Shown: positions 1-44,062 of the stretch, in pieces
Layout of the letters: the number at the start of each line of letters is the position of its first letter
Numbering within the stretch: position 1 is the stretch's first letter
Source: a virus
Strand: one strand, 5' to 3'
Length of the DNA stretch: 44,062 nt
Virus record (IMG/VR): IMGVR_UViG_3300045988_030948
Location: 1-44,062 of that record
The notes under the pieces: model-generated
Told to the model about the DNA's origin: nothing
What the model saw: the letters and a program-made list of their open reading frames with translations, nothing else
Database searches by the model: none
Made by a program: the position numbers and the translations under genes

Positions 1-99
1 GATACACAAATGAAATTGTTTTGATATGGACGAAATGGATTATATCTATTTAGGCGACCGATTGACCCGCCCGGAATTGCGACGTATGCCGTGCCGGGC
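1..99. repeat. terminal direct repeat, copy A (identical to 43964..44062)
   Basis: The first 99 nt (gatacacaaatgaaattg...gtgccgggc) recur base for base as the last 99 nt of the window. Bases 1-24 are the 3' end (DTQMKLF*) of CDS 43790..43987. Confidence 0.95.
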
Positions 100-223
100 G
101 GTTCGTCGTTTGAATGGCAAATGTATTCGGGGGCGTAACGGTAATATGTTAGTTGAATTTCCCGGAGTGGGTAAAGTTGTTGTTTTGGGTCGATTATTGC
201 GAAAACTCAAAAATAAAAGATAA
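26..223 (+). CDS. hypothetical small basic protein (65 aa)
   Basis: ORF from the track. Its ATG follows directly after the TGA stop of the preceding gene across the circular junction (tgATGg at 43985-43990). It ends in KNKR just before promoter P1. No domain recognised. Confidence 0.55.
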   Translation: MDEMDYIYLGDRLTRPELRRMPCRAVRRLNGKCIRGRNGNMLVEFPGVGKVVVLGRLLRKLKNKR

Positions 224-227
224 AAGT

Positions 228-258
228 TTTGGTAATTAAAATAATTCCCGTATTTTTG
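228..258 (+). promoter_or_regulatory. Bacteroidota-type promoter P1 (-33 TTTG, -7 TAttTTTG)
   Basis: TTTG at 228-231 and TATTTTTG at 251-258, with an exact 19-nt spacer. About 80% similar to the cassette at 9457-9487. An A-rich tract (aaaaataaaagataa) lies upstream. Confidence 0.75.
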
Positions 259-277
259 TGGCATGAAATAACACCGA

Positions 278-293
278 CCGGGCGGGTTCCCGG
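278..293 (+). promoter_or_regulatory. leader stem-loop downstream of P1 (CCGGG-CGGGTT-CCCGG)
   Basis: 5-bp GC stem with a 6-nt loop, about 20 nt after the -7 box. The same stem and loop sequence occurs at 5738-5753. Confidence 0.6.
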
Positions 294-309
294 AACAAAA
301 AAACAAAAT

Positions 310-510
310 ATGGCAACTGAAAATACAAAAACAGATGAATTTGGAGCCGTTCGCCACGCAATGAGCATGAACGATTTACGGGATTTATACAAGCGGTTGG
401 AAAACTTTATTGCAGATTGTACCCGCAATGAGGTTGACAACAACCGGGACGCCATAAACGGCGTTTTGACGTTGATACATAAACGAATGTTAGATTTACA
501 AAATAAGTAG
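310..510 (+). CDS. hypothetical protein (66 aa)
   Basis: The track ORF is 229..510. I prefer the internal ATG at 310 (MATENTKTDEF...) because codons 1-27 of the long form overlap promoter P1 and the leader hairpin. Confidence 0.6.
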   Translation: MATENTKTDEFGAVRHAMSMNDLRDLYKRLENFIADCTRNEVDNNRDAINGVLTLIHKRMLDLQNK

Positions 511-515
511 TAACC

Positions 516-533
516 GCCGGGGGAAACCCCGGC
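516..533 (+). terminator. intergenic GC hairpin with GAAA tetraloop
   Basis: GCCGGGG-GAAA-CCCCGGC, a 7-bp stem. An identical 21-nt copy lies at 36735-36755. No U-tract follows, so it may be a terminator, a processing site or a stabiliser. Confidence 0.5.
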
Positions 534-550
534 ATAAAAAGAGCGATAAA

Positions 551-1996
551 ATGATTATCAAAAAATTAGAGTTGTCGAATTTCCAAGTAATTAAGGAGTT
601 CAACGCAGATTTTGAGGGTAATGTATATTTCATTACCGGGGACAATGAGTTAGGAAAATCCACGCTATTAAAGGCAATCGGGGCGTTATTGACCGGGAAC
701 CGGGACGCCGTGTTGCGCAATGGCGAGGAAAAAGGGTTTGCAAAAATGGTTGTAGGCGACGACGGCGAGGAATACGACGTTGAATTGCGATTTACCAAAG
801 CCAACCCACGGGGTACGTTATCAATCAAACAGAAAACAACCGGGATGCGGTCGGACAACGTAAGTATGTTGCAAAAGGTTTTCGGATATACCGATTTTGA
901 CGCCGTGGAGTTTTCCCGTTGGTCGGAAACCGCCGAGGGTCGCCGCAAGCAAGTTGAGTACGTGCGGGCGTTGTTGCCGGAAAATGTGCAAAAACGTATC
1001 GCCGAAATTGACGCCGAGGTTATGACCGTTAAGGACAAACGCAAAGAGGCAAACGCCGAGGTTAAGACGTACACGACCATTTGCACCGCCGCCGAAAAAC
1101 AGTTGAAACCGGGCGACGTCAAAACGTATGCCGAGAAAATCGACATTGCCGACTTAATGGAGGAACAAAACGAGAACGCCCGGTTGATTGAAAAAGCAAA
1201 AACCGTGCGTACCGCTTTGCAAACCCGGACGGAACAATTGGAGGCAATCCCCGGACGTTTAAAAGAAGCGGACGAAACATTGCGTACCGATTTAGAGGCA
1301 ATAGACAAAGATTTGGAAAATGCAAATAAAGAATACGAACGTATCATTGCCGAGGCAAAAAAGGATTTGGAGGCGGCAAAACAGGCACATAAAGCCAATA
1401 CAAAAAACGCTAAAGATGAACACGCCGAAACATTGGAGGTTATCGCAAAGGATAAAGCCGATTACGAAACCCGCAAGAACAACGCCGCCGAATGGTTAAA
1501 GAAATACGAGGAAAACAACCCGGAAAAATTGGATACGGCGGAACGCCTCAAACAAGTCGAGGAACATAACAAAATAAATGCGTTGGTTGTGGACTATGTG
1601 GCAAAGAAAAAGCAAAAGGACGCCGCCGAAAAGGTCGCCCAAACCCACGAAAAAACGTTGTCGGATTTACTCAAAGAACGGGAAACCCTTATTGCAAAAT
1701 CGAAATTGCCAATTGCCGGGTTGACGTTCACGGACGACGGGTTGGAATTAAACGGCGTTCCGTTTGTTGCCGGGAAAGTATCAGATAGTCAAATTATGGA
1801 GGTTGCCGCAAAACTTATCATTGCAAGCAATCCGACCGTTAAAGTATTCCGCATTGCGAGGGGCGAAAGTTTGGGCGCAAAACGTCTACAATCCCTTATC
1901 GAATTAGCCCGCAAAGAGGGTTATCAAGGCTTTATTGAGGAAGTCAAACGAGGACAGGACGATTTAATTATTGAGGAATACAGCGAAAACGAATAA
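551..1996 (+). CDS. SMC-like (RecF/SbcC/Rad50-type) ATPase
   Basis: 481 aa. N-terminus MIIKKLELSNFQ...FITGDNELGKST (Walker A). The middle is long, charged and coiled-coil-like. The C-terminus has GESLGAKR and GFIEEV (signature-like and Walker B-like). No Mre11/SbcD-like partner gene is present. Confidence 0.75.
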   Translation: MIIKKLELSNFQVIKEFNADFEGNVYFITGDNELGKSTLLKAIGALLTGNRDAVLRNGEEKGFAKMVVGDDGEEYDVELRFTKANPRGTLSIKQKTTGMRSDNVSMLQKVFGYTDFDAVEFSRWSETAEGRRKQVEYVRALLPENVQKRIAEIDAEVMTVKDKRKEANAEVKTYTTICTAAEKQLKPGDVKTYAEKIDIADLMEEQNENARLIEKAKTVRTALQTRTEQLEAIPGRLKEADETLRTDLEAIDKDLENANKEYERIIAEAKKDLEAAKQAHKANTKNAKDEHAETLEVIAKDKADYETRKNNAAEWLKKYEENNPEKLDTAERLKQVEEHNKINALVVDYVAKKKQKDAAEKVAQTHEKTLSDLLKERETLIAKSKLPIAGLTFTDDGLELNGVPFVAGKVSDSQIMEVAAKLIIASNPTVKVFRIARGESLGAKRLQSLIELARKEGYQGFIEEVKRGQDDLIIEEYSENE

Positions 1997-2002
1997 TCAA
2001 CC

Positions 2003-2023
2003 GGGGGCGGGTTCCCGTCCCCC
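2003..2023 (+). terminator. intergenic GC hairpin
   Basis: GGGGGCGG-GTTC-CCGtCCCCC (one bulged base), directly after the stop of the ATPase gene. Confidence 0.45.
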
Positions 2024-2040
2024 TTAATACAGCAAAAACA

Positions 2041-3201
2041 ATGGCATATACATTGAACGAAAATTTGAAACGTTGGGCGGAACAATACGAAACCGCCGAG
2101 TTTATCCAATCCGACCCGGTGCAATTCCCGCACCGTTACGATAGCCGGGTAAACATTGAGATAAGCGCATTTGTGACGGCGTGGATTGCGTGGGGTTCCC
2201 GCAAACAGATAATCAAAAAGGCGGATTTTATCGACCGGGAAATTTTCCACGGTGCGCCGTATCATTACATTGTCGGAACCGACACACAGGGAGCCGCCCC
2301 GGAATGGAAGCAATACAAAGGCAGTACCGAAAGTTTTTACCGAACGTTTACGTTTGGCGATTTCCACGACCTTTGCGCCCGGTTGTATGATGTGTACACG
2401 TCGGCGGAAAGCATGGAGGCGGCAATAAAGAAAACCCACGAAACAAACGGCGAAACCGCATTGTCAACATTGCAATCGTTGTTCGGTTCCGTTAATGGTA
2501 TCCCGGATTTTGAAACCCAATCAGCGTGTAAACGGTTGTGTCTATTTTTGCGTTGGATGTGTCGCAAGGGTTCCCCGGTTGATTTTGGATTGTGGACGGT
2601 ATGCGAACCCCGTAATTTGATTATCCCGTTGGATACACACGTACATAAACAGGCAATCCGGTTGGGGTTGACGACACGACGGACGTCGGATTTGCGCACC
2701 GCCATTGAGATAACCGACCGTTTCGCCGAGATATTCCCGGACGACCCGACCAAAGGGGATTTTGCATTGTTCGGTTATGGGGTTAATAATGGCAAAGTTT
2801 CCCCGGTTACAGAGGAACCCGAAAAAGAAAAAGAGCAACCAACCCCGGTTGCGGATTTGAGTATTGCGGACGTTCTGAAAATGCCGTTGTTCTTTGACAA
2901 TGTGAAAACCCAATTAATGAGCCTTTGGAACGACCGGGAAACCGTCCGCAAAAAAGCCGCAAAGGATAACCAACGATTGAAAGCGCACGTTATCGACCGT
3001 ATGCACAATGCCGGGGATTGGGAGCCGGGAAAATTCGTTGTTATTTTCGCAACAATATTGGATAAAGTGGCAACCGGGTATTCGTCAAACGAACGGGAAT
3101 TTATCCGGGCGGTTGGAATGACAGCGTTTAATATTACCATGCAAAAGTTAATCGACGATGAAAAAAAGAGAGATAACAGCGACGGGAACGATAAACAATA
3201 A
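2041..3201 (+). CDS. DUF2400/TIGR02757-family protein (HhH-GPD-like) with an extra C-terminal region
   Basis: 386 aa. Motifs DPVQFPHRY, KRLCLFLRWMCR, VDFGLW, IIPLDTHVHKQAIRLGL and DPTKGDFALFGYG match the family as I remember it. PLDTHV...RLGL resembles the Nth-type VDTHVxRVxxRLG helix. The last ~130 aa are unassigned. Confidence 0.75.
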   Translation: MAYTLNENLKRWAEQYETAEFIQSDPVQFPHRYDSRVNIEISAFVTAWIAWGSRKQIIKKADFIDREIFHGAPYHYIVGTDTQGAAPEWKQYKGSTESFYRTFTFGDFHDLCARLYDVYTSAESMEAAIKKTHETNGETALSTLQSLFGSVNGIPDFETQSACKRLCLFLRWMCRKGSPVDFGLWTVCEPRNLIIPLDTHVHKQAIRLGLTTRRTSDLRTAIEITDRFAEIFPDDPTKGDFALFGYGVNNGKVSPVTEEPEKEKEQPTPVADLSIADVLKMPLFFDNVKTQLMSLWNDRETVRKKAAKDNQRLKAHVIDRMHNAGDWEPGKFVVIFATILDKVATGYSSNEREFIRAVGMTAFNITMQKLIDDEKKRDNSDGNDKQ

Positions 3202-3214
3202 CGGCGGGTTGGCA

Positions 3215-3589
3215 ATGTACATGGGGGAATTAAACGAGTTTTTCAAAGGTTGGAAAGGTTCCCGCATTATTGCCCGCTTTATTGTTGCGTCGCCCGGTTC
3301 GTCCGAGGCTTTGAAAGGGTATTATTTTAATTACGTTGTGCCGACGTTTAAGCACGCAATTTGGGAGGCGGGCGAACGTCTTACAGAGGAACAAACCGAA
3401 CGACGTTTGCGGGAGTTTTCCCCAATTATGTACGTTGAACGGGTCAACGAAGAAACGGGGGTATATTCCCACGATTTGCGCACCGTGGCGGATTTGTCGA
3501 ACGCCGAGTTAATCGAACATATCGAAACGCTCAAACAGATTGCCGCCGAGGAATACAATACATTTATTGACGACCCCCGAACGTTGTAG
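3215..3589 (+). CDS. hypothetical protein (124 aa)
   Basis: The track ORF is 3158..3589. The ATG at 3215 avoids a 44-nt overlap with the upstream gene. No motif recognised. Confidence 0.55.
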   Translation: MYMGELNEFFKGWKGSRIIARFIVASPGSSEALKGYYFNYVVPTFKHAIWEAGERLTEEQTERRLREFSPIMYVERVNEETGVYSHDLRTVADLSNAELIEHIETLKQIAAEEYNTFIDDPRTL

Positions 3590-3591
3590 GT

Positions 3592-3777
3592 ATGTTTTGC
3601 AAGTGTAACGGAAAACGGAAAAATTACCCGTTGGCGGGTTGGCGGATTATCCGCCACGAATACACGCCAAAGCATTACAGCCGGATAAAGTGTTTGCGGT
3701 GCGGGTGCGTTTGGATTACACGGGCAAAATATGTTGAACAAACCCCCAACGAGGACGGGCAAAAAAGACTTTTTTAG
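3592..3777 (+). CDS. small Cys-rich (zinc-ribbon-like) protein (61 aa)
   Basis: CxC...CxxC arrangement (CKC, CLRC). Tightly packed between neighbouring genes. Confidence 0.45.
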   Translation: MFCKCNGKRKNYPLAGWRIIRHEYTPKHYSRIKCLRCGCVWITRAKYVEQTPNEDGQKRLF

Positions 3778-3778
3778 T

Positions 3779-3985
3779 ATGGAATTAAACGACAAATCCC
3801 CGATGCCGCAAGGTAAATTTAAGGGGCAACCGATGGAAAACGTACCGTATTGGCATTTGCTTTGGTTAGAGAACCAACCATATTGCCGCAAAGATGTAAA
3901 ACAATACATTGAGGAAAACCGGGACGTTTTGGAGTTGGAGAAAAAGCGGGATAAATACCGCAATGAGAGCGAAAACAGTAATTAA
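3779..3985 (+). CDS. DUF3820-like protein
   Basis: MPQGKFKGQPMENVPYWHLLWLENQ resembles the MPFGKYKG...VP..YL.WL motif of the DUF3820 family. I chose the internal ATG of ORF 3731..3985 so that it abuts the upstream stop. Confidence 0.55.
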   Translation: MELNDKSPMPQGKFKGQPMENVPYWHLLWLENQPYCRKDVKQYIEENRDVLELEKKRDKYRNESENSN

Positions 3986-4004
3986 CGATTTAATATTTAA
4001 GGTT

Positions 4005-4838
4005 ATGCAAAAAATTGATTTGAAAGATGTTTGTTTCTTTGATTGTGAAACAACCGGGGTTCCGGCAAAGGGTTTGAAATGGGATGCGGATTTTGAGCAA
4101 TTCCCGCACGTCGTCCAATTGGCATGGTCGTTGGGCGATAAGGAAAAAAGTTATATTATCAAACCCGATAATTACGAGATACCCCCGGAAACAACCGCAA
4201 TTCATGGTATAACAACCGAACGGGCAATTGCCGAGGGCGTGCCGTTTGCCGAGGTTGTGGACGAATTTTTAGCGGATGCCAACGCCGCCCCGCTTGTATG
4301 TGCGCACAACATTTACTTTGATAGTTCAATGTTAAAAGCAAACGTTTTGCGCTATTGTGGACGGGAATATTACGACGCACACGTTGAGGACGCATTACAT
4401 AAGGGCAAACGCATTGATACAATGATGAAAACGATTAAGTTTGTCGGCGCATTGTATTCAAACGGGCGACCGGGAAAATATCCCAAATTAGAGGAATTAT
4501 ATAGTAAGTTATTCCCCGGCGAAACATTCCCGGCGCATGACGCATTAGAGGACATAAGGGCGTTGCGCCGTTGCGTCCCGGAATTGGTCGAATTAGGGAT
4601 TATTGAGTTGGCGCAAAAGGAATACCCGGCGGAACAACTCAAAGCGAAATTTGAGCCGGAAAAGCCCCAAACCGGGGGTATTGAGTTTAACGACCCGAAC
4701 CCCGTAACGGAACCAATCGGAACCGGGAACCCCAAACAGGAACCCGCACCGGAGCCGGAACCAATCCCGGAGCATCAACGCCCGGCGGTCGCCCGGAATA
4801 AGACGACAAAGGATTTGTTGGACGAAAGCGAATTTTAA
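4005..4838 (+). CDS. DnaQ-like 3'-5' exonuclease (DEDDh family)
   Basis: Has FFDCETTG (Exo I), AHNIYFDSSML (Exo II) and HDALEDIRAL (Exo III, DEDDh). The C-terminus is Pro/Glu-rich and ends in LLDESEF. The start could instead be 3963. Confidence 0.85.
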   Translation: MQKIDLKDVCFFDCETTGVPAKGLKWDADFEQFPHVVQLAWSLGDKEKSYIIKPDNYEIPPETTAIHGITTERAIAEGVPFAEVVDEFLADANAAPLVCAHNIYFDSSMLKANVLRYCGREYYDAHVEDALHKGKRIDTMMKTIKFVGALYSNGRPGKYPKLEELYSKLFPGETFPAHDALEDIRALRRCVPELVELGIIELAQKEYPAEQLKAKFEPEKPQTGGIEFNDPNPVTEPIGTGNPKQEPAPEPEPIPEHQRPAVARNKTTKDLLDESEF

Positions 4839-4842
4839 GATT

Positions 4843-5730
4843 ATGGCAAAGCGAACAAAGGACGAATTTACACGGGATTGGATAATTGAAAATTCAATTG
4901 ACGTGTTGAGCCAATACGAAAACGGTATATTGACGATACGTGCGTTGCATTATCAGTTAGTTAGCCGGGGAATGACGAACACGTTACAGCATTACAAACG
5001 TGTTGTCGCCGCAATGGAGGTCGCCCGGTGGGACGGTCGGGTTGATTTCGAGGCGTTCAGCGACCGAGATAGGGCAATGTGTGGAACGACAAGAGCCACG
5101 GAAACCGTATTGGAGGACAAACAGGACGAAGCCAAACGACAGGTCGGATTATGGATGCGTTCGTATGGCAAAAATCGTTGGGAAAATCAACCGTATTACC
5201 CCGAAATTCTTATTGAGAAAAAAGCATTAGAGGGCGTTTTTGCGAAACCGTGCGCCAAATGGGATATTGCGGTTGGAGCGTGCAAAGGTTATCCGTCGTT
5301 GACGTTCTTATATGAGTTGTCCGAGCGTTTACGGGACGCCCAAAGTAAGGGTAAACAACCGATTATATTATATTTCGGCGATTACGACCCGTCCGGCGAG
5401 GACATACCCCGGTCGATTGGGGAAAACCTGCAAAAGTTCGGCGTTTACGATGTGGAAATACGCCGTATTGCCTTAATGGAACAACAGGTTATCGAATGGA
5501 AATTGCCGCCCGCCCCGGCAAAAGAAACGGACAGCCGGACGGCGAATTGGGACGGATTGGGACAGGTCGAGTTAGACGCCGTAAAACCGGAAAAATTGAT
5601 TTCCATGTTGAACGATGCGGTTAACGAGATATTCTACCAAGTTTTGTACGACGAATTAATTACACAGGAAGCCGAGGAACGGGAATTATTCCAAGCCGAG
5701 TTAAAACGATACGTCGAAAACGATTTGTAA
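4843..5730 (+). CDS. Topo VI subunit A / Spo11-like winged-helix + Toprim protein (stand-alone)
   Basis: 295 aa. Contains RALHYQL (candidate catalytic Tyr in a winged helix), ILIEKKALEGVF (Toprim Glu), CKGYPS and LYFGDYDPSGEDI (DxD), in Top6A order. No Top6B/GHKL gene is present. Confidence 0.7.
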   Translation: MAKRTKDEFTRDWIIENSIDVLSQYENGILTIRALHYQLVSRGMTNTLQHYKRVVAAMEVARWDGRVDFEAFSDRDRAMCGTTRATETVLEDKQDEAKRQVGLWMRSYGKNRWENQPYYPEILIEKKALEGVFAKPCAKWDIAVGACKGYPSLTFLYELSERLRDAQSKGKQPIILYFGDYDPSGEDIPRSIGENLQKFGVYDVEIRRIALMEQQVIEWKLPPAPAKETDSRTANWDGLGQVELDAVKPEKLISMLNDAVNEIFYQVLYDELITQEAEERELFQAELKRYVENDL

Positions 5731-5736
5731 AACCGA

Positions 5737-5754
5737 GCCGGGCGGGTTCCCGGC
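5737..5754 (+). terminator. intergenic GC hairpin (GCCGGG-CGGGTT-CCCGGC)
   Basis: 6-bp stem. The loop and inner stem are identical to the P1 leader hairpin. Confidence 0.5.
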
Positions 5755-5772
5755 ACTAAATAATTATCAAAT

Positions 5773-6468
5773 ATGAGCGAGAAAAAAGAAAACGCAAACG
5801 TAATGTTGATACCGACCGAAAAGGCGTTTGCATTGTCGAAAGTAAAAACGTTAAAGGATGGCGGGTTAGATGTTCATTACGAAGTTACCGAAACCGTCGG
5901 TAATGAAAGTTATACGAACAAATACCACGTCGAAAGCGCAAAGGATATACACCCCGATTTACGGGATTGTTTCGACCGTTTGCGTCCAATTATGGGGCGT
6001 ATTTTCAATATCACGTCGTTTTTGTCCCTTATGGATACGCCGGATATGAAAGCCAATGAAAAACAGAAAAACGCCGCCCGTAACTTTGCGGACGAAATGT
6101 TGAAAAACATTGAGGTTAGGGGCGTGTCCCTTTCCGGTCAAGACGATAACGTTGGTTGCGTCCTTACGGGGTTGTTCACGGTATCCAACAACCAAAAGAC
6201 GGCGATAAATTCGCCCCGTCTGAAATTCAATACCGAAACGTTCGGTTTTGAGGAAGAATTGGAAGAAATTATTGGCGACATTGAAAACGAGGTTTACGCT
6301 TTTCTTTTCAAAGGGAAAAAGGCACAATTGGAATTGTTCGGAGCCGATGGGGAAGCCGCACCCGGAATGAGTGCAGAACCGGAAAACACCGGATTGTTCC
6401 CGGATGTTGACGACCCCGCAAATGAGGACGAAAACGAACCCGGCGACGACGATACGGACAATATGTAA
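5773..6468 (+). CDS. hypothetical protein with acidic C-terminal tail
   Basis: 231 aa. The last ~45 aa are strongly acidic (DVDDPANEDENEPGDDDTDNM). No domain recognised. Confidence 0.6.
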   Translation: MSEKKENANVMLIPTEKAFALSKVKTLKDGGLDVHYEVTETVGNESYTNKYHVESAKDIHPDLRDCFDRLRPIMGRIFNITSFLSLMDTPDMKANEKQKNAARNFADEMLKNIEVRGVSLSGQDDNVGCVLTGLFTVSNNQKTAINSPRLKFNTETFGFEEELEEIIGDIENEVYAFLFKGKKAQLELFGADGEAAPGMSAEPENTGLFPDVDDPANEDENEPGDDDTDNM

Positions 6469-6471
6469 AGC

Positions 6472-6921
6472 ATGGAGCCGATATTGTTAATAGACCGGGA
6501 GGAATACCAATTTGTAACCGATAGGGGGTTTTGCCCCCTATTGGATTACAAGCGGTTTACAATGGATATTCGTTTGCGTGTCGAAATACAACGGGAATTG
6601 TTCGGACATTGCGTTTTCGGTCGTGGTAACATACCGCAAGCCAATGAACGTTTTTTTAGGTGGGTTTGGGAGCATAAGCCGCACCAATGCGAAGAAACAT
6701 TGCGCCCGTTGCCGAATTATTCCGCCGTATATTGTTCGCACATACTAACGAGGGGGTCGCACCCGGAAATAGCACACGACCCCCGCAATATCAATATCCT
6801 TTGTTTTGAGATGCACAACCGTTGGGAAAATGGCGACCGGGAACGTATGCGGATTTATTCGGCAAATATGCGGCTTATTGAGTTAATGAAAACAGAGTAT
6901 CAACAATTACAAATCCGGTAA
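6472..6921 (+). CDS. HNH-like (beta-beta-alpha-Me) nuclease-fold protein
   Basis: CSHILTRGSHPEIAHDPRNINILCFEMHNRWE has the H...N...H spacing seen in phage HNH/NinG-like proteins. Confidence 0.5.
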   Translation: MEPILLIDREEYQFVTDRGFCPLLDYKRFTMDIRLRVEIQRELFGHCVFGRGNIPQANERFFRWVWEHKPHQCEETLRPLPNYSAVYCSHILTRGSHPEIAHDPRNINILCFEMHNRWENGDRERMRIYSANMRLIELMKTEYQQLQIR

Positions 6922-7275
6922 ATGAGAACAAAAAAGAGAACAACCGATTTTGGGGCAATTTCCCGGTCGTCAGTTAAACGAGATTTCAAAAGAGTACAAA
7001 CGTACCCCGCCGAGGCAAAAGCCCCGCAAATCGAAGAATTGCCGAAAATAAATGCAGAACGTCGTATTATTCATATATCCGAAACAAGCGGATACGCCAA
7101 ATTTGCCCGGTATATTGTCGGCAAATTGGTACGACTGAAAGAAAAAGCAAATATTGGCGGCAATTCATGGTATTGCGAATTTGTACACGACGACGACCGC
7201 CGGGCGTTGAATATGGCGGCGGGTTGGTCGGACAACAAACGGGAATATCTGTTTGACGGGGTTAAATTTAAGTGA
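6922..7275 (+). CDS. hypothetical protein (117 aa)
   Basis: The ORF abuts the upstream stop (taaATG). No motif recognised. Confidence 0.5.
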   Translation: MRTKKRTTDFGAISRSSVKRDFKRVQTYPAEAKAPQIEELPKINAERRIIHISETSGYAKFARYIVGKLVRLKEKANIGGNSWYCEFVHDDDRRALNMAAGWSDNKREYLFDGVKFK

Positions 7276-7276
7276 T

Positions 7277-7450
7277 ATGAATATAGATTGCCCGCATTGT
7301 GGTTGTGAAATGGACGTAAATTTTGGCGATAATGTTTATTGCGATAACTGTAATATTACATTTGAAACCGATTTTGAGTTGGTCGATTGTGAGAATGGTA
7401 TATATTCGACATGGTTAACAGGAAAAGAAGAAATTGGAAAAATAGATTAA
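7277..7450 (+). CDS. small zinc-ribbon protein (57 aa)
   Basis: CPHCGC...CDNC. I chose the ATG at 7277, just after the upstream stop, rather than the track start at 7253. Confidence 0.5.
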   Translation: MNIDCPHCGCEMDVNFGDNVYCDNCNITFETDFELVDCENGIYSTWLTGKEEIGKID

Positions 7451-7453
7451 ATT

Positions 7454-7870
7454 ATGAGTGTAAACAAAGTAACATTATTAGGACACACGGGAAAAGCCCC
7501 GGAGTTTAAGACATTCGACAATGGAGGTTGCATTGCAACAATAACATTGGCAACAACAAAAAGAGCATTTACCACAAAGGACGGGCGACAAATCCCGGAG
7601 CGTACCGAATGGCATAACGTGGTATTGCAAAACGGGTTGGCAAAAGTTGCCAATCAGTACGTCAAAAAGGGCGACAAACTTTATATTGAGGGCGAATTGC
7701 GAACCCGGAGTTATGACGATGCCAACGGGGTAAAACGGTATATTACCGAAATTGTGGCAACCGATATGGAAATGTTGACCCCGAAAACAAATGCAACCGG
7801 GACACAAGCCCCGCCGCCGCCCGTACCCGATGCACCCGCCCCGGACACAAACGACGATTTACCGTTTTAA
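7454..7870 (+). CDS. ssb: single-stranded DNA-binding protein
   Basis: N-terminal OB fold (VNKVTLLGHTGKAPE...TEWHNVV...LYIEGELRTRSY), a Pro-rich linker and the canonical acidic tip DDDLPF. Confidence 0.95.
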   Translation: MSVNKVTLLGHTGKAPEFKTFDNGGCIATITLATTKRAFTTKDGRQIPERTEWHNVVLQNGLAKVANQYVKKGDKLYIEGELRTRSYDDANGVKRYITEIVATDMEMLTPKTNATGTQAPPPPVPDAPAPDTNDDLPF

Positions 7871-7875
7871 TCTGT

Positions 7876-8733
7876 ATGTGTATGGGAGCGATAAACGGAC
7901 GGGTTATTTATAGCCCAAAGGGTAAAGCCGGGGAATATGCCGAGAATGCCGCCAACTTTTACGTTGGTTGTTCAAACGATTGTACGTACTGTTATTTGCG
8001 CAAAGGTCGTGGCGCAAAAGTGTTGGGAGGCAATCGCCCGGAGTTGAAAAAGACGTTGCGGGAATACCCGTATGCGTTGGATATATTCACGAACGAATTA
8101 TTGAAGCATAAGGACGAATTGCAGAAAACCGGGTTGTTCTTTTCATTCACGACCGACCCGTTGTTGCCGGAAACGCAAAGGTTGACCCGCCAAGCGGTCG
8201 GCGTTTGCCAACGTAACGGCGTCCCGGTTAAGATATTGAGCAAATGCGCCGAGGGGATAAACGTATTTATCGACTTTGCCGAGGCGTCCGAGGGTTGGGA
8301 CGTGTCCCGCATTGCCATTGGTTCGACGTTGACCGGGTGCGACGAATTAGAACCCAACGCAAGCCCAAACAAGATGCGTATAAACGCATTGGCACGGGCG
8401 AAACGCCACGGGTTCCGCACCTTTGCAAGCGTGGAGCCAATCCCGCCGGGTATGTTTGACCGGGCGTTTGCCGTAATTGCTTTGTCGTATCCGTTCGTTG
8501 ACCTTTTCAAAATCGGATTGCAAAGCGGTTGCAGATATACCAAACGGGATACGTTGGCATTCTATCAAACCGTAACGGAATATTGGGAGGCGCACCCAAA
8601 GAGTACGCCCCGAATATATTGGAAAGATAGTTTTGTAAAGGCGTCCGGGATTGAACGGGAATTGTTGCCCGTCCATTGCGTCCCAGCAAATTGGGATTTG
8701 TTTAACGAAAACAGGAACGAAAATGCAGTTTAA
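7876..8733 (+). CDS. radical SAM protein, SplB/COG1533 (DNA repair photolyase)-like
   Basis: CX3CX2C cluster in NFYVGCSNDCTYCYLRKG, followed by SFTTDPLLPE (compare TDPYQP in COG1533 proteins). Confidence 0.75.
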   Translation: MCMGAINGRVIYSPKGKAGEYAENAANFYVGCSNDCTYCYLRKGRGAKVLGGNRPELKKTLREYPYALDIFTNELLKHKDELQKTGLFFSFTTDPLLPETQRLTRQAVGVCQRNGVPVKILSKCAEGINVFIDFAEASEGWDVSRIAIGSTLTGCDELEPNASPNKMRINALARAKRHGFRTFASVEPIPPGMFDRAFAVIALSYPFVDLFKIGLQSGCRYTKRDTLAFYQTVTEYWEAHPKSTPRIYWKDSFVKASGIERELLPVHCVPANWDLFNENRNENAV

Positions 8734-9235
8734 TAGTAAAGATTATAACCCCGCCCAACACGACCGTTGGCGGGCGTTAACCGTAAAAAATCCGTATGCA
8801 ACACAGTTGGTAACGGCGGCGTTTGAGGACAACGGGATTATTTACGCCGAAAAGTCGATTGAGGTACGAAGCAAAAACACGACGTACCGGGGCGACCTTT
8901 TAATTTGTTCGTCCAAAAACCCGGATTTGCCCGGATATGAAAACGGCGTTACGTTGGGATTGGTCGAATTATACGATATTAAGCCCGTCGCCGATTTTAC
9001 CCCGTATGATTGGGAGCAAACCCGGATACCCCCGGAAAAGCGCAAGGCGATAACAAAGGGGTACGGGTGGTTGATGCGGAACCCCCGCCGGGTTATCGAA
9101 TTTCCCGTTAAGGGGCAATTGGGGATTTACAATTTGGTTTATACCAAAGATTGCATATTGCCGTACCCCGTGGCAATGGTTATGGATAAAGAGGGTTACG
9201 AATTAGCAAACAGAAAGGAGGCAAACAATGAGTAA
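8723..9235 (+). CDS. ASCH (PUA-like) domain protein
   Basis: ALTVKNPYATQLV...KSIEVRSKNTTYRGDLLICSS matches the ASCH pattern (xIkqPWAxxI...KxxExRxxxxxyrGxllI). I chose the internal ATG of ORF 8651..9235, which overlaps the upstream gene by 11 nt. Confidence 0.65.
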   Translation: MQFNSKDYNPAQHDRWRALTVKNPYATQLVTAAFEDNGIIYAEKSIEVRSKNTTYRGDLLICSSKNPDLPGYENGVTLGLVELYDIKPVADFTPYDWEQTRIPPEKRKAITKGYGWLMRNPRRVIEFPVKGQLGIYNLVYTKDCILPYPVAMVMDKEGYELANRKEANNE

Positions 9236-9452
9236 GGACAAACACACCGCCCAAATAGGCGGACACGTTGGACGGGTTGGCGTCTATTTGTACGCCCGTG
9301 AATATTGGAAATACAAAAGTTGGTTTATTGTTCCCGGCGTGTCCGTCGATGCGGTCAACGGTTACGACCGTTACGTTGACGTTGAATTGAAATTGTTGTT
9401 TATTGGCGTGGGTATCCGGTTTATTTGGATAAAACGCAAAAATAAAAGATAA
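9228..9452 (+). CDS. hypothetical protein (74 aa), hydrophobic C-terminal half
   Basis: AAGGAGG lies 6 nt upstream. Ends in KNKR just before P2, mirroring the ORF 26..223 / P1 arrangement. Confidence 0.55.
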   Translation: MSKDKHTAQIGGHVGRVGVYLYAREYWKYKSWFIVPGVSVDAVNGYDRYVDVELKLLFIGVGIRFIWIKRKNKR

Positions 9453-9456
9453 TTTC

Positions 9457-9487
9457 TTTGGTGGTTAAAATAATGTTTGTATCTTTG
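9457..9487 (+). promoter_or_regulatory. Bacteroidota-type promoter P2 (-33 TTTG, -7 TAtcTTTG)
   Basis: TTTG at 9457-9460 and TATCTTTG at 9480-9487, with an exact 19-nt spacer. It is followed by TGGCATGAGATAACA, as at P1. Confidence 0.75.
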
Positions 9488-9505
9488 TGGCATGAGATAA
9501 CAACG

Positions 9506-9523
9506 ACCCGGCGTTTTCCGGGT
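9506..9523 (+). promoter_or_regulatory. leader stem-loop downstream of P2 (ACCCGG-CGTTTT-CCGGGT)
   Basis: 6-bp stem. The 28-nt block aacaacgacccggcgttttccgggtaac is repeated exactly at 36307-36334. Confidence 0.6.
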
Positions 9524-9545
9524 AACTAAATAACACAATAAAGTT

Positions 9546-9749
9546 ATGAAAGCAAAGAAAATTTCAATTTCGGATTTTAGTTTTATGCCAAGCGGTTACG
9601 GACATTACAAAGTAACTTACACGTCCCCCGTTACCGGTAAAAGTTGGACGACGGTAACAAGTGATATGCCGCTAATTGATGCAACTAAAAACGCAGATGA
9701 ACCGAAACGTTGCGATTTGGAAAGATTGAAAAGAGTTGTTAAGAGATAG
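9546..9749 (+). CDS. hypothetical protein (67 aa)
   Basis: First ORF after P2. Contains a PSGYGHYKVTYTSPVTGK motif. No function known to me. Confidence 0.55.
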   Translation: MKAKKISISDFSFMPSGYGHYKVTYTSPVTGKSWTTVTSDMPLIDATKNADEPKRCDLERLKRVVKR

Positions 9750-9759
9750 TTTATAACCG

Positions 9760-9778
9760 CCGGGGGTTCGCCCCCCGG
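9760..9778 (+). terminator. intergenic GC hairpin with UUCG tetraloop
   Basis: CCGGGGG-TTCG-CCCCC(c)GG, with one bulged C. Confidence 0.5.
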
Positions 9779-9791
9779 TATAACAATTTTA

Positions 9792-9980
9792 ATGATGGAA
9801 CAAAGAACGGAAACAATAAGCAGTACAACGGCGGGTATGTTGCAAATCAACGCCCCCGATTTTGATTGCGAGATAATCGAATTGGGAATTGCGGGCGGAG
9901 GCAAAGCACGCATAACCGTTCGGGGGACTTCTGAAAATTTAGCCGCATTATTCGATTATGTAAACGAGGCGGCGGAATGA
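9792..9980 (+). CDS. hypothetical protein (62 aa)
   Basis: The ORF is coupled to the next gene by an ATGA overlap at 9977-9980. Confidence 0.5.
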   Translation: MMEQRTETISSTTAGMLQINAPDFDCEIIELGIAGGGKARITVRGTSENLAALFDYVNEAAE

Positions 9981-10336
9981 GAGTAAAGCAACCGGAACAA
10001 TTCAATCCGGAACGGGAATACAAACCCGGCGAACGTTGCGTTTATCGGGGAATGGTTTTAATTGCCGAGGTATGGACGGCGGCGGATGCGAGATTGGCAA
10101 ACAACACCCCCGCAATATTTACCCAACGTTGCGTCCGGTGCAAAATCAAACGGGACGATTGCCCCGGTATCGGTCGCCAATGCGACAAATTCCACAGGTC
10201 GGACAAACGAACGATTTATTGGCGTCTGTTAAGGATTGCCGGGGGATTTAAAGGGGCGGAAACATTGGAATTTAATTATAACGGAACAATTGCCGGGGTT
10301 AAGGTTGAAGCCGCCCCGGATAGTAATAACGAATAA
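9977..10336 (+). CDS. hypothetical Cys-rich protein (119 aa)
   Basis: Clean ORF containing CVRCKIKRDDCPGIGRQC. No family recognised. Confidence 0.5.
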   Translation: MRVKQPEQFNPEREYKPGERCVYRGMVLIAEVWTAADARLANNTPAIFTQRCVRCKIKRDDCPGIGRQCDKFHRSDKRTIYWRLLRIAGGFKGAETLEFNYNGTIAGVKVEAAPDSNNE

Positions 10337-10348
10337 AATTTTAGAGCG

Positions 10349-11383
10349 ATGAACAAAATGAATTTATCCCCCTTTGATTGCGATATGTGCGCAATGATTG
10401 AGGACTTAACAAAAACGGCGGTTGAGATTGAAACAACCCCGGAAAATATCCATTTGAGTTGGGAGCAATCCCCGTGCGATAAAACAACCCCGGAGGGTCA
10501 AAAAGCCACGGCGATACAACAAGCCGTTAACGGTCGATTAGGAAACCGGGCGTTAATGTGGGAATATAAGGACGGACGGCAAAACGTTTGGTTTGCATCC
10601 GACCCGACCGAATACCCGGAGGAACAACGGGATTTTTCGGTTGCTATTGACCCCAAAGCCGGACAACGTTATTGTCGTACCTTACAGGAAGTAACCGCAA
10701 TACAAGTTGACCGGGAAAAGTTGGAGGAATTGAAAGCGTTTACGGGCGGCGGTATGCTAACAATCCCACGGGAACTAAACGCCCGTGCAATATACACGTT
10801 TCCCAACGGTAACGGTATGTTGGTAGATGTGCCGGAAACCTTTTTTATCATCCGGGACGACGCCAACGATTTTACCACGATGCACCCCAAAGAGTTTACC
10901 CGATTGTATGAACCCAAAGGAATACAAACCGTTGGAAATTATGACGGATTACCCGCCCGCCCGTCGATTACTGAAATTGTCGATTTGTTCAATGAGTTGT
11001 TCGGAACCAATATTGCGTCCCGTTGCCGAAAAATTGAGGAAGAGTTTAACGAGTACAAAGGAGCGGTAAAACACGCAATGCCAACATTCGACGACCCCGG
11101 ACGTATGAACACCGTAATTGATGAATTGGCAGACCTTAACGCAGTTGTATTTCATTCCGCCGCAATATTAGGCATACCACAACGGGAATTGTTGGAAATG
11201 GCATACGACAAAGTAAAAGGACGCCAAACAAACCCAATGTATAAACGTGCTTATAATTGCGGACATTGCCGCAACTATATGAATGAGGATGCCGACGGCA
11301 ACGGGCATTGTTCCGTGCATAAATGGGGGATAACCTATTTTTCCCCGGTAAACGAATGTACAGATTTCAAACCATTAAAATAA
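10349..11383 (+). CDS. MazG-like nucleotide pyrophosphohydrolase domain fused to an unknown N-terminal domain and a Cys-rich tail
   Basis: 344 aa. aa ~205-300 carry KIEEEFNEY ... IDELADL ... YDKVKGR (the EExxE/ExxD pattern of all-alpha NTP-PPases). The C-terminus has CGHCRNY...GHCSVHKW...C. Confidence 0.65.
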   Translation: MNKMNLSPFDCDMCAMIEDLTKTAVEIETTPENIHLSWEQSPCDKTTPEGQKATAIQQAVNGRLGNRALMWEYKDGRQNVWFASDPTEYPEEQRDFSVAIDPKAGQRYCRTLQEVTAIQVDREKLEELKAFTGGGMLTIPRELNARAIYTFPNGNGMLVDVPETFFIIRDDANDFTTMHPKEFTRLYEPKGIQTVGNYDGLPARPSITEIVDLFNELFGTNIASRCRKIEEEFNEYKGAVKHAMPTFDDPGRMNTVIDELADLNAVVFHSAAILGIPQRELLEMAYDKVKGRQTNPMYKRAYNCGHCRNYMNEDADGNGHCSVHKWGITYFSPVNECTDFKPLK

Positions 11384-11392
11384 TTTAGAGCG

Positions 11393-11830
11393 ATGAACAA
11401 AGAAAAGAGTTTTGCAAAGGAATTGGCGGAATTGATTAACCGCCACAGTATCGACGCCAAATTTGAAACGGCGGACGACATTTTGGCAACCGTGGCGATT
11501 GATGCGTTGAATGCATACGCCAAAGCCAAACAGACACAGGAACGCAGAAACAACCCGGAAACCGACGATTGCGATTGTCCGGCGTGTCAAATACGCCGAG
11601 CGTTGGAGGCAAAGAGAGCCGCCCGCCCGGAACCCGCCAAAAAGGAATACAGGAAACCGGAGGCGTTCGACGTTCCAAAGGAGGTGCAAGCAATGGCGGA
11701 ATTTTTCGGCGAAATGTTCCCCGGAACAACGGTTGAAATACACCGGGTCGAAATGCCACGACGTAACCCACGGGATAAACGCAGAGCGAAAAACAAACGC
11801 AATGGAGGGCGTCGAAATGAAACCCGTTGA
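11393..11830 (+). CDS. hypothetical protein with basic C-terminus (145 aa)
   Basis: The start lies in the conserved TTTAGAGCGATGAAC context. Has a CDCPAC motif and an Arg/Lys-rich tail. Confidence 0.55.
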   Translation: MNKEKSFAKELAELINRHSIDAKFETADDILATVAIDALNAYAKAKQTQERRNNPETDDCDCPACQIRRALEAKRAARPEPAKKEYRKPEAFDVPKEVQAMAEFFGEMFPGTTVEIHRVEMPRRNPRDKRRAKNKRNGGRRNETR

Positions 11831-12056
11831 TTTTCCCGGCACGAATGTAGTATTTGCCAAAGAGCAACCGGAATATATACCATTGCCCGCAATGAGAATA
11901 CCGGACGACCCGCAAGGGCTAATAATAACAAAGTGGGAATTATCCCCGGACGAATTGAAGCGGGTACAGGAAACCGGAACAATTCATTTATCCGTACTAA
12001 CGTTTAATCAGCCATTGCAACCCGTGTTACTGACGGTCGATTTACCGACCAAATAA
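11817..12056 (+). CDS. hypothetical protein (79 aa)
   Basis: MKPVDFPGTNVVFAKEQPEYIPLPA... I chose an internal ATG of track ORF 11511..12056. The ATG at 11802 is an alternative. Last gene before the terminator. Confidence 0.5.
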   Translation: MKPVDFPGTNVVFAKEQPEYIPLPAMRIPDDPQGLIITKWELSPDELKRVQETGTIHLSVLTFNQPLQPVLLTVDLPTK

Positions 12057-12063
12057 GAGAGCG

Positions 12064-12094
12064 CAAGCCCCGGAAAACAAAGCCGGGGTTTTGC
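12064..12094 (+). terminator. intrinsic terminator closing the early/replication region
   Basis: CCCCGG-aaaacaaag-CCGGGG stem, followed by TTTT. Confidence 0.65.
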
Positions 12095-12099
12095 TGTTT

Positions 12100-12403
12100 A
12101 TATACATGAGAGGACAAACAATTGGCAATGTGTCGGAAAAGCCGTAAATTTGTCCTGTGGTTAACGATTAACCATTGAGATATACAAAGTATTGGAGTAA
12201 TAACAAAAGCCTCTTAAAATGTAAATTCCCCGCAAATAACTTGTAAAGGGTAAACACGTTTTAAGGAGGGCGGGGGACAAAAGAACACAGAGAGCCGGAA
12301 AGCCGAAAACGTCAAAGGGGACAAAAGAACCAAAGGACGCAAAAGGCATAAAGCGCAAAGGGTTAATCTATACCCCGTTTTAACATTAAAGGAGGTTTAA
12401 CAA
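12100..12403. other. non-coding region upstream of terS; candidate packaging (pac/cos) recognition region
   Basis: About 300 nt with no plausible + ORF. GGGGACAAAAGAAC is repeated exactly at 12273-12286 and 12317-12330. Further GGACAAA/TTTGTCC copies lie near 12111-12119 and 12149-12155. A T-poor purine-rich tract spans about 12255-12365. Confidence 0.4.
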
Positions 12404-13090
12404 ATGGAAAAACAGGAACGAGGCAGAAAGTTAAAACGTAAGCCGTTAGGGTACAATAAACGCACCGAGGAACAACGAATTTATGACGTTGCGTTTTGTT
12501 CTAACCTTTTCTTACGTGGTTATTCATATCGGGAAATTGCCGACGCATTGAACCGGGATTTAGAAAAAAGGGGGGCGGGTTATACTATCACGCACCCAAT
12601 GGTATATTATGATTTGCAACAATGCCTTATTGAATGGAAGCGGGAACGATTGGATACAATCGACGAATACGTTATACAGGAATTGCGCAAGTTGGATAAA
12701 ATGGAGCAACAAGCGTGGGAGGCATGGGAGGTATCAAAAACCGGAAAGCAACGCACCAAAGAGAAAACCAACCGGGGGCGTCCTATCAAAACGGATGCAA
12801 CCGAGGGCGACCCGGAATATTACGGGTACGACGAAACCACGGTTGAAACGTCGGCGGGCAATCCCCGCTTTTTGGATTTATTGTTGAACATTCAGCAACG
12901 ACGGGCAAAAATGTTAGGGTTCGACGCCCCGGTTAAAATTGAGATACCCGGATACAATGCCGGAACCGAGGACGACAAACCCAAATACGACGCAACCGTT
13001 ATTCCAAAGGATTTGTTGTTTGCCGTTGCCGACAAATTGCAGTCCGCCGAGTATGCAAAGGTTATGGCAGAGAAAGGAGGGGCGCAATAA
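12404..13090 (+). CDS. terS: terminase small subunit (putative)
   Basis: 228 aa. N-terminal HTH-like GYSYREIADALN. Lies directly upstream of terL and has a strong AAAGGAGG 8 nt upstream. Confidence 0.6.
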   Translation: MEKQERGRKLKRKPLGYNKRTEEQRIYDVAFCSNLFLRGYSYREIADALNRDLEKRGAGYTITHPMVYYDLQQCLIEWKRERLDTIDEYVIQELRKLDKMEQQAWEAWEVSKTGKQRTKEKTNRGRPIKTDATEGDPEYYGYDETTVETSAGNPRFLDLLLNIQQRRAKMLGFDAPVKIEIPGYNAGTEDDKPKYDATVIPKDLLFAVADKLQSAEYAKVMAEKGGAQ

Positions 13091-13317
13091 TGGCAAAGAG
13101 AACCGCACCCGCAACCCGTCCGGGACAAAAGCAACCGGAATGGACGAAACATATTTGCGACGACTGTAAACACGCCCGTTGGGTCGAAACGCACCAAAAT
13201 AAGGATTGGGAGGGGAAATATATTTGCCTTACGTGTCCGTTTGAACAATGGTATATAATCCGAGGGCGTCAAGCGTGCGCAAAGTTTGAACCAAAAGCAA
13301 AGGAGGGGCAACAATGA
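13090..13317 (+). CDS. small Cys-rich protein between terS and terL (75 aa)
   Basis: CDDC...CLTC. Coupled to both neighbours by overlaps (TAATG at the start, ATGA at the end). AAGGAGG lies upstream. Confidence 0.55.
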   Translation: MAKRTAPATRPGQKQPEWTKHICDDCKHARWVETHQNKDWEGKYICLTCPFEQWYIIRGRQACAKFEPKAKEGQQ

Positions 13318-14867
13318 CAAACGACGAAATGTTGGCAATGTATAAAGCCATAAGCGAGAACCCCGGCGAAATAGTCAAAGTAGCCGCCCGCAATCGGTTA
13401 ATCAACTTTTCCCGGTATATGCAACCCGATTTGGTATTGGAGCCGTTCCACGTCGTTTATTATACGTTGTTGGATATGTTCGCACACGGGTTAATACGTA
13501 AAATGATTGTTCAGCAACCCCCGCAACATGGCAAATCGGAGGGGTCAAGCCGTAAATTACCCGCATTTATGGAGGGGTTAAACCCGGACTTAAAAATTGT
13601 CATTGGGTCGTATGCGGCGACAATCGCACGGGATTTCAACCGGGACGTACAACGAATAATCGACACGCCCCGGTATCGTGAATTGTTTCCCGGTACATAC
13701 CTTAACGGGTCGAACGTCGTAACAATGGCGAATACCTATTTGCGCAATTCCGATGTTATCGAAATGGTCGGGCGTAAGGGGTCGTTGCGTGTGGTTGGTC
13801 GTGGCGGTTCGCTTACGTCTAAAACCGTGGACGTGTCGATATTGGACGACGTGTATAAGGATTACGCCGAGGGTAACAGCCCGATAGTAAGGGCGGCGGC
13901 GTGGAAATGGTACACGACCGTTGTACGTACCCGTTTGCATAACAATTCGCAAGAATTGATTGTATTTACCCGTTGGCACGACGACGATTTGATTGGACGT
14001 ATTGAGAAAAGCGGGGAAATAATCATTGATATAACGTGTTGGGCGGACTTGCAAAATATACCCCCCGGCGCATGGGTTCGCATAAACTTTGAGGCAATCA
14101 AAACAGGGGAACCGACCGAGATAGACCCACGGGAACCGGGGGCGGCTTTATGGGAGGGGCGACACAGTAAGTTAAAATTGGAGGGGCAAAAGGCATTAGA
14201 CCCGGTACAATTCCAATGCTTATATCAAGGCAACCCCGGAAGTGCCGAGGGTCGATTGTATCAGCCTTTCAAAACGTGGGTTGAAAAATCCGATTACGGC
14301 ACGTACATTCGTTCCGGTGCATACATTGACGTTGCCGATGAGGGCGACGACCTTTTGTTTGCCGCAACGTATGACGTGTACAAATCGCCTAATCTGTTTT
14401 TCAATGAACAAACAAAGCGTATGGAGCCGATATTGTATGCGCTTATTACCGATATGGAAATGACGGACGAAAACACGGACGTAACGACCGTAACCGTCCC
14501 GGCAATGATAAACAGGAACAGCACGCAAAAAGTATGGGTTGAGAGTAACAACGGCGGTGCGGGTTACGAAAAGGTTATTAAAAAGAAAGTCCGGGCAATG
14601 ACAGACCCGTTTTATCAAGGCGGTAATAAAGAAAGCCGTATAATTACGTCGTCCGCAATGGTTAACCAATGTATTATTATGCCGTTCGGTTGGGAAACGA
14701 GGTACAAAGCAATATACGACCATGTAACCGGATTTTTGCGCAAGTTTGATGCAAATACGCACGACGACCCGGAGGATGGATTGACAGGCATATACGAAAA
14801 AGAGATTGCCGACGGTAATATACAGCCATACGGACACGCAAGCAGGGGAGTTAAACGACGCAATTAG
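13314..14867 (+). CDS. terL: terminase large subunit
   Basis: 517 aa. Walker A-like QQPPQHGKSE and Walker B-like VSILDDVYKD, with an acidic nuclease-half motif downstream. Size and position are typical. Confidence 0.85.
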   Translation: MTNDEMLAMYKAISENPGEIVKVAARNRLINFSRYMQPDLVLEPFHVVYYTLLDMFAHGLIRKMIVQQPPQHGKSEGSSRKLPAFMEGLNPDLKIVIGSYAATIARDFNRDVQRIIDTPRYRELFPGTYLNGSNVVTMANTYLRNSDVIEMVGRKGSLRVVGRGGSLTSKTVDVSILDDVYKDYAEGNSPIVRAAAWKWYTTVVRTRLHNNSQELIVFTRWHDDDLIGRIEKSGEIIIDITCWADLQNIPPGAWVRINFEAIKTGEPTEIDPREPGAALWEGRHSKLKLEGQKALDPVQFQCLYQGNPGSAEGRLYQPFKTWVEKSDYGTYIRSGAYIDVADEGDDLLFAATYDVYKSPNLFFNEQTKRMEPILYALITDMEMTDENTDVTTVTVPAMINRNSTQKVWVESNNGGAGYEKVIKKKVRAMTDPFYQGGNKESRIITSSAMVNQCIIMPFGWETRYKAIYDHVTGFLRKFDANTHDDPEDGLTGIYEKEIADGNIQPYGHASRGVKRRN

Positions 14868-14938
14868 CATTATTTTTGAGATACACAACAGTAAACGGAA
14901 AAAAGTTTCTAACTTTGTACCGTAGAAGTTTACAGAAC

Positions 14939-14959
14939 AACGGCAAAGGGTTAGCCGTT
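14939..14959 (+). promoter_or_regulatory. stem-loop with AAAGGGUUA loop (late-gene motif, copy 1)
   Basis: AACGGC-AAAGGGTTA-GCCGTT, 40 nt upstream of the ATG at 14999. Confidence 0.6.
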
Positions 14960-14998
14960 ATATAACAAAATGAGTTTTAACGTTAAAAATTAAAGAGT

Positions 14999-15640
14999 AT
15001 GATTTGTAAGTGTCCAGCGGCGGCGGCTTTGCCCGATGTACCCGCCATTACTTGCGCCGAAAGTTTCGGGCAAATTCAAAAAGTAGCGTTTCAACGTCTG
15101 ACAAAGGCGGACGGAACCAAAAACAGTTTCGCAACGGCGGCGGCAATTACGTTGCTTGCATCATGGACGCCGAAATTGTCGGCGGCGGACGATACCAAAA
15201 TTGTTGTATCGCCATACATTCAAGCCCCAACAGCCGAGGCGGGAGCCGCCCGCACATTTGGAGGCGGTAACGAAACGTTGGGAGGCGTTGAGGAAATAAT
15301 CGGACGTGAACCAACCCCGTTTACCGGAGTTATCCGAAAAGCCCCGCAAGCCGTGATAAAAGCATTGAAAGAAATGCAATGCGAAAGTTGGGGCGAAAAT
15401 TTGGGTATTTTCCTTTTCGACGAAAACGGCGCAATTGGAGCCATTGAGGACGAAACAACGGCGGGTACGTTTTACCCAATTCCGATACGTTCGTTGTTTA
15501 TTGGCGATAAAACGTTGGGCGGATTGGAAGCCCCGGACAACAACGCTATTTCGTGGAACTTTTTGCCTAATTGGTCGGACGATTTGGCGATTGTTGTACC
15601 GTCGTTTAATCCGTTGACTGACTTAAAAGTTGCCCCGTAA
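14999..15640 (+). CDS. putative virion structural protein (213 aa)
   Basis: Clean ORF with its own 131-nt upstream spacer. Gly/Ala-rich and beta-rich in character. Lies between terL and the portal gene. Function not recognised. Confidence 0.5.
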   Translation: MICKCPAAAALPDVPAITCAESFGQIQKVAFQRLTKADGTKNSFATAAAITLLASWTPKLSAADDTKIVVSPYIQAPTAEAGAARTFGGGNETLGGVEEIIGREPTPFTGVIRKAPQAVIKALKEMQCESWGENLGIFLFDENGAIGAIEDETTAGTFYPIPIRSLFIGDKTLGGLEAPDNNAISWNFLPNWSDDLAIVVPSFNPLTDLKVAP

Positions 15641-15858
15641 TGGCAACAAAGGTTACAAAGGTTGCGTTAGAGTGTCCGACCTTAAACGTAACCGAGGAAT
15701 ACGAGATTAGCCACGCCGAACGCCTTTTGCGTATGCCGAATAACGGCGGTTGGCGTTTACCCGAAAAATCAACATTTGAATTTATCGACAATGGGATTAG
15801 ACGTAAAGGAAATAAGAAAACAGATAACGGAGCCACGGAAACGGACGACGATAAATAA
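15640..15858 (+). CDS. hypothetical protein (72 aa)
   Basis: Coupled by a TAATG overlap to the upstream gene. Overlaps the portal ORF start by about 70-80 nt in another frame. Confidence 0.4.
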   Translation: MATKVTKVALECPTLNVTEEYEISHAERLLRMPNNGGWRLPEKSTFEFIDNGIRRKGNKKTDNGATETDDDK

Positions 15859-17515
15859 AGCGGTTCAACACCAAAACCGCATTAAGTTTCACGCCCAAAC
15901 CAACGTTACCCCGTTGATATGTCAACCGACGACCGATTTTTTGGCGTGGGTCGGCAATCTTATTCCGCATGATAAATTCAAAATATTCAAAACTCTTTTC
16001 CGTTACCCCGTTCGCACGAATGAGGTAACGGGAATTTGTTTTGATAAGTTAAGCCGCATTTTTGACGGTCGTAACCCGGCGTTCAATTATCAGTTTCAGA
16101 ACACCGAGCAAAGGGACGATTGGGAGTATTACAGACAGGACGTATTAAAGGAGCCGGAAATATGGAGTACCAAAGGTTGGGAGTATTTCAAAACGGAAAT
16201 AAACAGCGTCCTAATTGTTGATATGCCGACCGAACCGAACGCCGACCGTTACCCGACCCCGTATTTTTATTGGTTGCCTATCGAAAGCGTCATAACCTTT
16301 GAGGCAAACAGGACAACCGGGGTTATGGATTGGATTATTTTCAGACAGCCTGACAAAAGGATTGCCGTTATTGACAACGAACGTTACCGGATATTTACCG
16401 AGGACGGCGGCGGCAATATCGGCGAATTGTTGGTTGACAACCCGCACGATTTGGGTTATTGTCCCGCCCGGTTCTTTTGGAACGAACCGTTGAACCTCAA
16501 AGAACCGGACGTTAAGCAATCCCCGCTTACAAAGGAATTGGAGGCGTTGGATTGGTTTTTGTTCTTTCATGTATCAAAACGTCATTTGGATTTGTACGGG
16601 GCGTATCCGATTTATTCCGGTTACGAACAATCGTGCGATTTCAGCAACGCCGAAAACGGCGACTATTGCGACGGCGGATTTTTGAAAGACAAACAAGGGT
16701 ATTACCGATTAGACCAAGCCGGGTTGTTGATGCGTTGCCCCAAATGCGGGGATAAGCGCATTACCGGGGCGGGGTCATTCGTTGAAATACCAATCCCGGA
16801 CGGGGACAAACAACCCGATTTACGTAACCCGGTGCAAATCCTTACAATCGACCGTTCAAGTTTGGAATATAACGTTGAGGAAGAAACACGATTGCGGGAA
16901 AACATTATTACGGCGGTTGTCGGTCAAAACGAGGAAATAACCCAAAGAGAGGCATTTAACGAACAACAAGTTGCGGCGGCGTTTGAGAGCCAAAGCACGG
17001 TATTAAACAGGGTAAAGAAAGGATTTGAGGCGGCGCAACAATTCGTCGATGAAACGGTTTGCCGCTTGCGTTATGGCAATATGTTTGTTTCTGCAAAAGT
17101 CAATTACGGAACCGAGTTTTATTTGTACGACGCAACCGAGTTGCGGAACCGTTACAAAGCCGCAAGGGATAGCGGCGCAAGCGAGGCGGAATTGGACGCA
17201 TTGCAAAACCAACTTATCGAAACAGAGTACCGGAACAACCCGACCCAATTACAGCGTATGTTGATATTGGCGGAATTGGAACCGTACCGCCATTTGACCC
17301 GTACCGAGGTATTGGATTTATACGGGCGTAACTTAATTACCGAGAACGAATTGCGCATTAAACTTAACTTTGCTAACTTTGTGCGCAGGTTTGAACGGGA
17401 AAATACAAATATTTTGGAGTTCGGAACGCAAATACCGTTCAGCCAAAAGATAACAGTAATAACAAATAAATTTAATGATTATGCGAGTGAAAGCAGGAGC
17501 CGAGGGGAAAGTTAA
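15776..17515 (+). CDS. portal protein (putative)
   Basis: 579 aa. This is the largest ORF in the segment between terL (ends 14867) and the scaffold gene (starts 18039). The call rests on size and position only. Alternative start at 15791. Confidence 0.6.
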   Translation: MNLSTMGLDVKEIRKQITEPRKRTTINKAVQHQNRIKFHAQTNVTPLICQPTTDFLAWVGNLIPHDKFKIFKTLFRYPVRTNEVTGICFDKLSRIFDGRNPAFNYQFQNTEQRDDWEYYRQDVLKEPEIWSTKGWEYFKTEINSVLIVDMPTEPNADRYPTPYFYWLPIESVITFEANRTTGVMDWIIFRQPDKRIAVIDNERYRIFTEDGGGNIGELLVDNPHDLGYCPARFFWNEPLNLKEPDVKQSPLTKELEALDWFLFFHVSKRHLDLYGAYPIYSGYEQSCDFSNAENGDYCDGGFLKDKQGYYRLDQAGLLMRCPKCGDKRITGAGSFVEIPIPDGDKQPDLRNPVQILTIDRSSLEYNVEEETRLRENIITAVVGQNEEITQREAFNEQQVAAAFESQSTVLNRVKKGFEAAQQFVDETVCRLRYGNMFVSAKVNYGTEFYLYDATELRNRYKAARDSGASEAELDALQNQLIETEYRNNPTQLQRMLILAELEPYRHLTRTEVLDLYGRNLITENELRIKLNFANFVRRFERENTNILEFGTQIPFSQKITVITNKFNDYASESRSRGES

Positions 17516-18002
17516 AGACGTTGCGATTACGGACGTTACCCCCGAAAATTACATTGTCCCCGACAATGAGAAACATTTGTATCATTGTATCATTGAGGTA
17601 CGCAAATTCGATTCGGAAAGCGGCAAACGTCTTTCCGTTCCCCGTATTCAGAAGTTCGGTAAAAAGTCGTTTGACAACGGCGTTGGTTCCAATCTGAAAA
17701 AACAGGGTTACACGGTAACGATTTTGCACGACCCCGCCGAGTACATGAAACAGCAAGCCGAGGAAAAAGCGGCAAAGAACGCCGAGGCACAGAAAGCCGC
17801 ACAGGAAAAAGCCGCCGCCGATGCAAAGGCAAAGGCAGACGCCGACGCAAAAGCCAAAGCCGAGGAAAAAGCCGCTTTGAAAGCGGAAATTTTGGCAGAG
17901 TTGAAAGCGGCGGGCGTTATCCCGGCGGAACCCGCCAAAGGAACCAAAGCCGATGCAAAGGCAAAGGCAGACGCCGACGATAAAACCGAGGCGAAAAAGT
18001 AA
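17475..18002 (+). CDS. hypothetical head-module protein with Lys/Ala-rich repetitive C-terminus
   Basis: 175 aa. The C-terminal half is AEEKAAKNAEAQKAAQEKAAADAKAKADADAKAKAEEKAA..., which carries an exact 31-nt DNA repeat. Confidence 0.55.
   Translation: MIMRVKAGAEGKVKDVAITDVTPENYIVPDNEKHLYHCIIEVRKFDSESGKRLSVPRIQKFGKKSFDNGVGSNLKKQGYTVTILHDPAEYMKQQAEEKAAKNAEAQKAAQEKAAADAKAKADADAKAKAEEKAALKAEILAELKAAGVIPAEPAKGTKADAKAKADADDKTEAKK
17817..17979 (+). repeat. 31-nt exact direct repeat (17817-17847 and 17949-17979) inside the CDS
   Basis: gccgatgcaaaggcaaaggcagacgccgacg occurs twice. It encodes the ADAKAKADAD segments. Confidence 0.85.
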
Positions 18003-18019
18003 CAGAGTATTAACACATA

Positions 18020-18038
18020 AATTCAAAGGGTTAGAATT
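18020..18038 (+). promoter_or_regulatory. stem-loop with AAAGGGUUA loop (copy 2), abutting the start codon
   Basis: AATTC-AAAGGGTTA-GAATT. The 3' arm ends one base before the ATG at 18039. Confidence 0.6.
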
Positions 18039-18992
18039 ATGGCATTAACAATTGAGATATTAAAGGCAAATGCGGCATTAGCCGGATTAACCGACGAACA
18101 ATTGGCGGCGATAACCACGTTATCAGCCAACGACGAAAACAGCGTTATAGCCCAAAAGACGGGCAAAATTTACGGCGATTTGGACGCCGATATTTTGGCG
18201 GCAACGGGCGTGGCGAAAAACGGAACGGAAAAAACATACGATTATGCAAAGCGTGTGTTGTCCGATTTCAAAACCAAAGCGGAAAGCGCAACCACGTTGC
18301 AAACTCAAATCGACGGTCTGACGAAAGAAAAGGCACGTTTGGAAAAGGCAATTGCCGACGGTGCGACGGATGCGGAAACCGCAAAGGCATTGAAGCAAGC
18401 GAAAGCCGATTTAACGGCGATTACAACACAGTTCAACGACCTAAAAACGAAATACGACCAAGCCGAACAAACCCATACAACGGAATTGTTCGGCATACGT
18501 GTTGAAACGGCATTGCAGACAGCAACCGCCGGATTGAAGTTTAAGGCGGGATTGCCGGAAAGCGCAACAAAGGTTCTATTGTCGCAAGCCGTTGACAAAA
18601 TTAAGGGTATGAACCCGGAGTTTATCGACGACGGCAAAGGCGGCAAAGTATTAGCGTTTAAGGACGAAAACGGCGCAATCATGCGCAACCCGAACAATCA
18701 GTTGAACCCGTACACCCCCGGCGACCTTTTGACCCGTGAATTGGAAACAATGGGTATTTTAGACAAAGGACGTCAAGCGGGCGGCGGCGGAACGGTTCCC
18801 CCGGCGGGTGGTTCCGGCGGTGCGGGCGGCGCAACAATCGACGTGTCGCAAGCCAAAACGAGGGTTGAGGCACAGGAGGCAATAACAACGTCATTATTGG
18901 CGCAAGGCTTAACGGTGGGTTCAAAGGAATTTGATACAGCCGTTACGCAAGCGTGGAAAGATAATAACGTTGCGGCATTGCCGGAAAAGTAA
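18039..18992 (+). CDS. scaffolding protein (putative)
   Basis: 317 aa. Ala/Lys/Glu/Thr-rich with a helical, coiled-coil character and a Gly-rich segment. Lies immediately upstream of the capsid gene. Confidence 0.6.
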   Translation: MALTIEILKANAALAGLTDEQLAAITTLSANDENSVIAQKTGKIYGDLDADILAATGVAKNGTEKTYDYAKRVLSDFKTKAESATTLQTQIDGLTKEKARLEKAIADGATDAETAKALKQAKADLTAITTQFNDLKTKYDQAEQTHTTELFGIRVETALQTATAGLKFKAGLPESATKVLLSQAVDKIKGMNPEFIDDGKGGKVLAFKDENGAIMRNPNNQLNPYTPGDLLTRELETMGILDKGRQAGGGGTVPPAGGSGGAGGATIDVSQAKTRVEAQEAITTSLLAQGLTVGSKEFDTAVTQAWKDNNVAALPEK

Positions 18993-18998
18993 ACAACA

Positions 18999-19017
18999 CG
19001 GGTAAAGGGTTAACCCG
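18999..19017 (+). promoter_or_regulatory. stem-loop with AAAGGGUUA loop (copy 3)
   Basis: CGGGT-AAAGGGTTA-ACCCG, lying between the scaffold stop (18992) and the capsid ATG (19046). Confidence 0.6.
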
Positions 19018-19045
19018 CATTTAATAACAATAAAAATTTTAGATT

Positions 19046-20143
19046 ATGTCATTAGTAGCAACAAGATTGCAGAATTGGCGAGTACAAAACCCGGAGTTAG
19101 ACCGTAATATGACCCGCCCGTGTGAGTATGGAGCATTGGACTTTTTCATTGAGCAAACCAACGCCCCGTCCTCAATCATTAATCCCAATTTGAGGGATAA
19201 AGCGTTTGCAAGTATCGGTAACACGGTACAAGTTCCCGTTATCAATTACGACGAAAACGTACAGGTAAGCAATGTACGTTCGTGCGTTATTGCGGACAAT
19301 GAAAATACGTCCGCATTGGTAACGCTTGTTTGGGCGACGTATTCCATTGGCTTTACAATGGTTCCGGCGGCGTACATGAACAACGAAATTTCGTATGAAC
19401 ACGACTTTTTGCGTAAAATGGAAAAGACGTGCCGTGCGTTGGCAAACACTTTGGACGCCGGGGCGGTTGCCGCTTTGGAGGCGAACAAAACGCAAGTGTT
19501 TGAAACGTTGTTGAATTACACGCAGACCGGAAACGTTATACAGGTTCCACAACAAATGGCGACCGAAATATTGGGCGATATTAACCCGATTATGCGTGCC
19601 AACTGTTACCCGGAATATATTCACCTTATCGGTAACGCCGGGGTTGATAGCCTTATTCGTAAACTTGCGCAACACGGAATTTACAACGACGTTAACAAGC
19701 GCATGGAGTACGACAACAAGGTTATCCACTACACGAACAACGTTACCGACGAAAGCGGTAAAATGGGAACCATGTTTGCCGTATCGGACGGAAACGTTGG
19801 TATCTTAACCCGTGTTGACCGTGAGGCATTGCGCCGCACCCGTGCGAATTTCCACGAATGGGACGTTGTACGTTTGCCGTACATTGATTTGCCCGTTGGG
19901 TCGCACTATTACACCGCAGTTGGCGACCAATCCGCAATCATGGGAGCCGCAACCGAAGATTTGACGTGCGCCGTTAAGGAGTATTTCGGATTTTCCGTTG
20001 ACGTGGCGTATATGGTTGCTTACAATAGCAACCCGACCACGATTGCCAACCCGATTATCAAAGCGGAAATTGAGGCACGCGACCCGAACCAACCGTTAGG
20101 GATGCCCGTTTACGTAGTTAATCCCCCGACAACAACACCGTAA
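19046..20143 (+). CDS. major capsid protein (putative)
   Basis: 365 aa. Follows the scaffold gene and is followed by a strong terminator. The call rests on size and position. Confidence 0.65.
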   Translation: MSLVATRLQNWRVQNPELDRNMTRPCEYGALDFFIEQTNAPSSIINPNLRDKAFASIGNTVQVPVINYDENVQVSNVRSCVIADNENTSALVTLVWATYSIGFTMVPAAYMNNEISYEHDFLRKMEKTCRALANTLDAGAVAALEANKTQVFETLLNYTQTGNVIQVPQQMATEILGDINPIMRANCYPEYIHLIGNAGVDSLIRKLAQHGIYNDVNKRMEYDNKVIHYTNNVTDESGKMGTMFAVSDGNVGILTRVDREALRRTRANFHEWDVVRLPYIDLPVGSHYYTAVGDQSAIMGAATEDLTCAVKEYFGFSVDVAYMVAYNSNPTTIANPIIKAEIEARDPNQPLGMPVYVVNPPTTTP

Positions 20144-20164
20144 GGGAGCCGCAATTGTTTAATC

Positions 20165-20198
20165 AAAGGGGGGCGGGAATAAAACCCCGTTCCCCTTT
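20165..20198 (+). terminator. intrinsic terminator after the capsid gene
   Basis: AAAGGGGGGCGGG-aataaaa-CCCCGTTCCCCTTT followed by a T-run. Confidence 0.7.
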
Positions 20199-20215
20199 TT
20201 TAATTTAGAACGCAG

Positions 20216-21553
20216 ATGTACCGATTAAAAGAAATACAGGACGCATTATTGCACGTCGTCGGGTGGGAACAATCATTTGACCCGGCAAAGGCGATAAACG
20301 ACGATTTAACGCAGACCGAAAGCGGTTTGTATTTTCAAGGTGCGCACCCGCTTGTAACGTTGGATAATATCCGGGCAATCGTCCCGGATGATTTCGTTTA
20401 TCAGTATCCCGAATGGAATTTGATAACCGAGTATAAGACGGGGGCAAAGGTTCGCCACAATAACGAAATTTGGATTGCCCGCAAGGACAACCAAAACGAG
20501 GAACCAACCAAAAGCGATTTTAACGCAGATTTCAACTACGATTTCGGTAACGAGTATTGGGGCGTTTACAATTTCCTTTCCGACTATTTGGAACGATTGA
20601 CCCGCAATGGTATTGCGCAAATGGTACAAACGTTCACGCAAGTAAAGGGATTGGATAAGGAAACAAAAAACCTTTTGGAGCGTCGCACGTTCTTTGACGG
20701 TGCGGGGCGTATCCGGGCGACGTTGCAAAATACGCATAAGTTAGTAGGGTTTGAAATTGTCCCGGTTCGTTCAATGGGGGTAACAATGAAAATCGAACAA
20801 ATCGGGTTGCAAATGACAGGGGCAACGGGTACGGTTCGTATGTATCTTTTCCATTCGTCGCAAATCGACCCGATAAAGACGTTTGATTTGAATTTTACCG
20901 TTACAAATGGCGGCTTTCAATGGTTCCCGTTAAAGGACTGTTATTTGCCGTATATCAGCGACACAACGAACGCCGGGGGGTCGTGGTATCTATGTTACAA
21001 CCAAGACGAATTGCCCGCCGGAATGGAGGCAATAAACATGGTTAAGGATTGGAGCCGGGAACCGTGCGGAACGTGTACCGGGTACGGGTTGGATAATTGG
21101 AAAGAAATAACCAAGTATTTACAGGTTACGCCGTTCATGTTCAACGCCCCGGAAACATTCGCTGAATACCCGGAGTTGTGGGACGTGGCGTTGACGATGT
21201 ACACGACAACACAGAATTACGGGTTGAATTGCGAAATAACCGTTGGTTGCGACCTAACGGATTTTATCATTAAGGAAAGGCAGATTTTCCAAACTGTTAT
21301 CCAACGCCAAGTCGCCGCAACCGCATTGCGCACGTTGGCAATGAACCCGGACGTTAAGGTTAACCGCAACCAAGTAAACGCAACCCGTTTAGAAATACTT
21401 TACGAGTTGGACGGCAACACGACCGGGGTACGTCCCGGCGGTTTGGGTTATGACCTTAAAAAAGCATACGAGGCGTTGCGATTGGATACGCAGGGTATCG
21501 ACCGTATTTGCCTTACTTGTAACAACTACGGCGTAAAATACCGTACAACGTAA
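20216..21553 (+). CDS. virion morphogenesis protein, function unknown (445 aa)
   Basis: Clean ORF in the head-tail joining region. Contains CGTCTGYG and CLTCNNYG (two CxxC pairs). Confidence 0.55.
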   Translation: MYRLKEIQDALLHVVGWEQSFDPAKAINDDLTQTESGLYFQGAHPLVTLDNIRAIVPDDFVYQYPEWNLITEYKTGAKVRHNNEIWIARKDNQNEEPTKSDFNADFNYDFGNEYWGVYNFLSDYLERLTRNGIAQMVQTFTQVKGLDKETKNLLERRTFFDGAGRIRATLQNTHKLVGFEIVPVRSMGVTMKIEQIGLQMTGATGTVRMYLFHSSQIDPIKTFDLNFTVTNGGFQWFPLKDCYLPYISDTTNAGGSWYLCYNQDELPAGMEAINMVKDWSREPCGTCTGYGLDNWKEITKYLQVTPFMFNAPETFAEYPELWDVALTMYTTTQNYGLNCEITVGCDLTDFIIKERQIFQTVIQRQVAATALRTLAMNPDVKVNRNQVNATRLEILYELDGNTTGVRPGGLGYDLKKAYEALRLDTQGIDRICLTCNNYGVKYRTT

Positions 21554-21560
21554 TTGGTTT

Positions 21561-22037
21561 ATGGGGGGTATGCAGTCAATACAGGATTTGCGCAACAACG
21601 TTGAGAGGTTCAACAATGGGTTATCGTCCGGGTTGTTTATCCGGGATATAATCCACGACGGTATGACGACGGCGTTTATTATCGACGCCAACGCCGAGGA
21701 ACAATTGTTTGAACAAGGTATTAACCGTTTGGGCGTGGATATTATGGATTATATGCCATATACCCCGTTGACGATTTCCATTAAAGAGGAAAAGGGACAA
21801 CCAACGAACCGGGTAACGTTACGGGATGAGGGCGATTTTGAAAGTAGTTTTTATTTGGAGGTCGGCGACAAACAGTTTGAAATAAAGGCGTCAGATTTCA
21901 AAACGGAAGATTTGATAAAAAAGTACGGGCGGCAAATATTGGGATTGACCGACGAAAACATTGCGTCGTTGATTTGGCAATACATTTACCCCGATTTGTT
22001 GAACAAAGCAAAAACCGTGTTATATGGCAAAGAGTAA
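21561..22037 (+). CDS. virion morphogenesis protein, function unknown (158 aa)
   Basis: ORF assigned by position only. Confidence 0.5.
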   Translation: MGGMQSIQDLRNNVERFNNGLSSGLFIRDIIHDGMTTAFIIDANAEEQLFEQGINRLGVDIMDYMPYTPLTISIKEEKGQPTNRVTLRDEGDFESSFYLEVGDKQFEIKASDFKTEDLIKKYGRQILGLTDENIASLIWQYIYPDLLNKAKTVLYGKE

Positions 22038-22623
22038 TAAAATAATTCCTATAATCCCAAACCCGGTTTTAATTGACCGGGTTATTGGGAATATACAAGC
22101 CGGGTTAATGGAGAACGTCGATTGGTTGGACGTCGTATTTGGGAGGGCGCAACGGGTCGCAAAGATTATCAACGGCAAACGGTATTTCACGCCCAACGTA
22201 TATGCGGGCGGCACACAGTACCGAGGCAACAACGATTATATCGACGTATCCCCGGACGCCAATATTGGCAATTTCGGGTTCTTTTGGGTTGACGACCCGC
22301 AAAACGTGGGTTGGGTTCCCAAAGAACAAAGCACGATAAAAGCCCCGTTTGCGCTTATTGTGTGGTTCGACTTGCGCAAAGTATATCCGGGACAACTCAA
22401 CAACCGGAATACCGAGGCGTTAAAGAACGAAATATTAACCGTCTTAAATGGCGGCTTTTGGTTAAAAGACGGAACGATTGAGGTAAACCGGATTTATGAG
22501 TTGGCGGAAAACGTGTACCGGGGTTTTACGTTGGATGAAGTCGATAACCAATATTTGTTGCACCCGTTCGCCGGGTTCAGGTTTGAGGGTATATTGTCAG
22601 TTTCGCAACCTTGTAAAATTTGA
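22024..22623 (+). CDS. virion morphogenesis protein (tail tube or head-tail joining candidate, 199 aa)
   Basis: ORF with a 14-nt overlap onto the upstream gene. The function guess rests on position only. Confidence 0.45.
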   Translation: MAKSNKIIPIIPNPVLIDRVIGNIQAGLMENVDWLDVVFGRAQRVAKIINGKRYFTPNVYAGGTQYRGNNDYIDVSPDANIGNFGFFWVDDPQNVGWVPKEQSTIKAPFALIVWFDLRKVYPGQLNNRNTEALKNEILTVLNGGFWLKDGTIEVNRIYELAENVYRGFTLDEVDNQYLLHPFAGFRFEGILSVSQPCKI

Positions 22624-22626
22624 GAT

Positions 22627-22887
22627 ATGGAAATGATATTTGTAATATGGGTTTTGATTGTCGCAACCGTGGCGGCTTTCCTTTTATCCCTTTTGAAAAA
22701 ATGGGGCGTTGTGGAATACGTCCAAGTTCACGGCAACGACTTTTTCGCAAAGATGTTCAATTGCGGCTTTTGCTTATCATGGTGGGCGGGGGTCGCTTTG
22801 TCCGTTCTGTTTGCGATATGTACCGGGAACCCGTGGTTGTTATTGGTTCCTTTTTGTTCAACCGCCGTAACCCGTATATTGATATGA
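22627..22887 (+). CDS. small integral membrane protein, DUF1360-like (86 aa)
   Basis: Three hydrophobic segments. The NCGFCLSWWAG motif is reminiscent of DUF1360. Coupled to the next gene by an ATGA overlap. Confidence 0.5.
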   Translation: MEMIFVIWVLIVATVAAFLLSLLKKWGVVEYVQVHGNDFFAKMFNCGFCLSWWAGVALSVLFAICTGNPWLLLVPFCSTAVTRILI

Positions 22888-23654
22888 GAACAACGACGAT
22901 TGGAAAACGGGCGGTTGTGTTGTACGATAGTATCGACGAATTGCCAATGTTGCGATTTCATGCGTATAACAAAGCGTTGTTAATCGACGCCGGGGTTGGT
23001 TCCGACCTTAACGATTGGGACACGCATATTGAAAAGACAATCCGATTTATCCGAGGCAATAAACCGGAGTTGGCGGAAAAGGAATTGGATAATATGCGGC
23101 AAAACGTGTATTTCATTCAAACGGATATGTCGCCCCGGTATTTGGCTTTTTGCGCTTTAGTTAAGAGCGTGGACGGAACCGAATACAACGATATGACGCC
23201 GGACGGCTTGCAAAAGGTATTACAGTTGTTCGACGATGCACCGAACGCCGAGTTGACCGCCCAATTGGAAGCGGTCAAAAAAAAAATAGATGATGAGTTG
23301 CAATTGTATTTTCCTAAGAGTTTCGACGACGCCACGGTTAAAGAGTATTACGACCAATTGAAGCAACGCACATTGTTAATGTTGGATGCAATCATACAGG
23401 GCGACGAAACCGATAAGCAAGCGGAAATTGAGCAAATAACGACAATGTTATTGACTTATACCAAACCCCAATCGTTTAGCGGGTCGGATAGCATGGAAAT
23501 ACAGTACGACAAACAATTTGAAAATATGTGTTTGATGTTATCCCAACATTTGCACGTAAACCCCAAAACGTTTACCGTATTGGAATATTACAACGCTTTT
23601 GAGTATATCAAACAGGCGACCAAACCAAAGAACGCCAAAGCGGGCGCAAAATAG
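22884..23654 (+). CDS. tail assembly chaperone candidate (256 aa)
   Basis: I chose the internal ATG of track ORF 22620..23654 (MRTTTIGKRAVV...). Lies immediately upstream of the tape measure gene. The call rests on position only. Confidence 0.45.
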   Translation: MRTTTIGKRAVVLYDSIDELPMLRFHAYNKALLIDAGVGSDLNDWDTHIEKTIRFIRGNKPELAEKELDNMRQNVYFIQTDMSPRYLAFCALVKSVDGTEYNDMTPDGLQKVLQLFDDAPNAELTAQLEAVKKKIDDELQLYFPKSFDDATVKEYYDQLKQRTLLMLDAIIQGDETDKQAEIEQITTMLLTYTKPQSFSGSDSMEIQYDKQFENMCLMLSQHLHVNPKTFTVLEYYNAFEYIKQATKPKNAKAGAK

Positions 23655-23714
23655 CCCGTTTCCGGCGTTAATTGGTTCCGGTGGGTAAATTGATTACCGA
23701 GGAAATAAAATTGA

Positions 23715-26700
23715 ATGGCGGGCAAATTTCCCGCAAATAACAAAGTAATAATAGGCGTTATGGCAGATAATAACAACCCGATAAAATATAGTGATTTAGT
23801 AAAGCCGGATAATTCGATTACCGACCTTATCAACCAATTAGACCAACTTTCAGACGCTTATATGAATACTCTTAAAAATATTAAGAGTGAAGCGTTAACC
23901 GTTCGGGCAGCATTGGCGGGCGTATCCGGGGCAACCGAGGACGGGCGAAAGTCGATAAAGGGAGCAACGTCCGACGCCGACCGCTTAACCCGTGCCGCAC
24001 GGGAATTGGCATTTGCAGAAAGCGAAAACGCAAAGCGGTTGGCGGAATTGAAACAAGCCCAAAAGGAGGCAAACGAAATTATCAAATTAACCCAACGTTT
24101 GAACCAATCCGCCGAGGGTTCATATAACAGGTTGTCGGCGCAATATTCCCTAAACAAAATATACCTTAACAACATGACAGTTGAGGAGAGGGAGGCAACC
24201 GAGGAAGGGCGCAAGTTGGTACAAGAAACAAAAGCGATTTACGAGGAAATGAAGCGGTTACAGGAAGCCACGGGCAAAACGTCCCTTAATGTGGGTAACT
24301 ATTCCGACGCCGCCAAAGGGTTAACAACCCAAATCGAAAATCAGACAAAACAATTGGCGTTGTTGCGTTTAGAGGGCAAACAAGGAACGGCGGAATATCA
24401 GCAATTGAGTAAAGAAACCGCCATATTGCGGGATGCCGTCCGGGATGCAACAAAGGAAATTACCAACATGGCGTCGGATACGTCCGATTTGGACGCCGTA
24501 TTGGGATTGGCGGCAGGTGCGTCCGGCGGAATGGCGGCATTTACCGGGGCAATGGAGTTGTTCGGGTCTGAAAGTGAGGACGTACAGGAAGCCCAAAAGA
24601 AGTTGCAAGCGGCAATTGCGATTACAACCGGAGTACAGGCGATACAAAATGCCGTACAAAAGCAATCCGCACTTATGTTGGGTATTTCCCGCATACAGCA
24701 AGCCGCATTAACGAAAGCAAAGGTTTACGACCGACTTGTTACCATGCAAGGGACAAAGGCAACGTTGGCGGCGACCGTTGCGCAAAAGGTATTCAATTTG
24801 GTAGCGGCGGCAAATCCTTACGTTCTTTTGGCATTGGCTTTAATTACCGTTGTCGGGGCGTTGGCGTTGTTTGCGTCCAATACTGACAAATCCGCCAAAG
24901 AGCAAAAGAAACTTAACGAGGCGCAAAAGGCGTGGTTGGATTATTTGGAGGTTGAAGCAACCGAAATGAACCGAGTAAGCAACGAGCGTGTCGCCCAATT
25001 AAACCGGGAATTAAGTATTGCCAAAGCCCGGAACGCCGGATTAGCCGAAACCCGAAAGATTGAGGACGAAATATTGGCGGAACGTACAAAGGCGCATAAC
25101 AAATCGGTTGGGTTCTATGGTCAAGAATTAAACGATTTGGAGGCAAACCGCCAAAAGTTAAAGCAATTGAACGATATGTTGTTGCAAGTCAACAACGCAA
25201 AAGCCCGTGGCGATAGTAAAATACGTATCGACGTCGATATGGACGGCAAAATTGATAAAGTCAAGGTTGACGATGCAATTGACGCCATACAGGGGCAAAT
25301 AGAAAATTACGGGCGTAAAGTACAAATTGCCGTTGACCTTAATACAGAGGGGGCGGATTTGGACGCCGAAAGGAAAATACAAGCCGCCCAAAGAGCCAAC
25401 GAAGCCCGGAACGCCGCCAAAACGGAAACGGATATATTGCGTAAAGCCGAGGACGCCCGTATTGCTCTTATCAAAAATACGTTCGACCAACAACGGGCGC
25501 AACGTAAAGCCGCCAACGCCCGTGCGATTGCAGATATACAATTGCAATTACGCACCGAGGCGAATTTGACAGCCAAAGCACGGGCGGCGTTAAATGCGCA
25601 AATTGTTTCCTTGCGTCAACAATTAGCGGTCGAAATGGTCGATATTGCCAACCAACAACGGGCGGCGGAATTAGCGGCGGAACGTACCACACAGGACGCA
25701 CGATTGGCGTTAATGGCAGAGGGTGCGGAAAAGCAACGGGAACAATTGCGGGTCGAATACGAAAGGCAGATACAGGATATTAACACACGTTTGGAAACTG
25801 AACGGGGGTTAACTGAAAAACAGGCGGACGAATTGTTGGCACAACAAATCCTTTTGCAACAACAATACGCAAAAGAGTTGGGCGAATTGAACGACCAAAT
25901 AACAATCGACCAAATGCAGAAAGAAGCCGACCGCACGCAATTACGGTTGGACGCCGCCCGTGAGGGTTCACAGGAGGAAATAAATTTGCGTATCCAATTG
26001 TTACAGCAACAACGGGCAATCGAATTGGCACAAAACAGGCAGTTAGCCGAGGACGTCCGCCAATCCGAGGCAGATATAAACGCCAAATACGATGCCGAGG
26101 TGTTGAAGCAAACGACCGAGTTAAACAATCAACGGGCGTTATTGCTTTTCGACCAACAACAAGCGTTGGAGGCGTCCGAGTTTGATTTGTTGCGTAACAG
26201 CGAGGAACGCAAAACCCGGTTTAAGTTGCAACAAGAAAAGGAGCGTTTGAAAAAGTTGTTGGAATTGAACAAAGCCGGGGGCGTCAAAATGACAGAAGCC
26301 GAGGTGCAGACCGTACAAAATACAATTGCCAAAATCGACCAAGAAATACAGCAAAGCAAGGGCGACGAACAGGGCAAAGATATTTACGGTTTATTTGGTT
26401 TGAATTTGGACGACGACCAAAAGGAGGCAATAAATACGTCCGTATCCTTTGCAATGGAGCAATTACAAACGTTTTTGGATGCAAAGTTAGCCGCCGCCGA
26501 CGCCGCCGTTACAGCCGCCGACAAAGAGGTTGACTCAAGCCAAAAACGATTAGATGCCGAGTTGGAAGCAAGGGCGAACGGTTATGCCTCAAACGTTGTT
26601 GCAGCGCAAAAGGAGTTGGATTTAGCACGCAAAACACAGGATAAAGCGTTGAAAGACCAACAGAAAGCGCAAAAGGCACAACAGGCAATACAGACAATCC

Positions 26701-27257
26701 AACAAATCGGAAACCTTGTAACGGCGTCCGCTTTAATTTGGTCGCAATTGGGGTTCCCGTTGGCAATCCCGGCGATTGCGATAATGTGGGGTTCTTTTGC
26801 CGCCTCTAAAATTAAAGCCGCCCAATTGTCGAAATCGGCAACCGGGGAGGGTTCAGAAAGTTACGGCGACGGTACGGTTGAGTTGTTGGGCGGTGGTTCG
26901 CACCAATCCGGCGACGACGTGGATTTGGGAACCAAGCCAGACGGAACCCGGAGGCGTGCCGAGGGCGGGGAGTTTTTCGCCGTTATCAACAAACGCAATT
27001 CCCGTCGTTTCCGTAAGATTATCCCGGACGTAATAAAATCGTTGAATAACGGCACGTTTGCCCGTAAGTATATGGCGGCGTATGACGGGGCAAACGGCTT
27101 ATCTATTAACGTAAGTCAAAGTAACCCGGATATTTCCGACTTAAAAGACGACGTAAGAGCGATACGGGAACAAAGTAAACGCCGTACCTTTGTGGACGGA
27201 ACCGGAAAAACAATTGAGATATACAAGAATTTGAAACGAAAATTTAATAATAACTAA
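23715..27257 (+). CDS. tail tape measure protein
   Basis: 1180 aa. Very long Ala/Gln/Glu/Lys-rich helical sequence with two hydrophobic segments (VLLALALITVVGALALFA and AIPAIAIMWGSFAAS). Largest gene in the genome. Confidence 0.85.
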   Translation: MAGKFPANNKVIIGVMADNNNPIKYSDLVKPDNSITDLINQLDQLSDAYMNTLKNIKSEALTVRAALAGVSGATEDGRKSIKGATSDADRLTRAARELAFAESENAKRLAELKQAQKEANEIIKLTQRLNQSAEGSYNRLSAQYSLNKIYLNNMTVEEREATEEGRKLVQETKAIYEEMKRLQEATGKTSLNVGNYSDAAKGLTTQIENQTKQLALLRLEGKQGTAEYQQLSKETAILRDAVRDATKEITNMASDTSDLDAVLGLAAGASGGMAAFTGAMELFGSESEDVQEAQKKLQAAIAITTGVQAIQNAVQKQSALMLGISRIQQAALTKAKVYDRLVTMQGTKATLAATVAQKVFNLVAAANPYVLLALALITVVGALALFASNTDKSAKEQKKLNEAQKAWLDYLEVEATEMNRVSNERVAQLNRELSIAKARNAGLAETRKIEDEILAERTKAHNKSVGFYGQELNDLEANRQKLKQLNDMLLQVNNAKARGDSKIRIDVDMDGKIDKVKVDDAIDAIQGQIENYGRKVQIAVDLNTEGADLDAERKIQAAQRANEARNAAKTETDILRKAEDARIALIKNTFDQQRAQRKAANARAIADIQLQLRTEANLTAKARAALNAQIVSLRQQLAVEMVDIANQQRAAELAAERTTQDARLALMAEGAEKQREQLRVEYERQIQDINTRLETERGLTEKQADELLAQQILLQQQYAKELGELNDQITIDQMQKEADRTQLRLDAAREGSQEEINLRIQLLQQQRAIELAQNRQLAEDVRQSEADINAKYDAEVLKQTTELNNQRALLLFDQQQALEASEFDLLRNSEERKTRFKLQQEKERLKKLLELNKAGGVKMTEAEVQTVQNTIAKIDQEIQQSKGDEQGKDIYGLFGLNLDDDQKEAINTSVSFAMEQLQTFLDAKLAAADAAVTAADKEVDSSQKRLDAELEARANGYASNVVAAQKELDLARKTQDKALKDQQKAQKAQQAIQTIQQIGNLVTASALIWSQLGFPLAIPAIAIMWGSFAASKIKAAQLSKSATGEGSESYGDGTVELLGGGSHQSGDDVDLGTKPDGTRRRAEGGEFFAVINKRNSRRFRKIIPDVIKSLNNGTFARKYMAAYDGANGLSINVSQSNPDISDLKDDVRAIREQSKRRTFVDGTGKTIEIYKNLKRKFNNN

Positions 27258-27258
27258 T

Positions 27259-30060
27259 ATGAATCTAATATATGATTTTTATATTGCTACGGATACAAAT
27301 ATATTTAACCCGTATTTATCAGATACAAAGTTAAATACATTAATGCGTAGTGCCGATTTTGTGGATAATTCTAATTACAATACAAGTGGCAAAATACCGG
27401 TTATTCCCGGACAACGTATAATAACAAATATATATTATACAATTGCCATATTTAATGCAAATGATGGACGTACATTTTATAAACAAAATATAACAAATGA
27501 AAATAATTTAAGTGTTATTATTCCGCCAAATTCAACTTATATGCGTATTTGCGTTAATGTGTCGCAATGGAATTTATTAAATGTAAAATCTTTACGGCTT
27601 AGCAAACCAACATATAAAGATGATTTAGCAAAAGATTATGAATTAGAAACAAATCAACGTTTTTATAGGGCTAAATTATCCGGCAAAATATCGTTTATTA
27701 AAAATGATTTTGATTATATAGATAATTTGCCATTTGATACAACATTTTATTTGTATATATATCGTTCAAATGACTTTGGCAATATATGGGATTTATATTA
27801 TGTTGGAAAATTCAGCAAAACAGATTGTACATTTAATAATGATGATAAAAAGGTACAATTGCAACCGGAAACGTTGGACGAATATAACGACGTTTTGGCG
27901 GGTTTGGAAAAGGAATATAATTTGATACCGTTAGCCCCTGAGATTGAACGCTTATTGGTTCAAAAACGCCCGTTAATTCAAATCTATATTCCCGGCGATA
28001 GTATTGTTTCGTGTTTTTTGGGCGGTTCTTATTGGGAGCAGGACGCCAACGCCACGACCGACCGCAACGCACTTATCAATACATATCATTTTGCTTTGTG
28101 CAATCTGTTAAAGGAAATAAACGTAACAGGTAGTTCGACGCCAAATGTAAATGCGTTGTATACCGGGCGTATGAGTGTTACAGGAACCAATGTTTTTACG
28201 GGTACATTATACCCGGATGTTTCAAACGGTTATTATATCCGGGCGTCGCAACAATACCAACCGCCATTTTGGGGCGTTATTACTTACGAAATTGTCCGGT
28301 CGTCGGATAATGTTGTTTTATTCCGTTATCAAAATACAAGCCCCGGCAATCAACCATTTGACAATGTGGAATTTAATTTTACCGCCGTGTCCGGTTCCGG
28401 TTCGTCGGGAACCCCGCACGCAGAAATGGCAACGTACAATATATACGCCCGGTATTTGTTGGATGTAACCACGATACAGGGATTAAATACATACGAGTTG
28501 CCAAGCGATGATATTGTTGATTACAACCGTAATTATCGCCGGGCAATTGGTTACGCAATTGATGTAGGTTTTATTTCAAACAATCATTCAACCACGCCGA
28601 GCGAATGGGGACGACGGGACGACGGCACATATTTTCAACCGCCTTATTCTATTTGGGGACAAACATTTTATCCAATAGCCCGGTCAACGTGGCGTTATGC
28701 GTCTATTTGGTTCGGATATTATATATTGGATGAAAATTTGGAAGTTGCCGGACGTAAGACATACACGTTGCGGGATGCGTACCCCGTTGGGTCTGTTATT
28801 CAATCATTGCTCAATCAGTTTGCGCCTGGTATTACCCATAAAGAAACGGCGGAATATAGCCAATTTTTATACGGGGGTAATAATCCCGTTGCATACGGTC
28901 AAAATTTCCGATTGTTTGTAACGCAAAAGTCTAACATATTGGTTGGCGATTATCAGCAACCCGCCCAAAAAGCGCAAACGACGTTACAACAATTTACCAA
29001 TATGTTACGGGATTGTTTCCGTTGCTTTTGGTATATTGAGGACAACAAATTTAAGATTGAGCATATAAGTTGGTTCCGCAATGGCGGTTCCTATTCCGGC
29101 AATCCGGTTATTGGAACCGATTTAACACAATTGGAAAATATCCGTAACGGCAAAAAATGGGGGTTCGCAACGTCGGAATATTCATTTGATAAAGTGGATA
29201 TGCCGGAACGGTTCCAATTTAAGTGGATGGACGACGTAACGCAAGGTTTTGAGGGGTTGCCGATGCAAGTTATAAGCAAATATGTAACGGCGGGTAAAAT
29301 TGAGGACATAAATATTTCAAATTTTACGTCCGACGTTGATATGATGATGTTAGCCCCCGGCGAAATGAGTAATGACGGGTTCGGCTTATTTGCCGCCGTA
29401 ACCGCTAACGCACTAACAAACGACGATAGCGGATTGTATCCGGGATTTGGAGGTACGAGCGGAACAAACGGATTGACAACGCCGACGTATGGTATACGCC
29501 CGGAGTGTGTCGGACGGGCGGCGGTTCTTACGTTTGTGCCTTATTCAACCGGAGGAACCGGAACGGGGCTAATTGTATTTTACGATAGTTCCGGGGTTGT
29601 TATTTCAACACAGGGTAATTTTACAGCCGACGGAACGACAAAGCAAATAAACGTAACGATACCAACCGCCGCAACTGCAATTGGGTTAACTGTTACCGGA
29701 ACCGTATCGGCGTCGGTTTATAGACTTAACGTACCAAGCCAATACGAATTGCCATATATTAAAACGTCGGTAAATGGAAATAATTACTTTTTGCAAAACG
29801 GGTATTTAGCGTTTATCAATTTGCAACCGAGTTATTGGACGTATGATTTACCCGCCCGACAGGTTGAAATAAACGGGTCAACTTATTATGCAAATGGGAT
29901 TGAGAGAAAGAAAAAGCAAACGTTGACGTATCCCATGTATGACGACCCAAACCCGGTGCAATTGGTTAAAACCTATATTGGTAGCGGGGAAATAGATAAA
30001 ATAAGTATAAATTTGCTTTCACGTTCGGCAAAAACAACATTGAAATATGATACAGAATAA
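27259..30060 (+). CDS. distal tail / baseplate protein (933 aa)
   Basis: Starts 2 nt after the tape measure stop. The first ~210 codons are markedly AT-rich. Domains near the N- and C-termini resemble the repeat domain of the fibre gene. Confidence 0.6.
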   Translation: MNLIYDFYIATDTNIFNPYLSDTKLNTLMRSADFVDNSNYNTSGKIPVIPGQRIITNIYYTIAIFNANDGRTFYKQNITNENNLSVIIPPNSTYMRICVNVSQWNLLNVKSLRLSKPTYKDDLAKDYELETNQRFYRAKLSGKISFIKNDFDYIDNLPFDTTFYLYIYRSNDFGNIWDLYYVGKFSKTDCTFNNDDKKVQLQPETLDEYNDVLAGLEKEYNLIPLAPEIERLLVQKRPLIQIYIPGDSIVSCFLGGSYWEQDANATTDRNALINTYHFALCNLLKEINVTGSSTPNVNALYTGRMSVTGTNVFTGTLYPDVSNGYYIRASQQYQPPFWGVITYEIVRSSDNVVLFRYQNTSPGNQPFDNVEFNFTAVSGSGSSGTPHAEMATYNIYARYLLDVTTIQGLNTYELPSDDIVDYNRNYRRAIGYAIDVGFISNNHSTTPSEWGRRDDGTYFQPPYSIWGQTFYPIARSTWRYASIWFGYYILDENLEVAGRKTYTLRDAYPVGSVIQSLLNQFAPGITHKETAEYSQFLYGGNNPVAYGQNFRLFVTQKSNILVGDYQQPAQKAQTTLQQFTNMLRDCFRCFWYIEDNKFKIEHISWFRNGGSYSGNPVIGTDLTQLENIRNGKKWGFATSEYSFDKVDMPERFQFKWMDDVTQGFEGLPMQVISKYVTAGKIEDINISNFTSDVDMMMLAPGEMSNDGFGLFAAVTANALTNDDSGLYPGFGGTSGTNGLTTPTYGIRPECVGRAAVLTFVPYSTGGTGTGLIVFYDSSGVVISTQGNFTADGTTKQINVTIPTAATAIGLTVTGTVSASVYRLNVPSQYELPYIKTSVNGNNYFLQNGYLAFINLQPSYWTYDLPARQVEINGSTYYANGIERKKKQTLTYPMYDDPNPVQLVKTYIGSGEIDKISINLLSRSAKTTLKYDTE

Positions 30061-30907
30061 TAATTTAAGCGTGTTGCCGTGGTACACCTCAATATCAGAG
30101 CAAAACCACCGGAAAAGTTATGCGTATGGCAATATATACCCATTGTTTACGCCTGCAAACAAGTTATTGCCATTTCAAATAATGAGAACGACCCGGACAA
30201 ATGCGATTACGTCGGTACGTCTATATAATCGGGACGGTTCGTTGTTTGCAGATATAACCCAATTTATGAACCAAACCGGATTGCAAGTTGTCCGGTTTGC
30301 CTCAATGGGTTATGACGTTATTGTTTATCCGGGTATTTTGCCAATGCCGATAAATACCCCGGACGGGATATATTACGCCACATTATCCGACGGCGTACAA
30401 ACGTGGTATTCTGAAATGTTTACTATTGTGCAAGATGTTAGCGGGTATCTTAAAATTGAGTGGTACGATATAGAAAACGCCGTATTTGATGCCGGAACAA
30501 TAGTGTATCAGAACCCGCAATTTAAGAACGTTTTGTATCTTTGCACCGAGTTAGGAAAACCCGAATATCAATTTGAGGAAGAGGGCGAAAACCGGGACGG
30601 GTATTTTTTCCCGGAAAAACAAATTAGTGAAAAGACATATCATTGCATTTGTTTAGCCCCGGAATTTCTTTGCGACGTAATGCGGTTAATCCGAATGAGT
30701 GATTACGTAACCGTAACCGACAAATACGGACGAATATATGATTGCGACACATTTTTAATTACCCCAAAATGGCAAACGCAGGGCGATTTGGCAAGTGTTG
30801 AAATTGAGTTTGAAACCGCAACCGTCGTTAAGAAGATAGGACGAGGTTATATATTACAAACAAAGGGAGATTTTAACAACGATTTTAACAACGATTTTAA
30901 CAATTAA
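30047..30907 (+). CDS. tail/baseplate protein (286 aa)
   Basis: ORF overlapping its upstream neighbour by 14 nt. The C-terminus is GDFNNDFNNDFNN. Confidence 0.55.
   Translation: MIQNNNLSVLPWYTSISEQNHRKSYAYGNIYPLFTPANKLLPFQIMRTTRTNAITSVRLYNRDGSLFADITQFMNQTGLQVVRFASMGYDVIVYPGILPMPINTPDGIYYATLSDGVQTWYSEMFTIVQDVSGYLKIEWYDIENAVFDAGTIVYQNPQFKNVLYLCTELGKPEYQFEEEGENRDGYFFPEKQISEKTYHCICLAPEFLCDVMRLIRMSDYVTVTDKYGRIYDCDTFLITPKWQTQGDLASVEIEFETATVVKKIGRGYILQTKGDFNNDFNNDFNN
30869..30904 (+). repeat. 3 x 12-nt in-frame tandem repeat (gattttaacaac)
   Basis: Encodes DFNN three times at the extreme C-terminus. The third copy ends in t instead of c. Confidence 0.85.
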
Positions 30908-30912
30908 AAAAA

Positions 30913-33450
30913 ATGGGAACTTACGAAGTATTAAAACATGCTATTTCCGATGTTATAAAAACAAATGGAAATCAAGAAATTACGGGACAATTGACGCAAA
31001 ATGTATTAGTTGCAATTGTAAACGCATTGGGTAATAATGCGTTATTTGCCGGAATAGCGCAAACAAATACAGTTCCGGGAACGCCTGACGGTAATGTGTT
31101 TTATTTAGCAGCAACAAAGGGCATTTATACAAATTTTAATGCTTATGAGGTTACGGATAAACTAACTATTTTTAATAATAAAACAGGTAATTGGGTTGCC
31201 TCTGAAATTGATGTTGTAATTACGTCGGCATTGGATGATGTTAAAAATAACATCTATGTATATGATTATGCAGCCTTAATAAGTTTGTCGCAAGAATCCG
31301 GCGCATTAATAGAAACGGGAATTGTAGACCCAACACCAACGGGATATTATGTTAGAAAATACGATATATCCGGTTTGTCAAATATTGCAGTAACCGGACG
31401 GTCGGGATTAGGCGGATATTGTTTGCTATGTTTTTATAACTCAAACAATGAGTTTATAAGCGCACAATATATAGGAACGCAAACAAATTATTCTCAAATG
31501 GTTATATCCGTTCCAAGTGGAGTACAATTTATAAAAATATCCGGTAATGGGTCGTATTTACCCGCTTGTTATTCCGTTCAATCGCAATTAGCTTTTTACA
31601 CAAAAACAGAAATTCCGACTGTTGTAGCTAATTTAACAACACAAAAAGCCGATAAAACAGATATATATAATATTACGTCAAGCAACACGCAATTATCTTT
31701 AGATAGCGTTCAAGAAAATTACGCATTAAAATCAAATGGTAATGTAGAAGCAAATACAGGATGGTTTATAAATAAATATATAACTACAAATAAAACATCT
31801 GTATTGGTAACAGGTCGTTCGGGTGCATCTTCTTTCTGTTTGGCTTGTGCATTTGACGCCAATAACAATGTATTACAAGCCTTTCAGGTTGGAATGAGTA
31901 CTAATTATACTAAATTAGTAATCAATCTACCAATTGGAACCGCTTATGTAAAAGTTTGCGGAAATACAACAACTATGCCAAATGCGTTTGAAACTCAATA
32001 CACATTAAAATTTTACACAAAAGAGGAATCGGACGAAAAATATGCAACAAAAGAAGAGATTGCAGATAAAGCAGAAAGAAGCGATATATATATAAATGAA
32101 CCACAAATTATTGAGGGATTAACAGTTGTGCAAGGTTATTATCCATTGGCGAGTACGGGAGTTATTATAGCTAATTCGCAATGGTCGTATATTGAATATA
32201 ATATTCAACCAGATGATGTTTTATTTGCAACGGGTTTTGTTCGTCCAAGTGCAACGGCATTAGCCGTTTACAAAGATGCAAACGACGCATATATTGGTAA
32301 TCAATTTGTCGGAGCCGGAACAAATACAAATTACGATAAACAATTATTGACTATTCCCGCAAATGCAGCAAAAGTATTAATAACAGGTTCTTCAAACACA
32401 GAACCACAAACGCAAAATCGCCCTTTATTGTACAAAGGAGTAGAACAATTGGCATTTTATCAAAAAGATGAAACGTTAAGTACCGAGGAAATAGAACAAA
32501 AAATTGCCGAAACAACGCCTAATTATTGGAATCAAAAAAAAATATGGTGGTGCGGAACTTCTATTCCGGCGGGCGGTTATCCTCAATTAGTCGGTCAAAT
32601 GCTAAATTGTACCGTAAATAATCGTGCGCAAGGTTCATCCGGTTGTCGTCGTTCAACATTAAGTGGAGATTTTACGGGTATGCAATGGCAAAATATGGCA
32701 TATTCATTAAGTCAAACAGCCGAGGAAAAGGAATATATTATTGCTAATTGGGCTACAATACAGCCTATATTAATTAGCGGTGCGCCTACTACATTAAGCA
32801 CCTCGGAACAAACATTGATACGTAGTTGCACATTTGAACAAAGATTGTTGCCGTATATCAATGAATCAGATTTATTTGTTTATGACCACGGACACAATGA
32901 TTGGAAATATAATAAACCGTCAAATTTTGGAGGTGGTTCAGATATTGGCGTATTACCAACAGTTGAAAACATACAATCGGGATTATTGGCGGAAGATACA
33001 TATATGACGGCTAATAATAATGCGAAATTAGTTGAGTTATTTGGCGATTTATCCAAAATACCCAATCTTAATAATTGGATTGCCTCAATTAATCGTAATT
33101 GTTTTATTGGTGCAACTAATTTTATTATGATGATTATTTTGAAAAACAAACCGCATGGACGTATTGCAATGGTATCAAATAACCGTCTTAGTAAACAAGG
33201 ATTAATTGAGGCACAATTGTTAAATTCGGAAAATTGGTTTATACCAATCGCAAAGGTTTATGAATATTTAATGTATTCAAATTTTGTAATACCCGGAACG
33301 TCAAACTATTGGGGCGATGCAAGGGCAAACGATTTGACGGTTTTCGACTTGTATAATAAAGACAGAGTACACCCAAGTTCAGATACAACGGGCGATGCAA
33401 ATAGACTTTATGCGGGTATATTATCGGAATTTATTAAAAAAATAAGATAA
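30913..33450 (+). CDS. tail fibre / receptor-binding protein with three tandem ~140-aa domains and a C-terminal SGNH (GDSL-like) esterase domain
   Basis: 845 aa. The repeats are aa 116-252, 253-393 and 394-530, each ending in xFYxKxE and xDIY. SGNH blocks are WWCGTSIPAGG (I), DHGHNDW (III) and DRVHPS (V). The gene is AT-rich relative to the genome. Confidence 0.75.
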   Translation: MGTYEVLKHAISDVIKTNGNQEITGQLTQNVLVAIVNALGNNALFAGIAQTNTVPGTPDGNVFYLAATKGIYTNFNAYEVTDKLTIFNNKTGNWVASEIDVVITSALDDVKNNIYVYDYAALISLSQESGALIETGIVDPTPTGYYVRKYDISGLSNIAVTGRSGLGGYCLLCFYNSNNEFISAQYIGTQTNYSQMVISVPSGVQFIKISGNGSYLPACYSVQSQLAFYTKTEIPTVVANLTTQKADKTDIYNITSSNTQLSLDSVQENYALKSNGNVEANTGWFINKYITTNKTSVLVTGRSGASSFCLACAFDANNNVLQAFQVGMSTNYTKLVINLPIGTAYVKVCGNTTTMPNAFETQYTLKFYTKEESDEKYATKEEIADKAERSDIYINEPQIIEGLTVVQGYYPLASTGVIIANSQWSYIEYNIQPDDVLFATGFVRPSATALAVYKDANDAYIGNQFVGAGTNTNYDKQLLTIPANAAKVLITGSSNTEPQTQNRPLLYKGVEQLAFYQKDETLSTEEIEQKIAETTPNYWNQKKIWWCGTSIPAGGYPQLVGQMLNCTVNNRAQGSSGCRRSTLSGDFTGMQWQNMAYSLSQTAEEKEYIIANWATIQPILISGAPTTLSTSEQTLIRSCTFEQRLLPYINESDLFVYDHGHNDWKYNKPSNFGGGSDIGVLPTVENIQSGLLAEDTYMTANNNAKLVELFGDLSKIPNLNNWIASINRNCFIGATNFIMMIILKNKPHGRIAMVSNNRLSKQGLIEAQLLNSENWFIPIAKVYEYLMYSNFVIPGTSNYWGDARANDLTVFDLYNKDRVHPSSDTTGDANRLYAGILSEFIKKIR

Positions 33451-33902
33451 TGCAGGAACGCAACATTATTAACGGAATGACTACGGCAGTAGTCGCACCG
33501 TTATTAGACTTTTACAATAGCCTAATACCTTTTTTGGTATTGGCTATTGTCTTAATTTTTGTCGATAGTCGTTTCGGCATCGCCGCCGCAAAGAAGCGAG
33601 GGGAACCAATCCGCACGTCCCGCAAATGGCGTCGGGCAATAAATAAGTTGGTCGATTATATTTGTTGGGTTACGTTGGCGGGGTTGTTCGGTCAAACGTT
33701 CGGTACGATATTAGGGATACCGGTATTATCCGGGTTATTGCTGTTAATCGTGTACGGTATCGAAATTTCAAGTTGTTTTAATAATTATTTTGAAGCAAAG
33801 GGAATAAAAAAGAAAATAAATGTATTCAAGTTATTTAACCGCCCGGAGGTCGAACAATGTATTGAGGACGTACCGGATAAAGAAAAGGAGGTAAACGAAT
33901 GA
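33450..33902 (+). CDS. holin
   Basis: 150 aa with several TM segments (LIPFLVLAIVLIFV, ICWVTLAGLFG, VLSGLLLLIVYGI) and a charged C-terminus. Lies directly upstream of the endolysin gene. Confidence 0.75.
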   Translation: MQERNIINGMTTAVVAPLLDFYNSLIPFLVLAIVLIFVDSRFGIAAAKKRGEPIRTSRKWRRAINKLVDYICWVTLAGLFGQTFGTILGIPVLSGLLLLIVYGIEISSCFNNYFEAKGIKKKINVFKLFNRPEVEQCIEDVPDKEKEVNE

Positions 33903-34489
33903 AACCAATTGTTTTATTAGACAACGGACACGGCAAAGAAACCGCCGGGAAGCGTTCCCCCGTTTGGGGCGACGGGTCGCAACTGTTTGAATGGGAGTTT
34001 AACCGGGATATTGTGCGCCGTATTGCCGAAAAGTTGGAAGCGGACGGCATACCGTACCGGGTATTAGTCCCGGAGGAAACCGACATATCGTTGGTTGAGC
34101 GTGTAAAACGAGCCAACGAGATTGCCAAAGAGAACAACGGCAAAGTATATGTATTAAGCATACACGCCAACGCCGGAGGCGGTACAGGTTGGGAGGTTTA
34201 CACGTCGCCGGGGCAAACAGCGTCGGACGCAATCGCAACCGTATTTTTTGAGGAAGCGGGACGGGAATTTGTGCCGGACGGTTGGCGGATGCGTTCCGAC
34301 TATTCCGACGGCGACCCGGACAAAGAAGCAAATTTTTATATACTAACAAAAACGACGTGTCCGGCAATCCTTACGGAAAACTTTTTTATGGATACCGAAA
34401 AAGATTGCCGTTTTATAATGAGTGAGGACGGACGGGAACGTATCGCCAATATGCACGTCGCCGCAATTAAAAGGGTAATAACGTTATGA
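33899..34489 (+). CDS. N-acetylmuramoyl-L-alanine amidase (endolysin)
   Basis: LDNGHGKETAGK..., YVLSIHANAGGGTGWEVY and FYILTKTTCPAILTENFFMD match amidase_3-type motifs. Confidence 0.85.
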   Translation: MKPIVLLDNGHGKETAGKRSPVWGDGSQLFEWEFNRDIVRRIAEKLEADGIPYRVLVPEETDISLVERVKRANEIAKENNGKVYVLSIHANAGGGTGWEVYTSPGQTASDAIATVFFEEAGREFVPDGWRMRSDYSDGDPDKEANFYILTKTTCPAILTENFFMDTEKDCRFIMSEDGRERIANMHVAAIKRVITL

Positions 34490-35100
34490 AAAAGATTTTG
34501 ATTTATACGGCGATAATTGGAGCAATTGCCGCCGTCCTTTGGGGTCAACACGTCCGTATTAAGAGTTTGACCGCCGACCGGGACAAATACAAATCGAATA
34601 CGGAAACGTTATTGCAAGATGTTAAGACGTACCAAACAAAAGACAGTTTGAATGCCGCAAAGGTCGGTAATTTGACGTTGAAAGTTTTAGAGTACGAAAA
34701 GTACCGGGCGGACGATTTGGCGTTGATTAAGACGTTGCAAACAAAGAACCGGGATTTACAACGAGTAACGACAACGCAGTTGGAAACGATTAACGAGTTG
34801 CGGGGAAACGTCCGGGATAGTATCGTATATTTGCCCGGCGACACGGTTACGACTGTTTTACGTTGCGTCGATATTGTGGAACCGTGGTTTGAGTTACACG
34901 GATGTACGACGCCCGACGGGGTATTTACCGGGACGCATATAAACCGGGATAGTCTGTTAATAGCGGAAACGGTGCAATATAAACGTTGGTTAGGTTTTTT
35001 ATGGAAAACAAATAAAATCAAAAATCGGCAAATTGATGTAGTTAGCAAAAACCCCGCAACAAAAATATTAGGGGTCGAATTTATAACAATCGAAAAATAA
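34486..35100 (+). CDS. lysis-cassette protein with an N-terminal TM anchor (spanin-like)
   Basis: 204 aa. MKKILIYTAIIGAIAAVLWG is followed by a coiled-coil-like region. Coupled to the amidase gene by an ATGA overlap. Confidence 0.55.
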   Translation: MKKILIYTAIIGAIAAVLWGQHVRIKSLTADRDKYKSNTETLLQDVKTYQTKDSLNAAKVGNLTLKVLEYEKYRADDLALIKTLQTKNRDLQRVTTTQLETINELRGNVRDSIVYLPGDTVTTVLRCVDIVEPWFELHGCTTPDGVFTGTHINRDSLLIAETVQYKRWLGFLWKTNKIKNRQIDVVSKNPATKILGVEFITIEK

Positions 35101-35114
35101 CTATCTTTGCAATC

Positions 35115-35175
35115 AAACGGGGATAGGTTGGAGTAGCTACCAACCAAAAGGGTAAGCCAACAGCCCGCCCCGTTT
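35115..35175 (+). other. 61-nt three-way-junction RNA/DNA structure with a trailing T-rich tract
   Basis: The outer stem pairs AAACGGGG with CCCCGTTT (8 bp). It encloses GGTTGG-agtagcta-CCAACC and GGGT-aagccaaca-GCCC. It is followed by tttctcttttgtt. A TAtcTTTG box lies at 35101-35108. Confidence 0.45.
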
Positions 35176-35205
35176 CTCTTTTGTTGGCGTATTAATGTTG
35201 GTAAT

Positions 35206-35766
35206 ATGGAAATTTGGAAAGATTTAACCGGGTATATAGGAATATACCAAGTTAGTAACAACGGGCGTATAAAATCATTATCCCGTAAAATAGTGAGAAA
35301 GAACGGGCAATTTGCCAAAGTTAAAGAAACGATATTAAAACCCGGAACCGACCGTTACGGTTATTCTTTTGTTGTATTATGCAATGATAGGGTAAAGAGA
35401 ACAACGGCAATTCATAGATTAGTTGCGGCGGCTTTCATTCCTAACCCGGACAATTTGCCGGAAATAGACCATATCGACGGCGACCGAGCCAATAACCATG
35501 CGACTAATTTACGTTGGTGTACCCGCAAACAAAATTCCAATAACCCAATATCAATTGAGCGTTACCGAAAAGCCGGAATAATTCAAAAGCCATATAAACA
35601 ACTGCAAATTCCGGTTCAGCAATTAAAGGACGGTTTTTTGATTGGTTCCTATTCAAGTATAAGAGAGGCGGAACGAGCAACCGGAATAGCGCATACAAGT
35701 ATAAGCCGAGTAATACGGGGGACATTAAACACGGCGGGCGGCTATAAATGGAAATATAAGGAGTAA
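35206..35766 (+). CDS. HNH homing endonuclease (NUMOD4 + HNH_3 + C-terminal HTH)
   Basis: EIWKDLTGYIGIYQVSNNGRIKS (NUMOD4), IDHIDGDRANNHATNLRWCTRKQN (HNH) and IREAERATGIAHTSISRVI (IENR/NUMOD1-like). Free-standing, lying between the lysis block and P3. Confidence 0.9.
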   Translation: MEIWKDLTGYIGIYQVSNNGRIKSLSRKIVRKNGQFAKVKETILKPGTDRYGYSFVVLCNDRVKRTTAIHRLVAAAFIPNPDNLPEIDHIDGDRANNHATNLRWCTRKQNSNNPISIERYRKAGIIQKPYKQLQIPVQQLKDGFLIGSYSSIREAERATGIAHTSISRVIRGTLNTAGGYKWKYKE

Positions 35767-35771
35767 AACCG

Positions 35772-35808
35772 GGGGTTGTAACAAGGCGTTGCAACCCCTT
35801 TTTCTTTT
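35772..35808 (+). terminator. intrinsic terminator
   Basis: 11-bp stem GGGGTTGTAAC / GTTGCAACCCC (one G-U pair), loop aaggc, then tttttctttt. Confidence 0.75.
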
Positions 35809-35968
35809 GAGCCATTATTAGCCCGTTTTCGGGCATTTTATTTCAAAGTGGATAATTTACCCGTCCCGCTTGCAAAAGTCGCTTAAATCGAAAATTCCAA
35901 GAAAATAACTCTTTTAGAACCAAAAACGAAATTTTTTATAGGAAAACACGAAAATAAAAAATAAAACC

Positions 35969-35999
35969 TTTGGTAATTAAAATAAAGGTTGTATATTTG
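35969..35999 (+). promoter_or_regulatory. Bacteroidota-type promoter P3 (-33 TTTG, -7 TAtaTTTG)
   Basis: TTTG at 35969-35972 and TATATTTG at 35992-35999, with an exact 19-nt spacer. The TTTGGTAATTAAAATAA core is identical to P1. Confidence 0.75.
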
Positions 36000-36018
36000 C
36001 ATCATCAAACAAGAACGA

Positions 36019-36034
36019 CCGGGCGTTTTCCCGG
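36019..36034 (+). promoter_or_regulatory. leader stem-loop downstream of P3 (CCGGG-CGTTTT-CCCGG)
   Basis: Same position relative to the -7 box as the hairpins at P1 and P2. Confidence 0.6.
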
Positions 36035-36054
36035 AAAATAGAGAGCGAAACAAT

Positions 36055-36306
36055 ATGAACACTCAAAGTATTTATAACGGATTAGATTACACAACAAAAG
36101 AGATTAACCGCAATTTCAAAATCAAGGTAAACGGAATTGTAAACGGCAAAAAGGTTAATGTATTGGTTGGCGTGTCCGGTTTAATAAAGATTGTCGGCGA
36201 CATTAAGTTAGTCAATCGCTTATTAAAACGTGCTTTCAATTGTTACGGCGACAAAGAGGTTTGCAAATTGCGCCGAGGCGTTAAAATCACTTTCTATTAT
36301 CTGTAA
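36055..36306 (+). CDS. hypothetical early protein (83 aa)
   Basis: I chose the internal ATG of track ORF 35989..36306, because the long form would start inside P3. Confidence 0.55.
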   Translation: MNTQSIYNGLDYTTKEINRNFKIKVNGIVNGKKVNVLVGVSGLIKIVGDIKLVNRLLKRAFNCYGDKEVCKLRRGVKITFYYL

Positions 36307-36313
36307 AACAACG

Positions 36314-36331
36314 ACCCGGCGTTTTCCGGGT
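36314..36331 (+). terminator. intergenic GC hairpin (ACCCGG-CGTTTT-CCGGGT)
   Basis: Exact copy of the P2 leader hairpin including its flanks (28 nt). Confidence 0.5.
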
Positions 36332-36351
36332 AACAAATAAATTTCCAAGAA

Positions 36352-36702
36352 ATGAAAACAGATTTAAACGGCGTAAGCCAATGCCCCAAAGGAACCGAGA
36401 ATTACGAAACGTTTTATACGATGGTTAGACGTAAAAGAACCAAGTTAATACAATACGATTATCGTAGCGAGGACGGCGAATTGTTCACGTGTGTAAAGCC
36501 TACATTAACGGAATGCCGGAAAGCACGGGACGAACATTTTAAACCCGTCGTTGTGGTTTATACCCCGGAACAATTCAAAGAATTGGGATTTGATGGCGAA
36601 ATTGCAAAGTACATGAGAGAACACACCAATACGGCAATCGTCGGCGATGTTCCCGGATTGACCGCCACGTTATCCGTTACCGGACGCACAAAGATTGGAT
36701 GA
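36352..36702 (+). CDS. hypothetical early protein (116 aa)
   Basis: Clean ORF. No domain recognised. Confidence 0.55.
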   Translation: MKTDLNGVSQCPKGTENYETFYTMVRRKRTKLIQYDYRSEDGELFTCVKPTLTECRKARDEHFKPVVVVYTPEQFKELGFDGEIAKYMREHTNTAIVGDVPGLTATLSVTGRTKIG

Positions 36703-36737
36703 ATTACCGCAACCCCTATTCAAACAAGTAATAACCC

Positions 36738-36755
36738 GCCGGGGGAAACCCCGGC
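36738..36755 (+). terminator. intergenic GC hairpin with GAAA tetraloop
   Basis: GCCGGGG-GAAA-CCCCGGC, a copy of 516-533. Confidence 0.5.
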
Positions 36756-36769
36756 ACAATAACAATAAT

Positions 36770-37141
36770 ATGGCAAAGTACATTTTAGTTAAGAAAGTAA
36801 AGGGAAAGAAATACGAGTACCAAGTTATTGACGTCGATAGTAAAGCGATTGTTTCAAAAAGAACGTCCGCCCGTGAATATGTGGCGTGTACCGCCGACGG
36901 GTCGTTTTATTTTGGGCGTTTGGATTTAATCGGAAAAGGCGACCACGGCAAACGGTTAAGCCATACGGCGGAAATATTGGCGAACCCGGAAAAGGCATAC
37001 AAAAAAATGGTTGCTTATTTCACGCCGGATTATCGTAAACAATGGATTGCCGAGAACCCCGCCGAACAATGGATTGCCCGCAACGTTGAGAGCGCAACAA
37101 AGGAAAAGGAAAGATTAAACGCAATTGCGTATTTGCAGTAA
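36770..37141 (+). CDS. hypothetical early protein (123 aa)
   Basis: I chose the internal ATG (MAKYILVKK...) of track ORF 36695..37141, because the long form would read through the hairpin. Confidence 0.55.
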   Translation: MAKYILVKKVKGKKYEYQVIDVDSKAIVSKRTSAREYVACTADGSFYFGRLDLIGKGDHGKRLSHTAEILANPEKAYKKMVAYFTPDYRKQWIAENPAEQWIARNVESATKEKERLNAIAYLQ

Positions 37142-37147
37142 TAACAA

Positions 37148-37169
37148 GCCGGGGGCGCAATCCCCCGGC
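37148..37169 (+). terminator. intergenic GC hairpin
   Basis: GCCGGGGG-CGCAAT-CCCCCGGC, an 8-bp stem. Confidence 0.5.
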
Positions 37170-37185
37170 ATAATCATTTAGAGCG

Positions 37186-37437
37186 ATGAATAAAACGAAA
37201 CGTTACCGATTAAGTCAAGAAATGTATAAGATAATCCAAAATGCAAACGGCGGGTTATTTTTGCTTTATACCCGGCACAACCCCGGCGATGTGTTAAACC
37301 TATTATTGGACGGCAACGATATTGGGTTGCTTTGTCAAGTTGAGAGCCGACACGACCAATATTATAAGTTTTGCAAAGTGATTAAGGAGGGCAAAAATGA
37401 TATTAACAGAGGAACAACGGGAAATATTGAAAGGTAA
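37186..37437 (+). CDS. hypothetical early protein (83 aa)
   Basis: The start lies in the conserved TTTAGAGCGATGAAT context. Confidence 0.55.
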   Translation: MNKTKRYRLSQEMYKIIQNANGGLFLLYTRHNPGDVLNLLLDGNDIGLLCQVESRHDQYYKFCKVIKEGKNDINRGTTGNIER

Positions 37438-38080
37438 GATTTGCCCGTATTGCCATATTCCAACCGAGTACAAAAATAGTATTGAGGTTTACGGCATTGA
37501 TTACGGAATGATTTACTATTGCCCTAAATGCCGGGCGTATGTTGGCGTTCATGCGGGAACCGACCGGGCAAAGGGTCGATTAGCAAACGCCGAGTTGCGC
37601 CGATGTAAGATTGAGGCGCACCGATATTTTGACGAAATATATAAGCGTAAATTAATGAAGCGTTCCGAGGCTTACAAATGGTTATCCGAGCAATTGGGAT
37701 TACCAACGGAATACACGCATATAGGAATGTTTAACCCGGAAACGTGCGCAAAGGTCGTGGACGTTTCAAAAAAATATTTGGAAACCATGCGATTTGCATT
37801 AAGAAACCAACATAAAATAAAAGCGGCTTTTGAGCCAAACGGGGATAAAATGTTATCCCGGATAAAAGAAAGTTTAACCCGGTATTTTTCCGCCGACCGT
37901 TCAGAGTTCCCGGAGGGATATAAAGAAATTGAATGCGATTTTAACCAATTGCCGGGGGAACCGTACCCGACTATTGCAATAAACGACGTCGGAAACGCCA
38001 ACCGTATGATTGAGTTCTATGTTACCGGGAAACAATACGACGTTTACCATGTAGCATTTAAGGGATTTACAAAGGGATAA
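37397..38080 (+). CDS. DUF3268-like zinc-finger protein
   Basis: CPYC...CPKC is followed by RLANAELRRCKIEAHRYFD, as in the DUF3268 family as I remember it. TAAGGAGG lies 6 nt upstream. Confidence 0.55.
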   Translation: MILTEEQREILKGKICPYCHIPTEYKNSIEVYGIDYGMIYYCPKCRAYVGVHAGTDRAKGRLANAELRRCKIEAHRYFDEIYKRKLMKRSEAYKWLSEQLGLPTEYTHIGMFNPETCAKVVDVSKKYLETMRFALRNQHKIKAAFEPNGDKMLSRIKESLTRYFSADRSEFPEGYKEIECDFNQLPGEPYPTIAINDVGNANRMIEFYVTGKQYDVYHVAFKGFTKG

Positions 38081-38085
38081 AAGAG

Positions 38086-38118
38086 AACCCCCGACGCAAT
38101 GAAGTAACGCCGGGGGTT
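38086..38118 (+). terminator. intergenic hairpin
   Basis: AACCCCCG pairs with CGGGGGTT (8 bp) around a 17-nt loop. Confidence 0.45.
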
Positions 38119-38232
38119 GGTACGCAGTAACCGAGAGCGATGTTTGAGGTTATGCGGTGCAACAAAATTAGTGCTTTTTATCTGTATTACAAGCGTCCAA
38201 CGTGAACAAATAAAACTTTCAAAGGTTTTATT

Positions 38233-38263
38233 TTTGGTAATACAAATATTATTTATACTTTTG
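38233..38263 (+). promoter_or_regulatory. Bacteroidota-type promoter P4 (-33 TTTG, -7 TActTTTG)
   Basis: TTTG at 38233-38236 and TACTTTTG at 38256-38263, with an exact 19-nt spacer. Confidence 0.7.
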
Positions 38264-38302
38264 CAGAAACAAAAACCCACCGGGGGAGTATCCGGCAAAG
38301 AT

Positions 38303-38737
38303 ATGAGAATAAAAGAGAGCGATTTATTAAAACAATTGGCGACCGATAGCGGGAAAACAGCCAACCAAGTTGCCGAAATTATCATTTCGGAATTACTCAA
38401 AAACAAAGTTATTGAGGACACCCCGGAAAATTGGGGCGTTTCCGTTTTCGATGCAATAAACGAGGACGTAACCGAGGAACAAACCGCTAATTGTTATGCG
38501 GCAATTTCCGAGGCGTTGGGCGTGTATCTGAAACGGGTATATTTCATTGTCCCGGATTTGGATTTAATGGGTAACGACGATTGCCCGGAGTGCGGCGGCG
38601 AAATGGAAGTTACCGACGGCGAATATAAACAGACCGGAGGCGACGGATATATTACCCCGTATGAATATACCCCGATTTGGGAGGAAAGAACGTGTAAACA
38701 TTGCGGACACGTTGAGAGCGACGAACCAAGTTATTAA
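38303..38737 (+). CDS. hypothetical protein with C-terminal zinc ribbon (144 aa)
   Basis: I chose the internal ATG downstream of P4 (track ORF 38117..38737). Has CPECGG...CKHCGH. Confidence 0.55.
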   Translation: MRIKESDLLKQLATDSGKTANQVAEIIISELLKNKVIEDTPENWGVSVFDAINEDVTEEQTANCYAAISEALGVYLKRVYFIVPDLDLMGNDDCPECGGEMEVTDGEYKQTGGDGYITPYEYTPIWEERTCKHCGHVESDEPSY

Positions 38738-38754
38738 CAATTAATATTAAAATC

Positions 38755-38991
38755 ATGGAAGTAAGATTAAGAGTAAACGAAGCGATTGCAAAGGCGCAAA
38801 CCGCCGGAATTAAAGTTTATAAAAAAGAGGTTGCCGCCCGGTTATGGGAGGGACGAACCGAAAGCGCACAACAAGTTAATATGACAAACTTATGTAATGG
38901 GACGACTAAACAGATACGCCCGGAATGGGTTGTTATCATTTGCGAAATGTGTAATTGTACCCCTAATTATTTGTTTGGCTATGAAGAATAA
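38755..38991 (+). CDS. XRE-like helix-turn-helix transcriptional regulator (78 aa)
   Basis: KKEVAARLWEGRTESAQQVNMTNLCNG...PNYLFGY fits a short Cro/CI-type HTH. Confidence 0.55.
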   Translation: MEVRLRVNEAIAKAQTAGIKVYKKEVAARLWEGRTESAQQVNMTNLCNGTTKQIRPEWVVIICEMCNCTPNYLFGYEE

Positions 38992-39193
38992 CGGGTTACA
39001 ATGGTTTGAACGCATGGCGGACGTTATGTTTTCCGATATGTTCCAAGCGAAAGCGATTATTGCGACGTTTGGAACGTTGGGCGTTGTTTGTCTGATTGGC
39101 GCATTTTGGAACCCGTGGCAATTGATGTTTGCGGGTATGTGTGCCGCAATGGTATTATGTGGATTTTCAGAATTAAAAAAGAGTAGAAAATGA
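38981..39193 (+). CDS. small membrane protein (70 aa)
   Basis: I chose the internal ATG of track ORF 38897..39193. Two hydrophobic segments (IIATFGTLGVVCLIGAF and LMFAGMCAAMVLCGF). Confidence 0.45.
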   Translation: MKNNGLQWFERMADVMFSDMFQAKAIIATFGTLGVVCLIGAFWNPWQLMFAGMCAAMVLCGFSELKKSRK

Positions 39194-40533
39194 GAGCGAA
39201 CAAAAAGAAACCGGAAAACCCGGTACAAAAGACGGTCGAAAGTTTGGGAGCCGTTCCCGCCGACCAATTCCCGGAAATTACCGAGGAACAACAACAAATA
39301 ATCCCCCCGTTTGAAGCGGTCGAGGTTGAGCAACCAACCGGAATATTTGAGATATTGCCGGGCATGACGGTTGAGGAAATGACGGCTATGTTTTTTGATG
39401 AAAAAACGTTGATTGAACCCCCGTATAAGGTTTGGCAATTGAATAGTAAGGGACACCGCTATTATTACCGATACGACGACAACGGGAACCCGGAGTTTTT
39501 CCCGTCGGTTACAACGATATTGTCCCAAACGTTACCCAAAGCCCCGCACTTAATACAATGGATTGCCAACAAAGGCATTGAGGAAGCGGAACGATATAAA
39601 GGCGAACGGGCGGCGTATGGTACGTTTATGCACGCCGCATTTGAGGAATTATTAATTAACCGGGCTTATGATTTGGACGGGTTAAAAGGCAAACTAAAAG
39701 AATATATTGAGGTTTACCGATTGCCGGACGACTTTATTTATTACGCCGACGATTTGAAAAAGGACGTATTGGCGTTTGCTCAATTCGTATTAGATTACGA
39801 CGTTCGCCCGTTGGCGGTTGAAATTGCGTTAGTGCATCCATATTATAAGTATGCCGGAATGATTGATTGCCCGTGTACCATGTTGGCAAAGATAGGCGGC
39901 GACGAACGTATTAACGCAATCGTCGATTTTAAGAGCGGGCGCAAAGGTTTTTACGAGGAAAGCGAGATACAATTAGGAATGTACCGGGATATGTGGAACG
40001 TCAATTTTGAGCAATTCCCCGTTACACGTATTTTCAATTTCAGCCCGAAAGATTGGCGCAAACGTCCGTCGTACAATCTGAAAGAACAAACAGATAGCCC
40101 CAATATTCGGAAAATCCCGTATCTATTGGAAATTGCGGCTATTGAGGACGAAAAGAAAGATAATACGTTTACGTCGGTTAATGGTATGGTATTGTTAGAC
40201 AATGCCCCGGATTTAACGCAAAACGTAATATCCTTATCGTTGGCGGAATTGATTAAAACGAAAGCCCCAAAGGAGGCGACCCCGGACGAAAACACGGACG
40301 CCGCCGAGAAAGTCAAGGCGGATGCACCGGAACCGGAAAAGGAGCCAAAGAAAACAACCATTGTTAAACGTGCGTCCAAAAAGGCAAAGGAGCCGGAAAA
40401 GAAAGCCACCACGGGCAAAACGACCGCAAAGCGGGGTAATACCACGGAAAAGAAAGTAAAGCCCGCAAATGAGCCTAAAAAGCCCAAAAATGAGAGTAGG
40501 AAAAAGATGTTGAACGACGACCCCGAAATTTGA
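39190..40533 (+). CDS. PD-(D/E)XK (RecB/Cas4-like) exonuclease with Lys-rich C-terminal tail
   Basis: GTFMHAAFEE, YAGMIDCP, IVDFKSG and EIQLGMY give the D...(D/E)xK...QxxxY order. The last ~100 aa are rich in K, P, E and A. Confidence 0.7.
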   Translation: MRANKKKPENPVQKTVESLGAVPADQFPEITEEQQQIIPPFEAVEVEQPTGIFEILPGMTVEEMTAMFFDEKTLIEPPYKVWQLNSKGHRYYYRYDDNGNPEFFPSVTTILSQTLPKAPHLIQWIANKGIEEAERYKGERAAYGTFMHAAFEELLINRAYDLDGLKGKLKEYIEVYRLPDDFIYYADDLKKDVLAFAQFVLDYDVRPLAVEIALVHPYYKYAGMIDCPCTMLAKIGGDERINAIVDFKSGRKGFYEESEIQLGMYRDMWNVNFEQFPVTRIFNFSPKDWRKRPSYNLKEQTDSPNIRKIPYLLEIAAIEDEKKDNTFTSVNGMVLLDNAPDLTQNVISLSLAELIKTKAPKEATPDENTDAAEKVKADAPEPEKEPKKTTIVKRASKKAKEPEKKATTGKTTAKRGNTTEKKVKPANEPKKPKNESRKKMLNDDPEI

Positions 40534-40540
40534 TTGAGAT

Positions 40541-41272
40541 ATGAAAGGAAGAATAAAACGACCGGAGGCGCAACAATCCCGTTTAATTTTGCCCCGTGTC
40601 GGTCAAATAAAAATCGGTATGAAAAACGCAAACGGTTATCCGCAAAGTGTTGATTACTTCATACCAACGGGAAAGTATGCCGGGTTATTTACACAGGCAT
40701 ACGGCGAAAAGCCGCAAACAATACAAATTGTTTTCCCGGACGACGACCCGGCAAAAGTATGTAACGAGCGTTACGAATACCGGGACGACGACGGGCGATT
40801 GATTGCGGCGGGCGATGGCGACACTTTCCAAGTATGGGACGGAAAGAAATACGAAACGTTGACAACGGAGAAATACCCAAACTTAATGCAGTCGATAACC
40901 AAGCGTTACCCGAATAAAAAGAGCCGCCAACCCGATTGCGACGGTTGGGAGGTTACATTAACGCTAAACTTTATTGTCCCTTTGGTTCGTGGGGTTGCCG
41001 GGGTTTGGCAATTCGCAACAAAGGGTACGGCGTCCACAATCCCGCAAATTCGGGAAACGTTTGACGGTATGTTGGCGGAACGTGGGTTTTGTAAGGGAGT
41101 GATTTTTGATTTGAATGTACAATTTGCGACAACCCAAAAGCCGGGCGACCGTTCCCGTTTTCCGGTTGTTTCGTTGGTTCCCAATGAGAGTGCCGACAAC
41201 GTATTGAAAGTACGTAAGGCATGGGAACCCGTTAAACAATTGGAGGGCGGCGACAATGGAACGGAAAATTGA
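40541..41272 (+). CDS. hypothetical protein; candidate recombination partner of the upstream exonuclease
   Basis: 243 aa, starting LPRVGQIKIGMKNANGYPQSVDYFIP... No family that I can name. The function guess rests on position only. Confidence 0.35.
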   Translation: MKGRIKRPEAQQSRLILPRVGQIKIGMKNANGYPQSVDYFIPTGKYAGLFTQAYGEKPQTIQIVFPDDDPAKVCNERYEYRDDDGRLIAAGDGDTFQVWDGKKYETLTTEKYPNLMQSITKRYPNKKSRQPDCDGWEVTLTLNFIVPLVRGVAGVWQFATKGTASTIPQIRETFDGMLAERGFCKGVIFDLNVQFATTQKPGDRSRFPVVSLVPNESADNVLKVRKAWEPVKQLEGGDNGTEN

Positions 41273-41477
41273 CATTGAATTGAACGGTATTATTACGCTG
41301 ACTTATACAGACAATAATACAGGACGACGACAACAAACCAAGTTAAAAGCCGTTGAGCGTAAAAGTAACAGTTGCGAAAATTGTTTTTTGCAACAATATT
41401 CATGTTATCGTTTTTCTTGCAATGGTGCAAACCGGGCGGATAAAACGGATATTAAATTTTTGCAAAATGACAATTAG
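41256..41477 (+). CDS. hypothetical Cys-rich protein (73 aa)
   Basis: ORF overlapping both neighbours by 11-17 nt. Has CENC...C...C. Confidence 0.4.
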   Translation: MERKIDIELNGIITLTYTDNNTGRRQQTKLKAVERKSNSCENCFLQQYSCYRFSCNGANRADKTDIKFLQNDN

Positions 41478-42315
41478 AGATAGTAATTATATAACCATTT
41501 TAGCCCCAATGATTACCCGGTTAAAGTTGAAAGGTAACGAATTGTTGGTTTTCGCTTTGATACATGGGTTTAGTCAAGACGGGGAAAGCCGTTTTAAGGG
41601 GTCGTTGCGATACCTTATTGAGTGGACGGGATTAGATAAAACAACCGTTATAAAGTTGCTCAAATCGTTGGTTGAAAAACAGTATATTAACAAATTTGAG
41701 TACGAAAAAAATAAGGTTCGTTATTGTGAGTACACGACGAATTATTGGGCGGCTTTAGAGTGGTTGGAAAATTCCACCACCCCCCCGGTTGAAAAAAACA
41801 ACCACCCCGGTTGCGAAACACAACCACCCCCCCGGTTGGAAAATCCAACCACCGTGGTTGGAAAATCCGACCCTATATTAAATACTGATATAGATAACTC
41901 TTTTGGTATTGATAAGGATAAACCCGCCAACGAGGTTGCCGGGGATTTATTCCCGGACGAACAATTGGAGGTTCAGAACGATAAAAAAAGAACGTCGATA
42001 TTTCGCAATTCCGATGTTTACAAATTGGTTAAGTTTTCGCCCGACGGCAACAACGATTATTCCGAGTTTGAAAAACTGTTTGCGACGCCGGAATTTGAAC
42101 GGGTCGATTTGGTTTATTATTTCCATACGGTCGCCGATTGGTCGGAAACTAAGCAGGGAGTAAAGAGAACCCGGACGGGTTGGATTGCCACGGTACGCAA
42201 CTTTATTCGTGGCGATGTTGAGAAAAAGAAATTGCATTTGAAACCGGAATACCAAGCCCCGCAAAAACGATTGGACGTTGGCGGCGCAATGGATTTCCTT
42301 AATGACAATTATTGA
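41467..42315 (+). CDS. replication initiator / replisome organiser (N-terminal winged HTH)
   Basis: LKGNELLVFALIHGFSQDGESRFKGSLRYLIEWTGLDKTTVIKLLKSLVEKQYI is an HTH_36/DnaD-like wHTH. The gene contains the iteron array. I chose the internal ATG of track ORF 41353..42315. Confidence 0.7.
   Translation: MTIRDSNYITILAPMITRLKLKGNELLVFALIHGFSQDGESRFKGSLRYLIEWTGLDKTTVIKLLKSLVEKQYINKFEYEKNKVRYCEYTTNYWAALEWLENSTTPPVEKNNHPGCETQPPPRLENPTTVVGKSDPILNTDIDNSFGIDKDKPANEVAGDLFPDEQLEVQNDKKRTSIFRNSDVYKLVKFSPDGNNDYSEFEKLFATPEFERVDLVYYFHTVADWSETKQGVKRTRTGWIATVRNFIRGDVEKKKLHLKPEYQAPQKRLDVGGAMDFLNDNY
41761..41925. promoter_or_regulatory. candidate origin of replication: five iterons plus an adjacent AT-rich segment
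   Basis: GGTTG(G/a/c)(A/g)AAA cores start at 41762, 41787, 41809, 41834 and 41856 (spacings 25, 22, 25, 22 nt). Each is preceded by a CCACC/CAACC(C)n arm that forms an inverted repeat. An AT-rich stretch lies at 41871-41925. Confidence 0.7.
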
Positions 42316-42316
42316 T

Positions 42317-43249
42317 ATGGAAAATTTGCCGGAAAAAGTAAATATGCAGTCCGCAGCGTTGGCGATATACAACCCAACGCCCGGTACAAAAGCAATCGAC
42401 ATACGCCGACAAATGGTGCAATTACCGGAGGTTGCCAAATCGTTATCCGGGGTCGAAAAGTACATTTTTGCCGCCTCAACGAAAACGCAAATTGCCGAGA
42501 TTGACGACGGCACGTTGGTTGCCAAAACCGGGCAAATGTTCCGGTTTATTGCTTTGGACGTCGGGTATATAATCCCGACCAATACGGACGATTGGGCGTA
42601 CATTTGTACCCGGTTGTTGGATATACTCAAAAAATACTATTCGCAAATGACGTTGGCGGATATTAAGTTGGCATTTGAGTTGGCGACGACCGGGGAATTG
42701 GACGACTATTTGCCAAAAGACAGTCAAGGCAACCCGGATAAAAAGCATTACCAACAATTCAACGCCGATTATTTCGCAAAGATATTGAACGCATACAGGC
42801 GAAAGCAAAACGGGGTTATCAATAAAGCGTATAAGGCTTTGCCGGAACCGAAAAGGGAGTTGACCCCGGAGCAAAAAAGGTATTACCATAACGAAACGGT
42901 CGCCCGATATAGGGACGTATTTTTGCGGTACAAATATACCGGGCGTTTTGAATTGGGTATTGCTGACGGAATGTTTATATATGATTGGTTGCGGAAACAT
43001 GGGTTAGCCAACGAGATTGCCGGAACCGAGGACGACCGCAAACAGGCATACGCCCGGTATATGCAACGTGTCGCCCGTGGGTTCGTAAACAAATACGAAG
43101 CGTTCCACGTCCAAAAGAAAGGAACCGACGCACCGGAATTGGATTTTACGGCGTATGAGATAGCGAGGGACAAAGAGATAAAACGCACATTTGACCGTAT
43201 GATTGCGGACGAATTGCAGATTGAAAACTATTTAGATTTTTGGAAATGA
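42317..43249 (+). CDS. hypothetical protein downstream of the initiator (helicase-loader position)
   Basis: 311 aa. I chose the ATG 2 nt after the initiator stop. No Walker motif seen. The function guess rests on position only. Confidence 0.5.
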   Translation: MENLPEKVNMQSAALAIYNPTPGTKAIDIRRQMVQLPEVAKSLSGVEKYIFAASTKTQIAEIDDGTLVAKTGQMFRFIALDVGYIIPTNTDDWAYICTRLLDILKKYYSQMTLADIKLAFELATTGELDDYLPKDSQGNPDKKHYQQFNADYFAKILNAYRRKQNGVINKAYKALPEPKRELTPEQKRYYHNETVARYRDVFLRYKYTGRFELGIADGMFIYDWLRKHGLANEIAGTEDDRKQAYARYMQRVARGFVNKYEAFHVQKKGTDAPELDFTAYEIARDKEIKRTFDRMIADELQIENYLDFWK

Positions 43250-43782
43250 ACAAAATAACGATTGATTGTATTATTGGCATTGACCCCGGAAAAACCGGGG
43301 GAATTGCCGTTTGGCGTCCGAACCACAAAACCGAGGTTATCAAAATGCCGGGCGACCTTATGGAGTTGAAACAATGGTTTGAGTACATGAAAAGTATTTG
43401 CCGCCCTTTGGTTTTCGTCGAAAAGGTACAATTGCGCCCCGACGATGTAAACGATAATCCCGGCAAAGCGTTTCGGGTGCAAAAACTGTTATCCGAGTTT
43501 GAAAAACTGAAAACAATAATTGCCATGTGCGACGTACCGTTTGTTTTAGTACACCCCCAAAAATGGCAAAATGAATTGAAATTGCGGGTTAAAGGAGAGG
43601 AAAAACCGGAACGCAAAAAGCGATACCAAAGAGCCGCCGCCAATTATTACCCCGATATTAAGGCGACATTGTGGAATGCCGATGCGCTTATGATTTTGCA
43701 CTTTGGACGATATATTTTGCACAACAACCCCCGTTGGGTTTTGGAAAATTTGCCCGCACCAATGCACAACAGTTTGTTTTAA
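43240..43782 (+). CDS. ruvC: RuvC-like Holliday junction resolvase
   Basis: IIGIDPGKTGGIAVW (first catalytic Asp), VFVEKV (Glu) and NADALMILHFG (terminal Asp) are in the order of phage-type RuvC. Confidence 0.8.
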   Translation: MEMNKITIDCIIGIDPGKTGGIAVWRPNHKTEVIKMPGDLMELKQWFEYMKSICRPLVFVEKVQLRPDDVNDNPGKAFRVQKLLSEFEKLKTIIAMCDVPFVLVHPQKWQNELKLRVKGEEKPERKKRYQRAAANYYPDIKATLWNADALMILHFGRYILHNNPRWVLENLPAPMHNSLF

Positions 43783-43789
43783 TTGTAAT

Positions 43790-43987
43790 ATGGAGGCATA
43801 CGATAACAGACCCGCCGCCGAGATAACCGCAAAGGAATTGGCGGAAATGGTTAAACAGATGCGGCATAACCAACGACGTTCCAAACATAACCCAACCCCG
43901 GAAAAATTGGCGACGTTGGAACGTTGGGAAAAAGAGGTTGACGCCGTTGTTGCCGTGCTGACAGATACACAAATGAAATTGTTTTGA
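43790..43987 (+). CDS. hypothetical protein (65 aa)
   Basis: I chose the internal ATG of track ORF 43703..43987, just after the RuvC stop. Its last 24 nt lie in the terminal repeat. Confidence 0.5.
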   Translation: MEAYDNRPAAEITAKELAEMVKQMRHNQRRSKHNPTPEKLATLERWEKEVDAVVAVLTDTQMKLF

Positions 43988-44062
43988 TATGGACGAAATG
44001 GATTATATCTATTTAGGCGACCGATTGACCCGCCCGGAATTGCGACGTATGCCGTGCCGGGC
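43964..44062. repeat. terminal direct repeat, copy B (identical to 1..99)
   Basis: Exact 99-nt match to the start of the window. It contains the first 75 nt of the gene annotated at 26..223. Confidence 0.95.

What the first reader, a model, noticed from the sequence alone, without database searches (positions are those of the whole stretch)
1..44062. GATC, GGCC and CTAG appear completely absent; AGCT and CCWGG are nearly absent
I followed every gat, ggc and cta trinucleotide through the window, including block and line boundaries. I never found one followed by c, c or g respectively, so I count zero GATC, zero GGCC and zero CTAG in about 44 kb. At this mid-40s %GC composition each tetramer would be expected roughly 100-170 times. 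AGCT occurs only four times (31590, 31626, 32169, 35135), all in the AT-rich fibre gene or the structured element. CCWGG occurs once (CCTGG at 28825). Other 4-nt palindromes (CCGG, TCGA, GTAC, TGCA, ACGT, GCGC, CATG) are common, and CCGG is strikingly so. No methyltransferase gene is present. This pattern fits restriction-site avoidance against DpnII/MboI-type (GATC), HaeIII-type (GGCC), BfaI-type (CTAG), AluI-type (AGCT) and EcoRII-type (CCWGG) enzymes. Avoidance as such is well known, but complete purging of three tetramers over a whole genome is extreme. It also gives a testable fingerprint of the host R-M repertoire.
Basis: partly seen in the sequence, partly recalled or inferred. Interest (0 to 1): 0.7.

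Follow-up and report, generated by a model that had tools for sequence, protein, structure and literature searches.

The report
Phage genome purged of restriction sites
This is a complete gut-Bacteroidales phage genome from which selection has erased the target sites of dozens of bacterial restriction enzymes, so thoroughly that the amino-acid pair Gly-Pro is missing from its proteins; the strategy is well known, but this is an unusually extreme case.

Summary
The counts are exact: GATC 0, GGCC 0, CTAG 0, AGCT 4, CCWGG 1, at the stated positions.

Shuffles that keep every protein and every dinucleotide still expect GATC 38, GGCC 109, CGCG 144 and CCWGG 18. CTAG (3.4 expected) and much of the AGCT deficit (14 expected) follow from a separate, strand-specific purge of the CT dinucleotide.

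The purge is far wider than reported:
- GGNCC, CYCGRG, RGCGCY, CCCGGG, RCCGGY, GTCTC and about 30 more Type II sites are absent or nearly so.
- At least 33 Type I-like bipartite sites are purged.
- Gly-Pro (always GGNCC) and Trp-Pro (always GGCC) are absent from the proteome.

No methyltransferase gene is present.

The pattern is shared by six isolates on Alistipes, Parabacteroides, Bacteroides and Elizabethkingia and by 80 metagenomic relatives. It therefore records a host-clade R-M pool, not one host. It matches published Bacteroides fragilis-group methylomes. GATC and several hexamers return in the Elizabethkingia phage.

Verdict: real restriction-site avoidance, a known strategy in an unusually extreme, multi-layered form. 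The strand-specific CT purge remains unexplained.

The parts
1..44062 (.). Whole phage genome (56 + strand ORFs, 95% coding). It lacks GATC, GGCC, CTAG, GGNCC, CYCGRG, RGCGCY, GDGCHC, CCCGGG, GTCTC/GAGAC, CGTACG, CCWWGG, GCCGGC, GAATTC and others, and at least 33 Type I-like bipartite sites.
1..99 (+). Terminal direct repeat, identical to 43964-44062. It is the overlap of a circularly assembled genome or a terminal redundancy. The unique length is 43,963 nt.
43964..44062 (+). Second copy of the 99-nt terminal direct repeat.
20078..20081 (.). The only CGCG in the genome (codons GCA CGC GAC, in the major capsid gene 19046-20143). The same site with identical flanks is in Alistipes phage AS73P1.
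28825..28829 (.). The only CCWGG (CCTGG; Pro-Gly codons CCT GGT), in the divergent tail gene 27259-30060.
30913..33450 (+). Tail-fibre / receptor-binding gene. It is the least 'cleaned' part of the genome (GC 34.5%, CT odds 0.47 against about 0.2 elsewhere). Only its N-terminus has relatives. It holds 3 of the 4 AGCT sites (31590, 31626, 32169). It is probably a recently acquired host-range module.
35135..35138 (.). Fourth AGCT, at the centre of an intergenic inverted repeat (GGTTGGAGTAGCTACCAACC), just upstream of an HNH homing-endonuclease gene.
35206..35766 (+). I-HmuI-like HNH homing endonuclease (NUMOD4, HNH_3 and NUMOD1 domains). It is a mobile insert.
2041..3201 (+). DUF2400 / TIGR02757-family protein of unknown function. 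It is not a methyltransferase and is absent from the Elizabethkingia relative.
7876..8733 (+). Radical-SAM protein (weak PA0069-like match) of unknown function. It is not a recognised DNA-modification enzyme and is absent from the Elizabethkingia relative.

Best explanation
The window is a complete genome of a virulent-type siphovirus of the PDS1 / AS73P1 group, which infects gut Bacteroidales. It carries no methyltransferase and no recognisable anti-restriction gene. It escapes restriction passively, because selection has removed the recognition sites of the R-M systems circulating in its host clade.

Shown: most sites are removed by context-dependent synonymous codon choice. Where no synonymous escape exists (Gly-Pro = GGNCC, Trp-Pro = GGCC), the amino-acid pair itself has been replaced.

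Shown: the purge covers four clearly targeted tetramers (GATC, GGCC, CGCG, AGCT), CTAG, CCWGG/GGWCC, about 30 further Type II palindromes, some Type IIS words (GTCTC, GAGTC, GGTGA, ACTGG) and dozens of Type I-like bipartite sites.

Shown: the same pattern holds across phages on four host genera and shifts in the Elizabethkingia phage. Inferred: it is therefore the cumulative imprint of a clade-level pan-immune R-M pool, maintained by continuing selection.

A separate strand-specific depletion of the CT dinucleotide accounts for most of the CTAG and part of the AGCT deficit. Its cause is not settled.
For: 1. Statistics. Protein- and dinucleotide-preserving shuffles expect GATC 38, GGCC 109, CGCG 144 and CCWGG 18, against 0, 0, 1 and 1 observed. 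They expect GGNCC 74, CYCGRG 34, RGCGCY 25, CCCGGG 22, GTCTC 21 and CGTACG 21, all observed 0, and RCCGGY 67 against 3.

2. Palindrome specificity. 12 of 32 palindromic hexamers are absent against 41 of 1592 non-palindromic ones.

3. Codon context. GAT|C 0 of 92, GGC|C 0 of 101, G|ATC 0 of 177, G|GCC 0 of 332, C|GCG 0 of 295.

4. Protein level.
- Gly-Pro is 0 against 37 expected and is the most depleted of all dipeptides. Trp-Pro is 0 against 7. Pro-Gly is normal.
- In 79 metagenomic relatives Gly-Pro is 49 against 1026 and Trp-Pro 0 against 183.
- The portal motif GPGS of distant homologues reads GAGS here.

5. No methyltransferase or anti-restriction hit in Pfam, PHROGs or NCBIfam. The small methyltransferase and the Lar-like gene of relative BKO1-3 have no homologue in the window.

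6. Lineage. Six isolates and 1.30 Mb of IMG/VR relatives show the same purge, with GATC at 2.4, GGCC 1.9 and CGCG 2.3 per 44 kb.

7. Natural experiments.
- Elizabethkingia phage TCUEAP2 regained GATC (139), RCCGGY, CYCGRG, CCCGGG and TCCGGA, and additionally lost GACGTC and TACGTA.
- B40-8 carries a Dam methylase gene and keeps GATC at 126 against 125 expected.
- The more distantly related P. distasonis phage PD691P3 purges only CGCG, CCWGG, GGWCC and GAATTC.
- CGCG and CCWGG are methylated in all P. distasonis isolates (PMC10333322).

8. Host methylomes. 24 of 34 palindromic B. fragilis-group motifs are at or below 0.2 of expectation, against 14 of 120 asymmetric ones.

9. Type I sites.
- The published bipartite motifs occur 1412 times at the true spacer, against 2076 for the same half-sites at shifted spacers. 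T7 gives a ratio of 1.01.
- A de novo scan finds 33 purged 3+3 motifs in the window and 0 in T7.
- 13 of those 33 match published motifs, against 3% expected by chance.
- The 33 motifs are at 14% of control in the independent relatives.
Against: - The host of this genome is unknown. The distal fibre has no close relative, so no cognate endonuclease is demonstrated.
- Methylation motifs are not proof of restriction. The methylome paper says most Type II methylases there look orphan.
- Several methylated palindromes are not avoided: CCGG, CCNGG, GCSGC, CGWCG, CGSCG, GRCGYC and VTCGAB.
- CTAG, and partly AGCT, are explained by dinucleotide composition alone.
- The motif list was transcribed by hand from a truncated supplement and covers only five species.
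- Some zero counts among hexamers have expectations of only 5-10 and are individually weak.
Confidence: 0.88

Rival explanations
1. The missing words are a by-product of amino-acid content, codon usage or base and dinucleotide composition, with no selection on the words themselves.
For: CTAG is expected only 3.4 times and AGCT 14 times once proteins and dinucleotides are fixed. CT and AG are globally depleted. The CCGG excess is largely compositional, at 352 expected against 407 observed.
Against: With proteins and all dinucleotides fixed, GATC, GGCC, CGCG, CCWGG, GGNCC, CYCGRG and RCCGGY are still expected 18-144 times and are observed 0-3 times. Codon choice flips only in site-forming contexts. 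The effect is specific to palindromes. Spacer-shifted controls for the bipartite sites share all composition and sit at 1.00-1.02.
Confidence: 0.03
2. The pattern is the fingerprint of the R-M repertoire of the single current host strain.
For: Host-specific fingerprints do exist in this system. PD691P3 lacks just the motifs methylated in every P. distasonis isolate. The window and AS73P1 share small sub-lineage differences: TTTAAA 4/0 and GCWGC 6/0, with GTTAAC not purged.
Against: Nearly the same purge is seen in phages isolated on Alistipes, Parabacteroides, B. uniformis and B. koreensis and in 80 metagenomic relatives. It covers more than 70 specificities, whereas single isolates in the methylome tables carry only a handful of motifs each.
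Confidence: 0.07
3. The CT/AG depletion, and with it the CTAG and AGCT absence, is caused by a context-dependent, strand-asymmetric mutation bias rather than by selection. An example would be deamination on the non-template or lagging strand.
For: - The depletion is equal in all three codon phases and in non-coding DNA, and is stronger on the + strand: CT 0.23 against AG 0.55.
- TT, AA and CC are enriched.
- Other Bacteroidota siphophages deplete other dinucleotides: TC at 0.25 in Croceibacter phage P2559S, and CT 0.32 with TA 0.48 in Flavobacterium phage FPSV-D22.
Against: - In 23 aligned relatives the CT-forming allele is the minor one 89 times against 36. That is the most skewed of the 16 dinucleotides (odds ratio 2.35 against composition-matched dinucleotides, p 2e-5). 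AG is next. Neutral mutation bias at equilibrium predicts 50:50.
- NCT codons are about 5% of each four-fold family while other T-ending codons are common. C-to-T mutation at codon position 2 cannot produce that synonymously.
- A exceeds T on the + strand, the opposite of what C-to-T loading would give.
- CTNNAG, CTNAG and CTCC are depleted beyond the dinucleotide expectation.
Confidence: 0.15
4. The phage protects itself mainly by DNA modification, and site loss is secondary. The modification would come from its own unknown enzymes, such as the radical-SAM, DUF2400, ASCH and MazG-like proteins.
For: Uncharacterised radical-SAM, TIGR02757/DUF2400, ASCH and MazG-like genes are conserved in the Bacteroidales members. 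Several CG-containing host motifs (CCGG, CGWCG, CGSCG, GCSGC) are not avoided.
Against: No methyltransferase or known hypermodification enzyme is detected. A modified genome would not need to lose more than 70 site types. The Elizabethkingia relative lacks the radical-SAM and DUF2400 genes yet keeps most of the purge.
Confidence: 0.05
5. Palindromes are avoided for reasons unrelated to restriction. Candidates are hairpin or cruciform instability, or interference with host Dam/MutH- or Vsr-type repair.
For: Short palindromes are generally under-represented in many genomes. CTAG rarity is widespread in bacteria. Both statements rest on general knowledge, not on tests here.
Against: Many palindromes are at or above expectation: AACGTT, CAATTG, TTGCAA, TGCGCA, AATATT, CCGG and ACGT. 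The purged set changes with host clade. Non-palindromic Type IIS words and bipartite Type I motifs are purged too. The purged set overlaps experimentally methylated host motifs.
Confidence: 0.03

Closest known systems
Restriction-site avoidance in virulent dsDNA phages, as surveyed by Rusinov et al. 2018 (PMC6286503) and classically by Sharp 1986 (the latter from my own knowledge)
   Same: Passive evasion by loss of orthodox Type II palindromic sites. It is strongest in non-temperate phages that lack a methylase. Complete or near-complete elimination is reported for about a tenth of viral genomes.
   Different: That survey found no avoidance of Type I or Type IIG sites and no systematic strand-asymmetric avoidance. 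Here, dozens of Type I-like bipartite sites are purged. 30% of the host clade's asymmetric motifs occur in one orientation only. More than 70 specificities are affected at once.
Staphylococcus phage K / Twort-like phages (no GATC, few GGNCC) and Bacillus phages lacking GGCC sites (recalled from my own knowledge, not checked here)
   Same: Total absence of one or two 4-5 bp host restriction sites over a whole genome that has no methylase.
   Different: Those cases involve one or two host enzymes (Sau3AI/Sau96I, BsuRI). Here five tetramers plus many longer sites are missing, across phages of several host genera. I know of no report of a proteome-level loss of Gly-Pro in those phages, and it was not tested here.
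Phage T7/T3: sparse EcoRII sites and single-orientation EcoP15I (CAGCAG) sites that escape Type III cleavage (Krüger and Bickle; Meisel et al. 1992; from my own knowledge; alluded to)
   Same: All genes lie on one strand, and asymmetric sites are tolerated in one orientation only. Single residual sites (1 CCWGG, 1 CGCG) could be refractory to two-site enzymes.
   Different: In T7 this concerns one motif. T7 shows 0-2% single-orientation words against 8-19% in this lineage. T7 also encodes Ocr, whereas no such gene was found here.
Broad-host-range IncP plasmids (RP4/RK2), depleted of many 6-bp Type II sites (Wilkins and colleagues; from my own knowledge), and plasmid R-M avoidance (Shaw et al. 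2023, PMC10359461, seen only in the listing)
   Same: Loss of many different restriction sites, interpreted as the footprint of a promiscuous lifestyle across hosts with different R-M systems.
   Different: Those are plasmids, not phages. The depletion there is partial, concerns hexamers, and shows no dinucleotide-level or dipeptide-level effect that I know of.
Dinucleotide suppression in eukaryotic viruses (CpG against ZAP, UpA against RNase L; papers listed)
   Same: A whole dinucleotide is suppressed genome-wide at synonymous and non-coding positions, apparently under selection from host immunity.
   Different: The domain of life and the dinucleotide (CT) differ. The sensor there reads RNA. 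No bacterial system that reads CT/CU is known, so this analogy is only a lead.

Membership tests
Restriction-site avoidance (passive anti-restriction) | Candidate sites are under-represented relative to nulls that keep composition, codon usage and protein sequence. | tested here: met
   GATC 0 against 38-95, GGCC 0 against 109-122, CGCG 1 against 144-152, CCWGG 1 against 18-26. One search gives about 40 further sites. CTAG alone is not separable from the dinucleotide bias (0 against 3.4).
Restriction-site avoidance (passive anti-restriction) | The avoided words have the form of R-M recognition sites (palindromes or bipartite motifs) rather than arbitrary words. | tested here: met
   12 of 32 palindromic hexamers are absent against 41 of 1592 non-palindromic ones (p 6e-11); bipartite sites are depleted only at the true spacer, with 33 de novo hits against 0 in T7.
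Restriction-site avoidance (passive anti-restriction) | The avoided sites correspond to R-M specificities present in the hosts. | tested here: inconclusive
   Met at clade level against published B. fragilis-group methylomes. GATC, CGCG, CCWGG, GGCC, GGNCC, CTAG, YGGCCR, RCCGGY, CCCGGG and TCCGGA are all methylated motifs there. 13 of 33 purged bipartite motifs match, against 3% by chance. However, the actual host is unknown, methylation does not prove an active endonuclease, and REBASE was not available.
Restriction-site avoidance (passive anti-restriction) | No self-protection by a phage methyltransferase for the avoided sites. | tested here: met
   No methyltransferase domain in Pfam, PHROGs or NCBIfam scans of the non-structural ORFs. 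No homologue of the BKO1-3 methylase. Converse control: B40-8 has a Dam gene and keeps GATC.
Restriction-site avoidance (passive anti-restriction) | The pattern tracks host range: sites reappear when selection is relaxed. | tested here: met
   the Elizabethkingia relative has GATC 139, RCCGGY 34, CYCGRG 16, CCCGGG 14 and TCCGGA 20, where the Bacteroidales phages have 0-4; other Bacteroidota phages have different fingerprints.
Restriction-site avoidance (passive anti-restriction) | The DNA is in fact resistant to the enzymes, and adding sites lowers plating efficiency on restricting hosts. | not testable with these tools
   Requires digests and engineered phages.
Type III-style evasion by single-orientation sites (T7 / EcoP15I) | Asymmetric host motifs are present in one orientation only. 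| tested here: met
   24 of 81 asymmetric B. fragilis-group motifs with at least 10 sites are unidirectional, against 8.7% of all asymmetric 5/6-mers (p 2e-7). The same motifs give 8% in B40-8 and 2% in T7. This test is not independent of the CT purge.
Type III-style evasion by single-orientation sites (T7 / EcoP15I) | The hosts carry orientation-dependent (Type III or ISP) enzymes with those motifs. | not tested
   The enzyme types behind the methylated asymmetric motifs were not resolved here.
DNA hypermodification or self-methylation as anti-restriction | The phage encodes base-modifying enzymes. | tested here: not met
   No methyltransferase, hydroxymethylase, glucosyltransferase or 7-deazaguanine genes were found. 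The radical-SAM and DUF2400 proteins remain of unknown function.

The most novel reading that the evidence does not exclude
Beyond ordinary site-by-site avoidance, this lineage may have evolved a generalised form of evasion that does not depend on individual specificities.

A selected, strand-specific purge of one dinucleotide (CT here, TC in a Croceibacter relative) would remove whole families of targets at once. One family is every CT...AG palindrome. The other is one orientation of the many ...AG-type Type IIG/III/BREX-like motifs of Bacteroidales.

On top of this come the erasure of dozens of Type I sites and of the Gly-Pro dipeptide.

The genome would then be a readable negative image of the host clade's pan-immune R-M repertoire. 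That image could be used to predict specificities that have not yet been characterised.
Probability: 0.3. Interest if true: 0.8.

Novelty: new variant of a known kind. Interest (0 to 1): 0.6.

Why it matters
Restriction avoidance itself is textbook. Three things here are not.

1. Clear, replicated avoidance of many Type I sites. A survey of phage genomes reported no such avoidance.
2. Avoidance strong enough to remove an amino-acid pair (Gly-Pro) from a whole proteome. That shows R-M pressure can shape protein sequence.
3. A selected, strand-specific dinucleotide purge with no known cause.

Practical consequences:
- Spacer-shifted controls make it possible to read Type I and Type II specificities of a host clade directly from phage genomes.
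- That is useful for predicting hosts of gut viral contigs.
- It could help in designing DNA that transforms recalcitrant Bacteroidales.
- It could help in choosing or engineering therapeutic gut phages with broad R-M immunity.

Tried and rejected
- **Half-site vocabulary.** I tested whether the trinucleotides used in host Type I half-sites are generally depleted. This is not supported (Spearman -0.14, p 0.43). The depletion is of specific half-site plus spacer combinations.
- **Dinucleotide usage in host motifs against phage dinucleotide odds.** The direction is right: AG/CT is over-used in contiguous host motifs (second only to AT), and CG is among the least used. It is not significant (rho -0.45, p 0.19, n = 10).
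- **Host inference from the tail fibre.** Only the N-terminal anchor has relatives. The distal part matches nothing informative.
- **Methylase or anti-restriction gene.** None was found. The BKO1-3 methylase and Lar-like genes have no homologue in the window.
- **Function of the DUF2400 and radical-SAM proteins.** There is no PDB sequence relative.
- **tRNA and Rfam scans.** Nothing was found.
- **The PDS1 paper.** It contains no statement on restriction sites. Literature searches found no prior report of Type I avoidance or of a dinucleotide purge in these phages.
- **Not used.** REBASE was not available. The genome and metagenome scans were not used, because host DNA could not be targeted from this window.

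Full report
**1. Observation**

- GATC 0, GGCC 0, CTAG 0.
- AGCT 4, at 31590, 31626, 32169 and 35135.
- CCWGG 1 (CCTGG at 28825).
- GC is 44.7%. A 99-nt terminal direct repeat leaves 43,963 unique bases.
- Base-composition expectations are 107-162 per tetramer.

It occurs once, at 20078, against a maximum-order Markov expectation of 196. CATG (53) and GCGC (91) are under-represented rather than common.

**2. Is it more than composition?**

I called 56 + strand ORFs, covering 95% of the sequence, and ran two shuffles. The first permutes synonymous codons and keeps proteins and codon usage. The second permutes third bases within classes, keeping the proteins and every dinucleotide count.

| Word | Observed | Expected, codon shuffle | Expected, dinucleotide-preserving shuffle |
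|---|---|---|---|
| GATC | 0 | 95 | 38 |
| GGCC | 0 | 122 | 109 |
| CGCG | 1 | 152 | 144 |
| CCWGG | 1 | 26 | 18 |
| AGCT | 4 | 46 | 14 |
| CTAG | 0 | 13 | 3.4 |

GATC, GGCC, CGCG and CCWGG are therefore purged beyond any compositional explanation (Poisson p from 3e-7 to 1e-60). AGCT is moderately depleted beyond composition (p 0.002). The absence of CTAG cannot be separated from a general depletion of CT and TAG (p 0.03). The 'striking' CCGG count (407) is mostly compositional (352 expected).

**3. The purge is much broader**

Under the dinucleotide-preserving shuffle:
- Absent: GGNCC (74 expected), YGGCCR (46), CYCGRG (34), RGCGCY (25), GDGCHC (22), CCCGGG (22), GTCTC/GAGAC (21), CGTACG (21), CCWWGG (18), GCCGGC (17), ACTGG/CCAGT (16), GGCGCC (15), GCCNNNNNGGC (14), GGTNACC, TTCGAA, GGTACC and GAATTC.
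- Nearly absent: RCCGGY 3 against 67, RCATGY 1 against 23, GGTGA 1 against 21, GTSAC 1 against 19, TCCGGA 1 against 15, TTTAAA 4 against 29.
- At expectation: GCNGC, ACNGT, GTNAC, CCGC, GACGC, AACGTT, CAATTG and AATATT.

Among hexamers that contain none of the purged tetramers and have an expectation of at least 5, 12 of 32 palindromes are absent, against 41 of 1592 non-palindromic pairs (p 6e-11).

**4. How the sites are removed**

Codon choice is context-dependent.
- Asp is GAT in 404 of 849 cases overall, but in 0 of 92 before a C-initial codon.
- GGC is never used before C (0 of 101).
- ATC (0 of 177) and GCC (0 of 332) are never used after a G-ending codon.
- GCG is never used after a C-ending codon (0 of 295).

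Two dipeptides cannot be encoded without a purged site. Gly-Pro is always GGNCC and Trp-Pro is always GGCC. Both are absent from the proteome, at 0 against 37 and 0 against 7 expected from residue frequencies. Gly-Pro is the single most depleted of all dipeptides (z -6.1), while Pro-Gly is normal at 48 against 37.

Phages that tolerate GGNCC have Gly-Pro at 0.3-0.5 of the product expectation (T7 10 of 30, BF503P1 12 of 23). Even against that baseline, zero is significant (p 4e-7).

In 79 metagenomic relatives, Gly-Pro is 49 against 1026 and Trp-Pro 0 against 183. Where distant homologues have Gly-Pro, the window has Gly-Ala, Ala-Pro, Gly-Ser and similar pairs. One example is the portal motif, which reads GPGS in homologues and GAGS here. 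Avoidance has therefore altered protein sequence.

**5. What the genome is**

The window is related to these isolates:
- Alistipes phage AS73P1, about 90% nucleotide identity over the structural half.
- Parabacteroides phages PDS1 and PD491P1.
- Bacteroides phages C1_85S2P (B. uniformis) and BKO1-3 (B. koreensis).
- More distantly, Elizabethkingia phage TCUEAP2.
- Structurally, the B40-8/B124-14 group.

All genes lie on one strand. No ORF carries a methyltransferase domain or a known anti-restriction function. The small methylase and the Lar-like gene annotated in BKO1-3 have no homologue here. There are no tRNAs and no Rfam families.

**6. Lineage-wide pattern and natural experiments**

All five Bacteroidales isolates show the same purge: GATC 0, GGCC 0, CTAG 0, CGCG 0-3, AGCT 0-8, CCWGG 0. 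So do 80 IMG/VR relatives totalling 1.30 Mb, with GATC at 2.4, GGCC 1.9, CTAG 0.7, CGCG 2.3, AGCT 5.0 and CCWGG 1.0 per 44 kb. The pattern is therefore not the imprint of one host strain.

It is nevertheless host-dependent.
- The Elizabethkingia phage has regained GATC (139), RCCGGY (34), CYCGRG (16), CCCGGG (14), GCCGGC (13), TCCGGA (20), CCWWGG (15) and GANTC (38). It has additionally lost GACGTC and TACGTA. It keeps the GGCC, CGCG, GGWCC, CCWGG, RGCGCY and GTCTC purges.
- GATC has fully recovered at that divergence. The continued absence of the other sites therefore implies continuing selection rather than inertia (inference).
- B40-8 encodes a Dam-type methylase and keeps GATC at expectation, 126 against 125.
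- PD691P3, a P. distasonis phage from another branch of the B40-8-like group, purges only CGCG (0 against 86), CCWGG (0 against 43), GGWCC (1 against 43) and GAATTC (0 against 20).

**7. Link to real host R-M repertoires**

Tisza et al. 2023 (PMC10333322) determined the methylomes of 268 Bacteroides fragilis-group isolates.
- GATC and CTGCAG are methylated in all five species.
- CGCG and CCWGG are methylated in every P. distasonis isolate. That matches most of the PD691P3 fingerprint (which also lacks GGWCC and GAATTC).
- GGCC, GGNCC, CTAG, YGGCCR, RCCGGY, TCCGGA, CCCGGG, SAGCTS/VAGCTB, GAATTC, GTATAC, CATATG, CTTAAG, CTCGAG and others are also on the list.

I transcribed 197 contiguous and 177 bipartite motifs from the (truncated) supplement. 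Of 34 palindromic motifs with an expectation of at least 5, 24 are at or below 0.2 of expectation and 16 are absent. Of 120 asymmetric motifs, 14 are at or below 0.2 (p 5e-11). CCGG, CCNGG, GCSGC, CGWCG, CGSCG, GRCGYC and VTCGAB are not avoided.

**8. Type I sites**

For the 177 bipartite motifs I compared the true spacer with the same half-sites at spacers shifted by -3, +3, +6, +9 and +12. This control keeps half-site frequency and codon phase.

| Genome | Sites at true spacer / shifted-spacer control |
|---|---|
| Window | 1412 / 2076 = 0.68 |
| Five Bacteroidales relatives | 0.67-0.69 |
| B40-8 and B124-14 | 0.68 and 0.70 |
| BK649P1 | 0.73 |
| TCUEAP2 | 0.74 |
| PD691P3 | 0.91 |
| Croceibacter P2559S | 0.97 |
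| BF503P1 (carries hydroxymethyl-dCMP genes) | 0.97 |
| T7 | 1.01 |

In the window 92 motifs lie below control and 26 above (sign test p 8e-10). The shifted spacers themselves give 1.00-1.02.

Seventeen motifs with controls of 8.6-28 have no site at all. Examples are GAYN6TCG 0 against 28, GGAN6RTC 0 against 25, GAAYN5RTC 0 against 23 and CCAN6TCC 0 against 14.

An unbiased scan of all 3+3 motifs with spacers of 4-9 asked for a control of at least 14 and an observed count of at most 7% of it. It gives 33 hits in the window, 41 in PDS1, 28 in TCUEAP2, 35 in P2559S, 5 in B40-8, and 0 in T7, PD691P3 and BF503P1.

Thirteen of the 33 window hits match a published methylated motif, against 3.1% of random motifs (p 9e-12). 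The 33 motifs occur at 14% of control (2507 against 17,409) in the independent 1.29 Mb of IMG/VR relatives.

Rusinov et al. 2018 reported no avoidance of Type I or Type IIG sites in phages generally. This lineage is an exception.

**9. The CT dinucleotide**

On the + strand the odds ratio of CT is 0.23. AG is 0.55 and TC is 0.56, while TT is 1.66, CG 1.63 and CC 1.35.
- The CT depletion is the same in all three codon phases (0.27, 0.23, 0.20) and in non-coding DNA (0.31). It is therefore not codon usage.
- It is lineage-wide at 0.19-0.29 and absent from B40-8 and T7.
- It explains why CTAG and AGCT have low expectations.
- Through compensating codons it also explains the CG, CC and CCGG excess (inference).
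- A Croceibacter relative instead depletes TC (0.25). A Flavobacterium phage depletes CT (0.32), AG (0.48) and TA (0.48).

In an alignment of 23 relatives, the allele that creates CT is the minor one in 89 of 125 polymorphisms. That is the most skewed of the 16 dinucleotides (odds ratio 2.35 against composition-matched dinucleotides, p 2e-5). AG is next, and CG-creating alleles are mostly the major ones. Neutral mutation bias at equilibrium predicts 50:50, so a fixation bias (selection) is acting.

Why the + strand is hit harder is unresolved.
- Consistent with evasion of orientation-dependent enzymes, 30% of the host clade's asymmetric motifs occur in one orientation only. The figure is 8.7% for all asymmetric 5/6-mers, 8% for the same motifs in B40-8 and 2% in T7. 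This is not independent of the CT purge itself.
- AG/CT is over-used in contiguous host motifs (ratio 1.42, second only to AT), but the correlation across dinucleotides is not significant.

**10. Residual sites**

- Three of the four AGCT sites lie in the fibre gene 30913-33450. That gene is compositionally the least adapted part of the genome (GC 34.5%, CT odds 0.47) and has no close relatives beyond its N-terminus. A recently imported host-range module would look like this (inference).
- The fourth AGCT is at the centre of an intergenic inverted repeat upstream of an HNH homing endonuclease.
- The single CGCG is shared with AS73P1 at the homologous capsid position.
- Single sites may be tolerated because some enzymes, such as EcoRII, need two sites (my own knowledge).

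**11. Verdict**

The reading as restriction-site avoidance is supported, with the corrections above. The phenomenon is of a known kind.

Its extent here goes beyond what the surveys describe:
- about 40 Type II/IIS specificities;
- at least 33 Type I-like sites;
- loss of a dipeptide from the proteome;
- a selected, strand-specific dinucleotide purge;
- conservation across phages of several host genera.

No paper held in the searchable library reports it for these phages. The main open points are the unknown host, the lack of direct evidence for active endonucleases, and the cause of the CT asymmetry.

Noticed in passing
There is 1 site against 144-196 expected. The one site is conserved in Alistipes phage AS73P1. 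CGCG is methylated in all P. distasonis isolates in the published methylomes.
   Followed up: yes
window 1-44062, + strand: Strand-specific purge of the CT dinucleotide: odds 0.23 for CT against 0.55 for AG. It is equal in all codon phases and in non-coding DNA, is lineage-wide, and polymorphism data indicate selection. The cause is unknown.
   Followed up: partly
all + strand ORFs of the window: No Gly-Pro (0 against 37 expected) and no Trp-Pro (0 against 7) dipeptide in the whole proteome, because GGN-CCN and TGG-CCN always form GGNCC or GGCC. Homologues' Gly-Pro is replaced by Gly-Ala, Ala-Pro and similar pairs.
   Followed up: yes
window 1-44062: Dozens of Type I-like bipartite sites are absent only at the correct spacer length, for example GAYN6TCG 0 against 28 and CCAN6TCC 0 against 14. 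This was replicated in 1.29 Mb of relatives and is absent in T7.
   Followed up: yes
window - strand, e.g. 496-1398, 34545-35318, 39951-40631: Many long ORFs appear on the non-coding strand. These are likely artefacts. CT and TC depletion on the + strand makes CTA and TCA rare, so TAG and TGA stops are rare on the - strand.
   Followed up: no
window 1-99 and 43964-44062: Exact 99-nt terminal direct repeat. This is typical of a circularly closed assembly or a terminal redundancy, so the window is a complete genome.
   Followed up: partly
window 2041-3201, 7876-8733, 8723-9235, 10349-11383: Conserved genes of unknown role: DUF2400/TIGR02757, radical SAM (PA0069-like), ASCH-like and MazG-like. 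The first two are missing in the Elizabethkingia relative. There are no PDB sequence relatives. A DNA-repair or modification role is not excluded.
   Followed up: partly
window 35100-35766: I-HmuI-like HNH homing endonuclease, preceded by a Bacteroides-type TAnnTTTG promoter-like motif (TATCTTTG) and an inverted repeat that holds one of the four AGCT sites. Relatives carry 0-3 such endonucleases at different places.
   Followed up: partly
L090 (Croceibacter phage P2559S), L094 (Flavobacterium phage FPSV-D22): Other Bacteroidota siphophages have their own extreme fingerprints. P2559S has TC odds of 0.25, CATG 0, CCGG 0, CGCG 0, GGCC 1, GANTC 1, AGCT 300 and 35 purged bipartite motifs. FPSV-D22 has CT 0.32, TA 0.48, CATG 1, CGCG 0 and CTAG 0.
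   Followed up: partly
L091 (Parabacteroides phage PD691P3): This phage purges only CGCG, CCWGG, GGWCC and GAATTC. The first two are the motifs methylated in every P. distasonis isolate. This is a clean positive control showing that a phage fingerprint can read its host species' R-M systems.
   Followed up: yes
L007 (B40-8) 19275-19757; L095 (BF503P1) 40980-44539: These show alternative strategies in the same structural supergroup. B40-8 carries a Dam methylase and keeps GATC at expectation. BF503P1 carries deoxycytidylate hydroxymethyltransferase genes and shows no Type I avoidance (ratio 0.97).
   Followed up: partly
L063 (IMGVR_UViG_3300006463_000320): This is the one IMG/VR relative with many 'forbidden' sites (GATC 25, GGCC 23) and CT odds of 0.46. 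It is probably chimeric or carries a large foreign segment. It was excluded from the pooled tests.
   Followed up: no

Follow-up and report, generated by a model that had tools for sequence, protein, structure and literature searches.

A phage protein that joins an optional DUF2400 domain, predicted to fold like helix-hairpin-helix glycosylases, to a constant small phage domain

The locus and its DUF2400 protein

We analysed a stretch of 44,062 nucleotides from the virus record IMGVR_UViG_3300045988_030948 (positions 1 to 44,062, hereafter the window), and in particular an open reading frame near its start. The gene comes from a gut Bacteroidales phage. All neighbouring ORFs examined lie on the plus strand, and the segment around the gene contains the following features.

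551..1996, plus strand: SMC/Rad50-like ATPase of 481 aa, the constant upstream neighbour (Pfam AAA_15, AAA_23 and AAA_29; phrog_1499, E 3e-54)
2003..2022, plus strand: GC-rich hairpin with an 8-bp stem and a UUCC loop; it lies in the 44 nt that separate the ATPase stop codon from the start of the ORF (RNA fold -16.6 kcal/mol)
2017..2862, plus strand: variable cassette of ~846 nt (~44 nt in relatives that encode the C-terminal domain only), made up of the ribosome-binding region, the DUF2400 domain and the linker
2041..3201, plus strand: the whole ORF, with an ATG start and 386 aa plus stop codon, encoding a DUF2400 domain, a linker and a small helical phage domain
2041..2790, plus strand: DUF2400/TIGR02757 domain, residues 1-250, with a predicted helix-hairpin-helix (HhH) glycosylase-like fold (HMM matches, AF2, Foldseek, hhalign, dN/dS)
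2791..2856, plus strand: acidic, Pro/Glu-rich flexible linker, residues 251-272 (pLDDT drops to 63-70; pI 4.5)
2857..3198, plus strand: C-terminal helical domain (C-domain), residues 273-386, the constant product of this genomic slot (stand-alone homologues, synteny)
3158..3589, plus strand: NinB-like ORF, 143 aa as listed, the constant downstream neighbour (phrog_23774, E 3e-44)

The ORF, whose extent and 386-residue product are as an earlier sequence-only reading had described them, encodes a full-length DUF2400/TIGR02757 protein with a C-terminal addition. That reading had proposed the family from motifs, and two profile searches bear it out with scores far above their cut-offs. The DUF2400 profile (Pfam accession PF09674; E 1.6e-63, 215.2 bits against a cut-off of 25) matches residues 25-248 with positions 1-224 of its 225, and TIGR02757 (NCBIfam; E 4e-65, 219.8 bits against a cut-off of 139.2) matches residues 21-249 with positions 1-228 of its 229. 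Residues 251-386 (~136 residues) lie outside the DUF2400 profile. A 386-aa protein of identical sequence is recorded for a contig of 44,062 bases. The motif strings quoted at the time are present in the translation, IIPLDTHVHKQAIRLGL at residues 194-210 and DPTKGDFALFGYG at residues 235-247. A literature search gave no published function for DUF2400 or TIGR02757, in agreement with the same reading, and neither the whole protein nor its individual domains have a family in PHROGs.

The DUF2400 family comprises 2,633 representatives at 50% identity (E up to 0.001). Its members occur mostly in Bacteroidales in the genomes sampled, by a scan with a 16-sequence DUF2400 alignment that returns almost exclusively Bacteroidales, and also in their phages and in one archaeal provirus. 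Family proteins are ~250 aa long and mostly single-domain, whereas the phage protein continues C-terminally with a linker and then a phage domain of 115 residues; every family-invariant residue is found in the phage protein too. Further long DUF2400 proteins, of 449-610 aa, were also compared; Pfam matches none of their C-terminal regions, which are unrelated to the C-domain described here and therefore offer no functional hint.

The gene has neighbours from DNA metabolism. The upstream ORF is fairly labelled an SMC-like ATPase, as it had been at first reading: it lies directly upstream and matches AAA_15, AAA_23 and AAA_29 above their cut-offs, with SMC_N below its cut-off and Rad50, RecF, RecN and SMC far below theirs. 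ATPase homologues (63-91% identical) are found directly upstream in every syntenic viral locus that extends that far. The hairpin in the intervening spacer has a z-score of just -1.4; hairpins in the relatives L002 and L173 have z-scores of -3.4 and -2.9 and different stem sequences. Downstream, the NinB-like ORF overlaps the DUF2400 ORF by 44 nt, an overlap that disappears if translation starts at the in-frame ATG at 3215 or at 3221. The homologous gene is annotated as NinB in the phages PDS1 and BKO1-3, and annotation near the PDS1 counterpart of our gene lists an SMC-like ATPase, NinB, a DnaQ-like exonuclease, HNH and SSB.

An optional DUF2400 module beside a constant C-terminal domain

We identified a C-domain homologue in the same slot, between the SMC-like ATPase gene and the NinB-like gene, in 80 of 80 viral loci. 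Across the syntenic loci examined, it is fused to DUF2400 in 37 and stands alone in 40 (C-only loci), and the flanking genes of fused and C-only loci are mostly 77-100% identical. DNA homology between the window and the C-only loci L002, L026 and L033 ends at position 2016 and restarts at 2863. The stand-alone proteins of ~118 aa share 56-93% identity with the C-domain (29 invariant columns, E down to 1e-66). Among named phages, gp6 of Bacteroides phage BKO1-3 is homologous to residues 272-385 (75% identity) and occupies the identical genomic slot. Neither it nor the other stand-alone proteins contain DUF2400, and they have a start of their own (MEVKEM...) ~44 nt past the homology break.

The C-domain is basic (pI 8.9) and has a dN/dS of 0.09-0.47. 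Searched against BFVD, it resembles small uncharacterised phage proteins (TM 0.80-0.87); searches of Pfam, PHROG and, with a C-domain profile, the PDB returned no match. The sequence-only reading had taken the C-terminal region for a novel extension of ~130 aa, a further domain added to a DUF2400 gene. It consists instead of a linker and a conserved small phage protein that related phages encode as a separate gene, and the evidence favours the reverse order, with the C-terminal part constant in the slot and the DUF2400 part variable. The linker ranges from 5 to 76 residues among other fusions, and close homologues are 375-419 aa long overall. In this fusion the conserved small phage protein stays fixed, and the domain joined to it, presumably an enzyme, is exchangeable.

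Because the DUF2400 part is missing from about half of the related phages in the sample, it is an optional add-on; it is an accessory module that has been lost repeatedly by in-frame deletion. We detected many distinct in-frame deletions of this part, one of them between an 8-bp repeat, in variants that make up a small minority of the recorded copies and for which other genes give no baseline. Synonymous divergence disagrees between the N- and C-terminal domains (0.52 versus 0.08 in locus L004, for example), which indicates module exchange. Wherever the module is retained, the DUF2400 domain is under purifying selection (dN/dS 0.08-0.29).

The fusion is already present in the GenBank phages PDS1 and AS73P1. 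PDS1 gp24, Alistipes AS73P1 and Bacteroides C1_85S2P have the same architecture and gene order (SMC-like, fusion, NinB) as the window, with 75-89% full-length identity, and differ as sequence variants with other linker lengths. PDS1 is a Parabacteroides phage whose gp24 is annotated 'N-glycosylase/DNA lysase'; the publication on PDS1 says nothing about this gene. The name behind this label is that of the archaeal 'N-glycosylase/DNA lyase' AGOG, which is absent both from the 25 Pfam families listed (E<=5) and from the 50 Foldseek matches listed per search. A phage copy of DUF2400 had been called unusual. This holds for phage records at large, of which 17 in 50,697 match the protein, and for PHROGs, but not within the PDS1/AS73P1 group, where the fusion is standard, or among LoVEphage-type phages, which carry a DUF2400-only gene. 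In one of the latter, BI-TP1, the surroundings of the gene are rich in DNA methyltransferase, radical SAM and PAPS-reductase-like genes.

Two associations with other phage genes were considered and dropped. A DNA methyltransferase gene follows NinB in BKO1-3 and might have suggested a trade-off with DUF2400; it occurs in just 2 of 77 loci, so no correlation can be claimed. A link to the radical SAM gene downstream of our locus was rejected because that gene is core in the phage group, including the DUF2400-less BKO1-3, and is unrelated to gp92, the BI-TP1 radical SAM gene with which it was compared. We also noted two proteins that combine a C-domain with an N-terminus that, from its sequence, we take to be TonB-like. 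They come from contigs 1.5-1.8 kb long, and we regard them as possible assembly chimeras.

Likeness to helix-hairpin-helix glycosylases

AF2 models the whole protein with a pLDDT of 93.9 and the DUF2400 domain alone with a pLDDT of 96.0 and a pTM of 0.93. In Foldseek searches of the PDB, HhH-superfamily enzymes account for all of the best 17 matches to the whole protein and for 30 of the best 31 matches to the domain alone. They include MjOgg (PDB 3knt; prob 0.99, TM 0.51), EndoIII, hOGG1/mOGG1, CacOgg and Qng1, with MutY from rank 33. The top query-normalised TM, obtained with the domain alone, belongs to Qng1 (TMq 0.49-0.50, prob 0.96-0.97). The HhH-GPD likeness that had been read from the sequence therefore stands insofar as the predicted fold matches HhH glycosylases before anything else, but the link is remote: Foldseek E values are at least 0.06 (0.06-0.6, none at 1e-3), TM is 0.29-0.51 and rmsd is 6-12 A, and the protein has no match to HhH-GPD (Pfam accession PF00730) even at E<=5. 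A PDB sequence search with the protein gave no match, and family profiles gave non-significant matches only, one of which (NDC80, E 0.09) was dismissed as chance. Taken at the level of fold and motif, these comparisons support a DUF2400 fold most like that of HhH glycosylases and, with it, a glycosylase reading of the domain.

Three codons specify the residues that figure in this reading.

2158..2160, plus strand: Glu40, candidate active-site acid (invariant in 83 diverse members and in 121 of 121 phage copies)
2530..2532, plus strand: Lys164, candidate HhH lysine at the start of helix 164-174 (86 of 90 in the family, 121 of 121 phage copies)
2632..2634, plus strand: Asp198, candidate catalytic aspartate within PLDTHV (family-invariant, 120 of 121 phage copies; hhalign)

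PF00730 is matched weakly by 18 of 89 DUF2400 relatives (best E 8e-4), and any other family by at most two members. Aligned by hhalign, the DUF2400 profile and a profile of eight endonuclease III sequences (prob 79%, P 1.6e-5) place Asp198 on Asp138, in a match that spans only 36 columns and leaves Lys164 outside. Asp138 is the catalytic aspartate of E. coli endonuclease III. Enzymes of the HhH-GPD superfamily have a conserved catalytic aspartate behind a loop rich in Gly and Pro; here a near-invariant Pro196 precedes Asp198, whose motif is also aligned with the VDTHV motif of EndoIII chains in the PDB. The sequence-only reading had placed its candidate aspartate downstream of the VDTHV-like motif; the alignment shifts the candidate to the D of PLDTHV itself. 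Lys164, 34 residues before Asp198, may be the equivalent of the HhH lysine, judging from its position, which lies beyond the aligned columns. Glu40 is proposed as an active-site acid from its conservation.

Among the 83-95 diverse members aligned, E40, W172, R175, D181, W185, D198, D235 and D240 are invariant and K164 nearly so. Each of these residues is retained in 116-121 of 121 phage sequences (120 homologues plus the window protein). The conserved aspartate and lysine candidates that the glycosylase proposal called for are thus present across the phage clade.

Canonical bifunctional HhH-GPD enzymes have an LPGVG-type hairpin and a lysine ~18-20 residues before the aspartate. The DUF2400 domain has a predicted all-helical fold that matches the EndoIII/MutY/Ogg enzymes (PF00730) first, a PLDTHVxxxAxxLGL block that aligns with their VDTHVxRVxNRLG, and a conserved lysine upstream of it. 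It differs from them in its Lys-Asp spacing (34 versus ~18 residues), its hairpin, its lack of a PF00730 match and its TM of 0.4-0.5. The hairpin region, SVNGIPDF (LQSLFGSVNGIPDFETQSACKRL), is longer than the canonical LPGVG hairpin and unlike it. The sequence after residue 250 contains no iron-sulfur cysteine cluster of the EndoIII/MutY type. A small beta-hairpin (residues 98-104) bears a near-invariant Arg101.

Possible activities and substrates

We give about an even chance to a two-module protein in which an HhH-type N-glycosylase, as an accessory module, is tethered by the C-domain to the phage replication and recombination machinery. Residues 1-250 would be a divergent member of the HhH glycosylase superfamily that cleaves an N-glycosidic bond; Asp198 would supply the catalytic carboxylate, and Lys164 would be the HhH lysine. 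The invariant Glu40, Asp235 and Asp240 would, together with aromatic residues, line the base pocket. The flexible acidic linker would join this enzyme to the basic helical domain of ~115 residues, and we infer from the constant position of that domain, between the SMC/Rad50-like ATPase and the NinB-like gene, that it places the glycosylase at this machinery.

The likeliest substrate would be a DNA base that is damaged or modified, because the gene sits among replication and recombination genes and the domain it encodes is joined to a basic one from the same module. The surroundings of other DUF2400 genes argue in the same direction, since the BI-TP1 gene lies amid DNA methyltransferases and, in Parabacteroides-type chromosomes, the DUF2400 gene is packed right behind an AlkD-type DNA alkylation-repair gene. 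So does the median pI of the family, which at 8.5 is close to that of Nth; for the DUF2400 domain of the phage protein the value is 6.0, slightly acidic. In the same Parabacteroides-type operon, a LOG-family gene (Pfam accession PF03641) follows DUF2400 at -20 to +6 nt (204 nt in one locus). Across 77 bacterial loci surveyed, no partner is widely conserved, and the largest cluster of neighbours reaches 14 of 77. The acidic phage domain, the LOG-family neighbour, the mostly unconserved bacterial neighbourhoods and the best TMq going to Qng1 count against a DNA glycosylase.

Several of these points would also suit an alternative that we consider unlikely, an enzyme whose substrate is a free nucleotide or nucleoside and which lets the phage recover or break down one specific nucleotide, perhaps a modified one. 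Qng1 (DUF2419) is such an N-glycosylase: it acts on free queuosine-5'-monophosphate with an HhH glycosylase fold closed to DNA, whose cleft is obstructed by Qng1-specific beta-hairpins, and its K199 and D231 are 32 residues apart (PMC9881137). Qng1 structures (PDB 7u1o, 7ulc) rank with the best fold matches and have the highest TMq, the Lys-Asp spacing of 34 residues is similarly long, and the hairpin with Arg101 may recall those that shut the Qng1 cleft (PMC9881137). Qng1, too, was once a 'DUF' family, the LOG-family operon neighbour is a nucleotide N-glycosidase gene, and the phage domain is not basic. However, the two families have no detectable sequence kinship; DUF2419 is missing from the 25 families listed, while 18 members match HhH-GPD, and the PLDTHVxxxAxxLGL block is a motif of the endonuclease III/MutY type. 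The DUF2400 domain here runs into a linker and has no free C-terminus, and we know of no Qng1 from phage recombination modules. Fusion to a recombination-module protein, a DNA-metabolism gene setting and an AlkD-type DNA glycosylase gene in the same bacterial operon fit DNA better.

A DNA glycosylase could also serve in attack or counter-defence, by removing a host base modification, harming host DNA or shielding the phage from defence. A host-dependent role of this kind would explain the turnover of DUF2400 between closely related phages: presence and absence between near-identical flanks, clean boundaries and repeated in-frame loss form the pattern of a host-dependent accessory gene, the discordant divergence in L004 implies module exchange, and the setting of the BI-TP1 gene is compatible with it. 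We nevertheless regard such a role as decidedly unlikely, given that the one methyltransferase examined shows no correlation, that no annotation is defence-related and that deletion variants are a small minority lacking a baseline. Most bacterial homologues also lie in ordinary chromosomal contexts, with neighbours such as a glycosyltransferase gene, RarA and a gene that from its sequence presumably encodes glutaminyl-tRNA synthetase, which suggests a housekeeping activity. Still less probable, in our judgement, is a non-catalytic domain that binds DNA or protein within the SMC-like/NinB recombination apparatus. The lack of a known activity, the non-canonical hairpin and the weak structural similarity would agree with this, but the (near-)invariance of E40, K164, R175, D181, D198, D235, D240, W172 and W185 in both the family and the phage copies is typical of an active site, Asp198 aligns with the catalytic aspartate of endonuclease III, and bacterial members of ~250 aa stand alone without any partner domain.

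A more far-reaching possibility, which we think improbable, is that DUF2400 represents a new specificity class of HhH-fold N-glycosylases, directed at a guanine-like or otherwise modified DNA base or at a modified nucleotide. Bacteroidales phages would use it as an exchangeable module, docked by the C-domain on the SMC-like/NinB apparatus, against host-dependent modification or defence, and its gain and loss would reflect an arms race.

The preferred reading, in which DUF2400 is an N-glycosylase of the HhH fold and Asp198 and Lys164 are its candidate catalytic residues, is a testable hypothesis, and close phages with and without the module, together with the in-frame deletion variants, provide natural controls. 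If the activity proved to be on DNA, gut anaerobes and their phages may have in this family a base-excision enzyme that has gone unrecognised; activity on nucleotides would make it a second Qng1-like case. Current understanding is not overturned by these observations, and database entries of isolated phages already include the gene, with a loose annotation.

Constant C-domain and variable DUF2400 module

Judged by its profile matches, the window gene encodes a bona fide DUF2400 protein. Three adjoining ORFs are relevant here:

2041..3201, + strand: DUF2400 fusion ORF, ATG start, 386 aa
551..1996, upstream of the DUF2400 ORF: P-loop ATPase of the SMC/Rad50/RecF type (Pfam, NCBIfam and PHROG matches)
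3158-3589: NinB-like ORF as listed, overlapping the DUF2400 ORF by 44 nt

The 386-aa protein, identical to the recorded protein P0001, matches DUF2400 (Pfam accession PF09674) at E 1.6e-63, scoring 215 bits where the cut-off is 25. The match extends from residue 25 to residue 248 and covers positions 1-224 of the 225 in the profile. The protein also scores 219.8 bits against TIGR02757 (NCBIfam, cut-off 139.2), and residues 251-386 lie beyond both profiles. The upstream ORF exceeds the cut-offs for AAA_15, AAA_23 and AAA_29, matches phrog_1499, and weakly matches the SMC_N, Rad50, RecF and RecN models. Both the DUF2400/TIGR02757 membership and the SMC-like neighbour proposed in the sequence-only reading are thus borne out. 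The NinB-like ORF has in-frame ATGs at 3215 and 3221, possible starts past the stop at 3201, and a shorter NinB (124 aa) is annotated in Bacteroides phage BKO1-3.

The gene order in BKO1-3 is that of the window, with only a 118-aa protein between the SMC-like gene and NinB; the slot is shared, but the DUF2400 module is missing. The 118-aa protein shares 75% identity with residues 272-385 of the window protein. When the C-terminal 132 residues served as the query of a database search, many stand-alone ~118-aa proteins appeared on phage-sized contigs, and 29 invariant columns are common to these proteins and the window sequence. What had been taken for a novel ~130-aa extension is therefore a conserved phage protein that stands alone in relatives, in the same slot.

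We identified 273 stretches in IMG/VR that encode this C-domain. In the best 80 of these loci, the SMC-like ATPase is always followed by the C-domain, either alone or fused to DUF2400, and then by the NinB-like gene. The fusion is present in 37 of 77 loci and the C-domain only in the other 40 (74 of the best 80 that reach far enough downstream, plus the window, Parabacteroides phage PDS1 and BKO1-3). Flanking genes across these loci mostly share 77-100% identity with their counterparts in the window. DNA homology between the window and the C-domain-only loci ends at position 2016 and restarts at 2863. In between, the window carries a ~846-nt cassette that comprises the ribosome-binding region, the DUF2400 domain and the linker, and the C-domain-only loci have ~44 nt with a separate start codon instead. 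The C-terminal "extension" is the constant part of the protein, and DUF2400 is the variable part.

The C-domain is predicted to form five helices (275-279, 282-308, 317-324, 329-340 and 349-377; AlphaFold2 pLDDT 96-98). We found no relatives of it in Pfam, PHROG or the PDB. Its BFVD matches are small uncharacterised phage proteins of 114-134 aa (TM 0.80-0.87, 23-34% identity). Since the C-domain always lies between the ATPase and the NinB-like gene, its position suggests that it belongs to their apparatus.

A GC-rich hairpin with a UUCC loop (2003-2022) and no T-run 3' of it lies in the spacer that separates the SMC-like gene from the DUF2400 ORF. The pairing seems conserved, because relatives L002 (5951-5974) and L173 (about 2962-2985) keep a hairpin although their stem sequences differ.

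Distribution, exchange and loss of the module

The window belongs to a tailed Bacteroidales phage in the PDS1/AS73P1 group. Using tblastn against 50,697 phage records, we identified 17 records matched by the window protein. In five of them the match is full-length, with 75-89% of residues identical: Alistipes phage AS73P1, Parabacteroides phages PD491P1 and PDS1, Bacteroides phage C1_85S2P and one unannotated faecal contig. LoVEphage-type phages (about 71 kb) encode a DUF2400-only gene with 46% identity over residues 5-250. The initial impression that a phage copy is unusual thus holds for phages overall, where DUF2400 is rare, yet the gene is regular in two gut phage groups. PHROGs v4 has no family for the window protein. 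The family extends to archaeal mobile elements: gp05 of the pleolipovirus-type Archaeoglobus profundus pleomorphic provirus 1 (L164 1027-2286) is a DUF2400 protein of 419 aa (E 6e-30), with an uncharacterised C-terminal region of its own. DUF2400 proteins of 449-610 aa (P0233, P0260, P0267, P0277, P0287 and P0340) have other architectures; their C-terminal 200-370 residues have no Pfam match and are unrelated to the C-domain.

Clusters at 50% identity that combine the two domains number at least six, their linkers ranging from 5 to 76 residues, and the fusion thus goes beyond close relatives. In pairwise comparisons the two halves disagree in synonymous divergence (0.52 versus 0.08 for locus L004, for example); the halves have therefore been swapped by recombination. 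Purifying selection acts on both, with dN/dS of 0.08-0.29 in DUF2400 and 0.09-0.47 in the C-domain, so the module is functional where it is kept.

In other relatives the enzyme core is removed in-frame, leaving the first 19-160 residues, and some deletions take part of the C-domain too. We identified at least 10 different end-points among recorded metagenomic proteins (P0155, P0161, P0165, P0170, P0171, P0174, P0177, P0178, P0200, P0359, P0361, P0395 and others; locus L173, 3001-3396), a count that has no baseline from other genes and may include assembly artefacts on short contigs. Variant P0174 occupies the same SMC-like/NinB slot. Its junction lies at an 8-bp direct repeat, AACCGCCG, which PDS1-type genes carry both near the 5' end and in the linker. 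Repeated loss and exchange argue that the DUF2400 module is accessory, with a value that depends on circumstances.

The fusion is not new as a gene, because isolated phages already have it, loosely annotated: it is an 'N-glycosylase/DNA lysase' in PDS1 and C1_85S2P, and the PDS1 paper does not discuss it. New here are the architecture of a constant partner with an exchangeable enzyme module, the putative catalytic-residue assignment, the Qng1-like alternative and the natural deletion series.

Two 289-aa proteins on contigs of 1.5-1.8 kb (P0286 and P0357) have a membrane-anchored N-terminus, which looks TonB-like in sequence, and a Pro/Glu-rich region (precomputed Pfam accession PF28545), joined to the C-domain at the linker. 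They may be real fusions or chimeric assemblies across low-complexity sequence.

Glycosylase likeness and candidate catalytic residues

A PDB sequence search with the window protein and family profiles returned no significant chain. Endonuclease III (Nth) chains appeared at E 0.2-0.3, aligned only over iiPLDTHV.rtA.elgL versus aiPVDTHVHRIANRLG, a conserved DUF2400 motif of the EndoIII/MutY type. In individual Pfam scans, 18 of 89 family members weakly matched HhH-GPD (Pfam accession PF00730, best E 8e-4), and every other family was matched by at most two. We compared an 83-sequence DUF2400 profile with eight endonuclease III sequences (E. coli and seven plasmid- or chromid-borne homologues, 30-73% identity) using hhalign, which aligned 36 columns (probability 79%, P 1.6e-5) and placed DUF2400 residues 195-235 on Nth 135-170. 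The register was unchanged against Nth alone (P 0.009).

In this register Asp198, the D of PLDTHV, falls on the catalytic Asp138 and is the candidate catalytic aspartate, displacing the conserved Asp after the DTHV motif that had been favoured earlier. Across 83 diverse members, residues E40, W172, R175, D181, W185, D198, D235 and D240 never vary, and K164 is present in 86 of 90. When the window protein is aligned with 120 phage homologues, K164 is conserved in 121/121 sequences and D198 in 120/121. Lys164 starts the helix before the long loop to Asp198, a spacing of 34 residues. Classical HhH-GPD enzymes have about 18-19 residues from lysine to aspartate. Because of this difference, and a spacing of 32 (K199, D231) in the DUF2419 queuosine-5'-monophosphate N-glycosylase Qng1 (PMC9881137), we only infer that Lys164 is the HhH lysine. 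The last helix of the DUF2400 domain carries Asp235 and Asp240. By analogy with Gln315 and Phe319 of OGG1, these two residues may contact the base. Asp298 and Trp302 of Qng1 (PMC9881137) offer a second analogy.

AlphaFold2 modelled the whole protein with a mean pLDDT of 93.9 (95-sequence alignment; only the linker, at 63-70, and the last residues are soft) and the N-domain alone with a pLDDT of 96.0 and pTM of 0.93. HhH-superfamily enzymes make up the top 17 Foldseek matches in the PDB for the whole protein and 30 of the top 31 for the domain. They include M. jannaschii Ogg (3knt; E 0.063, prob 0.99, TM 0.43/0.51), D. radiodurans EndoIII-3, the EndoIII-DNA complexes 1orp and 1orn, human and mouse OGG1, C. 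acetobutylicum Ogg and the queuine-salvage enzyme Qng1 (TMq 0.49-0.50, prob 0.96-0.97); MutY appears from rank 33. No PDB match reached E 1e-3 or better, and rmsd was 6-12 A. The HhH-GPD likeness first seen in the sequence therefore stands in the fold ranking and the Asp198/Asp138 alignment, as a predicted relation that is remote but consistent.

Substrate and genomic setting

Several observations are consistent with a DNA substrate. The DUF2400 ORF lies among genes for the SMC-like ATPase, a NinB-like protein, a DnaQ-type exonuclease, a phrog 'topoisomerase' family, HNH and radical SAM proteins, and one neighbour corresponds to the SSB annotated in PDS1. Its fusion partner, the C-domain, is basic (pI 8.9). 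The DUF2400 gene of phage BI-TP1 lies among DNA methyltransferases. The median pI of the family is 8.5, and 54 of 83 members exceed 8, values comparable to those of Nth sequences. With the EndoIII/MutY-type motif, these points make a putative DNA glycosylase an even prospect. Qng1 uses an HhH fold closed to DNA on a mononucleotide (PMC9881137), and a putative Qng1-like enzyme acting on a nucleotide would fit the query-normalised TM, which is highest for Qng1, the long Lys-Asp spacing, a small beta-hairpin with a near-invariant Arg101 and the pI of 6.0 of the phage DUF2400 domain. We consider such a substrate unlikely, given the motif and the replication/recombination setting. The module may serve phage DNA repair, act on host DNA or counter a defence. 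Its presence showed no correlation with a neighbouring methyltransferase, which 2 of the 77 phage loci carry.

Among 77 chromosomal loci, mostly Bacteroidales, DUF2400 has no widely conserved neighbour. In 8-9 Parabacteroides/Tannerellaceae loci it lies between an AlkD-type DNA_alkylation gene (Pfam accession PF08713) and a LOG family gene (Pfam accession PF03641). The trio is tight around positions 3250-5350 in L103, L107, L109, L115, L118, L120 and L125 (also L108, L134 and L106), with gaps of -8 to +37 nt upstream and, in seven of eight loci, -20 to +6 nt downstream, and is likely an operon. AlkD-type and LOG enzymes are N-glycosidases, and DUF2400 would be a third, putative one; one neighbour favours a DNA substrate and the other a nucleotide. 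RarA/MgsA lies one to three genes from DUF2400 in 10 loci, usually two genes downstream.

Further window features are:

7876-8733: radical SAM protein, CSNDCTYC motif, Pfam match just under cut-off
35206-35766: homing-endonuclease-like ORF (NUMOD4, HNH_3 and NUMOD1 domains)
36352-36702: uncharacterised DUF3873 ORF (Bacteroides family; domain match)
37397-38080: uncharacterised DUF3268 ORF (zinc-finger domain; domain match)

We rejected a functional link between DUF2400 and the radical SAM gene because the latter belongs to the core of the phage group: the protein is 82-97% conserved across PDS1-group phages, including DUF2400-less BKO1-3. Dulem virus 36 encodes a distant relative with a PA0069-family radical SAM annotation. 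Positions 30001-34000, which include an 845-aa ORF (30913-33450), have a GC content of 0.36-0.37 versus 0.43-0.48 elsewhere and may be a mosaic acquisition.

Follow-up and report, generated by a model that had tools for sequence, protein, structure and literature searches.

What is a homologue of the type IIB topoisomerase A subunit doing in a stretch of phage DNA in which no B subunit can be detected? The question is raised by a 295-aa open reading frame in the window analysed here (the whole of a 44,062-nucleotide viral stretch, IMG/VR record IMGVR_UViG_3300045988_030948, positions 1 to 44,062). The window is ~93% identical to Alistipes phage AS73P1, and the source of the gene is a gut phage. 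The original prediction described the product as a stand-alone Top6A/Spo11-type protein of the Mini-A class with a winged-helix region and a Toprim domain, implied a core role in replication and pointed to a possible pairing with an SMC-like ATPase encoded nearby. The features on which our analysis draws are collected in Table 1.

Table 1. Features of the Mini-A locus and its surroundings, in window coordinates.
Feature	Position	Strand	Remarks
ABC/SMC-head ATPase	551..1996	+	481 aa; 2.8 kb upstream of Mini-A
DnaQ-like DEDDh 3'-5' exonuclease	3909..4838	+	RNase_T E=3e-10; phrog_192; NCBIfam epsilon-subunit-like; left border of the slot
Mini-A gene	4843..5730	+	295 aa, ATG start; stand-alone type IIB topoisomerase A-subunit homologue
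R33-A-L-H-Y37, 5Y-CAP active-site motif	4939..4953	+	residues 33-37; predicted catalytic Tyr
Toprim domain	5179..5592	+	about residues 113-250; contains E125-K126, KGYPS and GDYDPSG
E125-K126 of Toprim	5215-5220	+	within IEKKAL, residues 124-129
KGYPS of Toprim	5284-5298	+	residues 148-152
G179-D-Y-D-P-S-G185 (DxDxxG) of Toprim	5377-5397	+	residues 179-185
(L)PPAPAKETDSR motif past the Toprim core	5506..5538	+	PPAPAKETDSR is residues 222-232; placed by column-by-column HHalign
VELDAV, C-terminal T2BI box	5566..5583	+	residues 242-247 (QVELDAV is 241-247)
Conserved intergenic hairpin G-CCGGG-CGGGTT-CCCGG-C	5737..5754	+	right edge of the variable slot
Acidic-tailed phrog_9513 protein	5773..6468	+	phrog_9513 E=6e-27; right border of the slot

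A new member of the Mini-A family

The open reading frame call, the conserved motifs and the purifying selection described below identify the sequence as a real gene. Its product matched PHROG 6247, 'DNA topoisomerase' (E=7e-61), and shared 31-36% identity with the copies of Chi-like Salmonella, Listeria and Pseudomonas phages (E=1e-27 to 1e-39), while its similarity to Top6A was seen at the profile level only. The paper that described Mini-A cites the Chi-like Salmonella phage copies and names Listeria and Pseudomonas as hosts (PMC7671362). Searches with the single sequence returned no match in Pfam (E<=1), in NCBIfam and PADLOC, or in the PDB by phmmer; such searches being uninformative, the relationship is visible only by profiles and family-wide scans. 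Close relatives of the protein in GenBank carry the label "DNA topoisomerase", and the AS73P1 protein is 97% identical to it.

The type IIB topoisomerase/Spo11 family has three branches. One of them is Mini-A, described in 2019 (Takahashi et al., NAR Genom Bioinform, PMC7671362), and a T2BI box of the form xWELDAL separates it from Topo VI and Topo VIII (PMC7671362). Members share a length of ~300 aa, a truncated 5Y-CAP, an R-x-x-aromatic/His-Y motif, a Toprim Glu with DxDxxG, a (W/V)ELDA(L/V) box and a viral origin. The protein studied here has 295 residues, and its global HHalign alignment starts at Top6A residue 63; R33-A-L-H36-Y37 corresponds to R-x-x-Y/F-Y, E125 is followed by D180-Y-D182-P-S-G185, QVELDAV corresponds to xWELDAL with V for W, and the gene lies in a phage window with no Mini-B/GHKL (HATPase_c) gene. 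Judged by these features, the product adds a member to an established family, and the window brings no new family. It departs from published Mini-A in two minor ways, His before the catalytic Tyr and Val for Trp in the T2BI box, and both occur elsewhere in the family, as the following comparison shows.

Conservation was assessed across 124 representatives, no two of them from the same 50%-identity cluster. Both R33 and Y37 were kept in 122, and the residue before the tyrosine was Y in 91, F in 21 and H, as here, in 9. E125, K126, G149, D180, D182, G185 and E243 were each present in all 124. Past the Toprim core, the PPAPAKETDSR motif is common to Top6A, where HHalign aligns it to LPTHPLKEQD; K227, D230 and R232 were kept in at least 116 of the 124. 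In the T2BI box, E243 (124/124) is followed by L244 (114), D245 (122) and A246 (121), and position 242 is W in 62 representatives and V in 49, including this protein. Conservation of the motifs is far above chance level. Among longer family members we found a single DUF1643 fusion and no recurrent fused domain.

Profile and fold relationship to Top6A

Compared with a profile of 73 Top6A sequences, the C-terminal (Toprim) half of the family aligned with 95.3% HHalign probability (E=2e-8) and the global alignment with 86.9% (E=5e-7). The register against Methanocaldococcus jannaschii Top6A places R33/Y37 on R99/Y103, E125 on E197 and D180/D182 on D249/D251, the first pair in the local as well as the global alignment. 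For the N-terminal half by itself the match fell short of significance (E=0.036, probability 1.4%), so the assignment of Tyr37 rests on motif register and conservation. A profile search of PDB sequences gave Top6A 1d3y as its best match, at an E of 0.3 that is no evidence by itself.

The structural comparison agreed. By Foldseek, the best PDB match of the full predicted model and of the Toprim half alike was Top6A 9o8p_A; for the Toprim half (pLDDT 90.4) the match had a probability of 1.00, E=3e-4 and a TM-score of 0.44. TM-scores to Top6A were modest overall (0.32-0.46), with 0.44-0.46 for the Toprim half and 0.32 at full length, the last being low owing to inter-domain orientation. No Spo11 entry stood among the top fold matches and no JetD/MksG structure among the top 50. 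A Pfam scan of the 124 members returned, among the 25 most frequent families, only DUF2399, TP6A_N, TOP6A-Spo11_Toprim, JetD_C and DUF7281, with no DnaG- or OLD-type Toprim model; the DUF2399 matches were weak and confined to 18 of the 124 representatives, and JetD_C was matched in 5.

The assignment in the original prediction is supported by the PHROG, HHalign and fold matches: the Tyr, Glu, DxD and KGYPS elements that it named are all present, the Tyr is kept in 122 and the Glu and both Asp in all of the 124 representatives, and profile and structure searches recover the Top6A/Toprim fold with Top6A on top. It had also called Mini-A a class without demonstrated activity, and in the literature since the 2019 description we likewise found neither an activity nor a biological role reported for any Mini-A.

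Comparison with known systems

With Top6A (M. jannaschii 1D3Y, M. mazei 9O8P) the protein shares the Toprim fold, the metal ligands, the Arg/Tyr register and LPxxPxKxxD. In contrast to Top6A, the first ~60-70 residues are missing, so that this protein starts at the equivalent of residue ~63-72, and the gene is optional and not essential. The N-terminal segment of Top6A binds Top6B and is missing in Mini-A (PMC7671362). Compared with the A2B2 topoisomerase VI holoenzyme, both the Top6B gene and the Top6B-binding segment of 5Y-CAP are missing here, and a Mini-A encoded in this way is, judging from its genes and domains, predicted to be incapable of ATP-driven strand passage.

Spo11, too, is a Top6A homologue with a catalytic Tyr and a Toprim domain; it makes double-strand breaks with no DNA passage, and Mini-A often adjoins recombination genes. 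Unlike Mini-A, Spo11 is eukaryotic and acts with a TopoVIB-like protein and other partners (PMC7671362). JetD/MksG and DUF2399 proteins likewise have a Top6A-type Toprim and no ATPase domain of their own, and MksG is ATP-independent and requires divalent cations (PMC10123090). The catalytic tyrosine is missing from the 5Y-CAP-like domain of MksG (PMC10123090), whereas nearly all Mini-A representatives keep it, and JetD/MksG are always encoded beside SMC, kleisin and KITE genes, whereas Mini-A has no conserved partner. The JetD/MksG models of PADLOC gave no match to the 295-aa protein at E<=0.01. Topo VIII resembles Mini-A in being confined to mobile elements and in missing the N-terminal 5Y-CAP part, but it comes with a GHKL B module, either fused or adjacent, and with RVELNAM in place of ELDA, and is found on plasmids and not in viruses (PMC7671362). 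In the OLD family and GajA an ABC ATPase is fused to Toprim; the 295-aa protein has no ATPase region, and the PADLOC GajA/AriB models did not match it.

No conserved partner beside Mini-A

The neighbours named in the original prediction, a DnaQ-like exonuclease, an acidic-tailed protein and an SMC-like ATPase, were correctly identified, as Pfam and PHROG matches attest, and its statement that there is no B subunit holds for the 44-kb window, where no HATPase_c/GHKL domain was detected in any open reading frame at Pfam E<=0.01 (E<=1 for the first ten). The exonuclease, which probably begins at the ATG near 4005, ends with a TAA stop at 4836-4838, just ahead of the Mini-A ATG. Apparent DnaQ frameshifts in 8 of 73 contigs were rejected as an artefact of an over-long query N-terminus overlapping the upstream gene. 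The downstream phrog_9513 protein had no significant Pfam match and none in PADLOC or NCBIfam; all homologues returned for it were at least 81% identical, and it is present with or without Mini-A.

Across the family, no GHKL domain was found among the Mini-A neighbours in about 55 clades, no Pfam family occurred twice at positions ±1 and ±2 of Mini-A in these clades, and by BLASTP clustering no family of neighbours extended beyond 5 of 59 clades. In various phages the neighbours included a ligase, Sak4, Cas4/PDDEXK exonucleases, RusA, Rad52, Mu Gam, SSB and DNA polymerase A. Acb2- and Acb3-type genes were seen among them once each.

The suggestion that Mini-A could be the nuclease arm of a Wadjet/Mks-like SMC-plus-Toprim system, with the ATPase of 551..1996 as its partner, did not survive this comparison. 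The two genes do belong to one plus-strand operon, and the ATPase head is of the SMC/RecF/Rad50 type with weak matches to AriA, GajA, PtuA, LmuB and JetC. These are, however, matches to generic ABC-ATPase heads only (AriA, GajA, PtuA and the N-termini of RecF and Rad50), the JetC match covers just ~50 residues around Walker A, neither kleisin nor KITE genes were detected, and Mini-A does not match the PADLOC JetD/MksG models. The ATPase adjoins Mini-A only within same-genus phages, none of the SMC or AAA_15/23 families is a recurrent neighbour of Mini-A across the about 55 clades, and within the genus the ATPase is kept in 40 of 41 contigs without Mini-A and in 5 of 5 with a methylase in its place. 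We rejected the link on the strength of the generic ATPase, the lack of co-conservation beyond the genus and the missing PADLOC match, and consider it very improbable.

An optional gene in a variable slot of this phage genus

The census of the locus covered 75 same-genus contigs collected through the downstream gene phrog_9513, which has 358 matches in IMG/VR. Mini-A was intact in 24 and decayed in 3, 5 carried a C5 DNA methylase instead, and 43 had no Mini-A, 4 of which keep in-frame deletion remnants. Mini-A is thus missing in 64% of genus members by this neighbouring-gene sampling. The methylases in the slot are two unrelated C5 enzymes (PF00145, E=6e-46 and 1e-29), the states of the slot are interleaved among near-identical backbones, and the same hairpin stands 5' of phrog_9513 in empty, Mini-A-bearing and methylase-bearing contigs. 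These observations show that, in this phage genus, the stretch between the DnaQ exonuclease and phrog_9513 is a variable slot that Mini-A occupies as an optional cassette. The core role in replication implied by the original prediction is contradicted by its absence from most genus members.

Loss has been frequent. We count about ten independent inactivations of Mini-A, against a background of intact neighbouring genes; frameshifts were found in Mini-A in 7 of 22 contigs compared with 1 in ~180 instances of neighbouring genes (Fisher p=5e-7). Intact copies, in contrast, are under purifying selection, with a dN/dS of ~0.11, like that of SSB and other neighbours. Synonymous divergence of Mini-A (median dS 0.75) lies within the range of the flanking genes (0.17-1.07).

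Cultured phages show the same states. Intact Mini-A is present in the near-syntenic phages AS73P1, C1_85S2P and BKO1-3 of Alistipes and Bacteroides, the slot of isolate PD491P1 holds a methylase, and Mini-A is frameshifted in PDS1, possibly through an assembly error, since the authors of PDS1 also report a split terminase. In RDJL Phi 1 the gene is frameshifted relative to RDJL Phi 2, and in dozens of metagenomic genomes it is cleanly absent or freshly decayed. What is new here is that Mini-A is dispensable and often lost within one phage genus. The pattern shows that it is dispensable for lytic growth, which argues against both an essential topoisomerase role and an encoded partner.

Proposed function and competing explanations

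Mini-A is predicted to be an accessory DNA-cleaving enzyme that uses a tyrosine and Mg2+. A homodimer would bind duplex DNA, with Mg2+ held by E125, D180 and D182, and Tyr37, positioned by Arg33, would attack the DNA backbone; the result would be a staggered double-strand break whose 5' ends carry the covalently bound protein, made with no ATPase partner. Cleavage, dimerisation and resealing are all inferred, and the almost universal presence of the tyrosine points to the importance of the covalent intermediate. Resealing, if it occurs, could serve as ATP-independent relaxation or decatenation; the other option is that protein-capped breaks feed the phage recombination machinery. Top6A is not known to be active by itself, without Top6B, so an A-only enzyme may need a host or phage partner.

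Since many genus members lack the gene, carry it deleted or frameshifted, or have a methylase in its place, yet intact copies are under purifying selection, we read the gene as conditionally useful and non-essential. We lean towards a Top6A/Spo11 relative that helps phage replication and recombination under some conditions, or has another host-dependent function, and that is neither an essential enzyme nor a subunit of a larger encoded complex. A narrower proposal, which we regard as rather improbable, is that Mini-A is a natural A-subunit-only, Spo11-like enzyme that makes protein-capped breaks in replicating phage DNA. Such breaks would launch recombination-dependent replication and concatemers via the adjacent exonuclease, annealase, SSB and resolvase; Mini-A would be a viral analogue, possibly an ancestral relic, of the Topo VI/Spo11 cleavage module, and with stalled forks or host nucleases as alternative sources of breaks it would be optional.

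As compatible with the evidence as this narrower proposal is a new kind of counter-defence or host-range cassette that alternates with orphan methylases, and the frequent loss, like the slot shared with methylases of the anti-restriction type, is explained by a host-interaction or selfish role no worse than by a replication helper. In the host-interaction case, which we hold to be unlikely though worth serious consideration, Mini-A would cut or topologically alter host, plasmid or competing-phage DNA, or shield phage DNA from topology- or end-sensing defence, and its gain and loss would track the defence repertoire of the host as with orphan methylases. A slot that also takes two unrelated methylases or nothing, states interleaved among near-identical backbones, and repeated independent inactivation alongside purifying selection on intact copies all favour it, and neither P. 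distasonis isolate has a functional copy, whereas Mini-A persists in the isolates from Alistipes and Bacteroides (n=5, anecdotal). Against it, Top6A-derived destructive nucleases such as MksG lost the catalytic Tyr (PMC10123090) that Mini-A keeps, PADLOC does not match Mini-A, and family-wide the gene lies among replication and recombination genes and not in recognisable anti-defence islands. The selfish alternative is that of a homing-endonuclease-like gene that cleaves an empty site at co-infection, is copied in by repair and then decays. It would account for the scattered distribution of the gene, its clean empty sites and its many pseudogenes, and is in keeping with a free-standing, predicted DNA-cleaving gene whose insertion runs exactly from a stop codon to a conserved hairpin, with presence/absence polymorphism and many decayed copies among close relatives, and with highly variable neighbours across the family. 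We nonetheless judge it quite unlikely: the dS of Mini-A is not below that of its flanks and so gives no sign of recent sweeps, the dN/dS of 0.11 points to a function maintained by selection over a long time, and at least 4 'empty' sites are deletions from Mini-A-positive ancestors and not naive targets. We know of no homing endonuclease with a tyrosine/Toprim mechanism. Hardly credible, finally, is an essential replicative topoisomerase or DnaG-like primase; DnaG primases do contain Toprim domains and the replication module includes the gene, but most sampled genus members do without it, the 25 most frequent Pfam families of the 124 members include no primase-type Toprim model, and the HHalign support is specific to Top6A.

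Mini-A bears on the origin of the Topo VI/Spo11 cleavage module, whether it represents an A-only ancestor or a degenerate offshoot. The phage genus constitutes a natural experiment in which intact, frameshifted, methylase-replaced and absent states occur in near-syntenic phages, and this slot variation renders the function of Mini-A testable by isogenic comparison.

The split gene of PDS1 has left traces in public resources. Its two halves are annotated 'DNA topoisomerase' and 'DNA primase', respectively. In BFVD, where other matches were weak and mostly unrelated, one 152-aa protein was 74% identical to Mini-A and is probably one of these half-genes.

Identity of the Mini-A protein

The ORF was recovered as the original prediction had described it, with the same coordinates and length, and all of the motifs quoted from it were found (see table). 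As a single sequence, Mini-A had no match in Pfam (E<=1), the PDB, NCBIfam or PADLOC. It matched phrog_6247, "DNA topoisomerase", in PHROGs (E=7e-61), and GenBank and metagenome labels of its close relatives read "DNA topoisomerase" or "DNA topoisomerase VI". The family comprises 6,160 clusters (50% identity, E<=1e-3), almost all of ~290-310 aa. Alignment of 124 cluster representatives showed that the Top6A-type catalytic residues are strongly constrained, including the tyrosine, glutamate and DxD pair originally proposed: E125, K126, G149, D180, D182, G185 and E243 were present in 124/124, and R33 and Y37 in 122/124, the two exceptions being one N-terminally truncated and one divergent sequence. 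When these 124 members were scanned singly, recurrent Pfam matches were confined to the Top6A/JetD Toprim group (DUF2399, 18; TP6A_N, 6; TOP6A-Spo11_Toprim, JetD_C and DUF7281, 5 each).

HHalign comparison of the Mini-A alignment with 73 bona fide Top6A genes of archaea and bacteria gave a probability of 95.3% (E=2e-8) for the Toprim half and 86.9% (E=5e-7) for the full-length global alignment. In this register, M. jannaschii Top6A has R99/Y103, which Takahashi et al. (PMC7671362) name, opposite R33/Y37, E197 opposite E125, and D249/D251 opposite D180/D182; all five Top6A residues are invariant across the 73 sequences. An additional motif is common to both groups (LPPAPAKETD in Mini-A, LPTHPLKEQD in Top6A). 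Because the N-terminal half by itself was not significant against Top6A (E=0.036), the tyrosine assignment rests on register and conservation. The fold search proposed in the original prediction returned Top6A as the best PDB match for AlphaFold2 models of both the full protein (pLDDT 85.5; M. mazei Top6A 9o8p_A, probability 0.96, TM 0.32) and the Toprim half (pLDDT 90.4; E=3e-4, probability 1.00, TM 0.44-0.46). Most of the remaining matches were to generic alpha/beta folds; the top 50 contained no entry for JetD, MksG or Spo11.

Mini-A was described as a ~300-aa protein without the N-terminal 5Y-CAP segment, carrying an R-x-x-Y/F-Y motif, E plus DxDxxG and a C-terminal xWELDAL (T2BI) box, found in viruses and proviruses only, without a B subunit and of unknown function (Takahashi et al. 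2019, PMC7671362). The window protein has every one of these sequence features, differing in the His that precedes the Tyr (a variant shared by 9/124) and in Val replacing Trp in the T2BI box (49/124). It is 31-36% identical to Mini-A of Chi-like Salmonella phages, which that study cites, and of Listeria and Pseudomonas phages, whose hosts it names (PMC7671362). In line with the earlier claim that the genome lacks a Top6B gene, no GHKL/HATPase_c domain was found in any window ORF, and our literature search found no report of activity for any Mini-A after the 2019 description. The window gene is an additional member of this known, functionally uncharacterised family, essentially as already stated, and would not in itself strike a specialist as new or unexpected.

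Genome setting and the search for a partner

The 44,062-bp window, in which the + strand carries nearly all long ORFs, is in essence a complete siphophage genome. Identity in this region is ~93% with Alistipes phage AS73P1, and ~85% with both Parabacteroides phage PDS1 and Bacteroides phage C1_85S2P. Gaps of 4 nt and 42 nt separate Mini-A from the stop codon of the DnaQ-like exonuclease gene upstream and from the gene downstream, respectively, in a neighbourhood encoding NinB-like, DnaQ-like, HNH/NinG-like, SSB, PDDEXK exonuclease, DnaD-like initiator and RuvC proteins. The replication/recombination module runs across the window ends. As no gene for a DNA polymerase was detected, the phage presumably relies on the replisome of its host.

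Features of the window and of related loci
Feature	Location	Strand	Details
Mini-A ORF	4843..5730	+	ATG start, 295 aa
Motif RALHY	Mini-A residues 33-37
Motif IEKKAL	Mini-A residues 124-129
Motif KGYPS	Mini-A residues 148-152
Motif GDYDPSG	Mini-A residues 179-185
Slot	4839-5772		from the stop codon of DnaQ to the start of phrog_9513
Hairpin G-CCGGG-CGGGTT-CCCGG-C	5737-5754		GC-rich; directly upstream of phrog_9513; conserved in all slot states
phrog_9513 gene	5773-6468		acidic-tailed product
PDDEXK-type exonuclease	within module 39190-43782 / 551-1996		phrog_298
Gp3-like protein	within module 39190-43782 / 551-1996		PF18897, E=1e-32
DnaD-like initiator	within module 39190-43782 / 551-1996
RuvC-type resolvase	within module 39190-43782 / 551-1996		phrog_1770; followed by the ABC/SMC-head ATPase
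ABC/SMC-head ATPase	551..1996		481 aa
DUF2400/TIGR02757 protein	2041-3201		E=2e-63; ~135-aa C-terminal extension
Radical SAM gene	7876-8733
MazG-like gene	10349-11383
PDS1 Mini-A	L001 (MN929097), 6926-7812		1-nt deletion at codon 128; annotated as two CDSs
Accessory methylase, related phage	L170:1678-2727
Accessory methylase, related phage	L197:2599-3453

Mini-A has no conserved encoded partner. The original prediction had loosely likened its pairing with the SMC-like ATPase to Wadjet/Mks systems. The ATPase has an ABC/SMC-type head (AAA_15, AAA_23, SMC_N N-terminus), and its PADLOC and NCBIfam matches were confined to generic heads (AriA, GajA, PtuA, LmuB, RecF, Rad50), with AriA the best PADLOC match (E=6e-11) and a JetC match spanning only ~50 residues. 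Across 88 Mini-A loci, co-occurrence of Mini-A with the ATPase and the remaining window neighbours is confined to the genus (Mini-A above ~80% identity) and one related contig, and is gone where Mini-A identity falls to 60-70%. The ATPase is also kept in 40/41 same-genus contigs without Mini-A. The Wadjet/Mks analogy is therefore unsupported, and a further point against it is that MksG has no catalytic tyrosine (PMC10123090), unlike Mini-A. BLASTP clustering of neighbours found no family in more than 5/59 clades, and no Pfam family occurred twice at positions +-1 and +-2 across ~55 clades, none being GHKL or SMC. Neighbours across phages include ligase, Sak4, DUF669, Cas4 exonuclease, RuvC, recombinase, RusA, Rad52, Mu Gam and SSB, which points to a setting of DNA-metabolism genes, often with recombination functions.

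The acidic-tailed phrog_9513 protein had no significant match in Pfam and none in PADLOC or NCBIfam. More distant phages (L042, L053, L054, L072) preserve the linkage of its gene with SSB and the HNH/NinG-like gene, so a role in the recombination module as an annealing or SSB-like protein is possible; all retrieved homologues were at least 81% identical, too close to support a useful structure prediction. The hairpin before it is unlike a classic terminator because no T-run follows.

Loss and exchange of Mini-A

Split Mini-A ORFs were seen in several close relatives. Mini-A was frameshifted in 7/22 same-genus contigs, compared to one frameshift in ~180 instances of nine neighbouring genes in the same contigs (Fisher p=5e-7). 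The lesions, at codons 59, 68 (a 4-nt deletion), 108 plus 188, 128, 186 and 243, are independent events, since the codons differ and most lie outside homopolymer runs. Among cultured isolates, Mini-A is intact in AS73P1, C1_85S2P and BKO1-3, replaced by a 350-aa C5 cytosine DNA methylase in PD491P1 (PF00145, E=6e-46), and frameshifted in PDS1, although this last lesion may be an assembly error, since the PDS1 paper describes a terminase that is also split and mentions a possible problem with the assembly. The PDS1 half-genes are annotated 'DNA topoisomerase' and 'DNA primase', the latter label being an artefact of the split. In a distant clade, comparison of Roseobacter phages RDJL Phi 1 and RDJL Phi 2 shows a frameshift in the Mini-A of the former. 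Intact copies have a dN/dS of ~0.11, as for SSB and other neighbours.

To avoid ascertainment through Mini-A itself, 80 genus contigs were retrieved via the downstream phrog_9513 gene, and the slot was fully covered in 75. Mini-A was intact in 24/75, frameshifted in 2, truncated by a deletion fusing it to DnaQ in 1 and absent from 43; 5 carried a second C5 methylase (285 aa, PF00145, E=1e-29), unrelated to that of PD491P1 and itself frameshifted in one contig (L179). Apparent DnaQ frameshifts in this census were an artefact of the query used. Four of the 43 Mini-A-less contigs retain in-frame remnants, the first 5-8 codons joined to the last 20-27, which reflect three or more distinct deletions. 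One such deletion joins the two copies of the 8-nt repeat GACGAATT (window 4861-4868 and 5650-5657). Slot states are interleaved among near-identical backbones, with mixed clusters at 3% (3/36) and 8% (7/16) nucleotide distance. In all, there were ~10 independent inactivating events, and the majority of genus genomes lack Mini-A. Mini-A is dispensable in the genus and frequently lost or exchanged, and the slot is a small accessory-gene hot-spot. The DUF2400/TIGR02757 gene is likewise variable, several same-genus contigs (L012, L014, L015, L022, L058, L065, L070) matching only ~30% of it.

Possible activity and role

Mini-A would act as a homodimer in which Tyr37, with Mg2+ held by E125/D180/D182, would cut both strands via a 5'-phosphotyrosyl intermediate. 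In contrast to Mini-A, MksG lacks the catalytic tyrosine (PMC10123090); its retention where pure nuclease relatives have dropped it suggests that the covalent intermediate matters, possibly for resealing (ATP-independent relaxation or decatenation) or for protein-capped breaks.

The initial interpretation stands for family identity, given the sequence features and the HHalign match to Top6A, and fails for the SMC pairing and for a core replication role, the latter at odds with the 43/75 contigs without the gene. On our best reading, Mini-A assists phage replication or recombination and is useful under some conditions only. That its slot also houses orphan methylases suggests, as an alternative, a host-interaction or counter-defence cassette. 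A selfish homing-type gene is a further alternative, disfavoured because dS of Mini-A is not below that of its flanks. For testing the function of the family, the genus offers natural knock-outs.

Some Mini-A phages carry queC/queE (L002, PaMx25), aGPT-Pplase/Nmad5 (L007, Pam3), a kinase plus MazG (L004, Sano) or PAPS reductase (L003, Chi-like, Salmonella 118970_sal1), genes of a type linked to the modification of DNA bases or to editing of the nucleotide pool. The window has a radical SAM gene and a MazG-like gene. The co-occurrence of such genes with Mini-A may be coincidence. Among ten long family members checked, the only recognisable domain fusion was in P0275, a 457-aa metagenomic representative in which DUF1643 (E=8e-23) precedes Mini-A at the N-terminus.

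Follow-up and report, generated by a model that had tools for sequence, protein, structure and literature searches.

A covarying hairpin with a conserved GGG loop recurs in late-gene leaders of a family of Bacteroidota tailed phages

Introduction

Little is known about post-transcriptional control in Bacteroidota and their phages. The locus analyzed here raises the question of whether a short hairpin that recurs ahead of late genes is a selected structure and, if so, at which level it acts. The window, denoting the entire stretch of 44,062 nucleotides that was analyzed, stems from a B40-8/PDS1-like siphophage of Bacteroidota. A preliminary description, made from the sequence alone, had reported three stem-loops with the identical 9-nt loop AAAGGGTTA on unrelated stems, knew of no described element with this loop, and considered a regulator binding site, a processing site or a DNA-level late control element.

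Results

The window holds one cis-acting RNA element in four copies, each comprising a stem of 3–6 bp of free sequence (Table 1). Hairpins A, B and C read exactly as the preliminary description had given them, whereas the fourth, hairpin D, had been missed there and was recovered by the element's covariance model. The downstream genes are the terS operon (packaging) for D, the tail tube gene for A, the gene of a scaffold-like protein for B and the capsid gene for C, the latter identified by PDB 9ww9. The 213-aa gene (MP2) following hairpin A, previously described as structural, indeed encodes the tail tube protein (PDB 9wwa, E 2e-116). The hairpins end 0 (B), 28 (C), 39 (A) and 148 nt (D) before the respective ATG.

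Table 1 Hairpin copies and leader features of the window.
Feature	Position	Strand	Context
Candidate -7 promoter box TAAATTTG, terS operon	12145-12152	+	~90 nt upstream of hairpin D
Hairpin D	12242-12256	+	terS-operon leader; tgt-AAAGGGTAA-aca
terS leader 3' of hairpin D	12257-12403	+	purine-rich, ORF-less, repeated (C)AAAGG(G) motifs
Candidate -7 promoter box TAACTTTG, Bacteroidota-type	14910-14917	+	upstream of hairpin A
Hairpin A	14939-14959	+	5' end of tail-tube (213-aa, MP2) mRNA; AACGGC-loop-GCCGTT
A/U-rich spacer, hairpin A to tail-tube ATG	14960-14998	+	conserved palindrome TTTTAACGTTAAAA at 14975-14988
Hairpin B	18020-18038	+	adjoins scaffold ATG at 18039; AATTC-loop-GAATT
Hairpin C	18999-19017	+	6 nt past scaffold stop, 28 nt before capsid ATG; CGGGT-loop-ACCCG
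A/U-rich spacer, hairpin C to capsid ATG	19018-19045	+	29-37 nt in most relatives

Hairpin A has a 6-bp stem around the loop AAAGGGTTA at 14945-14953 (25.5 bits, E 9.5e-5 with the covariance model; -6.8 kcal/mol) and hairpin C a 5-bp stem with the loop at 19004-19012 (23.9 bits, E 2.9e-4; -5.3 kcal/mol). The A/U stem of hairpin B comprises 5 bp, with the loop at 18025-18033 (27.2 bits, E 2.9e-5), and amounts to +0.1 kcal/mol alone, while an extended helix spanning ~18016-18041 with one bulged A, in which the AUG is paired with an upstream CAU, reaches -1.6 kcal/mol. Hairpin D displays the loop AAAGGGTAA (12245-12253) on a stem of 3 bp in the window, or 12240-12258 with one mismatch allowed; its covariance-model match covers 12238-12260 (23.5 bits, E 3.6e-4), and it is likewise weak alone (+2.1 kcal/mol). 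As the 9-nt loop costs stability, with B and D alone at or above 0 kcal/mol, it is kept for a purpose other than folding. The minus strand of the window contains no such hairpin.

The 9-mer AAAGGGTTA occurs five times on the plus strand (starting at 12357, 14945, 18025, 19004 and 24315). This excess, already pointed out in the preliminary description, is real, although the expectation of 0.2 given there was a bit low: shuffles yielded a mean of 0.73, and five copies were reached in 0/100. The occurrences at 12357 and 24315, which had been counted alongside the hairpins, are stemless and are rejected as copies of the element by its covariance model. The latter lies inside the tape measure coding sequence; the former (12357-12365) is one among several CAAAGG repeats of the purine-rich terS leader and reads GCGCAAAGGT in relatives, again without a stem. 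This leader (12257-12403) has no start codon in any frame and carries an orphan UAAGGAGGG at 12262-12270.

The proposal that the stems covary around a fixed loop was borne out by the comparison with related phages, where the arms of orthologous hairpins change jointly while pairing and loop core are kept. Hairpins recur at the same four sites in phages of Alistipes, Bacteroides, Parabacteroides, Elizabethkingia, Croceibacter and Flavobacterium, with stems that differ completely yet stay complementary and a loop of the form N-R-A-G-G-G-N-N-A. Among relatives we count 20 stem/loop variants of hairpin A, 27 of hairpin B and 22 of hairpin C. The four-site layout of the window is shared by Elizabethkingia phage TCUEAP2, the capsid of which is 74% identical, and orthologues of hairpin D pair as TTGC/GCAA (4 bp) in AS73P1-like loci and as ATTTC/GAAAT (5 bp) in TCUEAP2. 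The stems range from 3 to 9 bp. Across 62 unique hairpins the loop measures 9 nt, or 8 nt in a few clades; A10, G11, G12 and G13 are invariant and positions 7-8 are free to vary. More divergent relatives show AAUGGG, AACGGG, CACGGG or AUAGGG, with the GGG kept.

Pairing in the stem cells amounts to 81.5%, versus 44% in shuffles, and falls to 38-43% when the partner is slid by one column. The covariation score of 0.90, versus 0.21 in shuffles, was equalled in 0/500 of them, and RNAalifold recovered the helix. The covariance-model matches from 45 diverse loci are 89.8% paired with a covariation score of 1.13, and all of them (52/52) lie on the coding strand. Of 2327 occurrences of the motif within coding sequence, only 10 are flanked by a stem of at least 4 bp, versus 87 of the 91 that lie upstream of the capsid gene. 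The hairpin is thus a selected structure, and its matches on the coding strand only, together with its place in transcribed leaders, point to RNA as its most likely level of action. In the B40-8/B124-14 clade the element has been lost while the virion is the same, and the element is therefore dispensable in some backgrounds; at the scaffold site of B124-14 a plain AGAAAGGAG stands instead of the hairpin.

Throughout 140 loci the 3' arm of hairpin B ends between -3 and +4 nt from the ATG, and in many relatives the stem takes in the AUG itself, for example in TCATAATTT-loop-AAATTATGG. The earlier suggestion that this copy would occlude the scaffold initiation region is supported to the extent that the hairpin does cover this region: it abuts the ATG, and its extended helix pairs the AUG.

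The boxes TAACTTTG and TAAATTTG are probably promoters, judged by their likeness to the published consensus. Given the former, the tail-tube transcript would have hairpin A within its initial ~20 nt. In 96/96 loci bearing hairpin A, a TAnnTTTG box precedes it by 5-24 nt, and one clade has a promoter placed just upstream of hairpin C; the element therefore travels with the gene leader. The terS-operon box, preceded in the window by a terminator-like hairpin at ~12065-12093, is kept 85-89 nt 5' of hairpin D in 12/12 loci, TCUEAP2 included. For copy B, no -7 box was found within 130 nt upstream in any of 140 loci. The spacer following hairpin A measures 36-51 nt across relatives. Hairpins B and C begin 0-17 nt past the upstream stop codon, and a strong terminator (20165-20198) follows the capsid gene, ending 17 nt before the next gene. 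In all intergenic gaps, early ones included, a hairpin of some kind precedes an A/U spacer; the early-gene hairpins have G/C stems and tight loops of 4-6 nt. We rejected the four hairpins as intrinsic terminators, which are G/C-rich hairpins with a U tract behind them: unlike real ones such as that at 20165-20198, none of them was listed by the terminator scan, and copy B, at +0.1 kcal/mol, is rich in A/U. Relatives also carry TTAACTTTAA-like strings, recalling the T7 gene 10 leader.

A search of the whole window with Rfam 15 at gathering thresholds gave no match, and with E values up to 5 the region 12050-20250 yielded nothing but two unrelated weak matches elsewhere. We found no paper describing the hairpin motif, in line with the preliminary description. 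The element is a real and probably regulatory RNA motif, previously undescribed and shared by a family of tailed phages of Bacteroidota. When ~50 of the 58 ORFs were scanned with Pfam and PHROG, no RNA-binding, antiterminator or CsrA-like protein was detected, and no RegB-like nuclease was present among the scanned ORFs. Three candidate readers were dropped upon failing the conservation test; the one arginine-rich ORF (11393-11830), considered as an N-like reader, is lacking in TCUEAP2, a phage with the full set of four hairpins.

Discussion

What could the conserved loop be for? A site acting at the DNA level, be it an operator, an element of a late promoter or a hairpin for single-strand initiation, or else a chance repeat, has a very small probability. 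Inverted repeats could in principle form a protein-binding palindrome, and promoters are close to copies D and A. However, the half-sites covary instead of being conserved, the asymmetric center keeps a constant orientation relative to transcription, and copy B abuts the ATG, leaving no room for a promoter, so that the DNA-level element of the preliminary description is disfavored, the covariation and the strand bias having largely refuted it. Chance is excluded by the shuffles, the covariance-model matches, the strand bias and the contrasting stem counts in coding sequence and upstream of the capsid gene. We also regard as improbable a nut-like antitermination site, where the hairpin would load a factor on RNA polymerase for read-through into the 15 kb of tail genes. 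The boxB hairpins of lambdoid phages likewise combine a short stem of free sequence with a conserved purine-rich loop that a protein recognizes, and occur in several copies per phage, some just past promoters and with terminators further on. Two copies here are promoter-proximal, and no promoter fits the 17-nt gap between the post-capsid terminator and the next gene, so that read-through is required. Yet boxB has a 5-bp stem with a 5-nt GNRA-like loop and resides in early leaders, whereas the 62 unique hairpins show no GNRA-like pentaloop but a loop of 9 nt (8 nt in a few clades) with a GGG core; the element sits in late-gene leaders and in one copy over a start codon, where a nut site would be odd. 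The same terminator is present in B40-8 and FPSV-S2, which have no hairpin or only one. Among the scanned ORFs no N-like or Q-like gene was found (Pfam, PHROG). Nor was a convincing boxA (CGCUCUUA / UGCUCUUUAACAA-like): UUUAAC/UAACAA strings 3' of copies A and C resemble it faintly, in low-information sequence of A/T-rich leaders, and at copy B such strings occur in coding sequence at most.

The AAAGGG of the loop might pair with the 16S 3' end (3'-UUUCCU-5'), serving as an enhancer or standby site or as an mRNA shield of the STAB-SD type, which we consider distinctly unlikely. Going by the published 16S tail, AAAGGG would pair with CCUUU and form one G-U wobble in addition. Strong Shine-Dalgarno (SD) sequences are clearly in use at 7-8 coupled genes of the phage, the GGG of copy B lies 8 nt from the ATG, in the range of the true AAAGGAGG sites, and the plain AGAAAGGAG of B124-14 stands where the hairpin stood. 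STAB-SD or polypurine sequences reportedly stabilize mRNA 5' ends in Bacillus, and the orphan UAAGGAGGG of the window resembles them; the loops, in contrast, are displayed on hairpins, ignore the anti-SD change in Elizabethkingia and occur in phages of SD-blind Bacteroidota. Only copy B lies at SD spacing (5-13 nt), with C, A and D located 28, 39 and 148 nt away. Position 6 of the loop is always G, never the better-pairing A, the GGAGG extension is seen in 0/62 unique hairpins, and the AAUGGG, AACGGG, CACGGG and AUAGGG loops of divergent relatives break the AAAGG pairing. Bacteroidia ribosomes, moreover, sequester the anti-SD (PMC7797042), and Elizabethkingia has the alternative anti-SD UCUCA (PMC13000453, PMC6107228). 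TCUEAP2 lacks AAAGGAGG sites but retains the loops AAAGGGUUA, AGAGGGUUA and AAAGGGUCA across all four sites on changed stems. Because this phage keeps its loops despite the different anti-SD of its host, pairing with the anti-SD tail is disfavored.

A passive or nuclease-directed element is also unlikely. The hairpins would then be 5'-end and intercistronic stabilizers or processing signals, with the loop as nuclease determinant, and the late polycistronic RNA would be cut into stable segments for high-copy genes. This agrees with hairpin A at the extreme 5' end of its transcript, with B and C starting so close behind the upstream stop codons, with the capsid gene bracketed by hairpin C and the terminator, and with the hairpin and A/U spacer of all intergenic gaps. 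The leader of T7 gene 10 combines a 5' stem-loop with an A/U-rich enhancer ahead of the capsid gene, and the order of hairpin, ~30 nt of A/U-rich leader, capsid ATG and post-capsid terminator is alike here; the likeness concerns layout only, as the T7 hairpin has no conserved loop common to other genes. T4 RegB endoribonuclease targets GGAG in intergenic or ribosome-binding regions, similarly a short G-rich purine motif at such positions in one temporal mRNA class, but the motif is GGAG on early mRNA there and RAGGG on late mRNA here. Plain stabilizers, on the other hand, need no invariant 9-nt loop, which weakens the hairpin, and the early-gene hairpins instead use 4-6 nt loops on G/C stems. 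T7-type RNase III sites require ~20 bp of irregular double strand, for which stems of 3-9 bp are much too short, and no RegB-like nuclease is among the scanned ORFs.

We cautiously favor, as plausible rather than probable, an operator hairpin whose loop is read by a putative factor coordinating late-gene translation or mRNA stability. The hairpins occupy every untranslated gap of the head/tail-tube module that needs fresh ribosome initiation, and the loop would be the recognition site of a sequence-specific factor, most likely a protein, from the host or from the phage's conserved virion module. Acting on all four leaders, this factor could adjust the expression of the high-copy virion genes in concert. 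At the scaffold gene, a bound or stabilized hairpin would gate initiation, because it overlaps the start codon; at the other three sites, 28-150 nt upstream, it may act on mRNA stability, processing or ribosome access to the A/U-rich leader. With such unequal spacings to the ATG, one mechanism for all four sites is not obvious, and since every gap has a hairpin and an A/U spacer, part of the role may be generic and structural.

The MS2/PP7 coat protein-replicase, T4 RegA/gp43 and Mu Com operators, with a weak start-codon hairpin and specificity residing in the loop, match the layout of copy B. A hairpin including the ribosome-binding site or start codon, as in MS2, is seen in copy B only, the AUG being paired in several clades; copies A, C and D, in contrast, lie 28-150 nt off their start codons, and the motif sequence is unrelated. 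CsrA/RsmA sites similarly present a G-containing purine motif in small loops with one copy at the ribosome-binding site, and single-stranded repeats in a long leader (here CAAAGG, 12300-12365). Their core is GGA, however, whereas here it is GGG with the third G invariant in every copy, and the scanned small phage ORFs encode no CsrA domain.

To our knowledge, Hfq, ProQ and CsrA are missing from Bacteroidota. Global RNA-binding proteins of the Proteobacteria/Firmicutes type have been reported as undiscovered in Bacteroidetes (bioRxiv 10.1101/2021.04.27.441718). A bolder and rather unlikely reading makes the GGG loop the handle of a new Bacteroidota post-transcriptional system. The loop could directly bind the 30S subunit or a 30S protein without SD pairing, or it could be the operator of a host RRM-type Rbp or of an autogenous virion protein, setting the capsid : scaffold : tail-tube stoichiometry.

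Bacteroidota ribosomes ignore Shine-Dalgarno sequences. This short, covarying motif, with its strict strand specificity, flags the leaders of those virion proteins that are produced in greatest abundance, and it does so in phages infecting gut Bacteroidales as well as in those of marine and fish-pathogen Flavobacteriales. It offers an easily mutated handle for fishing out its reading factor and for asking how strong translation arises without SD pairing, could supply expression parts for Bacteroides, and lends itself to being proposed as a new Rfam family. If 30S docking were true, it would reveal how ribosomes are brought to very highly expressed genes in a phylum that ignores SD sequences; if the loop were the operator of a new RNA-binding protein, it would be the means by which a phage lineage sets its capsid : scaffold : tail-tube stoichiometry.

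Results

The window derives from a B40-8/PDS1-like siphophage of Bacteroidota, for which Alistipes phage AS73P1 is the nearest record (89% identity across 8 kb), and all its plausible genes lie on the plus strand. AS73P1 infects Alistipes shahii DA73, and the related phage PDS1 infects Parabacteroides distasonis APCS2/PD. A search of PDB chain sequences gave no match for the scaffold-like protein. The tail-tube gene, whose product starts with a conserved M-x-C-x-C-P motif, is located between terL and the portal gene, not among the tail genes, and has its own host-type promoter. Immediately 3' of the capsid gene we observed a strong intrinsic terminator (20165-20198; 13-bp stem, T6), which is present in all clades and ends just 17 nt ahead of the next late gene. 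Because this conserved terminator precedes them, the ~15 kb of tail genes must depend on read-through.

Late genes, covariance-model matches and strong Shine-Dalgarno (SD) sites in the window
Feature	Position	Strand	Details
terS-like protein	12404-13090	+	228 aa
terL	13314-14867	+	517 aa
Tail tube protein	14999-15640	+	213 aa; PDB 9wwa, E 2e-116
Portal	15776-17515	+	579 aa
Scaffold-like protein	18039-18992	+	317 aa; weak Phage_scaffold match
Major capsid protein	19046-20143	+	365 aa; PDB 9ww9, E 1.5e-224
Hairpin D match	12238-12260	+	E 3.6e-4
Hairpin A match	14938-14960	+	E 9.5e-5
Hairpin B match	18018-18040	+	E 2.9e-5
Hairpin C match	18997-19019	+	E 2.9e-4
Strong SD	9212-9227		ATG 9228
Strong SD	12388-12396		ATG 12404
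Strong SD	13072-13080		ATG 13090
Strong SD	13297-13305		ATG 13314
Strong SD	33882-33890		ATG 33899
Strong SD	37383-37390		ATG 37397
Strong SD	41240-41246		ATG 41256

Hairpins A (upstream of the tail-tube gene), B (abutting the scaffold start codon) and C (upstream of the capsid gene) share the 9-nt loop AAAGGGTTA, which occurs five times in the window, on the plus strand only; the shuffle mean was 0.73, and five copies were reached in none of 100 shuffles. Sequence and pairing of the three hairpins were exactly as reported in the preliminary description, and a scan for this loop type with complementary flanking arms yielded these three alone with stems of at least 5 bp and no hairpin on the minus strand. 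The predicted energies were −6.8 kcal/mol for hairpin A, −5.3 kcal/mol for hairpin C and +0.1 kcal/mol for hairpin B alone, or −1.6 kcal/mol with an extended helix in which an upstream CAU pairs with the scaffold AUG at 18039.

A covariance model of the element (a 3-6 bp stem of any sequence closing a 9-nt loop N-R-A-G-G-G-N-N-A), searched across the window with filters off, resulted in four clear matches. The copy missing from the preliminary description, hairpin D, is located in the terS leader as tgt-AAAGGGTAA-aca; at this site close relatives have a TTGC/GCAA stem and the Elizabethkingia phage TCUEAP2 an ATTTC/GAAAT stem. The stemless 9-mers at 12357 and 24315, initially counted as further copies, obtained no covariance-model score. 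A possible fifth copy at 34463-34485, at the RBS of the gene at 34486 (E 0.027), is not kept in AS73P1, the Parabacteroides phage PDS1 or TCUEAP2 and was therefore dropped as a chance match.

Six close relatives retain all three intergenic hairpins in place, with an A-R-A-G-G-G-N-N-A loop on other stems. The wider comparison comprised 80 IMG/VR relatives, eight distant isolates and ~95 additional loci retrieved with Flavobacterium, Parabacteroides and Croceibacter capsids as seeds. Counting only loci with enough upstream sequence and scoring hairpins with a 9-nt loop, we found the hairpin at 96 of 141 tail-tube loci (20 distinct stem/loop versions), 140 of 158 scaffold loci (27 versions) and 157 of 184 capsid loci (22 versions), the capsid-site stems including CGGGU/ACCCG, GGGC/GCCC, CGUG/CACG, CGCG/CGCG, GGUC/GACC and AAGUC/GGCUU.

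A gapless alignment of 62 unique hairpins showed invariant A10, G11, G12 and G13. Paired cells amounted to 81.5% versus 44.2% upon shuffling, the covariation score was 0.90 versus 0.21 (0/500 shuffles as high), and a one-column slide of the 3' partner left 38-43% pairing, where the inner pairs are partly selected as the rows had been chosen for at least three flanking pairs. An independent set of covariance-model matches was 89.8% paired with a score of 1.13, and the helix was also recovered by RNAalifold. Within coding sequence, the background, a stem of at least 4 bp flanks 10 of 2327 N-R-AGGG-NNN occurrences; upstream of the capsid gene the same combination is present in 87 of 91.

More distant clades exhibit 8-nt loops (UAAGGGAC) as well as loops such as AAUGGGUUA, AACGGGUAA, CACGGGUAA and AUAGGGUAA, narrowing the truly fixed part to GGG in a purine-rich loop that is usually A-terminated. 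TCUEAP2 has the same four hairpin sites as the window, FPSV-S2 has the tail-tube copy only, and B40-8 has no copy at these sites. The B40-8 clade (L088 and L089, 7450-7475; B124-14 and B40-8) carries a different hairpin at the capsid-leader position, GAGGGG-GTTAA-CCCCTC, with the GGG taken into the stem; a compensatory difference distinguishes B40-8 from B124-14. This clade has lost the tail-tube and scaffold copies, and a plain AGAAAGGAG lies ahead of the scaffold gene. No motif match was obtained in the unrelated Bacteroidota phages crAss001, Flavobacterium phage 11b and Hankyphage (best E 1.3), indicating that the motif is specific to this phage lineage.

All 52 covariance matches with E ≤1 across 45 diverse loci are on the coding strand. 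The four sites make up every untranslated gap of the head/tail-tube module except the post-capsid terminator gap, the remaining genes of the module overlapping their upstream neighbour. Hairpins B and C start 0-17 nt past the preceding stop codon, and the distance from the hairpin 3' end to the ATG is −3 to +4 nt for B, ~30 nt for C and ~42 nt for A. The Bacteroidota −7 box TAnnTTTG is located 5-24 nt upstream of hairpin A in 96/96 loci and 85-89 nt upstream of hairpin D in 12/12, and it was found within 130 nt upstream of hairpin B in 0/140; hairpin C is devoid of it save for a TACATTTG box that a single clade has gained 11-15 nt upstream. As promoter placement thus varies by copy, the element is part of the gene's own leader, whichever transcript bears it. 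A box TTGAGATA(Y)ACAA, conserved in relatives, is present in both late-module promoter regions (12175-12182 and 14876-14883), at unlike positions relative to the −7 box.

The leaders contain further features. A perfect palindrome, TTTTAACGTTAAAA (14975-14988), located 10 nt before the tail-tube start codon, is kept in relatives, even those without hairpin A (TTTAACTAAATTT in B40-8), and is resembled by GTTTTAACATTAAA at 12377-12390 ahead of terS. The palindrome could serve as an operator or, being A/U-rich, as an enhancer of translation. The ~250 nt terS leader is purine-rich and C-poor (12257-12403) with repeated (C)AAAGG(G) motifs and an orphan UAAGGAGGG directly 3' of hairpin D (12262-12270) with no ATG behind it. 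A coding explanation of this leader was rejected, as a start codon is absent in every frame.

Every intergenic gap of the phage comprises a hairpin followed by a 13-40 nt A/U-rich spacer. The early and middle gaps (511-550, 1997-2040, 5731-5772, 9453-9545, 9750-9791, 36307-36351, 37142-37185 and 38081-38116) each hold a hairpin of the CCGGGG...CCCCGG type, lacking a U tract and placed 13-23 nt before the following start codon; those at ~9511-9531 and 36320-36340 (GACCCGGCGTTTTCCGGGTAAC) are nearly identical. These seem to represent a second leader-hairpin family, of an early class, and part of the late-hairpin role may be generic. Because the early-gene hairpins are G/C-rich with 4-6 nt loops, the late loop stands out.

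Discussion

The strongest rival to an operator read through its loop is SD/anti-SD pairing of the loop with 16S rRNA, which we consider unlikely as the main explanation. The CCUUU end of 16S rRNA offers a pairing partner for AAAGGG, yet loop position 6 is never A, the better-pairing base, the loop is never extended to GGAGG, and the AAAGG part is broken in distant loop variants. Hairpin B presents its loop at SD spacing and B124-14 has a plain SD at its scaffold site, but three of the hairpin copies have no start codon nearby. The phage does use true AAAGGAGG sites, present at 7-8 genes with translational coupling, whereas TCUEAP2 has lost such sites and still keeps, at each of the four positions, a loop AAAGGGUUA, AGAGGGUUA or AAAGGGUCA on a diverged stem; the anti-SD of its host genus is an alternative UCUCA (PMC13000453, PMC6107228). 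Moreover, Bacteroidia ribosomes bury the anti-SD (PMC7797042). The Elizabethkingia phage, the loop variants, the spacing and the buried anti-SD together place this explanation low.

A terminator was ruled out by a terminator scan and the hairpin energies. A double-stranded DNA operator is very unlikely, as the arms covary and are not conserved, the asymmetric centre is always in one orientation, and no promoter could be accommodated at hairpin B. Pairing of the loop in a pseudoknot or kissing interaction was discarded, as the plus strand holds no UAACCCUUU-like complement. The preliminary description knew of no element with this loop; consistently, no Rfam family matches it, and a literature search for a description of the hairpin motif returned nothing relevant.

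Strong canonical SDs (AAAGGAGG and similar) precede 7-8 of ~58 genes of the phage, nearly all overlapping the upstream stop codon, a share far exceeding the ~1.7% of genes reported for Bacteroidia. In TCUEAP2, which infects a host with an altered anti-SD, the equivalent genes are all without a strong SD.

Pfam and PHROG scans of ~50 ORFs returned replication, recombination and virion proteins and no RNA-binding or antitermination domain. Candidate readers of the loop were additionally sought by phyletic profile against five full genomes and by a collection-wide search. The protein at 8651-9235, with a PUA-like, putatively RNA-binding ASCH domain, is confined to hairpin-bearing phages in the collection (14 records of this sub-lineage) and absent from the B40-8, BF486P2, FPSV and P2559Y groups; it was rejected since the Croceibacter phage P2559Y bears B-like and C-like hairpins without it. 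The gene at 13090-13317, between terS and terL, encodes a basic product of 75 aa that shows the CxxC...CxxC pattern of a zinc finger; it was rejected as limited to close relatives (AS73P1, PDS1), and TCUEAP2 has unrelated small genes in its place. The ORF at 11393-11830, just upstream of the late region, was rejected because its arginine-rich tail is not conserved. The ORF at 40541-41272 tracks the hairpins, but it adjoins an exonuclease gene and has a Pfam Gp3-like match (annotated as recombination directionality factor-like). On these results, a motif-reading factor, if any, would be a host factor that the phage lineage has come to exploit or a conserved virion-module protein. Host proteins of the RRM class, RbpB for example, show in-vitro binding to G/A/U-rich single-stranded sequences like GUAGGAUA; the resemblance of this motif to some loops, e.g. 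AUAGGGUAA, is a lead only.

Hairpins A-C are thus real and covarying, as originally proposed, and are conserved in relatives; the stemless 9-mers fall outside the element, and we infer that a regulator binds the loop and affects late-gene output. The weak to moderate hairpin, costly 9-nt loop and invariant GGG, repeated in one co-expressed set with one copy over a start codon, point to an operator read through its loop, for which boxB, coat-protein operators and CsrA sites are known analogues, none of them a relative. As a cis-acting RNA motif, the element is real and well supported; it occurs in a single widespread phage lineage and has apparently not been described before. At the scaffold gene, its putative loop-binding factor would serve as a gate on initiation; at the other three sites it may influence mRNA stability, processing or the access of ribosomes, and it would thereby couple packaging, tail-tube, scaffold and capsid gene output.
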